Below are positions 1 to 36,741 of a DNA stretch of 36,741 nucleotides, in pieces (position 1 is the stretch's first letter; each line of letters starts with the position of its first letter). Both the position numbers and the translations under genes were made by a program. Source of the DNA: a virus (taxonomy: Duplodnaviria; Caudoviricetes); IMG/VR virus record IMGVR_UViG_3300014775_000538, positions 1-36,741 of that record. One strand, given 5' to 3'. The notes under the pieces were generated by a model. The model saw only the letters and a program-made list of their open reading frames with translations, was not told the DNA's origin and did not search any database.

Positions 1-30
1 TAATTCATGATTGCAATGCCAACAGTTCAT
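1..30 (-). CDS. Partial small CxxC (zinc-ribbon-like) protein running off the left edge
   Basis: ATG at 30 overlaps the helicase stop (ATGA). Reads MNCWHCNHEL and stays open to the window edge. Confidence 0.6.
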   Translation of the reverse strand, partial: MNCWHCNHEL

Positions 31-1544
31 AAGTTATGACTCCTCGCTAAGTCCTGTGGATCAACGATGTACAAGTTCTTCTTTGCTCTTGTGACACCAA
101 CGTAAAAAACCCTGTGTGTATCGTCAGGGTTAATTCTCATTTCCATTTCAGCCGCCGGACTCAGGTCCGTGAGCAGTACAACGTTGTCCGCTTCACCACA
201 TTTTGAGCCGTGGATCGTGGACGCTGTAATCCGAGGCACTCCCGTGAACTTCTCACCACGCCGCAACAATGCGGTGATGTACGCACGATCTGTCTCGGGT
301 AGCTTGTCCATCGCCTCTGACCAAATCATGTCCTTGCTCGCCAATAACCCGTGGTTGTTGACTAGCTGATCAAACGTAACAAGATCGGTATCGTCAAGAG
401 CGGGGAGCTTTTTAAACCCGCGTTGAATTCTTTTGTTGATTGACATGTAGCCGTATATCTTACGCGCAATGTCTCCAGAAATCTCTTTGCCCTTGCGTAA
501 CGTTTCCCAACCACGCACAGCATCCGATATCTTTTCGTTAATGGACCGTGAGCCGCGGTAATTGAATAGGTATCCACCCGATTTGAGGTCCGTCGCAATA
601 GCCTGTAGGTGATACCCAGCTTGAGATAGGATTAACCACTCGCCCTCTGACATATCTAATGATTCAATACCGTTGATGCGAACAACCGCACCTTCTTCTT
701 CACGCGGTAGATATGTCTTTGGGAATCGGCCAGAGATACGACTTGCCACGTTCTCCGCAAGACGGTGCACGGAACTCGGTACACGGTACGATTGTTGTAG
801 TGTTTCCGACTGACTGTTTAGACTGATGAAGTGATCCACGTCCGCACCGCCCCATCTGTAAATGGCCTGATCATCATCACCCGCAACATACATCCGTTCC
901 GAATGCTTTGACAAAATGTGTGCGATATCCCATTGCAGTGGTGACAAATCTTGCGCTTCATCTAGGAAGGTCAGTTTAAAACGTGGGCAACACTTGTCAC
1001 TTTCGTCAATAAACATCTGGAGCATGTCAGTAAAGTCATAAAGCCCCATCGTTTCTTTGTAGCTTTTCAAGGCTCGATCTACATAATCGACTTCACTCCA
1101 CGGCATGGATAAGTTGCTTCGGTTGTACTCTTGTCGCAAGGGTACTTTCTTCACACGAGCCAGATTGATTAGCGTGACAATCGGATTCTGTTTATTGGCT
1201 ATGGTGTATATATCGTCATCAAGGTCCGTGTTCCGTGCGCCGTTAAGCTCGATCCCAATGCGGTGACCCAACTCTCGGTAGTGTTGATCACTCATCACGC
1301 TCTCTAAACTAATAGACGTTTGCGTGAGCGCAAGACTATGTAGCGTTCGGAAATACAACAGGTCCGTCTTGGGGTTCAACCCAAAGCGAGCCGCCGCACG
1401 TTCTTTCGCTTCCGTTGCGGCTTTCTTCGTAAACGCGAGGAAGGCAATCTCCTTCGGGTCCATACCCTCAGAGAGTGCTTTATCCACCATGTTTAGAAGG
1501 GTTGTTGTTTTACCCGTTCCTGGGGGTCCGAAGATCCTGAACAT
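27..1544 (-). CDS. UvrD/Rep-like superfamily 1 DNA helicase
   Basis: Walker A GPPGTGKT, AFT motif, FRTLHS, Walker B LDEAQD, GDDDQAIY, QSYR, TIHxSKxGE and YVGVTRAK motifs. Confidence 0.93.
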   Translation of the reverse strand: MFRIFGPPGTGKTTTLLNMVDKALSEGMDPKEIAFLAFTKKAATEAKERAAARFGLNPKTDLLYFRTLHSLALTQTSISLESVMSDQHYRELGHRIGIELNGARNTDLDDDIYTIANKQNPIVTLINLARVKKVPLRQEYNRSNLSMPWSEVDYVDRALKSYKETMGLYDFTDMLQMFIDESDKCCPRFKLTFLDEAQDLSPLQWDIAHILSKHSERMYVAGDDDQAIYRWGGADVDHFISLNSQSETLQQSYRVPSSVHRLAENVASRISGRFPKTYLPREEEGAVVRINGIESLDMSEGEWLILSQAGYHLQAIATDLKSGGYLFNYRGSRSINEKISDAVRGWETLRKGKEISGDIARKIYGYMSINKRIQRGFKKLPALDDTDLVTFDQLVNNHGLLASKDMIWSEAMDKLPETDRAYITALLRRGEKFTGVPRITASTIHGSKCGEADNVVLLTDLSPAAEMEMRINPDDTHRVFYVGVTRAKKNLYIVDPQDLARSHNL

Positions 1545-1674
1545 CGCGGTGCTTGTTTACAATTTGTCGTACACGCTCTTTGGTCAAGCCAAAGTGTTTA
1601 CCGATTGCGGTAAGCGTTCGATGTTCTTGGGTGTGCATTTCGTAAATGCGTTTATCACGTTGTTCTGGATTCAA
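1510..1674 (-). CDS. Small sigma70 region-4-like helix-turn-helix protein (54 aa, not in ORF track)
   Basis: TTG start overlaps the primase stop (TTGA), with SD AAGGAG upstream. Translation MNPEQRDKRIYEMHTQEHRTLTAIGKHFGLTKERVRQIVNKHRDVQDLRTPRNG matches the sigma region 4.2 pattern TLxEIGxxFxxTRERVRQI. Confidence 0.85.
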   Translation of the reverse strand: MNPEQRDKRIYEMHTQEHRTLTAIGKHFGLTKERVRQIVNKHRDVQDLRTPRNG

Positions 1675-3206
1675 AACGGTGACTCCTTCTGTTTAAACTT
1701 GGGTATGCTGACCTGTATTTCTTGGTTCTGAAATCTAGGTATTTTCCAAACCCGCACTGATTTTCCCTTGATGTTCATGACTATGTTCTCTCCCTGAATA
1801 TCTTTGATGTACTTACCAATCTTGTTGCGCTTGAACTCAAAGAACTTGTTCTTCTTTAGGTAATCTTCAAAGTCTTTCAACCTAAAGTAAGTAAGGTCGT
1901 GTTCATCGTCGGTCCAAGGGCGACGCAATAAGATTTCTTCTTTGTCTTGCGCTTGGTGCATGTTCGTACAAAACTCTTCCAAGTAATCGTAGAACTGTCC
2001 GACCGAGGTCACGTCCTGTGACACTTCGATAATCGCACCTTCGTTGTCTTTCATCTCTGCCAAAAGACCACTGATGCGCCCCTCCCAGTTTTGTTTCTTC
2101 ATCGTGCGAGGCATAAAGTTGAGTTGCTCAAGGCAAGCTTTCTGGAAAGCACCTTGGCTCATCAATCCATCCGTGTCTAATTCCAACGGCTCCCCGTCTA
2201 CATCTAAGAACCAAAGGGGTGGAGTTGCGTTGTACTTTCGTAGGTTAGCAATTGTTGCTCCCGCGGCGGCTGCTCCGATACCAAACTTACGCGTCCGACA
2301 CAGGTCTTTATTGCAGTGAGCATTAATAGGAGCATCACCACACTTATACGCATAGTCTTTCCTCGTAAGTTGTTTTGCTACTATGTTGACCTCTCCCAAT
2401 GGAAGAGGTGGTGCGAAGAAATCAGAATTGTATTTTAATATTTCTGATTCCCACGAGTCAGGGTGAGCCTTGCGTAGGTACACACCCATGTTAAACAACC
2501 CATTGTTACGACCACCCTCAGATATTTTTTGTCTGCTCAGTATCTGTAAGCACGGTGGTCCGTCGGCCAAGAGCTTTGTTTCTTTGGCCTCGCTGATCTG
2601 TTGTAGCTTTGTGATCTCTTCTGAGGTTTGTACAAACTTATCGTATAGTTCGTAGAACTCATCGAGCGTGGCTGACGTACCGTCGTCGAGAAATGCGTAA
2701 CGTAATCCGTCCTCACGGTTAAAATAAGGTAGGTTTAGAAAGTTACCAACATCTCCGCGGTCTAAATGTAATCGAATTTGTTTCGGGAAAATCTCGCTTT
2801 CGCCATAACCCAAAGCCGCAGATATATTCTTAAGGGCTTTTTGCATGTCTTGAGCTGAGACCCATTCATTACTAAATAGAAAGCAGTGCGCCCCGCCAGA
2901 CTTAGATCGGCAGACGACAAGAGGGATCTTGAGATCGCGTATTTTTTTAACGAGTGCCGCATGGTCGAGCGGGTACTGATCGATATCAATGCAACCCCAC
3001 TTACAAGAATCCTGTTCGTTAATTGGGATAATGCCAAGACCATCTTTCCCCTCGATGTGGTCTTCAAATAATTTTAGCGTAGGTTCTTCGCGGATAACAC
3101 CCGCTCTCCCCGCTTTTTTGCCATTGGCTTTTTCTTTTTCTATCTTGAAGAATCCGTATGCGGATTTCAGTCCTTCAAAGATAGTTGCAAACTTTTCAAT
3201 TGACAT
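1671..3206 (-). CDS. Archaeo-eukaryotic primase (AEP/primpol) with PriCT-like domain
   Basis: WGCIDID (DxD), RSKSGGAH (SxxGxH), GNFLNLPY and PriCT-type EGGRNNGLF motifs, then a Cys cluster (YKC...HC...LC). Start placed at ATG 3206 using SD GGGAGA. Confidence 0.8.
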   Translation of the reverse strand: MSIEKFATIFEGLKSAYGFFKIEKEKANGKKAGRAGVIREEPTLKLFEDHIEGKDGLGIIPINEQDSCKWGCIDIDQYPLDHAALVKKIRDLKIPLVVCRSKSGGAHCFLFSNEWVSAQDMQKALKNISAALGYGESEIFPKQIRLHLDRGDVGNFLNLPYFNREDGLRYAFLDDGTSATLDEFYELYDKFVQTSEEITKLQQISEAKETKLLADGPPCLQILSRQKISEGGRNNGLFNMGVYLRKAHPDSWESEILKYNSDFFAPPLPLGEVNIVAKQLTRKDYAYKCGDAPINAHCNKDLCRTRKFGIGAAAAGATIANLRKYNATPPLWFLDVDGEPLELDTDGLMSQGAFQKACLEQLNFMPRTMKKQNWEGRISGLLAEMKDNEGAIIEVSQDVTSVGQFYDYLEEFCTNMHQAQDKEEILLRRPWTDDEHDLTYFRLKDFEDYLKKNKFFEFKRNKIGKYIKDIQGENIVMNIKGKSVRVWKIPRFQNQEIQVSIPKFKQKESPF

Positions 3207-3225
3207 AAAGTCTCCCACGTTGGTC

Positions 3226-3243
3226 GGGCGGGTTGCCCCGCCC
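3226..3243 (-). other. GC-rich intergenic hairpin with GCAA tetraloop
   Basis: Minus strand GGGCGGG-GCAA-CCCGCCC between the SSB and primase genes, with no U-tract. Confidence 0.6.
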
Positions 3244-3251
3244 TCCGATGA

Positions 3252-4031
3252 TTAGAATGGTATTGAATCTCCATCACTGTCATCGGTCTCACCAACGTGC
3301 TTGACTACAACGTCTCCGGCAAGGATGTCCTCAGAAAACTTCTTAGCCTGAGTGTAAAGAGCCGCGTCTTCGATCTGACCTTCAAGCGACATCTCCCAAC
3401 CGTGCCAAGAACCCTTTGAGTTTTCCTCTTGGATTGTTTTCAAAAGATATATGTGGCTGTACCGAGGTGGCGTGAAAGCACCGTTAGCACCTTGCATCAC
3501 CCGCGAGGCCATCATCGAGTTCCACTTACGAGACTTCTTAAGCTGTGTTGACTTCATTGCAATCAACGCAGTTTCCGCAGTGCCATCATCGTTTAACACA
3601 ACTACGAAATGTTGGTGTGTCTCTTCGATGTACTCACCATTAGTGCCGACTACATAATCCTTGTTGTCGTCAGGGGACCTTTCGGTCTTTGGTCTCTCAT
3701 CTTGAGGTGTGTAGATAGCGCTAGGTGCGCCGGTCCCGCTACCACGTGGAGCCCACTGAATAAACCTACGCTGATAAGCACAAGGAATAACCCGTATACC
3801 TGTCTTACCCTTGTAGATTTTCCCAGTAACGGTATTGTAAATATCACCCTTGCGAGCCTCCTCGTTTTCATCAAGTACGGGATCATTACCTGATAGTACC
3901 TTAATAAACGGTAGTGCAAGATCCTCTTGCCCTACGTTCTCCATTCCTTTGCCAGCATCAGCCTCAAAGATGGATGGATCGAAAACGGTCACGCCGTTCT
4001 GCTTTTGCTTTGCTACTTCGGTCTTAGCCAT
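3252..4031 (-). CDS. Putative single-stranded DNA-binding protein
   Basis: Located in the replication operon. Acidic C-terminal tail ending DDSDGDSIPF is typical of SSBs; also DLALPFIKVL and KKSRKWNS motifs. Confidence 0.7.
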   Translation of the reverse strand: MAKTEVAKQKQNGVTVFDPSIFEADAGKGMENVGQEDLALPFIKVLSGNDPVLDENEEARKGDIYNTVTGKIYKGKTGIRVIPCAYQRRFIQWAPRGSGTGAPSAIYTPQDERPKTERSPDDNKDYVVGTNGEYIEETHQHFVVVLNDDGTAETALIAMKSTQLKKSRKWNSMMASRVMQGANGAFTPPRYSHIYLLKTIQEENSKGSWHGWEMSLEGQIEDAALYTQAKKFSEDILAGDVVVKHVGETDDSDGDSIPF

Positions 4032-4603
4032 TATTTTTTACCTTTCTTGATGGTTGCACGTTGTCCTACCCAAGCTCCAAACAATTCCATTGGGAATTCA
4101 TCACCAGCCTCTACCCGTTCCTTGATGAAAGCCCGAAGTGTTTGTGGGTGAACATCTGTTTTAGTCTGAGCATCAAAGCCATGTTGCGAGGCGAACTCTG
4201 CAAAACGTTTTGCAACTTCATCCTCTCCCCGTCCGAATGAACAAGCGACGGTGTTCTTGATGATGTCGTCATAGCCGTTATCACGAAGCCAATCGTAAGC
4301 GGCTGGACGATTATCGACTTTGATAGAAGCGCCATACGTTTGCTTCACCTCGACGGTCGAACCATCTTCAAGCTCCAACTTGTTCAAACCTAATTCTAGA
4401 AACATGCCCGGTAAATCTTCGTCAGTCAGTTTAAGTAAAGCTTTCTTTTCTGCTGACAACTTTTCTTCTAACTCTGCAATCAAGTTTTCTTTGTCTCTGA
4501 TCTTAGTTGCAGTGTCTGCTACACTTTTGAGTCCATCTTGGCTCAGGCTCTCCACCGAACTTTTCGGTTTTGATTCCTGCTCCATTAACGCTGTCAAGTC
4601 CAT
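4031..4603 (-). CDS. Conserved phage replication-module protein (coiled-coil N-terminus, VHPQTL motif)
   Basis: Start at ATG 4603 with SD AAAGGAGGA. Motifs WLRDNGYDDIIKN and VHPQTLRAFIKE. Translationally coupled to the SSB gene. Confidence 0.7.
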   Translation of the reverse strand: MDLTALMEQESKPKSSVESLSQDGLKSVADTATKIRDKENLIAELEEKLSAEKKALLKLTDEDLPGMFLELGLNKLELEDGSTVEVKQTYGASIKVDNRPAAYDWLRDNGYDDIIKNTVACSFGRGEDEVAKRFAEFASQHGFDAQTKTDVHPQTLRAFIKERVEAGDEFPMELFGAWVGQRATIKKGKK

Positions 4604-4639
4604 AGTTCCTCCTTTCGTTGTTAAAGACCATATCTGGCC

Positions 4640-4669
4640 TTGACAAATGCGTATATTAAACATTATCCT
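4640..4669 (+). promoter_or_regulatory. Sigma70-type promoter for the SNF2 helicase
   Basis: TTGACA (4640-4645), 18 nt spacer, TATCCT (4664-4669). Confidence 0.55.
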
Positions 4670-4680
4670 AGAAATGTCAA
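4653..4680 (-). promoter_or_regulatory. Sigma70-type promoter for the leftward replication operon
   Basis: Minus-strand TTGACA (4680-4675), 16 nt spacer, TAATAT. Overlaps the rightward promoter. Confidence 0.55.
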
Positions 4681-4697
4681 CCACAAGAGGAATTATT

Positions 4698-6146
4698 TTG
4701 AAAGACTACAAATTTGAAACAGAACCCTTTGATCACCAACGAAACGTGATCCGTGATTCGTGGGCCGCGCCTTATTACGCGCTGTTCATGGAAATGGGTA
4801 CTGGTAAAACAAAAGTAGCGATTGATACTATGGGCATTCTGTATGAAGCCAAAAAGATCAAAGCTGTGTTAGTTATCGCACCGAAAGGGGTATTCGATAA
4901 CTGGGTTAAGAAAGAGGTCCCCGTCCATCTTCCCAAAAGAATACCGCGAAAGATCGTGCGTTGGCAACCGAATATCACACAAAAGTTTCACGACGAGCTT
5001 GAACCGTTTGTTCTCGACCCGTTTGACGGCATGAAAATCTTTGTCATGAACGTCGAAGCTTTCAGCACTCGAAAGGGTGTGCAGATCGCCAAAGTATTTT
5101 TATCCAAGAATCCTGACAACATGGTGATTGTTGACGAGAGCACGACAATTAAAAACAGACAGGCGCAACGGACCAAGAACATTATTGCGTTGCAGAATGT
5201 CAGCAAGTATCGACGTATTTTGACAGGATCTCCGGTCACCAAAAGTCCGATGGATCTATTTAGTCAGTGTGAGTTTCTGTCTCCTAAGTGTCTTGGATAC
5301 AACAGTTACTACGCATTCCAAGGTCGCTACGCGAACACACAACAACGGACAATGGGCCATCGTAGCTTTCAGCAGATTGTCGGTTATCGCAGATTAGATG
5401 AATTAAATCAAAGGCTTGACCGGTTTAGTAACCGCATACTAAAAGAAGACTGTTTAGATCTTCCGGATAAAGTCTACATTCGTCGAAACGTAAATCTGAC
5501 CAAAGAGCAAACGAAGCTATACATGCAAATGAAAAAACTAGCATTGGCTAAACTCGATAACGGTGAGTTGGCTACGACCGCTAGTGTCTTGACTCAGATT
5601 ATGCGGTTGCAACAAATATGTTGTGGTTTCTTACAGCCAGACGAAGGTGAGATTGAGCCTATCCCGAATCATCGATTACCTGAATTAATGGAGGTAATTG
5701 ATGAGGTACAAGGCAAGGCGATCATCTGGGCCACGTACACGCATGATATCAAAAAGATCCGTGAGGCGTTGGCCGAGAAGTATGGTGAGGATTCCGTGGC
5801 TAATTACTACGGCGAGACCCCACAGGACGAACGTCAAGAGATTGTGGAGAGATTCCAAGATAAAGATAGTCCATTACGGTTTTTTGTGGGTCAACCACGG
5901 ACCGGAGGCTACGGCATTACGTTGACTGCCGCGAACACGGTGATCTATTACAGCAACAGTTATGACTTGGAGATCCGCTTGCAGTCTGAGGACAGAGCGC
6001 ATCGTATTGGCCAGACTAACAAGGTGACATACATTGATCTTGTGTCACCTCAGACAATCGACGAAAAAATTCTAGGTGCATTGAAAAACAAAATTGATAT
6101 AGCGGGTCAGGTTCTAGGCGAAGATGCCCGTGATTGGTTACTTTAA
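4698..6146 (+). CDS. SNF2-family (SF2) helicase/ATPase
   Basis: EMGTGKT Walker A, IVDES Walker B, LTGSP, RLQQI, GGYGITLT and QSEDRAHRIGQ motifs. Likely TTG start at 4698 behind SD AGAGGA. Confidence 0.93.
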   Translation: MKDYKFETEPFDHQRNVIRDSWAAPYYALFMEMGTGKTKVAIDTMGILYEAKKIKAVLVIAPKGVFDNWVKKEVPVHLPKRIPRKIVRWQPNITQKFHDELEPFVLDPFDGMKIFVMNVEAFSTRKGVQIAKVFLSKNPDNMVIVDESTTIKNRQAQRTKNIIALQNVSKYRRILTGSPVTKSPMDLFSQCEFLSPKCLGYNSYYAFQGRYANTQQRTMGHRSFQQIVGYRRLDELNQRLDRFSNRILKEDCLDLPDKVYIRRNVNLTKEQTKLYMQMKKLALAKLDNGELATTASVLTQIMRLQQICCGFLQPDEGEIEPIPNHRLPELMEVIDEVQGKAIIWATYTHDIKKIREALAEKYGEDSVANYYGETPQDERQEIVERFQDKDSPLRFFVGQPRTGGYGITLTAANTVIYYSNSYDLEIRLQSEDRAHRIGQTNKVTYIDLVSPQTIDEKILGALKNKIDIAGQVLGEDARDWLL

Positions 6147-6155
6147 GGAGGAGTT

Positions 6156-6317
6156 ATGAGAGACAACAGCAACTGGACATTACGTTTTAATCGAACATCC
6201 CGAGACGCACTGGGCTACGACCTAAAGGCGTCTGACTTTAAGTCGGAAAACGAAGAGTGGTTTTATGTCGCCGTATGTATCTTTTTAGGCGGTGTATTAG
6301 GGGCGATTTTTTTCTAG
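6156..6317 (+). CDS. Small C-terminally anchored membrane protein (53 aa, not in ORF track)
   Basis: Strong SD AAGGAGGAG. Translation MRDNSNWTLRFNRTSRDALGYDLKASDFKSENEEWFYVAVCIFLGGVLGAIFF with a hydrophobic tail. Confidence 0.75.
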   Translation: MRDNSNWTLRFNRTSRDALGYDLKASDFKSENEEWFYVAVCIFLGGVLGAIFF

Positions 6318-7655
6318 GAAACGTTGAATACGGCTGACCATATCTTGGTCTGCTTCTGAAGGCACGGGGAAACGTAACTCGGTACGACCAGCAAAAGGAC
6401 TTTTACCTTCTGCTATTCGTTCCATTGCGTGTCTTCGTGCTTTCATAACTACAGATTCTGACGGAGGCAACTGACGAGAAGATCTCATAACGGTGTCATT
6501 TATCTCTTCTCTCGTTAGCGTTGGGACAATCGAAGGATAGTCTCCGATATCACTGTCGTATAAAGAGTATTCGGTTACCGCCTGACCACTAGGTGAAGTT
6601 AGCTCACCAAAGTATCCTTTACCTTTTAATGAGTCGCTTATAACGTTTCTAGTATCTCCACTGTATCGAATTCCGTAAGGGTTTAATTCGGCTACATTAT
6701 CTTTTGTCACCTCGCCACCTTTTTCCATCATTGCGGCTATTGGTGGAATAGAAGATCCAAGCCCTCCCATAGTTGAAGACTGATTGAATCCGCCCATAGT
6801 TGGAGACTGATTGAATCCGCCCATATACTGTGGTTGCCCAAAAGTTTCCTTCTCTAAAGTATCAACCTGCTGTAAAAAGTCCCCTACTTTTTGAGCTGTT
6901 TCTTGAGAAGCTTGTCTCTGCAAGTCTCTTTGTGCTTGAGCCCCATAGGTGTTCATTAAATAATTACCATATTGCCTTAGCCCAGAAGGATTTCCCCCAC
7001 GGGGCATAACTCTACGATCACTAGGACCTTGGGATAAACCGTTGAAAGGTAAGCTACCTATTCCACCCATCATAGGGCTACCCATCATAGGGCTACCCAT
7101 CATAGGAGTACCGATTCCACCACCCACACCCATTACGTCACTCTGTGTTGTTGAACTATACGGAGAGGGGGGAGTGGTTGGCGAAAGGCTGCTCAGACGT
7201 GAAAATAACGAATTTCCAAAGGGGGAATTAGGCACAAAACCTCCTGATGCAAAGCTAAGAGAGCCAACCCCGTATTGTTGAGAGAACCCCGCAGGATTCT
7301 GAATAATGTTTACAGCATTTTGCCTAGCCACTTGTAATTGTTGAGCCCTGTTTTGAGCCGCAGTGTTAAACGCATCCAGTTCCTCTTGGGTAAACCCTGG
7401 ATCAGCTGGTTGTGTCGGAGCCGTTTGTGTAAATGCGCTTGTTCTAGGACCCGCATTGTAGGCTTCTATAGCTTTATTGTAAGCATCAACTTCTGCTTTA
7501 TACTTTTCTACAGCAGCGTCATAAGCTTCTGACCGAGTTTTATAGTCCTCAGCTTTAGCTCGATCTTCTGAAGTCAACGTGGTAGGTACAAGAACCTGAT
7601 TCGGGTTATATAACCCGCTTGCGCCTGAACCAAAACTAAAACGTGGGATAGCCAT
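6297..7655 (-). CDS. Putative internal virion protein; modular and low-complexity
   Basis: Last gene of the late operon (TAATG coupling). Three segments are separated by FASGGFV and MEKGGEV motifs. Confidence 0.65.
   Translation of the reverse strand: MAIPRFSFGSGASGLYNPNQVLVPTTLTSEDRAKAEDYKTRSEAYDAAVEKYKAEVDAYNKAIEAYNAGPRTSAFTQTAPTQPADPGFTQEELDAFNTAAQNRAQQLQVARQNAVNIIQNPAGFSQQYGVGSLSFASGGFVPNSPFGNSLFSRLSSLSPTTPPSPYSSTTQSDVMGVGGGIGTPMMGSPMMGSPMMGGIGSLPFNGLSQGPSDRRVMPRGGNPSGLRQYGNYLMNTYGAQAQRDLQRQASQETAQKVGDFLQQVDTLEKETFGQPQYMGGFNQSPTMGGFNQSSTMGGLGSSIPPIAAMMEKGGEVTKDNVAELNPYGIRYSGDTRNVISDSLKGKGYFGELTSPSGQAVTEYSLYDSDIGDYPSIVPTLTREEINDTVMRSSRQLPPSESVVMKARRHAMERIAEGKSPFAGRTELRFPVPSEADQDMVSRIQRFLEKNRP
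6766..6825. repeat. 27-bp in-frame tandem repeat (2.2 copies) encoding MGGFNQSxT
   Basis: cccatagttg(a/g)agactgattgaatccg twice, followed by cccata. Confidence 0.9.
7066..7106. repeat. 15-bp in-frame tandem repeat (2.7 copies) encoding PMMGS
   Basis: cccatcatagggcta twice, followed by cccatcatagg. Confidence 0.9.
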
Positions 7656-10600
7656 TAGCCTAACAAACTTTCTATACCTTGAGACCTAATCAAAGAAGAG
7701 GTTACATCCTCTGGGAACATCGCTGCAAATCTAGACCGGTCCGCGGGCCGTGCTTGTTGTGCCGGTGGTGTTGAAACCACGGGCGCTTGCGCGACTACAA
7801 TTGGACTCGGTCTAGGTGCAGCGGCACTCCGCGTGGGAAGGGCGGGTGTTCTTTCAGTTAAGGGGCTGGATACACCGGGCACGTCTTGCTCTAGCTCCAC
7901 TTCTTCTACTTCATCCTCTCGTATCACTTGAGGGACCGCTCGACGTGGTGCTTGTTCTACGTTTCCTACAAAACCCAGCCCTCTCAACATGCGTCTTAAC
8001 GCTCCGGTTAGCCTAAACTTTTGTTTGTCTGTTCTAGGTTTAGACATTAACAGGGCTAATAGATCTGGATTTTCCATTAATTCCGACATTACATCCATCT
8101 TCATGCTTTCTGGGATTCTTCCAAACAGGTTTTGTAAAGCCTGAGAACCGGCGCTTCTGGCGATCAAAGACTGTGGATCTCCGGTCATCTTTGCGACAAA
8201 ACCTCCTAAAGCCGAACCGGTAACTCTTTGATAAAACAAAGCTAAAGGACTAGCTGTTTCTATAATATCTTTTAAAGTCCCTTGTGAGTCCATGATCTCA
8301 AGTCGAACCATCTCCGTCAAATATTGCTTCAACTTATCCACTTGTTTTTGTTCAATGGCACCTTTACTTAACATCCAATCTACGACACTGATGTCGGAAT
8401 TAGCATTAGGTATTTTGCTAAATAGGCTATCGTACATAGCTCTAGGGCTAAAAGTACGGCTAGTTGCACCTCCCTTTGTCATCGCCCACTCTAAGATAGC
8501 GTGTTTTAAGCCAGACGCTGCATTTTGTTGTAACTCTTTCGGAGCTTTTTCAACTACTCTCCACAAATTATTTAAAGATTTGAGCGGAGCTTTTTGCCCA
8601 GAGCTAAGTGCTCTTGCAACAACAAACGTTGGGCTTTCTGTGTTGTTTGGCAATAAATCTCTAAAGGTTATCTCGCCTTTTAACTTGTCTAGCTCGGCTT
8701 TATTTTGAGCTTGTCTTCCTTGCAAAACAACAGTCGCTCGTTCCGCATTTTTTAAATCGGCCCGTAATGCAGGGAAAGTGTCCAATAACTCTTTATTAGA
8801 ATTTACCCATCTCTGTAAAGACTTTAAGTTAATCTCCCCCGTGTTAGGGTCAAATGCAGCAGCCCTAGCGTTTCGGATAATCATCTCTTGAGTGCCACGA
8901 ATGGTAGTAGCTAAATCCTGTGCTCCTTCAAAACCATTATCAATAGCAAACTGACCTATGTCATTTATTTGTTTAACCCTTAAATACGTTGGGTCTGAAC
9001 CACCGCTCTGTAACCTTTGTGCAAGAAGTTCTGGGGATAAACGATTTGCACCGGTTTTACTCTTGTCAAAAATGCGACCCGCAAAAGCTCTGGTAAAAAC
9101 GTCATTTAAAGAACGAGAGTATGCCCGAGCTATGTCGTAAGCTGCGTTTTCACCGGTTGGAATGCTGTTGTTTAAATCGTCTAATAGACCGTTAGCAAAA
9201 TTAGAAGCCACCCTAGCAGCATTAAAATCCTGAGAAGCACTAAGCTGCCTAGATAAACCTAAAGCCAGCGTTCTCATTTCTTTTATTTCATTTACCGTTA
9301 AGGGGGTAATTTCTTCTTCTACGGCTTCCGCGGCTTCCTCTCCGATTTCTTCTGCGGCTTCTTCTAAGCCAAGTTCTTTTTTCTTTCGCTCAACAAAAGC
9401 CGTTAGTCGTCCTAATTTAGACTTTATTTCATCCGCGGCTTCTTTAGTAACCGGAATAGACTCATCCCAAGCACTGATAAAGTTAGGAACATCTAATTCA
9501 TTACCATCAACATCAAAAAACTCGTCAATAGTTAAATCATCAACGGCTGCCCACAACCTATTTTCTACGTTTCTAGCTTGAGAGAGTTGAGATGAGGCAA
9601 CCTCAAAAAGTTTTTGAGACAACTCCATATTACTTTCAGGGTCCGCACCTCTTACCCGTTCTGACGCTTTTACAACATTGTCCGCTGCCCTAGCTAATTT
9701 ATCGTTTAAACTAGCTGAAAAAACATCTTCTTCCAATTGAGCGGCAATTTGTAAAGCATTGCGGTCCCCAGTAGCTACCAACGCCGCAATTGTATTTCGC
9801 AAAGCGTTATTAGCCTGAACATTTTTAGCTATTCTTTCTTTACCTAAGCCGGGGCTCGTTTGAGTTAAAGACGCTTCTATAGCTAACAATCCAGGGCTGT
9901 TAGCTTTCATCCCTGCGGTCAACGTAATTGGCTTGCCTGTGTCGGGGTCTATCAAGGCATCTTGAAATTCTTTAGAAGACAAACGCTCAATTACTGCGGC
10001 AACATCTTCACCTTCCGATTCTAATATATCTACTATGCGAAACGCGGCCTGTTGTTGGCGACGGTTTCTAATTTGAAATTCTCCGCGTGTAAGTTTTCCG
10101 AATTGTTCTTTTAAATATTTCACTGCTGGTACTATAGAAGCGAGCCGATCCGCTAAAATTCCACCAGCTATTCCACCGGGTATCTCCAAAGCTAATCGGG
10201 TGCTTGCATCGCCAGGGTCTACAGTTTCCGCTAAATACGTTCCGGCGGCAGCTCCGGTACCTGCTACTGTTTCAACAAAAGCAGTACGCGGTTTTTCCTT
10301 ACGGGCCGCTGTACCCGTCTTGCTTAACAAACGTTCAACTCCGGCAATTAATCGAGTGCTTAAAGGACCCTTAACTCCTTCGGCCAAATTATCTAAAAGT
10401 TGGGCTGCTCCAAAACTTACGTTTTTAGAAATCATGAAAGGCATTGGAAGCCAACCTGCCGCTCCAGCGGCAGTCTTACCAGCTTCATAAGCTGCTCTCG
10501 ATCCCGGTGTGATTGGCTTTTCGGGGCCCATGATAAGATCGACGCCTTCTTTACCTACGTTGTAAAGACCTAAAGCTCCTGCAATTGTAGTCACGGTTGG

Positions 10601-11047
10601 TATAGCAACCTTTGCCACAACCGACCAAGGTGTTACGGGAGGTATAGGAGCTTGAAGAGCCATTCCAGTTTTAGCTCCGTAATAAGCACCGCCCATACTA
10701 GTTAGTTGAGGTCCAATTTCACGGGCAAACCCTCCAGCAAAAGTGCCTTCCTTAATTGGATCTCCTTGCTCGTCTACGGCAAATAAAGAAATAATCTGAG
10801 AATCAGTCAACCGACGGTCTGTTGGGGACATCGATTGGAAAGAAGGTAAGGTGTCAAATAACTTAGCGGTACCGTCTTTTAACCCTTCATAAGTAATCAA
10901 TTCGGGGTAGTCAACAGAAACTTCGTTAGTAAGCTGTCTTGCTAAAACCGGTTCCGCCCCTCCAGACTCGCTGGAAAACAAACGAGTTATTTGGTCCATT
11001 TGATCTTTACCGATCACTACTGGATCTATCTTAATTTGATTTTCCAT
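7655..11047 (-). CDS. Large putative internal virion/DNA ejection protein (1130 aa)
   Basis: Large Ala-rich helical ORF after the tail genes in a podovirus-like order, with Gly/Ala hydrophobic N-terminal segments. No catalytic motif recognised. Confidence 0.65.
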   Translation of the reverse strand: MENQIKIDPVVIGKDQMDQITRLFSSESGGAEPVLARQLTNEVSVDYPELITYEGLKDGTAKLFDTLPSFQSMSPTDRRLTDSQIISLFAVDEQGDPIKEGTFAGGFAREIGPQLTSMGGAYYGAKTGMALQAPIPPVTPWSVVAKVAIPTVTTIAGALGLYNVGKEGVDLIMGPEKPITPGSRAAYEAGKTAAGAAGWLPMPFMISKNVSFGAAQLLDNLAEGVKGPLSTRLIAGVERLLSKTGTAARKEKPRTAFVETVAGTGAAAGTYLAETVDPGDASTRLALEIPGGIAGGILADRLASIVPAVKYLKEQFGKLTRGEFQIRNRRQQQAAFRIVDILESEGEDVAAVIERLSSKEFQDALIDPDTGKPITLTAGMKANSPGLLAIEASLTQTSPGLGKERIAKNVQANNALRNTIAALVATGDRNALQIAAQLEEDVFSASLNDKLARAADNVVKASERVRGADPESNMELSQKLFEVASSQLSQARNVENRLWAAVDDLTIDEFFDVDGNELDVPNFISAWDESIPVTKEAADEIKSKLGRLTAFVERKKKELGLEEAAEEIGEEAAEAVEEEITPLTVNEIKEMRTLALGLSRQLSASQDFNAARVASNFANGLLDDLNNSIPTGENAAYDIARAYSRSLNDVFTRAFAGRIFDKSKTGANRLSPELLAQRLQSGGSDPTYLRVKQINDIGQFAIDNGFEGAQDLATTIRGTQEMIIRNARAAAFDPNTGEINLKSLQRWVNSNKELLDTFPALRADLKNAERATVVLQGRQAQNKAELDKLKGEITFRDLLPNNTESPTFVVARALSSGQKAPLKSLNNLWRVVEKAPKELQQNAASGLKHAILEWAMTKGGATSRTFSPRAMYDSLFSKIPNANSDISVVDWMLSKGAIEQKQVDKLKQYLTEMVRLEIMDSQGTLKDIIETASPLALFYQRVTGSALGGFVAKMTGDPQSLIARSAGSQALQNLFGRIPESMKMDVMSELMENPDLLALLMSKPRTDKQKFRLTGALRRMLRGLGFVGNVEQAPRRAVPQVIREDEVEEVELEQDVPGVSSPLTERTPALPTRSAAAPRPSPIVVAQAPVVSTPPAQQARPADRSRFAAMFPEDVTSSLIRSQGIESLLG

Positions 11048-11049
11048 TA

Positions 11050-13779
11050 CTAATCTTCCCGCTTAGAACGATTTCCTAAGTTAAGCATTTTCCTCAAGGC
11101 GTCTACTTTTTCATCACTTGCAGACATCTGTTTGTAAGCATTATCAAAAACTTTATATCCCGCCTTTAGTTGACTTAAATCAGTTAAATATCCTTGAGCT
11201 TCGCTTACTTGCGCAGCGGTTAAAGGGGAATTAGGATCCTCTAATTTAGTTCGAAGGGCTTCCTCTGCTTCATCAATCATACCTAAGACTCGTGTAACCT
11301 TAGCTCCGGCTGCTTCTGGTCCCATAAACAAATTCTTAGGGGAAGGAACTAAATCTTTTAACATTTGCAACTGCATTACACTATCGCGTAATTCAGCGGA
11401 ACGCTGAAATACTTGAACGAACTTGGTATTAAGAGCCTCAGAACCCGCAATGGCTTCCTTTTCTGCTTTAAAGGGCGCTCCGAAAAAGAAGACTTCCGCC
11501 ACGGTATTAGCGAAATTTTTAAGAAATCCTTCCGTACCAAAAGCGCTTTGTGGGTCCTCAATCCCTTTCATTATTTGGCTAACCACTACTTCCTTCTGAT
11601 CCTCTTTGGTACCAGCATCCGTGGTAGAGGTATCGGAAGGGGACCCTCCGTCTAACTTGATGTTCGGGATAGAAAGTTGGTTATCCTGACGTATCCTTAT
11701 AGCAGTTTGAAGTTCGTTAGACAAAGGATTACCCGGCACAATAACGAAAGCTTTCTTTTCTTCACTCCACACAGATTTCGGAGCATTGTAGTAAGCAATA
11801 GCTTGATTGAGCTCTAAGGTCTCTTCTGGACCCAAGGTTCCCATAGCATACGCAGTAATTCTTTCAGGATCAGACACCAACGTTGTAATCCTAGCGTCTG
11901 TACTTGTTCCTAAGCGCGTGAGTCTTGCCGCAACCCTTTCGATATCTAACTTGTCCGTCTTGTATTGTTTTTCAAACGCATTCATTTCGGACTGCATACG
12001 ATTAACTTCGGCTTGAAGCTCAAGTTTTCTTTCGCCTTGAGCTTGATCAACCTCTGCTCGTTTTGTATCGAGCTCTAAGCGACGGTTAGATATTTCTCTG
12101 TCTAAGTCAGCCAGCTTTTCTTTTAGAGCATTATTCGTATTATTAAGCTCTATAGCCTGCTCATGAGCTTTGTCCATTTTAGCCAAGTCATACTCGTTAG
12201 CTACGTTCATTTCATTAAGCTTAATGTTTGCTCTAATCTTAATGTTTTCTTTTTCTAGTTTATCCGCAAGAACAAGATTATCTTTTTGACCACTCTGACG
12301 TAACAGTTCTATGTCTTTAGCGTTATCGTTTTGCATCTGTTGTAACGCTTGACGATTAACTTGACGATAGTCTTCTAAAGTAATAGCTCCGCTCTGCTTT
12401 AACTCTTCCAGAGTCATATTTTGAGCGCCCTCTATCCCTTTAAGCTCAATACGACCCCTTTGTTTTAATCCCTCTAAAACACTCTGTACATTTGTATCAA
12501 GAACAGCTTGGCGCTCCATCTTAGCTAAGTCTTGCGCACCTTTTATTTCTTGAATTTTTAACTCTTGAGCAGCTTTAGCTTTTGCCGTCAAGTCAGCCTC
12601 GGCTGCTTGTAACGCACCAAATTTAGCTTGTCTCATTATTGCATCTTGTTGAGCTTTACGTTGAGCGGCTCCAGCCGTTATACCACTAATGTTTTGTAGT
12701 ACGCCTTGTCCTGCCAGCGCTAATTTTTCAGCCGTGCTCATACGACGATCTGCGGGGGATGCTAACTGTAATCCACCCTGAGCTAAAGCAAAAAGCATTT
12801 GAGCTTGATCTAATTCTTTTTGTCTCTGTATCTCAGCCGGGTCTATACCAGCAATTTGCTCGTATAAGGGTAATCGTGATTGATAACTGGCGGTGAGTGG
12901 ATCTCCACCCGCTTGCATTCCAACCACACCGCCATATTTAAAATTTACAGGAGCTGGGCCCTCCTCAGCGCCCATGTCAACCGTAGACATAATGCCTTGT
13001 GCCATGTCTCCTGAGACCGGTTGTCCCATCTGCTCTTGTGCTAGTCCGCCAATCCCTTGATCAACCTGTGCCATCATCATGACCGGCTGAACCAAAGTCA
13101 AGACAGACTCTGGTGTTTGTTGTGCATCTTCTGGTCCGACGATATCGGCTAATTCCATCCGACGCTCTTCAACACTGGCTTCGTCTCCGCGCATCGCGTT
13201 CATTACTTCTTCAGCACTTTCGGCGTCATCTAGCGACGTCATGCTTTGTTGAGCCTGCATCAACATTTGCTCCATGATCGCTGGATCTATTCCCCCCGCT
13301 TGTGCCATCGGGGGCATCGCCGAATCTTGTGGGGCAGGCATCCCAACCATTGGATTGACCGGAGCCATGCCGCCTTCTTGCATGTAGTTTACCTGACCGC
13401 CGTAGGCAAAGTCCTGTATGCTACCACCGTCTGTATCACCCGGAGAAAATTCAGGCCGCCCTTTAATGTAATCCATAAACTGTTGTATGTAGCTTCGATC
13501 CATCTCTTCTTGCTCTCTTCGAGCTCGGTCTAGGCCCTCTTGCATACGACGTTCAGCTTCTTGCTGCCGATACATTTCTTCCAGAATCCGACGCTCTTCC
13601 TCGGTACGAGGTGTAGAAGCAAACTCTGGATCTCCAGGAGCAACCCCACCTTCCTGCATCGGTATCACCCCACGACCCATCAAAATATCTTTCTGCGTCA
13701 CTTGCCCATCACCGCTAAGATCAGGAAAAGCTGCGCCACCCTTGGCAAACATCTGCCGTGCCATTAATTCTCTATTCAT
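11050..13779 (-). CDS. Putative internal virion/ejection protein (909 aa) with long coiled coil and GG-motif-rich N-terminus
   Basis: Q/E/K-rich central coiled coil, six xxxGG motifs in the first ~295 aa, and an EF-hand/dockerin-like DLSGDGQVTQKD. Confidence 0.65.
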   Translation of the reverse strand: MNRELMARQMFAKGGAAFPDLSGDGQVTQKDILMGRGVIPMQEGGVAPGDPEFASTPRTEEERRILEEMYRQQEAERRMQEGLDRARREQEEMDRSYIQQFMDYIKGRPEFSPGDTDGGSIQDFAYGGQVNYMQEGGMAPVNPMVGMPAPQDSAMPPMAQAGGIDPAIMEQMLMQAQQSMTSLDDAESAEEVMNAMRGDEASVEERRMELADIVGPEDAQQTPESVLTLVQPVMMMAQVDQGIGGLAQEQMGQPVSGDMAQGIMSTVDMGAEEGPAPVNFKYGGVVGMQAGGDPLTASYQSRLPLYEQIAGIDPAEIQRQKELDQAQMLFALAQGGLQLASPADRRMSTAEKLALAGQGVLQNISGITAGAAQRKAQQDAIMRQAKFGALQAAEADLTAKAKAAQELKIQEIKGAQDLAKMERQAVLDTNVQSVLEGLKQRGRIELKGIEGAQNMTLEELKQSGAITLEDYRQVNRQALQQMQNDNAKDIELLRQSGQKDNLVLADKLEKENIKIRANIKLNEMNVANEYDLAKMDKAHEQAIELNNTNNALKEKLADLDREISNRRLELDTKRAEVDQAQGERKLELQAEVNRMQSEMNAFEKQYKTDKLDIERVAARLTRLGTSTDARITTLVSDPERITAYAMGTLGPEETLELNQAIAYYNAPKSVWSEEKKAFVIVPGNPLSNELQTAIRIRQDNQLSIPNIKLDGGSPSDTSTTDAGTKEDQKEVVVSQIMKGIEDPQSAFGTEGFLKNFANTVAEVFFFGAPFKAEKEAIAGSEALNTKFVQVFQRSAELRDSVMQLQMLKDLVPSPKNLFMGPEAAGAKVTRVLGMIDEAEEALRTKLEDPNSPLTAAQVSEAQGYLTDLSQLKAGYKVFDNAYKQMSASDEKVDALRKMLNLGNRSKRED

Positions 13780-15284
13780 TAAAATAACCCCGCTTTACTT
13801 GCTCCGGCTGCTGCCGAAAGACCTGCGATACCCAATCCGAGAATCTTCTCTCCCGTGGAAACTGATGGTGTAGTTGTTCCTGTCAAAGACATCTGACTAG
13901 AAGGAGCACCCTTGTAAATGTCAGACAAGAAACCAAGACGCTGATATGGCTCGTAAGCTTGCTGAAGCGCTGTCTGACGCTGTGCCTCAAGCTCTGCCTG
14001 TTGCTGTTGTTGCATCTTCTGACCAATATCAAACAAGAATCCAGCCTCCTGTTGACCCAACGCCTGTTGCTGCTGACCAAGAGAAGCCTGTCTCAAGCCT
14101 AGCGTACCCAACGCCTCACCTTGTTGTAGCCCAAGCTGACCGTATTGTGTACCGAGTCCGCCAATACCTTCGGCCAATTGACCACCTAACTGTTGACCAC
14201 TAAGACCTAACTTACCGGCCTCAAGCGCCCCAGTAACACCTAATTGAGCCTGTCCTTGTCCTAATTGACCAGCTTGACCAGACATCTGACCAGCCAATTG
14301 AGCTGCCGACATGCCCGTCTGAGCGGATAATTGCTCAAGGTTAAGACCCGTCTGTGCCAAAGCCTGTGCATTAGCCGCTTGTAACTGAGCAGTATTCAAC
14401 CCAAGTTGACCTCCAAGTTGAGCCGCCTGCTGACCTCTAGCCTGTTGCGCTTCAAACGCCTGCTGTGCCCGTTGTGCCGCACTCTCAAATCCAGCTGCTC
14501 TCATCTGAGCCGCGGTCCGTGCTTGCTGTTCCAAAACGTTACGTCCAAGCTCCTGTTCTGCTACCGCCTGACGAGACCCGCCAAACGCACCACTGGCCGC
14601 GGCCTGCGCTCCAAGCGCTTGCTGTCGAATGTCACCTTGACGTGCAATGTCAGCTAAAGCCTGTTGTACGGCCAGGTCTTCAAAAGGACTTTGGTACGTA
14701 GAAATCTGGGATGGATCAAACTGTCCTGTGGTACCAGATAAGCCTTGAAGGGCTTGTTGATAAGCACCAATCCCGGTCTGAGTTGCTTGACCAAATTGCG
14801 GCATAGCCTGTGCGCCAATACCTTGAGCGCCTAATCTCGCTTGCTGTGCCACTTGTTGGCCGGTGTCCGCAGCCTGACCTAATCCGGAAATCGCACCTGC
14901 TGTGTAACCTTGACCTAAGCCCAAAGCACTTTGCACACCTTGTTGTCCAGCCATCACTTGAGGCTGTATACCGGCCTGAGCACCTCTTAACCCCGCCAAG
15001 GATTCTTGCTGAAAGGGACTGGCACCGGCCATGACACCGCCTAATGCAGTTTGAGCATCACCTAATGTATAACCAGCTTCGGTTAGGTACGGCTGGAAAC
15101 CACCAATACCTTGTTCGGCAGCGCCAAAAGCCGCAAGCTGTAACGGAGAAAGACCCGCTATTTGTTGCGCTGGAAGACTTACGGGTTTATCAGCTAATTG
15201 TTTTGCGGATTCTAAAAGCCCTAGTTTTATAGCCTCTATTTCAGGCGCTTCACGGACTATTTGTGTGGTGGTTTCAGTAGCCAT
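13779..15284 (-). CDS. Gln/Gly/Ala-rich putative DNA ejection (pilot) protein
   Basis: GAFGGSRQAV motif, QQA/GQL repeats and a hydrophobic Gly-rich C-terminus, as in podoviral DNA-transfer proteins. Confidence 0.65.
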   Translation of the reverse strand: MATETTTQIVREAPEIEAIKLGLLESAKQLADKPVSLPAQQIAGLSPLQLAAFGAAEQGIGGFQPYLTEAGYTLGDAQTALGGVMAGASPFQQESLAGLRGAQAGIQPQVMAGQQGVQSALGLGQGYTAGAISGLGQAADTGQQVAQQARLGAQGIGAQAMPQFGQATQTGIGAYQQALQGLSGTTGQFDPSQISTYQSPFEDLAVQQALADIARQGDIRQQALGAQAAASGAFGGSRQAVAEQELGRNVLEQQARTAAQMRAAGFESAAQRAQQAFEAQQARGQQAAQLGGQLGLNTAQLQAANAQALAQTGLNLEQLSAQTGMSAAQLAGQMSGQAGQLGQGQAQLGVTGALEAGKLGLSGQQLGGQLAEGIGGLGTQYGQLGLQQGEALGTLGLRQASLGQQQQALGQQEAGFLFDIGQKMQQQQQAELEAQRQTALQQAYEPYQRLGFLSDIYKGAPSSQMSLTGTTTPSVSTGEKILGLGIAGLSAAAGASKAGLF

Positions 15285-17143
15285 TATGCCATCCGTCCTT
15301 TACGCTCTAGGTTAGCCATGACATCGTACATTCGATTTATTCCTCGCCTTAAATCTCCACCTCCTGCACCTTTTACTGCGTCGGTGGTCATGACAAACTC
15401 ACCGGGCATTAACATCGCTCGAACGCTATCTTTCCCAGGTACGCCCTCATCTGGCATGATTCCGCCATTTCGACGAGGGAATATTTCTCCACCTTTTGCC
15501 GCAGTTTGAACAGGTGGACGGTAGAAAGGACTTGAGGAACTAGGAGTGCTTTGCTGTAACCCGTAAGAGGGTAGTTCAAATGGATTGTAGTAAGCGGTTT
15601 GTGTTGGAGCTTGATACAAAGGTGCGTTATATGACGAATAATACGGTGTCTGCGGCTGGAAGTACGTTGACTCGGCTGTGCCTATGTCTACCATAAAGTC
15701 CTGAGGATTAGCCGCAAACAAATCCGCACCGGTAATAACATTACCCGCTGCATCTCTGTCTAAAATACCTGGATCTTCCTCTGGAGGGGTTTCAAATCCT
15801 CCAGTTCCGTACAAATAAGCACCTCCCGCAAGAGCATACGGAGCTACTTTTTGAAGAAAAGTTTTTTGTGTTTCGTCAGAAAAAACCTTTGCTAACTGTA
15901 TTTTATCTGTAGTTGGTAAATTCCCATATTCTTTTATGAAAGCTGGGTCTTTTAAGACATCGGATACGCTTTTTTCTGGGGCACCAAAAATAGTTTCTTT
16001 AGCACTTTGTAAGAAAGATTTGTCTGCGCTACGAACACTTTGATCCATAGCTCCTGCACCCGGAGCACCACCTCCCGGAACGTTAGCCTGAGCGGGTTGA
16101 ATGTAATTTGCATCGGAAAAAGTCGCACCAGACGTATCAAGGGGTGGCTGTCTACCAACTAATCTACCTTCCGCGGCACCTGCCTCGGCTAAAGATTTTG
16201 GACCAGATGCCGTGGTTGTACCCAAATCTGAGGCCATTTGCTCTGAGGCAGTTATGGGTTGCGTTTGATATGCAGTGGAGGCATCCCCGCTTCTAATCGA
16301 TTCGCCAAAAACAGACGTGTCTTGAGCTGGGGTGGTAGCGGGTGGAACAAACTGCTGACCAAAGTTAAAGCCTTGACCGCTAAGACCACTCTTAATCTGA
16401 CCGCCAACTTGAGCAAAGCGAGCACCTGGATTAGACAAAGCACCGGTAAAGTTTTCTCCAAAAGTACCTGGACCGGTAAACCCGGTAAATGCCGCGCTTG
16501 TAAGACCAGAAAGAGCCGCAGATTTAAGGGCATCTTTAATATCGCCACCTTGCAATAAGGTACCAATACCAGAACCTAGAGCTGCGCCATAAGCACCCAA
16601 TGCTGGAAAAGCCAACGACAAGGCAATAGGCAATACAATCGGAGCAACCTTTTTAAGAACCTTAACCGCTTGACTAGCTACTTTCTTTACGCCTTTAGCT
16701 ACGCTAGAAACTGTTCTCGTAATAGGTCTAGTAACTCTCCTAACAAAACTACGAAAGCCATATTCCGCTAAACCCGTTTCAGGGTTAATCGAAGCTGCCC
16801 CCGAACCAACCACGTATTGCTCTGGATCTTCAATCCCTTGAGCAACTAAGGCTCTAAAGACAACTTCTTTAATTTCAGGGTTCTCGTCTAAAATATTTTT
16901 AGGAATAACAAGCTCACCCGTTTGGGCGTGGACAATAACGTCGTCCCCAAATCGGCCCAAAGCTGCCATTTGGGAGGCTACGTCAGTAAACTGACTGATC
17001 CCTTCGCCTCCGTATGCCTCATCAACAAGTTGTTGATCTTCTTCCCGCTCTAACGCCGCGATGTCCTCATCGGACATCATAAAACTAGCTACGCCCCCAT
17101 CAGGGACTTGAATCTCTTCGTATTCTGCGGTCATCTCAGCCAT
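15284..17143 (-). CDS. Putative ejection/DNA-transfer protein
   Basis: GRFGDDVIVH...GELVIP domain, INPETGLAEY motif, basic amphipathic plus hydrophobic segment, and C-terminal DSVRAMLMPGEFVMT domain. Confidence 0.65.
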   Translation of the reverse strand: MAEMTAEYEEIQVPDGGVASFMMSDEDIAALEREEDQQLVDEAYGGEGISQFTDVASQMAALGRFGDDVIVHAQTGELVIPKNILDENPEIKEVVFRALVAQGIEDPEQYVVGSGAASINPETGLAEYGFRSFVRRVTRPITRTVSSVAKGVKKVASQAVKVLKKVAPIVLPIALSLAFPALGAYGAALGSGIGTLLQGGDIKDALKSAALSGLTSAAFTGFTGPGTFGENFTGALSNPGARFAQVGGQIKSGLSGQGFNFGQQFVPPATTPAQDTSVFGESIRSGDASTAYQTQPITASEQMASDLGTTTASGPKSLAEAGAAEGRLVGRQPPLDTSGATFSDANYIQPAQANVPGGGAPGAGAMDQSVRSADKSFLQSAKETIFGAPEKSVSDVLKDPAFIKEYGNLPTTDKIQLAKVFSDETQKTFLQKVAPYALAGGAYLYGTGGFETPPEEDPGILDRDAAGNVITGADLFAANPQDFMVDIGTAESTYFQPQTPYYSSYNAPLYQAPTQTAYYNPFELPSYGLQQSTPSSSSPFYRPPVQTAAKGGEIFPRRNGGIMPDEGVPGKDSVRAMLMPGEFVMTTDAVKGAGGGDLRRGINRMYDVMANLERKGRMA

Positions 17144-17376
17144 CAGCCTGCTCCACCAGATATGCTCTCGGGCATAGTTACTTGAATTATTGTACTTTTA
17201 CTTTCGTCTCCCGTCCACGAATTACCGCAATCTGGGCAATTTCCAGAAGGATATGAAAGTATTTCTTCAGGGGTGTCCACCGCATTGCCACAATTAGCGC
17301 AATGAATGAGATCTTGGCTGGTGGATGGTCTCCATTGGGAGCCGTTAGCCATAGTAATAATTGTCTCGTCGCTCAT
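17143..17376 (-). CDS. Small zinc-ribbon protein
   Basis: CANC and CPDC pairs; coupled to both neighbours by overlapping start and stop codons. Confidence 0.7.
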   Translation of the reverse strand: MSDETIITMANGSQWRPSTSQDLIHCANCGNAVDTPEEILSYPSGNCPDCGNSWTGDESKSTIIQVTMPESISGGAG

Positions 17377-17666
17377 GTCGTCACCGTTACGCTCCCTACG
17401 GAGCCTGTTGCTTGCTGACCACGGACGTGAGGCATGTTTATTAAGGCTATTTTAACAAAACCTTCTTGTTGAAACAAAGCCCCATTTTCTAATCCGCTAT
17501 CATCAGTCTGTAAATTAGTAAGTACTATAAAAGTGTTTCGACCCTCTCCAGGGTTTTGCATCTGCTCCAAATACACCGAAAATGCCCGTACCACCTCACT
17601 AATGTATTGCCTATCATAATCATTGGGAGGTACCGGAAAAAACGGTAATACTAGATTTCTTGACAT
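17373..17666 (-). CDS. Hypothetical tail-associated protein
   Basis: Coupled to the stabilisation gene. C-terminal ATGSVGSVTVTT resembles the repeat unit of the 22981-23844 protein. Confidence 0.65.
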   Translation of the reverse strand: MSRNLVLPFFPVPPNDYDRQYISEVVRAFSVYLEQMQNPGEGRNTFIVLTNLQTDDSGLENGALFQQEGFVKIALINMPHVRGQQATGSVGSVTVTT

Positions 17667-19780
17667 TATCTACGTCCGTCCGGTTTTATATCAACCCTTG
17701 GAGACCCCAAACGCCAAGCCAATCCCGTTTGATCCCCAGATATCTTGAAGGCCATCGATCTGCCCCGTAACCGAACATCCACCTCATTCGTAAACTGCTC
17801 TACCGGCACAGAAGCGCTCTTTACCACCGAACTGTCAGTGGTTTTCGAGTAATTAGCTCCGGGGAAATTACGAACCTCTAAAGTCATCGTGGCCGTAGGA
17901 GAATCATTCGTACTGTCTCTAAACGTCATATCAGGAATCAAACGACGGATAAACATAAACCGATCCCCATCCCCGATGTCTATCTGGCTGCTTTCAATGT
18001 ATGAAGAAATAGCCGCAGCCGGAGACACACTACCGTCATCCAACCCAAACTCCTGATAATACAAAGCGTGATCCGTACTCGCGGCAATCGGATATGATTC
18101 CACGCCACGATCCATCCACGCAGTACGATCTAAGGTGCCGTAATACCAGATATTCTGCTGGTAGTTGTAAACCACGTAACGATCACACTCCGTGCTAGAA
18201 GCTGATGGATAGAACCACCATACCTCCGAATACGCAGTATTAGTCGAAGCCACAACCTTTGAAAACTGACCCTCATTAAGATCACTAAATACGTAATCAC
18301 GAACCGTACAAGGAATCCTTTGTACCGCACCGCCATAGACATAAAACTCTTCTTGACCCATCCAAAATACGTTGTCCTCTACCGAAGCTACCGCCAAAGG
18401 ACCCGCAATCGTAAGGTTCTCAGAAATACTGTTAATACCAAAAGTAAACGGAGGACCTAAATACTGCATCGCATGTAACGACACGTCCGTAAACACCAAA
18501 AGCTGTTGCCTCGTCTCAATCGCCGTAACAATCTCGGACCCCGATCCAATCCTCAAATCACCCGCCGTATTAGTCGCAGTAGCGGACCAATCTGTCAAAC
18601 TCTCTTGGTCAGAAAAACGAATCAACAACGGATCTTGCGTTCCAATATCGTTTTCAGGATCACAACCAAAAGCAATCACATGACGATCTCTATCAGAAAT
18701 CAAAACCTGTTTGGCAACAGTAGGAGTAGTATTAGCACCAGCTAACGAGGATAAAGCCACAGCACGGTTAGATAAGCCAGAGGACTTGTCCCAGTAGTAA
18801 ATACCGCTATCTCTAACGTTAATTAATAAATCTTCACCGAAGTTATCGTGAGTCCAAATCTGTAACTGTTGACCTGCAACCGTAATTGACGAAGAAGATC
18901 CCCACGAACCACGGGACCATGCACCCGCACCCCAGCCCGTTCCATTAACAGAACTGTCTAATCCAGTATTAATCTGATAAGCGCCAACTATACTTGATCC
19001 GCCATTTCCGGTATCAGAAGCACTTGCAAAAACATAAGTAGGATCTAACCCAGAACTTGTCGTAATGCTATCTATAGTCGATACTTCTCTAGCCTCTATC
19101 TGATAGCTATTGTTATCGATAACGTGCGTGATTTGATATTCTTGGTTAAGAACATCCGCTGTTATTTGATCTCCTAAAGTTACTGCACCGGAAAACGTTA
19201 CAAAATCAAAGTCTAAAGCCCCGTGAGAACTATCCGTGACAATGATCGTTGCACAAGTTACCGCATCTCCAGAAGTATGAGCCGCCGCTGTTGTTCCATC
19301 AACTCCTCGTATACAACCCGTTAAGGTATTAGAAGAAACGGCATCATAAGTGATAATTTCACTATTTATCTTAATGGTGCCGTTACTGGGAAAGCCCGAA
19401 GCACTCGTCAACGTGATGGTTAGATCGCCAATTCCAACGTTTGCGCCTAATGTATTAGCTGACGCAGAAAACGTGACGTCCCCAGCTGCCGTTGTTTCTC
19501 GAATAGGCGTTATGTCGGTGTAACCGCCGCCTTGGTTGATGTAATACTTTAAATTAGTCCCTACACCAATATAGCGGCTACCGTCTAAAGCTACCCAAGG
19601 GTGCAGCGCACGGCAAGACCCTAAAAAATAAAAATTAGACAGTTTAGACCAACCCCCTATCTTTTCTGGAAATCCAAAACGGAACCTGACCTTGTCACAA
19701 TCAAACCATCCACCTTCGTTGGTGTAGGACGTTGTTTCTCGGTTAACACCTGGTTTAAACTGTAACTTTGTTAGTGGCAT
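17666..19780 (-). CDS. Head-closure/packaged-DNA stabilisation (tail nozzle, P22 gp10-like) protein
   Basis: 704 aa beta-rich protein with FKPGVNRE, PEKIGGW, IRFSDQE, EVWWFYPS and YVVYNY motifs, located before the ejection genes. Confidence 0.7.
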   Translation of the reverse strand: MPLTKLQFKPGVNRETTSYTNEGGWFDCDKVRFRFGFPEKIGGWSKLSNFYFLGSCRALHPWVALDGSRYIGVGTNLKYYINQGGGYTDITPIRETTAAGDVTFSASANTLGANVGIGDLTITLTSASGFPSNGTIKINSEIITYDAVSSNTLTGCIRGVDGTTAAAHTSGDAVTCATIIVTDSSHGALDFDFVTFSGAVTLGDQITADVLNQEYQITHVIDNNSYQIEAREVSTIDSITTSSGLDPTYVFASASDTGNGGSSIVGAYQINTGLDSSVNGTGWGAGAWSRGSWGSSSSITVAGQQLQIWTHDNFGEDLLINVRDSGIYYWDKSSGLSNRAVALSSLAGANTTPTVAKQVLISDRDRHVIAFGCDPENDIGTQDPLLIRFSDQESLTDWSATATNTAGDLRIGSGSEIVTAIETRQQLLVFTDVSLHAMQYLGPPFTFGINSISENLTIAGPLAVASVEDNVFWMGQEEFYVYGGAVQRIPCTVRDYVFSDLNEGQFSKVVASTNTAYSEVWWFYPSASSTECDRYVVYNYQQNIWYYGTLDRTAWMDRGVESYPIAASTDHALYYQEFGLDDGSVSPAAAISSYIESSQIDIGDGDRFMFIRRLIPDMTFRDSTNDSPTATMTLEVRNFPGANYSKTTDSSVVKSASVPVEQFTNEVDVRLRGRSMAFKISGDQTGLAWRLGSPRVDIKPDGRR

Positions 19781-19801
19781 AGCGCTTATAAATAAATTAA
19801 G

Positions 19802-19966
19802 TTACCAAGGAACGCCTGATTGTTGTGTAGGTGCTTTTTGTGCTTGAACATCGTTGTAAACCTTTTCTTGAAGTTCTGTCACTCTATCTACACCTAAAGC
19901 ATCTTTAACACCACCATCCGCAGTGTTACGTTCTAGGTTAGCGATAGTCCATGTAAATGTTGCCAT
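19802..19966 (-). pseudogene. Internally deleted tail-fibre accessory protein (54 aa, not in ORF track)
   Basis: SD AAGGA. Translation MATFTWTIANLERNTADGGV-KDALGVDRVTELQEKVYNDVQAQKAPTQQSGVPW keeps both termini of a ~100-aa phage family I recall, but lacks its middle. Confidence 0.6.
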
Positions 19967-19977
19967 TTTTATATTCC

Positions 19978-20433
19978 TTAAGGTTTAGTAGGCCATTCAA
20001 CAGACTCAGGAAAGCCTGCTTGTAATGTAATGTCTCGTAGTGCTTGACGGTATGCAGCTTGTTCTGCTTTCATAGTTACATCAGACAATGCCCACCAATC
20101 GGTTTCAGCAATCAATTGATTACGCTCCATACGAATTGCTTCGGCTTTACCTTCTGGTGATGAAGCGTATGCTTCTGCTTCTTCTTGTAGACGAGCAGCT
20201 TCAGCATCTTCTTCTGCAAGTTTAGTAGACATTGCAGTAGCCTTGTCACTTGCCCAAGCAGGTAACGATGCAATTTCTTTGTTTGGAGTGTTATCAACAA
20301 ACTCAATCTCACCAGACTCGCCATTCCACTGAACAGCTTGTACGTTTTCTGGTACGCCTGTCATATCTTGCTCATCATGGCCGCGACCATCAACATGAAC
20401 TAATCCCATGTCACGGATAATTGTTAAACGCAT
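19978..20433 (-). CDS. Tail fibre assembly chaperone-like protein
   Basis: C-terminal RxERNQLIAETDWW...YRQALRDIT...WPTKP signature; N-terminal AVQWNGESGEIEF domain. Confidence 0.8.
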   Translation of the reverse strand: MRLTIIRDMGLVHVDGRGHDEQDMTGVPENVQAVQWNGESGEIEFVDNTPNKEIASLPAWASDKATAMSTKLAEEDAEAARLQEEAEAYASSPEGKAEAIRMERNQLIAETDWWALSDVTMKAEQAAYRQALRDITLQAGFPESVEWPTKP

Positions 20434-20442
20434 AATCTCTCC

Positions 20443-21003
20443 TTATGCTAAGTAATACCAACCAGTAGCTATGTACTTGGTGCAAGTGTAAACGGGGTTG
20501 CCACGGTGCGTGTGAGTCCATCCCGCCGGAAAGAATACAACCGTACCTTTCTTAGGCTGAACACGAACACCTTGCTCAATAAACTCAGTTAAGCCTTCGC
20601 CCTCTACTGTATCGTTAAGGTAGATCATCCACACTAAACAACGAGAAGCACAAGAACCCTCTGATCCCTGCTCCGAGTGCCAACGGTGAAATCCACCCTT
20701 TGGTGGTGAGCGCTGAACTTTTACACATTGTGAGTAGAACTGATTCATACCCAATGCAGGATGCTCGTCCATGTACCGAGCCAATGCGCCATCTAGCACT
20801 TGATTTGTCTCTTGTGCTAATGACTGACAGTCGCGCTCGAAGTAAAACGACACATCTTTACGATTCTCTAGTCCACCATTGGCTTGTTCGCCACGGTCAG
20901 CATGACCCGATGATGTAGTGTCTAGCTCTTCAAGGCGCGCAATCATGCGATCACAATAATCATCAGATGCCGCGCCTTCGTATATTGCTATAAAGTTACT
21001 CAT
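20443..21003 (-). CDS. 2OG-Fe(II) oxygenase (prolyl-4-hydroxylase-like)
   Basis: FHRWHSE (HxE), WMIYLND, GxTEF, PKKGTVVFFP, THTHRGNP and KYIATGW motifs. Confidence 0.9.
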   Translation of the reverse strand: MSNFIAIYEGAASDDYCDRMIARLEELDTTSSGHADRGEQANGGLENRKDVSFYFERDCQSLAQETNQVLDGALARYMDEHPALGMNQFYSQCVKVQRSPPKGGFHRWHSEQGSEGSCASRCLVWMIYLNDTVEGEGLTEFIEQGVRVQPKKGTVVFFPAGWTHTHRGNPVYTCTKYIATGWYYLA

Positions 21004-21319
21004 CGTTATTCACCAGTTTGATGATATTTTCAGGTGTGCCGTTCTGAATCTCCATAGATGCTAGTAATAACTTCTGTGATTCCTGAGCACCTTTAACCAT
21101 CTCATTACGGAATGATTCAACAGCCGCGCCCGTTTGACGAGATTGTGCCGCATTCTCAACCAATAGCATAGGTGTCCACGCAATGGCACAAGCGTAGTCA
21201 TCGACCTCTTTTCCAGTGTTAGGGTCAGCACCCCGCATGTGAACGAACCATGCACAGTCTAATTGCTTGCACGGCTCAAAGTTATTTAACGGGCAATTGC
21301 TTTTAACTTCTAGCTTCAT
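20996..21319 (-). CDS. Cys-rich conserved protein downstream of the tail fibre
   Basis: CPL...C...CAWF...GxDPNTG...CAIAW...GAAVESFRNE pattern. Confidence 0.7.
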   Translation of the reverse strand: MKLEVKSNCPLNNFEPCKQLDCAWFVHMRGADPNTGKEVDDYACAIAWTPMLLVENAAQSRQTGAAVESFRNEMVKGAQESQKLLLASMEIQNGTPENIIKLVNNDE

Positions 21320-21321
21320 AA

Positions 21322-22935
21322 TCAGTCTTTAGTTGCGATGATTAGGTCAACGTACTGCACGTTAATAGCTGCTGTAGCGGATGATAGCGAACCTGCTAAG
21401 TTACCTGCTGATGGAGCACCGTTAAGCGTACCAGATAGGTTGTGGCTGTGATTGTGAGCACCGTTGTTGCCTGTGCTGGATGTGCTCATTGTGGTAACAG
21501 AGCCACCAGTCCATTGTGCTGATGCATAATTCCCGTTAGGTGTGTTCACAGGCTTCATTCCGTATTGCAAATGACTATGTGACGGAATCGTATTCACACT
21601 AAGCGTAGTATTGGCAATGTTACCAGACACGCTAACCGCCAAGTTACCCACATCAGGGTCACCGTTAATGCCAACAGTACCACTTACCGTAGGAGTACCG
21701 AACGCAGTAGAGAACGCTGTAGTACCGCCTGAGCTTGCTGTACCAGATACCACACGCAGAGCCTTATCGTTGTGCGTAGTCTGCTTAGTCCAGCCAGTAG
21801 GTGCAGATGTCTGTTGAAACAGCATTGCAGTGCCTGAAGGAAACGGATCAACACCAGTTAATCCAGAACCATCACCACTAAACGAAGTAGCTGTAACTGT
21901 GCCTGTTACGTCAAGTGCTGTAGCAGGACTACTCGTCCCAATACCAACTCTGTTATTTGTAGAGTCAACCGCAAGTGTGTTGGTGTCTACTGTTAAGCCG
22001 TCAGAAACTACAGTACCCGTTACGTCAACGCCTGTTGCGGTTGTGGCGAGTTTAGCGGAATTGCCATAATAAGCTGTTACAGCACCGGTTGATTGAACCG
22101 CCGTTAAATAGCGTGTAGTAGCATCAGCCCCTCTTAAGGTTAAATCTTCTCCTTGAATAAATAGACTTCCTGTACCAGCCTCAGCTATAAAACTGTCAGT
22201 TCCCGAATGATAAATCTGTAGATCAGACCCAGCACCAAAAATAGCTTTTGAGTTATCCGCAAAAGTAATATCGTCTGCCGCCGAAACAGCTATATCTGTG
22301 CCACCGGTGGTGTTTCCGTTAGCTAATATCTCAGCAAGTGTATCTACGGTGCCAACCTGACTGTCTACATACGCTTTAATAGATTGTTGCGTAGCCAGCG
22401 CAGTGGCGCTGTCAGAACCCATGTTGTCTTCATCAAGTATTGAGGTAACCGATACAGAACCCAACCGAAGGCTATCAAAATAAGCGTTGTTAAAAACATT
22501 AGCTGCAACAGCACCAGTCCCGGCACCGTCGAAATAGACAACGGCAGTTGTTCCTGAAGGTATCTCATAGTCGTTCGACGCATTGTAAGTCCCTTGAAAA
22601 ACTAAAATGCTTCGGCTTCCAGAAAGATTATTCCGGATGTAAACAATCTTTTCCGCATCGTTAGGCGTCAATTGAACGTAAGCTGTAGCGCCTAAATCAG
22701 AACCGTCATTAAAAATAATCAAGCGGTTTCTACCATCAGAGGACGTTCCATCTACAATATCTACATTATTTGGAGATCCACTGGTACCCGCACTTGGCAA
22801 AGTAATAGTTACTTGACCATCTAAAGACGTATCAATTAAACTTAAGTTAGTATTAGTGGTATCTCCCCAAGTGCCAGATTGTTCTCCGGTAGCAATTAGC
22901 TCAATACCATTGTTTGTTGTATAAGAACTAGGCAT
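21322..22935 (-). CDS. Tail fibre protein
   Basis: N-terminal anchor GEQSGTWGDTTNTNL, LATQQSIKAYVD, FGAGSDLQIYH, RVGIGTSSP, collar-like FPSGTAMLFQQTSAPTGW and HxH tip motifs. Confidence 0.85.
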   Translation of the reverse strand: MPSSYTTNNGIELIATGEQSGTWGDTTNTNLSLIDTSLDGQVTITLPSAGTSGSPNNVDIVDGTSSDGRNRLIIFNDGSDLGATAYVQLTPNDAEKIVYIRNNLSGSRSILVFQGTYNASNDYEIPSGTTAVVYFDGAGTGAVAANVFNNAYFDSLRLGSVSVTSILDEDNMGSDSATALATQQSIKAYVDSQVGTVDTLAEILANGNTTGGTDIAVSAADDITFADNSKAIFGAGSDLQIYHSGTDSFIAEAGTGSLFIQGEDLTLRGADATTRYLTAVQSTGAVTAYYGNSAKLATTATGVDVTGTVVSDGLTVDTNTLAVDSTNNRVGIGTSSPATALDVTGTVTATSFSGDGSGLTGVDPFPSGTAMLFQQTSAPTGWTKQTTHNDKALRVVSGTASSGGTTAFSTAFGTPTVSGTVGINGDPDVGNLAVSVSGNIANTTLSVNTIPSHSHLQYGMKPVNTPNGNYASAQWTGGSVTTMSTSSTGNNGAHNHSHNLSGTLNGAPSAGNLAGSLSSATAAINVQYVDLIIATKD

Positions 22936-22980
22936 TTGTTATATCCTTTACGAAGATCTCTTATATTAAAATAAAAATAA

Positions 22981-23844
22981 TTATGCCGCTATAGGCAACC
23001 ATTCCGGCAATTGGCTCGGAGTTATACCGCCCCATTCTGGCGATTGGTCTGGGGTTATATTTCCCCATACTATAACATTTCCTACCGCAGAAGTGGCCTC
23101 TAATCCGATAGGATTTACCGTCGCTCCCTGAATTACAGTAACCGATCCAACAATCCCGGTAGCGTATGTTCCAGTAACATTTGAAACAGCACCGGCTGAA
23201 ACGGATACGGACCCTACAGATGTTGTAGATTCTATTCCTGTAGTCGAAACGTTAATAGGTATAACTGCGGTAAGCGTCCCAACCTCAGACTGAGCTTCCA
23301 GCCCTGTAACATTTATGTTTGTAATGCTGGTTACAGATACTGTACCAACCTCGGTGGTAGACGAAACCCCGGTAACAGAAGCGTTTATATTTACACGAGC
23401 GTCAACGGTTCCTACCGCAGATGTCGCCGCTATTCCGGTAACAGAAGCGTTTGAATCCCCATTAACGGTAACAGACCCTTCACTAGAAGTAGCTTCTAGC
23501 CCTGTTACAGAATAAGCAAAAGCAACCGAAACACTTCCTACCGAAGGTGTAGCGCTTAGTCCGGTTGCAGAGGCAATAGAATCGCCAGTAACGCTTACAT
23601 CATTTATAGCCCCGGTTGCTGACAATCCAGTAAGATTTACCGTGGCTGTTTGAGTAGCCTCTACAGTTCCTACTGACGTAGTTGCTTCTAATCCAGTTTC
23701 CGGAACGTTAACATCCGCGGATACCGTAACAGAGTTTATTCCCGAGCTTGCTCCAGATACCGCGACGTTGTTACCCCAGGTTGAATCCCCCCACGCTTGA
23801 GTAGAGGAATTCCAACCTCCAAGGCCAACAACGACCCCGGCCAT
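22981..23844 (-). CDS. Ser/Thr/Val/Gly-rich repetitive virion protein
   Basis: About 10 repeats of VTGxxATxxVGxV, with Trp-Gly motifs at both ends. Confidence 0.75.
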   Translation of the reverse strand: MAGVVVGLGGWNSSTQAWGDSTWGNNVAVSGASSGINSVTVSADVNVPETGLEATTSVGTVEATQTATVNLTGLSATGAINDVSVTGDSIASATGLSATPSVGSVSVAFAYSVTGLEATSSEGSVTVNGDSNASVTGIAATSAVGTVDARVNINASVTGVSSTTEVGTVSVTSITNINVTGLEAQSEVGTLTAVIPINVSTTGIESTTSVGSVSVSAGAVSNVTGTYATGIVGSVTVIQGATVNPIGLEATSAVGNVIVWGNITPDQSPEWGGITPSQLPEWLPIAA

Positions 23845-24290
23845 TAGGCAATCCTAATTATCGCATTACTAGAGTCAGCAGTAGGGAAAACGATAGTGAA
23901 ATCGCCAGCACTTGAAGACTTGTCCGAGCCAAAGTCCAAAACAATCACCGCAGGGTTGGTAAGTGCAATAGACGTGGTGTTAGGCGTAGTGTTATAAATT
24001 AAAGCGCCACGCGCCGTAACAGTAGCTGTTGAAAACGTAAGATCGGCAAAGTCAGTAAATGCAGTTGTGCCGCTGCTTGTAGGATCTACGTTTGTTAAAG
24101 CCCCGCCACCGGCGGTGTATCCAGTTCCACTAGCTTCATTTGTGGCGGAATAAGCAGTTGTACTAGCATCTAAAGTAGCGGACGAAGTATAAAGCGCCAA
24201 CTTGAAAGTGTCTGCGCCGTTTGCAAAGTCGTGTGCACCAAACATAAGCTCCTTTTTAAAGGACGTGCACATAGCTTGTGTAATAGCCAT
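23844..24290 (-). CDS. Putative virion structural protein
   Basis: MAITQAMCTSFKKEL...FKLALY...GYTAGG...ARGALIYN...VLDFG pattern in the structural operon. Confidence 0.7.
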   Translation of the reverse strand: MAITQAMCTSFKKELMFGAHDFANGADTFKLALYTSSATLDASTTAYSATNEASGTGYTAGGGALTNVDPTSSGTTAFTDFADLTFSTATVTARGALIYNTTPNTTSIALTNPAVIVLDFGSDKSSSAGDFTIVFPTADSSNAIIRIA

Positions 24291-24291
24291 A

Positions 24292-24594
24292 TCATAATCT
24301 CCTTATTAAATCTGCCAATTCTGGGTGTCCAGAATCAATCAAAACATTGTAAATGGTGGTTCTATCACTTTTAATCGCCTCCTTCATGTAGAAAGAAATA
24401 ACTTTTTGAAGATGACTTTTAAAAGCTCTAGCCTGATCCCGTATGACAGGATCCGCGCTGTCCGAGATAGATATAATTTTATCAGAACACCGCGATGCAA
24501 CTTCATCTGGAGTAAATCCCCTTTTATCCGTAGTTTGTACTTCTACAGTAAATTCTGGATTTACGTTCATATTTAATGCGGTTGTGGTAATCAT
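24292..24594 (-). CDS. Hypothetical protein
   Basis: Coupled ORF (ATGA overlap) in the structural operon. Confidence 0.65.
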   Translation of the reverse strand: MITTTALNMNVNPEFTVEVQTTDKRGFTPDEVASRCSDKIISISDSADPVIRDQARAFKSHLQKVISFYMKEAIKSDRTTIYNVLIDSGHPELADLIRRL

Positions 24595-25241
24595 TGTTTT
24601 GGCCTAATCACTTTTCCAGTTCGATACTCATCCGTAACTTCTTTGGCTTCCCCGAACATCTTCATACCCATAATCGCTTCAGCAAAACGCTTTTCATATA
24701 AAGAAATTAAATCCGGCTCGCCTTTCATGTAAGTATAAGCTTCTAACAGGCTTCCATAAAGCATTGCGATCTGAGCATTGTCACTTAACCAAGTTGTACC
24801 GCTATCCGACCCCGCTGTTAAACTTGCAGGACGATAAAAATAATGTAGCTCTACTGTGTAATTGCTGTCGGGAGTTGGTCCTATAATAAAGTTGCTGATA
24901 TCAAAAACAGCATAGTATCTAGGCGTTCCTGTGTCTGTCGCGTCCGGATTAAAAGACTGTATAAAATCTGCGTCTTTAAACTCTAAAAACACATGATCAT
25001 TGCTTCCGTTTACAAACGATAAAGATAATGGAGCTAAAAAATCACTAGGAGCCGCCAAATATTTGTTAGAGGATGTTAAGTTTCCGCTAACATTTTTTCT
25101 AAATAAGCTCAATTGAACGTTTTTTAGAATACGCTCTTCCGCCTGCTGTATGAAAATAGGCAAATTATTTACAAAAGATGTCTCAGTGTTTTCAGTGTAA
25201 TCCTGAATAGCTGTTTTTAATTCTGCGTATGTAAAACTCAT
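24591..25241 (-). CDS. Head-tail adaptor / tail tubular protein
   Basis: TYAELKTAIQDY, FIQQAEERI, GTPRYY, GPTPD and LYGSLLEA motifs. Start at 25241 (ATGA overlap). Confidence 0.72.
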   Translation of the reverse strand: MSFTYAELKTAIQDYTENTETSFVNNLPIFIQQAEERILKNVQLSLFRKNVSGNLTSSNKYLAAPSDFLAPLSLSFVNGSNDHVFLEFKDADFIQSFNPDATDTGTPRYYAVFDISNFIIGPTPDSNYTVELHYFYRPASLTAGSDSGTTWLSDNAQIAMLYGSLLEAYTYMKGEPDLISLYEKRFAEAIMGMKMFGEAKEVTDEYRTGKVIRPKQ

Positions 25242-25543
25242 GATGTCGTCACCGTGACTGTACCAACCTGACAAATCCCACTAGCAGGTCTTAAGTTTTC
25301 ATTTTCTACTGTTGGAACTCCAACATACACATCCATTGGTTCTATTCGATCTGGCCTAGCATTCTGTAGTGCTTGTGGGTCAACAACCTTTCTAAAAGGA
25401 CCCAACTGAGGATGTTTTGGCTCATACTCATCCGGGCCAACCAACAAGCCATTCCACTCACGGCGCATGACTTTATACGGATAACGGAATCCCGATCTAT
25501 CCGAAATAGCCCACGAATCTTTGCCTGAAGCAAACTTAGCCAT
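25238..25543 (-). CDS. Conserved hypothetical protein
   Basis: AISDRSGFRY...EWNG...EPKHPQL pattern; translationally coupled. Confidence 0.7.
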   Translation of the reverse strand: MAKFASGKDSWAISDRSGFRYPYKVMRREWNGLLVGPDEYEPKHPQLGPFRKVVDPQALQNARPDRIEPMDVYVGVPTVENENLRPASGICQVGTVTVTTS

Positions 25544-26214
25544 CAGCCTGACCTATAATAACTAAACTTAGGAACAACGTTAAAAGAAGCACGATCACGA
25601 TCTTCTTCGGCTGCCCTTTGAAATTCTTCTTCATAAACGGCCTTTAGCATCTGGGTTCTCTGCGGACTTTTCTTTAAAGAAAGATAATATGCAAGACCCG
25701 CCGCTAAACAGGGATAAAACCTAAAAGGTAAATCCAAAGTATTGGTAAAGGTATCCGCATCGTCCATTCTGGTCAATGCGTCATAATAAACAGTGTAAGA
25801 CGTAGAGCTATCTGGAACGGGCCATATCTTCAAGTTCGGTGTTAGCTGACGGTCCAAAAAGAACTGATTAGGTCTACCCGAAGTAGTCTTGGTAGGAATA
25901 GTCAAATACTCATCCCGACTCAATCTTTCCATTGAGTAATCTGTACCAGATACTCTAACGACTACTGACAAAACATCAATTACATCGGTGCTTAGGTCAT
26001 ATTCACCATCATTTGCAACAAGTGCTAAAGAACGTTGCTTAATCGTCCATTGATTAAGACCACGATTAGCCCAATCTGCCAGCATCAGATTTAAAGAACG
26101 TTTAGCCGTTTTTAGATCGTAACCGGTCCTAACCTCCAAGCCACAACGCTCAAAAGCTTCTTCGATGTAATCTGCTACATCTAATTCAAAGTCTTTACTT
26201 CCTGAAGTAGCCAT
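25543..26214 (-). CDS. Head-tail adaptor / connector-like protein
   Basis: IEEAFERCG, AKRSLNLM, WANRGLNQW, GRPNQF, IWPVPD and LAAGLAYY motifs. Confidence 0.72.
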   Translation of the reverse strand: MATSGSKDFELDVADYIEEAFERCGLEVRTGYDLKTAKRSLNLMLADWANRGLNQWTIKQRSLALVANDGEYDLSTDVIDVLSVVVRVSGTDYSMERLSRDEYLTIPTKTTSGRPNQFFLDRQLTPNLKIWPVPDSSTSYTVYYDALTRMDDADTFTNTLDLPFRFYPCLAAGLAYYLSLKKSPQRTQMLKAVYEEEFQRAAEEDRDRASFNVVPKFSYYRSG

Positions 26215-26216
26215 AT

Positions 26217-26531
26217 TTAAACAATCTTAGTAGTTCTTTTCCTATTTGGCATGATAGCACCACAACCTGAAGCTACCACACCGCCATATTTCATCTTTCT
26301 AACTTTAGCTTTTTGGGTGTTAGAAACCACCTGCTTACCTTTGGCCCCTTCCCGTTTCTTTTTCCTTGCGGTAGAAGCTCTTTCACCTTTACTTAAACTT
26401 TGCGCTTTTGCCTTTGGCAAACAACGATCTGGATTCTTTTTGTTCTTAGAAGTGCCGCAGGCTCCTGCGATGTTTCCAGAACTATCTATGCGAACCCATT
26501 CTTCATCGACCCATTCTTGTAATTTTCCCAT
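26217..26531 (-). CDS. Small basic protein with C-terminal MKYGG motif
   Basis: Lys/Arg-rich; WVDEEWV, CG...RCLP and MKYGGVVASGCGAIM. Confidence 0.7.
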   Translation of the reverse strand: MGKLQEWVDEEWVRIDSSGNIAGACGTSKNKKNPDRCLPKAKAQSLSKGERASTARKKKREGAKGKQVVSNTQKAKVRKMKYGGVVASGCGAIMPNRKRTTKIV

Positions 26532-26770
26532 TACTTACCTTTACGCTTACCGCCTTTGGCTTTTTTGGCGTAATTAGGATCTTTACAATATTTCGATGCT
26601 GCTAAATTTGCGTAAGCACTAGGATAGGTATCAAACGTTCTTTCTGCCCAAGCCTTACCTTCTGGGCAAATTTTACTACCCTTTGACTTACGAGATACCG
26701 CTCCACCCTTTCTATAATACGTTACAGCACAAGGTGAAACATTTGATCCAGTTTTTACCCTAGATCCCAT
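26531..26770 (-). CDS. Small basic protein with YRKGG motif
   Basis: KICPEGKAWA...FDTYPSAYAN...SKYCKDP; Lys-rich. Confidence 0.7.
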   Translation of the reverse strand: MGSRVKTGSNVSPCAVTYYRKGGAVSRKSKGSKICPEGKAWAERTFDTYPSAYANLAASKYCKDPNYAKKAKGGKRKGK

Positions 26771-26771
26771 T

Positions 26772-26954
26772 TTATCCCCAAAGCTTGTGAATTAGCGGAG
26801 CAATAAAGATCATAAGAACCATTCCCCACATGGCTTTTTGAAGCCATTTTAGGTCAGCTCTCTGTTCATCTAAACGCTCTTCAATGCGTTGATAACGAAG
26901 ATCACATTTTTCTTCGTGGTTTGCTAGTTTAGCTAAAACGTCTTCTGGGCTCAT
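26772..26954 (-). CDS. Small coiled-coil plus transmembrane protein (60 aa)
   Basis: HEEKCDLRY...IEERL followed by hydrophobic MWGMVLMIFIAPLI. Start taken at ATG 26954 to avoid overlap with the upstream gene. Confidence 0.65.
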   Translation of the reverse strand: MSPEDVLAKLANHEEKCDLRYQRIEERLDEQRADLKWLQKAMWGMVLMIFIAPLIHKLWG

Positions 26955-26958
26955 ATTA

Positions 26959-27243
26959 TCACCATGCTTTACAGGACCAGTACCTTGCGGAAAACTTATC
27001 TTTCGCGGTGTCACAACTGTGACGCGCTCTAAAGCTTTTTCTACGGCTTGGTTGGTCTTTTTTAATAGACATGTTTGGATCACCGAATCTAACCAACTTA
27101 ACCTCATCACCCTTTTTAGCGAGGACAGCAGATTTTTTTGGTCCGTTTGGTGTTCTTTTGGGTTTGTTATATCCAGCAAAAGTCTCTCCTCGATAACTTA
27201 TTCGTCCAGAAGGAAGCCTTTTAACATTCTTAGTAGAAGCCAT
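26959..27243 (-). CDS. Small basic conserved phage protein
   Basis: GYNKPKRTP...LVRFGDPNMSIK...RRKSFRARHSC...SARYWSCKAW. Confidence 0.75.
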   Translation of the reverse strand: MASTKNVKRLPSGRISYRGETFAGYNKPKRTPNGPKKSAVLAKKGDEVKLVRFGDPNMSIKKDQPSRRKSFRARHSCDTAKDKFSARYWSCKAW

Positions 27244-27983
27244 TATTGCGTTTCCTCAATTAAAATAGCTTGCCAAGAAGCAGAAATAGCGTTGTTTTGG
27301 TTTTTACTACAAATAGCTCTAACCTCAACGTCCGCTTTTTCAGGTACTTTTAAAGGTAATTCAAACTCAAACTGCAAGTGATCTCCAATCAAATCAAACT
27401 TATATGCAGTTCTAAACACAGAACCCTGCTCTCTAACCACAAAACGACAGGTCATGTACGCGCCAGAAGTATCCGTACCGTGAGTTGCAGTACCTTTTTC
27501 TATGTACATGGTCTTACCTGCCGGTACGGTGTACACCGCCATCAGGGTTTGATTTTCACCGGCGGTAATACGAGCATACGTAGTTCCACCATTAGCAATG
27601 TTGATATTGCCTGCGGGAGCCGTGGCACCCGTAATGTATGCTCGGTAAACTCGTAAAAAGGTTTGTGTCGTGGTATACGTTCCCGAACCATTTAAGGTAA
27701 ACGCCTCGGAAACTTCTTGATAATCAGCATCTAAGCCAAAAATAATCCCCGTAACCCCAGCGTCCGTAGCGCCACTAGCACTTGTGGCAGTCATCGCTAA
27801 AGCTGAAGATGGGTATGAATAGATACCCCCACCGTCCCAAATTGTTTCATTTACGTTAATAATCAAAGGATTATATCCGTATTTAAACAGTTGAGTATGA
27901 TAGGTTATCTGCCCCCTAGATACTTGAATTTCAAACGGCTCTGTGGTTCCTACACGAGAAATAGAACTAGTTTCACGAGCCAT
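27243..27983 (-). CDS. Putative virion structural protein (beta-rich)
   Basis: FKYGYNP...ETIW...FLRVYRA...NQTLMAVYTVPAG...PEKADVEVRA; lies in the structural operon. Confidence 0.65.
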   Translation of the reverse strand: MARETSSISRVGTTEPFEIQVSRGQITYHTQLFKYGYNPLIINVNETIWDGGGIYSYPSSALAMTATSASGATDAGVTGIIFGLDADYQEVSEAFTLNGSGTYTTTQTFLRVYRAYITGATAPAGNINIANGGTTYARITAGENQTLMAVYTVPAGKTMYIEKGTATHGTDTSGAYMTCRFVVREQGSVFRTAYKFDLIGDHLQFEFELPLKVPEKADVEVRAICSKNQNNAISASWQAILIEETQ

Positions 27984-27994
27984 AGCAGTGCCCC

Positions 27995-28270
27995 TTAACT
28001 ATAAAATATAGTCATAGCGGTGATATTAGTAGCCGTATCGACTTCAATATCACTAGTAAACAAAAGACCTTCGTCTGGAATGTTGACCGAGTGAGAATCT
28101 GAAGCTAAGAAATCAATATCAAGAATTGTTGATCCCCCGCTACCATCTGTCAAAGTCAATCGTCCAGCACCCGCACCAGTCAATACCTGAACCTGGCGGA
28201 GTCGGGCTCGACCTACCGAAGCCGAGCCTGTCCCGGTCAGACGTTTTGATTTTACGTCTGAATTAGCCAT
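27995..28270 (-). CDS. Small putative virion protein
   Basis: SD GGGG; beta-rich with IPDEGLLF motif; lies downstream of the capsid genes. Confidence 0.65.
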   Translation of the reverse strand: MANSDVKSKRLTGTGSASVGRARLRQVQVLTGAGAGRLTLTDGSGGSTILDIDFLASDSHSVNIPDEGLLFTSDIEVDTATNITAMTIFYS

Positions 28271-28280
28271 GATTTACCCC

Positions 28281-28724
28281 TTATGAGAGGTTGTTGTTCT
28301 GTAGATAAAGAACAGTTACCGTAGCTGCACCCGCTGTAGCAGCAGTTCCAGACTGATTGTAAGTCACTGTTACGTTTACATCAGAAGAACCGATATCAAT
28401 CAGATTTGGGATCTGAGACACGTCTGATGTAGCAAGAACTCTAGCAGCACTGCTGACATCTAGGTTATCAGCATATTCGTTAGCTGTTGAGCCGTCACCA
28501 AGATCAAACGTATTAGTTGTTCCTGCATCAAAGGCAGTCGTTACATCAACCGCGATTTGATAAATTTGACTATTGGCAGGTAGCGTTGCAACAACGGTTT
28601 CTGTGCCGTCTGCACCGAAAACAACGTTTGCACTTTGTGCCATTAGAACAAAACCGACGTTGGCAGATGCGCCTTCGCGGACTGAACCGGCCTTAATAGG
28701 ACCAGAAAAAGTAGTAGTAGCCAT
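28281..28724 (-). CDS. Putative capsid-associated/decoration protein
   Basis: Start MATTTFSGPIK at 28724 with SD AGGAG; LPANSQI...VTTAF beta-sandwich pattern. Confidence 0.7.
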   Translation of the reverse strand: MATTTFSGPIKAGSVREGASANVGFVLMAQSANVVFGADGTETVVATLPANSQIYQIAVDVTTAFDAGTTNTFDLGDGSTANEYADNLDVSSAARVLATSDVSQIPNLIDIGSSDVNVTVTYNQSGTAATAGAATVTVLYLQNNNLS

Positions 28725-28730
28725 GTTTTT

Positions 28731-28775
28731 CTCCTGTCGTGGCAAATGTCAGTCGCCCCATGCGACTGTCAGGAT
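28731..28775 (-). ncRNA. Structured RNA element downstream of the major capsid gene (candidate Mu-gpT-DE-like motif)
   Basis: Minus strand UCCUG-A-CAGUCGC-AUGGG-GCGACUG-ACAUUUGCCACGA-CAGGA forms nested stems, and the outer stem covers the SD. The position fits the described context of Mu-gpT-DE; identity is not verified. Confidence 0.5.
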
Positions 28776-28801
28776 ACCTATAGAATACAAAACTTTAACG
28801 C

Positions 28802-28832
28802 AAAAAGAAAGGGATAGTTTTACCTATCCCTT
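28802..28832 (-). terminator. Rho-independent terminator after the major capsid gene
   Basis: AAGGGATAG-6 nt loop-CTATCCCTT followed by TCTTTTT on the minus strand. Confidence 0.75.
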
Positions 28833-28874
28833 CCTAAACCTTAAATATAAGATTTTGTCTTATATTACATTGGT

Positions 28875-29783
28875 TTATGCAGCACCTGGGGTACCGAAGA
28901 CACAACGCCAGTCAGAGACACCGAAGCTATAACGCTCACGTGCCTTGAATCGCATGTTACCGGTGTCAAAGTCACCTTCCATTGCCGTCTTGATTGGCGA
29001 ACGGTTGAAGTACTTGAAGCCGTTAGGTGCGTCTGTCTTAATGAAGAATGCGTCTGTATCCGTTAGGAAGTGGTTAACCACTGCGCCTTCAGGAATCATT
29101 CCCATGCTCTTCATTGCGTTTGTGTCGTTGTCAGCAGTTCCTGAACGTAGGTTAGAGTTGATAACCCGCTCTGCAATGAATTGCAGCTCTTTAGGGATAA
29201 TCAGCTTTGTACCACGAACAGCGATCTTTAGACCACGCTCATCGGTAAGACCTGCAATGTCAATAAGCATCTGCTCAAGAGAAGTCTCGTTGAGGTCAGC
29301 CGCTGTTGACAATACGTTACGCTGGTTACCAGACATGCTTGGATGTGCTGATGAGCAAAGAGCTGCACCGTCACCTACAGGGTAGCTTGTGTTGAACGCA
29401 TTGTTCAAGATAGAAGCTGCCTTGATCTGCTTTGTCTGAGCCATTGAACGTGCAAGGGCTTTGGTGTACCGCGAAGCAAGACGATCATAAAGGTTATCTT
29501 CGATAGCCTCTTCTGTGATCGAGAATGCAAGCGCGATTGTTTCGTGAGTGTAACGAGCTGTAAATGTCTCTTGTGCATCGTCAAAGCTGATGGCTCCGCC
29601 TTCGCTCTTAACAGGTGCAGTTGAGAATCCAGCGAGCATTACTTCCTCTTCGAAGGCTCGGTCAGATGACTCTTCTTCAAAGATTTCAGAATGCTCATTT
29701 TCGTAACGGTTATATTCGAGCCCGAACAAGGCATTAAGGCCGGGTTCTAGCTCTTTCGCCAGTTGTGCGCGAGAAATAGCCAT
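28875..29783 (-). CDS. Major capsid protein (Mu gpT-like, HK97 fold)
   Basis: 302 aa; MAISRAQLAKELEPGLNALFG, SDRAFEEE, ALAFSITEEAIEDNLY and KARERYSFG motifs. Follows the scaffold and decoration genes, has SD GGAGG and is followed by a terminator. Confidence 0.88.
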   Translation of the reverse strand: MAISRAQLAKELEPGLNALFGLEYNRYENEHSEIFEEESSDRAFEEEVMLAGFSTAPVKSEGGAISFDDAQETFTARYTHETIALAFSITEEAIEDNLYDRLASRYTKALARSMAQTKQIKAASILNNAFNTSYPVGDGAALCSSAHPSMSGNQRNVLSTAADLNETSLEQMLIDIAGLTDERGLKIAVRGTKLIIPKELQFIAERVINSNLRSGTADNDTNAMKSMGMIPEGAVVNHFLTDTDAFFIKTDAPNGFKYFNRSPIKTAMEGDFDTGNMRFKARERYSFGVSDWRCVFGTPGAA

Positions 29784-29796
29784 TTTTTATCCCTCC

Positions 29797-30447
29797 TTAA
29801 ATACCAGTTGAGTTCGCAGTTGTCTGCGAATCAAAACTTCGGGTTCCAGCGTTAAAGTGAGCGTTCAAGCGAACAATGAGTGGAATACCAGCAGCAGTGT
29901 AATCGCTGTTAGCCTCATCGTCTGCAATGCCAACAATACGCAATGGTAGCGTAGCTGTTGTAGCAACTGAAGACACACTTAGCGCACTTGTTGAGCAACC
30001 GTTATCAGTACTACCTGAACGAGCAGAAGTACCTAGCGAAGCGTTAGCGAATACTGTAGCTAGAGCTGTTGCACGGTTAGTCAATGATGCGTCAGACGCA
30101 ACTTTAAAGAGTTGGTTAGGATCGTCAGCAACAAACGCCTTTACAGGGTAGTTTGTGTCAACGCTAACAGATGCCGAACCAGGCCAGTAGTTAATCCATA
30201 CAGGTTTTTTCTGTACAGAGTCATGGTACTCAACGCCCATCAGTACACCAAGCGCTTGCGTAGTTCCACCTGCGGTGTCACCAGCTTGATCAATAACTCC
30301 AGATGCCGTAGGAACGCAAATAGAGTATTGATAAATAGCGTTAGTGTTGTTAGAAGCAATCTCATACTGAGTAACCCCAGTAGAGTTTGCAGCGCTTCCA
30401 ACAAGCCCGATAGGACGAAGACCATAGGCAGTGTTTGTATTTGCCAT
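29797..30447 (-). CDS. Putative capsid decoration/minor capsid protein
   Basis: MANTNTAYGLRP...GVLMGVEY...DDPNQLF...LPLRIVG; directly upstream of the major capsid gene with SD AGGAG. Confidence 0.65.
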   Translation of the reverse strand: MANTNTAYGLRPIGLVGSAANSTGVTQYEIASNNTNAIYQYSICVPTASGVIDQAGDTAGGTTQALGVLMGVEYHDSVQKKPVWINYWPGSASVSVDTNYPVKAFVADDPNQLFKVASDASLTNRATALATVFANASLGTSARSGSTDNGCSTSALSVSSVATTATLPLRIVGIADDEANSDYTAAGIPLIVRLNAHFNAGTRSFDSQTTANSTGI

Positions 30448-30480
30448 GATATTTTCTCCTAAAAGGGCAGCCCTACTTTA

Positions 30481-30951
30481 TTATTTTTTCGGACCACCAA
30501 AAGTTACACGAGATTGACGATCAGGTTTATTAATCGTCATGGTTGAATGGGAATTTTCTCGCATCATATCGTGATCCACTGCGTCGATTTGATCTTGACT
30601 TCTTTGTCGGAAGTACTCAGTTCGCTCTTCAACAGTTTCAACAGGAATTCTAGCGAGAATCAACCCGCCCTGACCAAAGACACCCGTATATTTACCCGAT
30701 TCAATAACAGGGGCTTCAAAATCTGGATATTCGTCTTTACGAACCAGTTCATAGCCTTCCCGCATTTTTGCGCTAACGTTTTTAGTATCATCAAAGCCTC
30801 GTGACTCAGCACGAATCCATCGATGTCTAAACCCGTCAGGTGCAGGTGGTGCATCTAGTACAGAGGGTGGAGCCCAAGGCTTACGCACAGCCTTCTTCTC
30901 CCTGGTATTACTTGCGCGGGAGCTTCTATCGATTTTTGTATTCTCAGTCAT
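30481..30951 (-). CDS. Conserved head-module protein
   Basis: WAPPSVLDAPPAPDGFRHRWIR...REGYELV...GGLILARIP. Confidence 0.7.
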   Translation of the reverse strand: MTENTKIDRSSRASNTREKKAVRKPWAPPSVLDAPPAPDGFRHRWIRAESRGFDDTKNVSAKMREGYELVRKDEYPDFEAPVIESGKYTGVFGQGGLILARIPVETVEERTEYFRQRSQDQIDAVDHDMMRENSHSTMTINKPDRQSRVTFGGPKK

Positions 30952-30956
30952 CTCTA

Positions 30957-31826
30957 TTACTCCTTCACGTATTTCGCGTATTCTTCAAGTGGCACACCCA
31001 ATTTTTTCGCTATTGCGACTTGGCTCGGGGTGAGACGAACCTTTTTCCCACTGCGCCCAGTTGTGGCTGTTCTTGAGGCTGAAGCAACCGTCTGAGCGGG
31101 TCGTTTGCTTTGGCCTTTCAACTTATGCGGAAATTCCTCCGACATTCGTCGATCTAGCTCAGTATAGTACTCATCACTTTGCGGGTCAAACCCTTCATCT
31201 TCAATAAGTTTTTTATGAATACCAAAAACCGCATACGTCATGGCTTGATCCTGACCAAACCACTTGTTTTTCACGGCCCACTGTTCGGCTTTAGGATCAG
31301 GTCGCTTAGGAGCAGCTTTTTGTTGTTGAGCCGCTTGCTGCTGATACTGAGCCTGTGCTTGCATTTGTTTAGCATAAGCTTCTTGCTGGGAACGAGCTTG
31401 TTCCGCCCTATCCGCCTGAATAGCCAAAGCTGTGATTTTGCGTTGTGCTTCAACCGCAGCTTTAGTATCGCCAAGCTCCATAGCCCTAGATAGCTCATTT
31501 TCAGCTTGTTCCATCTGAGCCGTAACTCGTGTGGAAAACTCAGATACATAGCTAGTATCTAGGTTATCCATACGTTGTTTTAGTTGCTGAGACTCGGTTT
31601 GGACCTGTCTTGCGTAATTTATAGCCTCCTGCTCCCTACGTTCGGCTTCACGCATTTTCTTGGTAAGACGATCAATTCTTTTCTGAGTCGCAGACTCAGC
31701 TTTCTTAAATTGATCATCAGAATCATCCGTATTATCAGAAGCTTCTACCTGATTTTCCTGTTCAGGAACCTCAACTTCTGTATCCGGCTCATTGTCTACT
31801 TCATAATCTTTTTCTTCTTCAGCCAT
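30957..31826 (-). CDS. Putative scaffolding protein
   Basis: Acidic N-terminus, long coiled coil (QKRIDRLTKKMREAERRE) and C-terminal LTPSQVAIAKKLGVPLEEYAK; lies upstream of the capsid genes. Confidence 0.72.
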   Translation of the reverse strand: MAEEEKDYEVDNEPDTEVEVPEQENQVEASDNTDDSDDQFKKAESATQKRIDRLTKKMREAERREQEAINYARQVQTESQQLKQRMDNLDTSYVSEFSTRVTAQMEQAENELSRAMELGDTKAAVEAQRKITALAIQADRAEQARSQQEAYAKQMQAQAQYQQQAAQQQKAAPKRPDPKAEQWAVKNKWFGQDQAMTYAVFGIHKKLIEDEGFDPQSDEYYTELDRRMSEEFPHKLKGQSKRPAQTVASASRTATTGRSGKKVRLTPSQVAIAKKLGVPLEEYAKYVKE

Positions 31827-31836
31827 TATTTATTCC

Positions 31837-32262
31837 TTATAAGTGATGAATATCTTCTGGATCAAGAATAGTAGCTAGGATCTCGTCATCGTTAAGAATA
31901 CGAACCTCTCCACCATCTATCTGGAACCTAGACCCGGCATATCTGGCAAACATGACCCATTGCTTTTCTTGACACCAAGCGCCAGATGGGAATTTTTCCG
32001 TGTCTTTGTAAGCTAATGGACCAACACGAAGCACATAGCCAACCTGAGTTGATATCTGCTTTTTGTCTTGAACTTCGTCGGGTAGGAAAATCCCGCTCTC
32101 CGTTTTAGCTTTACCTTTATAAGGAAGTATAAGAATCCTCCAACCGGTTGGTTGAGGCATTCTGTCTATTAAGGATTTATCGATCAATTCTGGGTTTAGA
32201 ATTGGCTTATCTACATAAGCGTCAGCCAGATTTGGCTTCTCGTCTTTTACTTCTTCAGTCAT
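31837..32262 (-). CDS. groES: Co-chaperonin GroES (Cpn10) homologue
   Basis: PTGWRILI, KTESGIFLP mobile loop, VLRVGP, VMFARYAG and RILNDDEILA motifs. Confidence 0.9.
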   Translation of the reverse strand: MTEEVKDEKPNLADAYVDKPILNPELIDKSLIDRMPQPTGWRILILPYKGKAKTESGIFLPDEVQDKKQISTQVGYVLRVGPLAYKDTEKFPSGAWCQEKQWVMFARYAGSRFQIDGGEVRILNDDEILATILDPEDIHHL

Positions 32263-32452
32263 TTGATTGCTCCTGTTTTTCTAGCAGGCCCTTGAGTTCC
32301 TGTTCCACGTGATTTAGGGAGTCCATGTTTCCCATTAGCTCACGATACTGCTCCATTGATTTAACGTTGCCGTATTGCAATAAATCTACAATTCCAGCTT
32401 TACGTTCACGAATAATTCTAAATACCGCTTCAGCTACATAGATTTCATCCAT
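32255..32452 (-). CDS. Small helical hypothetical protein
   Basis: Start at ATG 32452 with SD GAGGTG; overlaps the groES start. Confidence 0.65.
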   Translation of the reverse strand: MDEIYVAEAVFRIIRERKAGIVDLLQYGNVKSMEQYRELMGNMDSLNHVEQELKGLLEKQEQSND

Positions 32453-32522
32453 CGCACCTCGCATATAGTCTAATAAAATCGTAGATTATCTTATCATATC
32501 TCATACAAGATAAGCTATTGAT

Positions 32523-32972
32523 TTATGCTAATTCAAAGTGCGGAGCGTCTATAAACGGTCTTTTGTTCTGTGAACGACGTAGATCAACGTATTCATTCAT
32601 CAAATCTTCTGCTGGAAGACTAGATTCGGTTAAATCTTTATGCCACGCAGCACCCCAACGAAGAGATACATCTAATTCATGGGCAGCTTGACGCATTGCA
32701 TCAGCTATATCGTCATATAGCTTTAATTCCCAACTAACACGAGGCCCTACATACGCAACCAAATCAACGGCTCTACCTCCAATATGCTTGCTTTTTAGTG
32801 TATGACTGGCCCCTTTAGCGACTAATTCTTTCTGACGTTCCAGAGTTCTTAAACCCTCTGTCACGCCAAAGTCTACTTCCGTAATCTCAATAGCTCTCTT
32901 AACAACTTCAACTAACTTAGGATCAACACCTTTCAAACGATCTAAACTACGCTGCGAGAGCTGAAAACTCAT
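32523..32972 (-). CDS. Endolysin, peptidase M15 family (L-Ala-D-Glu peptidase-like)
   Basis: EGLRTLERQ, SKHIGGRAVD (SxHxxGxAxD), WG and DAPHFEL Zn-binding motifs. Confidence 0.9.
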   Translation of the reverse strand: MSFQLSQRSLDRLKGVDPKLVEVVKRAIEITEVDFGVTEGLRTLERQKELVAKGASHTLKSKHIGGRAVDLVAYVGPRVSWELKLYDDIADAMRQAAHELDVSLRWGAAWHKDLTESSLPAEDLMNEYVDLRRSQNKRPFIDAPHFELA

Positions 32973-33106
32973 CTACCCTGTCCTCGATATTTTTTGAAAT
33001 TACGCTTTGCATGTTTACTGCGCGGACGGGAGTTAACAGAACTCCCGTCTGACGTTTTCTTTTTTATCCTAACTCTTGGAGCAACCTCTAGTTTGATCCT
33101 TGCCAT
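32969..33106 (-). CDS. Small very basic protein ending KKYRGQGR (45 aa, not in ORF track)
   Basis: Translation MARIKLEVAPRVRIKKKTSDGSSVNSRPRSKHAKRNFKKYRGQGR; coupled on both sides (TAATG and ATGA). Confidence 0.8.
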   Translation of the reverse strand: MARIKLEVAPRVRIKKKTSDGSSVNSRPRSKHAKRNFKKYRGQGR

Positions 33107-33513
33107 TACCTAGCAACTCCCTTAGTTTTCTCAAAGCTACGAAGTCCACCAAGTCCTAACATACCCATGAGCACAGTCATCAACTGACCCATCTCGAAAT
33201 CAGGGAGAGCAGGTACTTCCATACCATAGGCAGCGAGACCAAAAATAGCCAAAGGCTGGATAACAAAATGATAAGCAAAGGCAGTGCCGCAAACCCAGCC
33301 CACAAATGGTCTCCATCCGCCTTTCCAAACAGAACTGCTAGCTGCTTCCGCTTTATTGACTTCAATTTGTGCAAGGGCAAGTTGTTGTGCATGCCGATCT
33401 GCCATGGTTGAAATTTCATGAGCTAGTTTCGCTTTCTGATCTTTGTCTTCAACAAACTTATCCAGTAAGCCTGTTACTGGTTCGATTAAAGAACTTAAAA
33501 AAGGTAACGCCAT
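33106..33513 (-). CDS. Holin (3TM GTA-holin-like)
   Basis: LLDKFVEDKD, EVNKAEA, GWRPFVGW and MLGLGGLRSFEK motifs; adjacent to the endolysin. Confidence 0.85.
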   Translation of the reverse strand: MALPFLSSLIEPVTGLLDKFVEDKDQKAKLAHEISTMADRHAQQLALAQIEVNKAEAASSSVWKGGWRPFVGWVCGTAFAYHFVIQPLAIFGLAAYGMEVPALPDFEMGQLMTVLMGMLGLGGLRSFEKTKGVAR

Positions 33514-33522
33514 ACAACCTCC

Positions 33523-33897
33523 TTATGGGCACTGACAGACTTTAGCCATACCCTTAGAAATACACCAGGCTAAACCCATGCTCAAAAGACCTGTAATTAC
33601 AGACTCAACCAGGCTCGGCGCATGAACCGCATAGTCAGCAACCGTAGCACCAGCACCAATCATCGCGGCTTTTACATAATGATCATCCGCTTTTTCCTTA
33701 GCTACAATCATCCCAGCAATAATCAGTATTGCACCTAACAAACCTGTTTTACCAGCTGTAAACAAATGCTTTGCGCTAAACAACTTCAGCAAATTACCCT
33801 GCGTCATAACTACCGCACAAGAAACAAAAATGGCCGTCCACCTCTTGGCAAAAACCATCTTGTACTCATTCCACTTTTCCATCGCTACAGAAAACAT
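33523..33897 (-). CDS. Multi-pass membrane protein
   Basis: Several hydrophobic segments; SD GGGAG. Confidence 0.65.
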   Translation of the reverse strand: MFSVAMEKWNEYKMVFAKRWTAIFVSCAVVMTQGNLLKLFSAKHLFTAGKTGLLGAILIIAGMIVAKEKADDHYVKAAMIGAGATVADYAVHAPSLVESVITGLLSMGLAWCISKGMAKVCQCP

Positions 33898-33909
33898 AAC
33901 GTCTCCCTT

Positions 33910-34080
33910 CTAAGCCACAGCTTTCTTGGCTTTCTTGGCTTTTTTAGTTTTTGGTTTCTTGGATTTACCCGCAGTAGATAAGGCTATAGCGACCGCTTGA
34001 TCTTGCTTATAGCCCTCTTCCCTTAATTTGCGGATATTACTGCTTACGGCTTTCTTACTTTTACCCCTTGTCAGAGGCAT
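33910..34080 (-). CDS. Small basic protein (QAVAIAL motif, Lys-rich tail)
   Basis: Translation MPLTRGKSKKAVSSNIRKLREEGYKQDQAVAIALSTAGKSKKPKTKKAKKAKKAVA; start taken at ATG 34080. Confidence 0.75.
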   Translation of the reverse strand: MPLTRGKSKKAVSSNIRKLREEGYKQDQAVAIALSTAGKSKKPKTKKAKKAKKAVA

Positions 34081-34279
34081 GGTAACACCCGTAAAACTCT
34101 GTACCTTTGATCGCGGCTCCCGTTCCACGCATCTTCATGCGCTTACGAGTATCCACGGCCATCGGAGCGTCTGCTGTTTTGCCATAAGGAATGCGACCTT
34201 GCTTATCAATTTGAGCGTACTCAACGGCTTTAGGTGCATCTTTAGGGGCTGACCCCATATACTTTACTCGACCTTTCAT
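34061..34279 (-). CDS. Small basic hypothetical protein
   Basis: SD AGGAG; MRGTGAAIKG motif. Confidence 0.7.
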   Translation of the reverse strand: MKGRVKYMGSAPKDAPKAVEYAQIDKQGRIPYGKTADAPMAVDTRKRMKMRGTGAAIKGTEFYGCYHASDKG

Positions 34280-34281
34280 GA

Positions 34282-34719
34282 TTATCTCCTTTGAAATGGA
34301 TTAAGTCTGGCTGAATCTCGCTTCATATCTTCATATATATCAATATAGCTGACAGCCTTTGGCGTTACCGCAGATCCCGGAGAAGCTAGATTTTGAAGAT
34401 AATTAGCGTACCCTTGTTTGTATGCGTCCGTATTCATAAAACCTTGCTGCTCTGGAGATAAGCTCATTTGATTAGCCGCCGGAGCCGCAGGTTGCTCTGC
34501 TACGGGTGTGCTTAAATTCAACTGTTCTCTAATTTTAGGATCATTTAAAAGCTGCATTATCCCAGAAAGATTCATCAAACCACCACCAGATACCGCAGTA
34601 GGTGTTCCACTAACCACCGAGGCTACCGGCTGTTGAGACGATTGGACTTGTTGAACTAAAGGTTTAACTGCTTTTGCAGCGGACAACATTGCTGGTTTGA
34701 GCATGCTTGCAAATCCCAT
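34282..34719 (-). CDS. Low-complexity hypothetical protein
   Basis: Fills the operon gap with SD GAGG; Gln/Pro/Ala-rich. Confidence 0.6.
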   Translation of the reverse strand: MGFASMLKPAMLSAAKAVKPLVQQVQSSQQPVASVVSGTPTAVSGGGLMNLSGIMQLLNDPKIREQLNLSTPVAEQPAAPAANQMSLSPEQQGFMNTDAYKQGYANYLQNLASPGSAVTPKAVSYIDIYEDMKRDSARLNPFQRR

Positions 34720-34721
34720 AA

Positions 34722-34988
34722 TTATTTACCTCTTTCCTCTAAAAGTTTAACTCTCACTTTCAAATCATGAATATGCTCTAGCATATCCTCTTTTAATTCC
34801 TGACGCGCAAAAGCGTTGCCAGGACTTGGAACAATCTCTCCAGACGGACTAATCAATTGAGCTTGATTCGCCTTGATCAACTGAATTTCTGACTGTATGG
34901 CGCCAATAGAAGATATAACCCACCACATAGCCGCCAGTAAAACAGGTACTAAACTAGCTAATGCTTTGGCTATATCAAAGTTTTTCAT
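34722..34988 (-). CDS. Small membrane protein (N-terminal TM plus coiled coil)
   Basis: Hydrophobic ALASLVPVLLAAMWWVI; ATGA coupling. Confidence 0.65.
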   Translation of the reverse strand: MKNFDIAKALASLVPVLLAAMWWVISSIGAIQSEIQLIKANQAQLISPSGEIVPSPGNAFARQELKEDMLEHIHDLKVRVKLLEERGK

Positions 34989-35137
34989 TTCATCTTGTTG
35001 ATCAAATCAAAAAGTGTTTTAACTTTATCTTCAAGGATTTTAACGCGGACCGTAATCTCAGCACGAAAAGCTACCCCAATAGCCGCCACCGCAATGATGC
35101 CGGAAATAACCGGCCAAAAATCCATGAAGCTTTCCAT
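34985..35137 (-). CDS. Small membrane protein (50 aa, not in ORF track)
   Basis: Translation MESFMDFWPVISGIIAVAAIGVAFRAEITVRVKILEDKVKTLFDLINKMK; coupled to the portal stop (TAATG) and the next gene (ATGA). Confidence 0.75.
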   Translation of the reverse strand: MESFMDFWPVISGIIAVAAIGVAFRAEITVRVKILEDKVKTLFDLINKMK

Positions 35138-36741
35138 TACCGAGACCTTTGTTTGAGTAGCTCACGTTCCATCGCTGATTGTATTCTAGCAGCAGTTTGT
35201 TTCTCTTGCGAAGCAAGCCTCTGCTGGAATTGTGATTGACGGTTTTGCATAGCCTGTGCATCAAGCTGTAGCTTCTGAGCATCCATCTGAGCGTCGTTCT
35301 GTTCAGCCTGAGCTTTAATCTGTAGCTCTTGCTCTTTAAGCTTGACCAACGGATCAGGTTGACCAGCTCCAGATAGCTGACCAGACAAGTCTTTAACCTG
35401 TTGCATACCTTCCGCAATAAACTGAGCCGTAAGCTGCTCCATTTGTAGCATCTCGTCTTCTGGAGAGATCTGCATACCTTGTTGTTGAGCCTGCTGAACC
35501 TGTTGCGAAAATGCAACCATGGCCTGCTCCTGTGCAGCAATTTTGACGTGCTCCATAACGTGCTTTTGTAGCGCCATAGCAACTGGCGGTAAAGAAGCAA
35601 CCATGGCACTCGTTCCAAAGACCAAGTGCGCCATAATATGCGCTTGATGGTTTTGTCCTTCAAACGCCTTAAGCTGCAACATATCCAAAGCATTGATGTT
35701 TTCCTGAGCAGGATCAATAGGCATTGGATCGTCTGTCGGAACCGCCTTCATAATCCTATCTACATCGGTCACACCCAATGCTTCATACATGTCACGATAA
35801 AGCTCGTGCATGTTGTGCAATTCCGGTGCAGCACCCGCTAATTGTAGTTTGGTTTGCGCCAACACGATCCGTTGCGCCTGACTGAATACGTTCGGGTTGC
35901 TTACCGGAATCACATCCACTCTATCATCAAAGTCTTCACGCATGACACTTGCATCAGCACCTTGAACGGAGTAGGGGTATTCCTGCGGTAAGCTCTCGCT
36001 CATCACACGAGACAGGATCTTAAACTCCTGTCGCATGGAGTAATGCAACCGCTTATGTACAGCGCTCATCACCCGTGAGCCTTGCTCCATCATTGCAATA
36101 GTCGTACCGACCGCTGCACTCTGATTACCATCACCAACCTTCAAGTCGGTAATAGTTGCAAACCTCTGCCCTGCCTGAACAACAAATCCCAACAACTGGA
36201 ACAACGTTGCATCAGGACCCTTGAAAGGTAATGGCATGAGGGAGTCACGGATGGCACCGCCCGGAGCGTCCACATCTCTGAATTCACCGGGCTGGAGTGG
36301 ATCGTCATCGTCCCTGATACGAAGTCCTCTGGCCTTGAAGCCAGCGGGGAGGTTGGACAAAGTACCAGCATCGATCAACTGTCTCAACGCGGCAGTAGCC
36401 GTCCGTGACAAGCCGCCAATGGTATGAATCAAACCTAATCCATAGAAGCCAAAACCAGGCAAGAACTTGAAGTGCGTAAAATATTGAATCTTACGCTTCA
36501 ACTCATCGTCTTCCCGATAGTTGCGTCTAATGGATAAGATTTCACCATTGTCCTGTGAGATCGTTACAACGTAAGGAATCTTAATTCCTGTAGGCTCCCC
36601 CTCGTCGTCAACGTCCTCATAACCCTCTAAATCCAAATCCACATGGCATTCAAGCAACGTACAGTCGTAATCGATCTGTGACGGCTCAACACCCTCAATC
36701 TTGTCTAATTCCTCAGTAATACCATCCATTTCAGCCTGTGC
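35137..36741 (-). CDS. Portal protein (5' end outside the window)
   Basis: LPGFGFYGLGLIH, LRQLIDAGTLSNLPAGFK and AVHKRLH motifs with a Gln-rich C-terminal coiled coil (P22-like barrel). The frame is open to the window edge. Confidence 0.85.
   Translation of the reverse strand, partial: AQAEMDGITEELDKIEGVEPSQIDYDCTLLECHVDLDLEGYEDVDDEGEPTGIKIPYVVTISQDNGEILSIRRNYREDDELKRKIQYFTHFKFLPGFGFYGLGLIHTIGGLSRTATAALRQLIDAGTLSNLPAGFKARGLRIRDDDDPLQPGEFRDVDAPGGAIRDSLMPLPFKGPDATLFQLLGFVVQAGQRFATITDLKVGDGNQSAAVGTTIAMMEQGSRVMSAVHKRLHYSMRQEFKILSRVMSESLPQEYPYSVQGADASVMREDFDDRVDVIPVSNPNVFSQAQRIVLAQTKLQLAGAAPELHNMHELYRDMYEALGVTDVDRIMKAVPTDDPMPIDPAQENINALDMLQLKAFEGQNHQAHIMAHLVFGTSAMVASLPPVAMALQKHVMEHVKIAAQEQAMVAFSQQVQQAQQQGMQISPEDEMLQMEQLTAQFIAEGMQQVKDLSGQLSGAGQPDPLVKLKEQELQIKAQAEQNDAQMDAQKLQLDAQAMQNRQSQFQQRLASQEKQTAARIQSAMERELLKQRSR

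What the first reader, a model, noticed from the sequence alone, without database searches (positions are those of the whole stretch)
6714..26716. Recurrent [MFY]xxGGx[V/I/A] motif punctuating unrelated virion proteins: candidate polyprotein cleavage or capsid-packaging signal
Seen in sequence: the motif occurs as MEKGGEV (6714-6728) and FASGGFV (7239-7253) in the last late gene. The 909-aa protein has MQAGGDP (12904), FKYGGVV (12928), MQEGGMA (13369), FAYGGQV (13396), MQEGGVA (13645) and FAKGGAA (13735). Variants AAKGGEI (15488) and RRNGGIM (15461) occur in the 619-aa protein, and MKYGGVV (~26280) and YRKGGAV (26702) in two small basic proteins. The copies sit at borders between compositionally distinct, mostly disordered segments, and I did not notice the motif in the capsid or replication proteins. 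Established: di-glycine sites are cut by adenain ((M/L/I)xGG|x), the ASFV polyprotein protease and C39 double-glycine peptidases. Inference: this is a shared maturation signal that cuts internal proteins into modules or docks them inside the prohead. No recognisable prohead protease lies in this window.
Basis: partly seen in the sequence, partly recalled or inferred. Interest (0 to 1): 0.85.

Follow-up and report, generated by a model that had tools for sequence, protein, structure and literature searches.

The report
Tape-measure cut site on podophage cargo
A widespread group of marine short-tailed phages repeats one seven-residue Gly-Gly motif on unrelated proteins that are likely packed inside the particle and swaps protein cassettes at these repeats; the motif reads like the mapped cut site of phage T5's tail ruler protein, so it is likely a shared maturation cut site whose enzyme is unknown.

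Summary
The motif is real: all 12 listed copies are at the stated places (13 strict matches versus 1.6 by chance). The window is the late region of an HTVC023P-type podophage. In 196 related loci the motif marks putative ejection proteins, small basic proteins and variable accessory proteins, never capsid, portal or adaptors. Cassettes are gained and lost between copies; in 11 of 42 relatives a copy stands where the window's 1130-aa gene stops; 28 of 39 loci encode small basic multi-copy proteins. The spacing is not that of adenain or C39 sites. The two 619-aa copies open a ~70-residue module homologous to lambda gpH, JBD30 and Douge tape-measure proteins, and T5's mass-mapped cut is R|AEGGMM. 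Best reading: a cut two residues before GG, likely read by that module. Cleavage is untested here; no protease was found; an uncut docking tag remains possible. This scan noted the motif before in crAss-like cargo and the module in another marine podophage.

The parts
6297..7655 (-). 452-aa last late gene: conserved N- and C-terminal blocks with a swappable 175-aa cassette between two motif copies
6708..6728 (-). motif copy MEKGGEV (aa 310-316)
   Evidence: 18.3 bits
6726..7250 (-). cassette aa 136-310; absent in L008 and L009, replaced by unrelated sequence in L120 and L006
7233..7253 (-). motif copy FASGGFV (aa 135-141)
   Evidence: GG in 8 of 8 homologues
7655..11047 (-). 1130-aa putative large ejection protein; no copy here, but 11 of 42 full-length homologues run on past the matching C-terminus into a motif copy and a 173-554-aa extension
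11050..13779 (-). 909-aa putative ejection protein with six copies in its first 294 residues
12898..12918 (-). motif copy MQAGGDP (aa 288)
   Evidence: GG identity 0.64
12922..12942 (-). motif copy FKYGGVV (aa 280)
   Evidence: GG identity 0.93 versus flanks 0.28
13363..13383 (-). motif copy MQEGGMA (aa 133), closes the optional cassette
13381..13656 (-). optional cassette aa 42-133; absent in L009 and L006, replaced by unrelated sequence in L004
13390..13410 (-). motif copy FAYGGQV (aa 124), inside the cassette
13639..13659 (-). motif copy MQEGGVA (aa 41)
   Evidence: GG identity 0.90 versus flanks 0.17
13729..13749 (-). motif copy FAKGGAA (aa 11)
   Evidence: GG identity 0.91 versus flanks 0.38
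13779..15284 (-). 501-aa putative ejection protein that lacks the motif (1 match in 78 homologues)
15284..17143 (-). 619-aa putative ejection protein carrying the module at its C-terminus
15284..15502 (-). tape-measure-type module aa 548-619: two motif copies, core D-x-V-x-A-x-L-x-x-G-E-F-V, two predicted helices; candidate reader of the motif
15389..15430 (-). module core DSVRAMLMPGEFVM with Asp572 and Glu582
   Evidence: GEFVM invariance is partly by construction of the search pattern
15455..15475 (-). motif copy RRNGGIM (aa 557), aligns with the FATGG-type opening of tape-measure modules
15482..15502 (-). motif copy AAKGGEI (aa 548)
   Evidence: GG identity 0.97
26217..26531 (-). 104-aa basic protein (phrog_23735) with one copy near its C-terminus
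26274..26294 (-). motif copy MKYGGVV (aa 80)
   Evidence: GG in 44 of 44 homologues
26531..26770 (-). 79-aa basic protein (phrog_27331) with one copy ahead of its conserved domain
26696..26716 (-). motif copy YRKGGAV (aa 19)
   Evidence: GG identity 0.80

Best explanation
The motif [F/M/Y]-x-x-G-G-x-[V/A/I] is a conserved seam on putative internal proteins of this podophage group at which cassettes are swapped, and it is likely a maturation cut site, predicted to be cut between its first and second residue and likely recognised by the tape-measure-type module that ends the 619-aa protein. Shown: the motif, its restriction to a set of late genes, its conservation, cassette exchange between copies, a copy standing in place of a stop codon, and homology of the module to lambda gpH, JBD30 and Douge tape-measure proteins. 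Inferred: the proteins are packed in the head; during assembly the module (one per genome) binds motif copies, first its own and then those on other proteins, which would gather cargo near the portal; the bond before x-x-G-G is cut, leaving pieces that start A/Q/K/R-x-G-G and are small enough to leave through the short tail; multi-copy Lys-rich proteins of relatives would give 9-13-residue basic peptides. Whether the module's Asp and Glu catalyse the cut or only present the site to a host or unrecognised phage enzyme is open (my odds about 35:65).
For: T5 pb2 is cut after R1127 by intact mass (passages of PMC10038345 and PMC11937500); the next residues read AEGGMM and the computed fragment mass is 9702 Da as reported; only 5 of 1219 bonds in pb2 lie two before a GG. 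Lambda gpH is cut near its C-terminus at an unknown site (~78 kDa + ~14 kDa; passages of PMC12617516); its FATGG module, homologous to the window's (E 5e-6), would give 79.8 + 12.5 kDa. The portal-bound piece of crAss001 gp45 is resolved from A425 of N|AFGGW and its tail piece 214-245 lies between two GG sites (section 10 of PMC10172136). Cassettes bounded by copies. A copy in place of a stop codon in 11 of 42 proteins. GG identity 0.90-1.00 against flanks of 0.17-0.38 at four conserved free sites. All 8 motif-rich genomes carry one module; 4 relatives without the module have 0, 0, 1, 0 hits. Giant proteins carry 6-9 modules, mostly flanked by motif copies.
Against: No cleavage data exist for this phage group in what I could search. 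T5 pb2C and crAss gp45 are not detectably homologous to the window's module by profile comparison; the T5 site scores only 4.9 bits on the window-family matrix, so the T5 link rests on a short sequence match. The T5 site has been disputed (V1148 in older work; passages of PMC11937520). The lambda masses fit only roughly. Two GG sites inside crAss gp45 425-552 lie within the modelled segment, so not every copy is cut there. Positions +1 and +2 vary widely. No peptidase family was found in the window or in relative G001 except the M15 endolysin. HTVC023P and Caulobacter phage RW have the module but no strong free copies, and six of the eight motif-rich genomes form one clade. Cassette exchange could also follow from recombination between short DNA repeats.
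Confidence: 0.52

Rival explanations
1. The motif is an uncut docking tag: it binds the module, the portal or the inner capsid wall and so sorts cargo into the prohead; multi-copy basic proteins are multivalent cross-linkers that condense cargo and DNA.
For: Copies sit near either end of unrelated accessory proteins (9 within 60 aa of a start, 14 within 60 aa of an end, 28 internal, among 41 non-redundant proteins). The GG-rich crAss gp45 domain is bound to the portal wing. Tandem copies at 9-residue spacing (88 of 326 intervals) suit avidity. No protease found.
Against: A tag alone does not explain why each inserted cassette brings its own copy, why a copy replaces a stop codon, or why the same module sits in tape-measure proteins at or near known cut regions.
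Confidence: 0.3
2. The motif is cut only after injection, by a host periplasmic or cytoplasmic protease, to release effectors.
For: No phage protease found. Some motif-bearing accessory proteins carry effector-like domains (PcfJ in DSL-LC04, DUF6884), like polyvalent proteins (passages of PMC5512222).
Against: T5 and lambda tape-measure proteins are already cut in assembled tails. The motif spans phages of very different hosts.
Confidence: 0.07
3. The motif is only a flexible turn or a by-product of a short DNA repeat that promotes recombination, with no binding partner.
For: Gly-Gly is common in these low-complexity proteins (89 GG in the window); the first Gly prefers GGC (58% against 27% for all Gly).
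Against: All four Gly codons and varied codons elsewhere are used in the window's copies; fixed hydrophobic residues at -3 and +3 and absence from shell proteins; conservation against flanks.
Confidence: 0.08
4. An adenain-, ASFV- or C39-type cysteine protease cuts after GG.
For: Invariant GG preceded by a hydrophobic residue.
Against: Register is off by one: [MLI]xGG 78 observed versus 70 expected in the 909-aa family, against 235 versus 11 for the motif. No such protease family found. The mapped T5 cut is before, not after, GG.
Confidence: 0.03

Closest known systems
C-terminal processing region of siphophage tape-measure proteins: lambda gpH (733-790), JBD30 gp46 (PDB 8rk3), Douge gp16 (PDB 8zdo), PHROG 934/5448
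   Same: Homologous module: x-A-x-G-G, then D-x-I/V-x-A-x-L-x-x-G-E-F-V and helices. Lambda gpH is cut in this region by an unknown enzyme at an unknown site.
   Different: Here it ends a 619-aa protein of a short-tailed phage, and the opening motif is also used alone, many times, on unrelated proteins. The passages read describe the module only as a predicted 'hook' (JBD30), not as a repeated signal.
T5 pb2 cut after R1127
   Same: New N-terminus AEGGMM fits the motif in register; a G-T-E-V-V core follows.
   Different: No profile-level homology to the window's module; one site in one protein; site disputed in one exchange of papers.
crAss001 cargo protein gp45 (Pfam PF25725 crAss_CARG1)
   Same: Internal cargo with many x-A-x-G-G sites; resolved pieces begin at or just after such sites; a V-E-Q-G-E-V-V core; nearest named Atlas cluster at 0.83, a lead only.
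   Different: No Pfam or profile match to the window; authors model gp45 as one chain threaded through the portal and do not use the word stems 'cleav' or 'proteoly'.
T4 capsid-targeting sequence with gp21 protease (recalled)
   Same: A short peptide that both sorts internal proteins into the head and is cut.
   Different: T4's tag is N-terminal only and removed by a known assemblin-type protease; here copies are N-terminal, internal, C-terminal or tandem and no such protease was found.
Polyvalent proteins processed by embedded zincin peptidases (PMC5512222, passages)
   Same: Variable multi-cassette proteins predicted to be packaged and split; a PcfJ domain occurs in a motif-bearing DSL-LC04 protein.
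   Different: No zincin family detected in the window's proteins; the seam is a short Gly-Gly motif; 'glycine' and 'tape measure' do not occur in that paper's main text.

Membership tests
HTVC023P-type marine podophages | Major capsid protein and late-gene order shared with HTVC023P, HTVC027P, DSL-LC04 | tested here: met
   MCP 70-72% identical; portal, GroES, scaffold-like, capsid, adaptors, ejection block in the same order
Adenain / ASFV / C39 double-glycine sites | Hydrophobic residue two places before the first Gly, (M/L/I)xGG (adenain consensus as quoted in the finding; others recalled) | tested here: not met
   Enrichment is at -3; [MLI]xGG 78 vs 70 expected in the 909-aa family
Adenain / ASFV / C39 double-glycine sites | Cognate cysteine protease encoded | tested here: not met
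   No such Pfam, PHROG or NCBIfam match in the window or in G001; remote members could be missed
Adenain / ASFV / C39 double-glycine sites | Cut falls after GG | not testable with these tools
   Needs proteomics; the T5 analogue is cut before GG
Tape-measure-protein GG/GEFV module (lambda gpH, JBD30, Douge) | Sequence homology of the module | tested here: met
   PDB 8zdo E 1e-26, 8rk3 E 1e-7; lambda gpH probability 86%, E 5e-6; PHROG 934 E 1e-7
Tape-measure protein (whole protein) | Long ruler protein of a long-tailed phage | tested here: not met
   619 aa, only the last ~70 residues match; SU10-type adaptors and no tail-tube or sheath family among 44 genes
Tape-measure-protein GG/GEFV module (lambda gpH, JBD30, Douge) | Proteolytic cut at the module in the virion | not testable with these tools
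   No virion proteomics for this group found (listing)
T5 pb2C | Profile homology beyond the six-residue match | tested here: inconclusive
   hhalign E 0.02 and 0.27 against a single T5 sequence
crAss_CARG1 (PF25725) | Pfam match | tested here: not met
   gp45 424-555 matches at E 2e-66; the window's module matches no Pfam family at E up to 1
crAss_CARG1 (PF25725) | Same fold and portal-wing binding | tested here: inconclusive
   Model too weak (pTM 0.53); best Z 2.2 and no Foldseek match
T4 capsid-targeting sequence / gp21 | Tag only at the N-terminus (recalled) | tested here: not met
   Copies are N-terminal, internal, C-terminal and tandem
Polyvalent proteins | Embedded zincin metallopeptidase | tested here: inconclusive
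   None in the window; one sub-threshold DUF6782 hit, E 6e-4, in 1 of 30 accessory proteins

The most novel reading that the evidence does not exclude
The ~60-residue Asp/Glu module is a miniature, probably oligomeric, self-activating protease: the missing enzyme that cuts lambda gpH and related tape-measure proteins. Marine podophages have turned it into a genome-wide polyprotein code, in which one module packages and cuts every protein that bears the motif, including swappable effector cassettes and pure-repeat precursors of protamine-like basic peptides.
Probability: 0.2. Interest if true: 0.92.

Novelty: new variant of a known kind. Interest (0 to 1): 0.72.

Why it matters
How and where lambda gpH is cut is stated to be unknown in a 2025 paper; the motif gives an exact, testable site (F733|A734) and a candidate catalyst. 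How short-tailed phages choose and unpack internal cargo is poorly understood; a seven-residue code that spans tape-measure proteins, crAss cargo and a very widespread marine phage group (about 3600 IMG/VR stretches match the capsid; 7820 protein clusters hold the module) would let cargo and effector boundaries be read from sequence, and could serve as a tag for loading proteins into phage particles.

Tried and rejected
Two AlphaFold2 monomer models of the module were weak (pTM 0.53 and 0.40; the motif part has pLDDT about 50-65); fold searches with the first gave no PDB match (best Z 2.2) and only uncharacterised phage proteins in BFVD; the second was not searched. A co-fold of the module core with a 909-aa motif peptide could not be run because the queue was full, so binding in trans has no verdict. 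PDB sequence searches with the narrow profile or single sequences found nothing. A terminase C-terminal match (HTVC027P RFRQGGLI) was rejected: GG is not conserved. A Chi-like or fixed DNA repeat was rejected on codon variety. The 156-aa assembly protein as a protease: no family in Pfam, NCBIfam or the Atlas; not folded. Apparent depletion of the motif in the 501-aa family (1 vs 11) was not used, because an unrelated pattern is depleted there too (9 vs 98). A second, divergent core at the 619-aa N-terminus (DDVIVHAQTGELV) aligns in register but weakly (E 0.011, above 20 of 20 shuffles): lead only. Contigs from four public runs confirmed close variants and variable 452-aa middles but added no cleavage evidence. 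A marine phage proteomics paper did not mention HTVC or DSL phages. Literature: nine answered full-text searches plus one search showed no listing that describes this motif as a repeated signal; two-letter terms cannot be searched, subscription papers are missing, the T5 supplement could not be read, and figures such as the gp45 peptide map are not held, so absence from print is not established.
Full report
Context. The window is a 36.7-kb virus record holding the late region and a few replication genes of a short-tailed phage: portal, GroES, scaffold-like protein, capsid, two SU10-type adaptors, tail fibre, a 704-aa structural protein, then five large genes without family (619, 501, 909, 1130, 452 aa). 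The capsid is 70-72% identical to those of DSL-LC04, HTVC023P and HTVC027P. From position at the end of the late operon, and from the DSL-LC04 record labelling the matching genes 'tail tape measure' and 'DNA transfer protein', the five genes are inferred to encode ejection or internal proteins; no virion data show it.

The observation. All 12 copies are present. The strict pattern occurs 13 times against 1.6 in shuffles (0 of 2000). In 2844 ORFs from 196 IMG/VR loci the pattern occurs 235 times in 79 homologues of the 909-aa protein (11.4 expected), 35 times in 41 of the 79-aa protein (1.1), 22 in 46 of the 104-aa protein (0.5), 16 in 10 of the 452-aa protein (0.7), 234 times in 952 unassigned ORFs (37.5), and not at all in 71 capsid, 32 portal, 74 '216-aa' and 120 adaptor proteins. 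The 156-aa and 148-aa families also match (48 and 15) through one conserved site each with a different context. These homologues are related, so the counts show conservation, not independent origins. GG identity is 0.90-0.93 at three 909-aa sites against 0.17-0.38 for flanks, and 1.00 against 0.29 at the first 452-aa site; two 909-aa sites and one 452-aa site score low because they belong to optional cassettes. The consensus of 283 distinct contexts is V/P-x-x-[M/F/Y]-[A/R/K]-x-G-G-x-[V/A], and 9 residues is the commonest spacing of tandem copies (88 of 326).

Modular anatomy. In the 909-aa family the 92-residue stretch between two MQEGG copies is present in three of six aligned proteins, absent in two and replaced by unrelated sequence in one. 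In the 452-aa family two of five aligned proteins have a single copy joining the conserved ends, while three carry unrelated inserts of about 110-340 residues between two copies. In 11 of 42 full-length 1130-aa homologues the chain runs past the point where the window's gene ends, straight into a copy such as M-AEGGAV and a 173-554-residue extension; only one extension matched a stand-alone downstream protein. Variable accessory genes, many just upstream of the portal, carry copies near an end or internally (41 non-redundant proteins); 30 were scanned with Pfam and gave PcfJ and DUF6884 above cut-off and weak DUF6973 and DUF6782 hits. Of 39 loci spanning the region between the 91-aa gene and the first adaptor, 28 encode a protein of up to 130 aa with two or more copies; several are almost pure Lys/Met-rich repeats, with a median 9 residues and net charge +3 between copies. 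The window has no such pure-repeat gene.

The module. The last 70 residues of the 619-aa protein are its best-conserved part. They match tape-measure PHROGs, 517 phage records dominated by mycobacteriophage tape-measure proteins and 7820 clusters of the large protein library, including 3800-7900-aa proteins with 6-9 copies, most flanked by motif copies. A 110-sequence profile finds the tape-measure proteins of Douge (two copies) and JBD30 in the PDB and lambda gpH 733-790; in those entries the papers report only the last 32-42 residues as modelled (passages), so the module has no solved structure. Of 90 diverse copies, 82 have GG 14-32 residues before GEFV, with Ala at +1 in 50. Asp and Glu are invariant, the Glu partly by construction. 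AlphaFold2 gives two helices and an unresolved motif.

Link to cleavage. An earlier scan note (e1-9799874) pointed to tape-measure cut sites; I tested it. T5 pb2 is cut after R1127 by intact mass (passages); the genome record gives R|AEGGMMYPG and I compute 9702 Da and 121,680 Da for the two pieces, against 9702 and 121,683 measured. An older estimate placed the cut at V1148 (passages). Lambda gpH loses about 14 kDa from a glycine-rich C-terminal region, site and catalyst unknown (passages); a cut at F733|ATGG gives 79.8 + 12.5 kDa, a rough fit. In crAss001 gp45 the portal-bound piece starts at A425 of N|AFGGW, and the tail piece 214-245 lies between S|AYGG (207) and F|AEGG (261) (section 10 read whole); the authors interpret this as one threaded chain, and two further GG sites lie inside the modelled piece. 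T5 and crAss cores resemble the window's by eye (GTEVV, QGEVV, PGEFV) but profile comparisons are not significant. The register excludes the adenain-type reading.

Who reads it. No maturation protease family was found among 44 window genes (PHROGs; 29 by Pfam; 26 by NCBIfam) or among 35 of the 38 further ORFs of at least 55 aa in the 99%-complete relative G001 (three opposite-strand ORFs left out). The DSL-LC04 record labels one early gene 'ATP-dependent protease'; I did not test it. Among 14 genomes with this capsid family, 8 are motif-rich (4-12 hits, at most 0.2 expected) and each has one module; 4 lack the module and have 0, 0, 1, 0 hits; HTVC023P and RW have the module but no hit at threshold, only weaker copies. 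For four genomes only 50 kb were scanned, the matrix was trained on close relatives, and six of the eight form one clade, so this is perhaps three independent cases. The title of a 1973 paper seen in reference lists reports host involvement in T5 tail protein cleavage; that the host factor is GroE is recalled, and this phage group encodes its own GroES.

Verdict. The motif is a real, conserved signal. A cut before x-x-G-G best explains cassettes that each bring a copy, a copy in place of a stop codon, pure-repeat proteins and the T5, lambda and crAss data (0.52); an uncut docking tag explains most of the distribution but less of the anatomy (0.30); the two may be combined. It works like tape-measure processing and, by analogy, like T4's tag-and-cut system, but is a member only of the tape-measure module family. 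My ten literature searches showed no description of it as a repeated signal, within the limits given. The scan has seen it before in crAss-like phages (e1-9799874, e1-6059577, whose cassette-and-seam wording I reuse) and has seen the module in another marine podophage (e1-6282062); those notes are not independent support. New here are the stop-codon replacement, the pure-repeat basic proteins and the module co-occurrence. Papers: passages only for PMC10713586, PMC11972413, PMC12617516, PMC10038345, PMC11445458, PMC13033339, PMC12014285, PMC11937520, PMC11937500, PMC12724387, PMC5512222, PMC1796659, 10.64898/2026.02.24.707460 and 10.64898/2026.04.10.717836; passages plus section 10 for PMC10172136; no supplement was read.

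Noticed in passing
window 13660-13730 (909-aa aa 18-35): FPDLSGDGQVTQKDIL looks like an EF-hand or dockerin-type calcium loop (resemblance recalled); the pattern was found in 21 homologues of this family only; no Pfam match.
   Followed up: partly
window 16769-17032 (619-aa aa 38-125): DDVIVHAQTGELVIP keeps the module's D...GE spacing and adds a His; possibly a second, divergent core (E 0.011).
   Followed up: partly
L081, L083, L093, L118, L074, L378:11693-13282, L037:10344-12821: A hot spot between terminase and portal holds large variable proteins with motif copies, some with PcfJ, DUF6884 or DUF6973 domains: candidate injected effectors.
   Followed up: partly
L075:3693-4061, L115:7849-8205, L381:15108-15377: Small proteins made almost wholly of 7-10 tandem Lys/Met-rich motif copies; possible precursors of DNA-condensing peptides.
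   Followed up: partly
window 31837-32262: Phage-encoded GroES, kept next to the scaffold gene in all annotated relatives fetched, including those without the motif.
   Followed up: no
window 30481-30951 and 29797-30447: Two conserved genes of unknown function between scaffold and capsid (phrog_36003, phrog_37556); assembly factors worth folding.
   Followed up: partly
window 6756-6830: Three tandem 9-aa repeats MGGFNQSxT in the 452-aa cassette; one 27-base unit is missing in contigs of two runs.
   Followed up: partly
L373:3636-6937 (G001): A close relative carries sulfate-activation-like genes (EF-Tu-like GTPase, PAPS reductase family) and a DruA-family gene.
   Followed up: no
P0123, P0180, P0234, P0237: Giant 3800-7900-aa proteins with 6-9 copies of the module, each separating long blocks; genomic context not examined.
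   Followed up: partly
window 26217-27243: Three small basic Cys-containing proteins (104, 79, 94 aa) conserved as a block after the capsid genes; two bear the motif.
   Followed up: no
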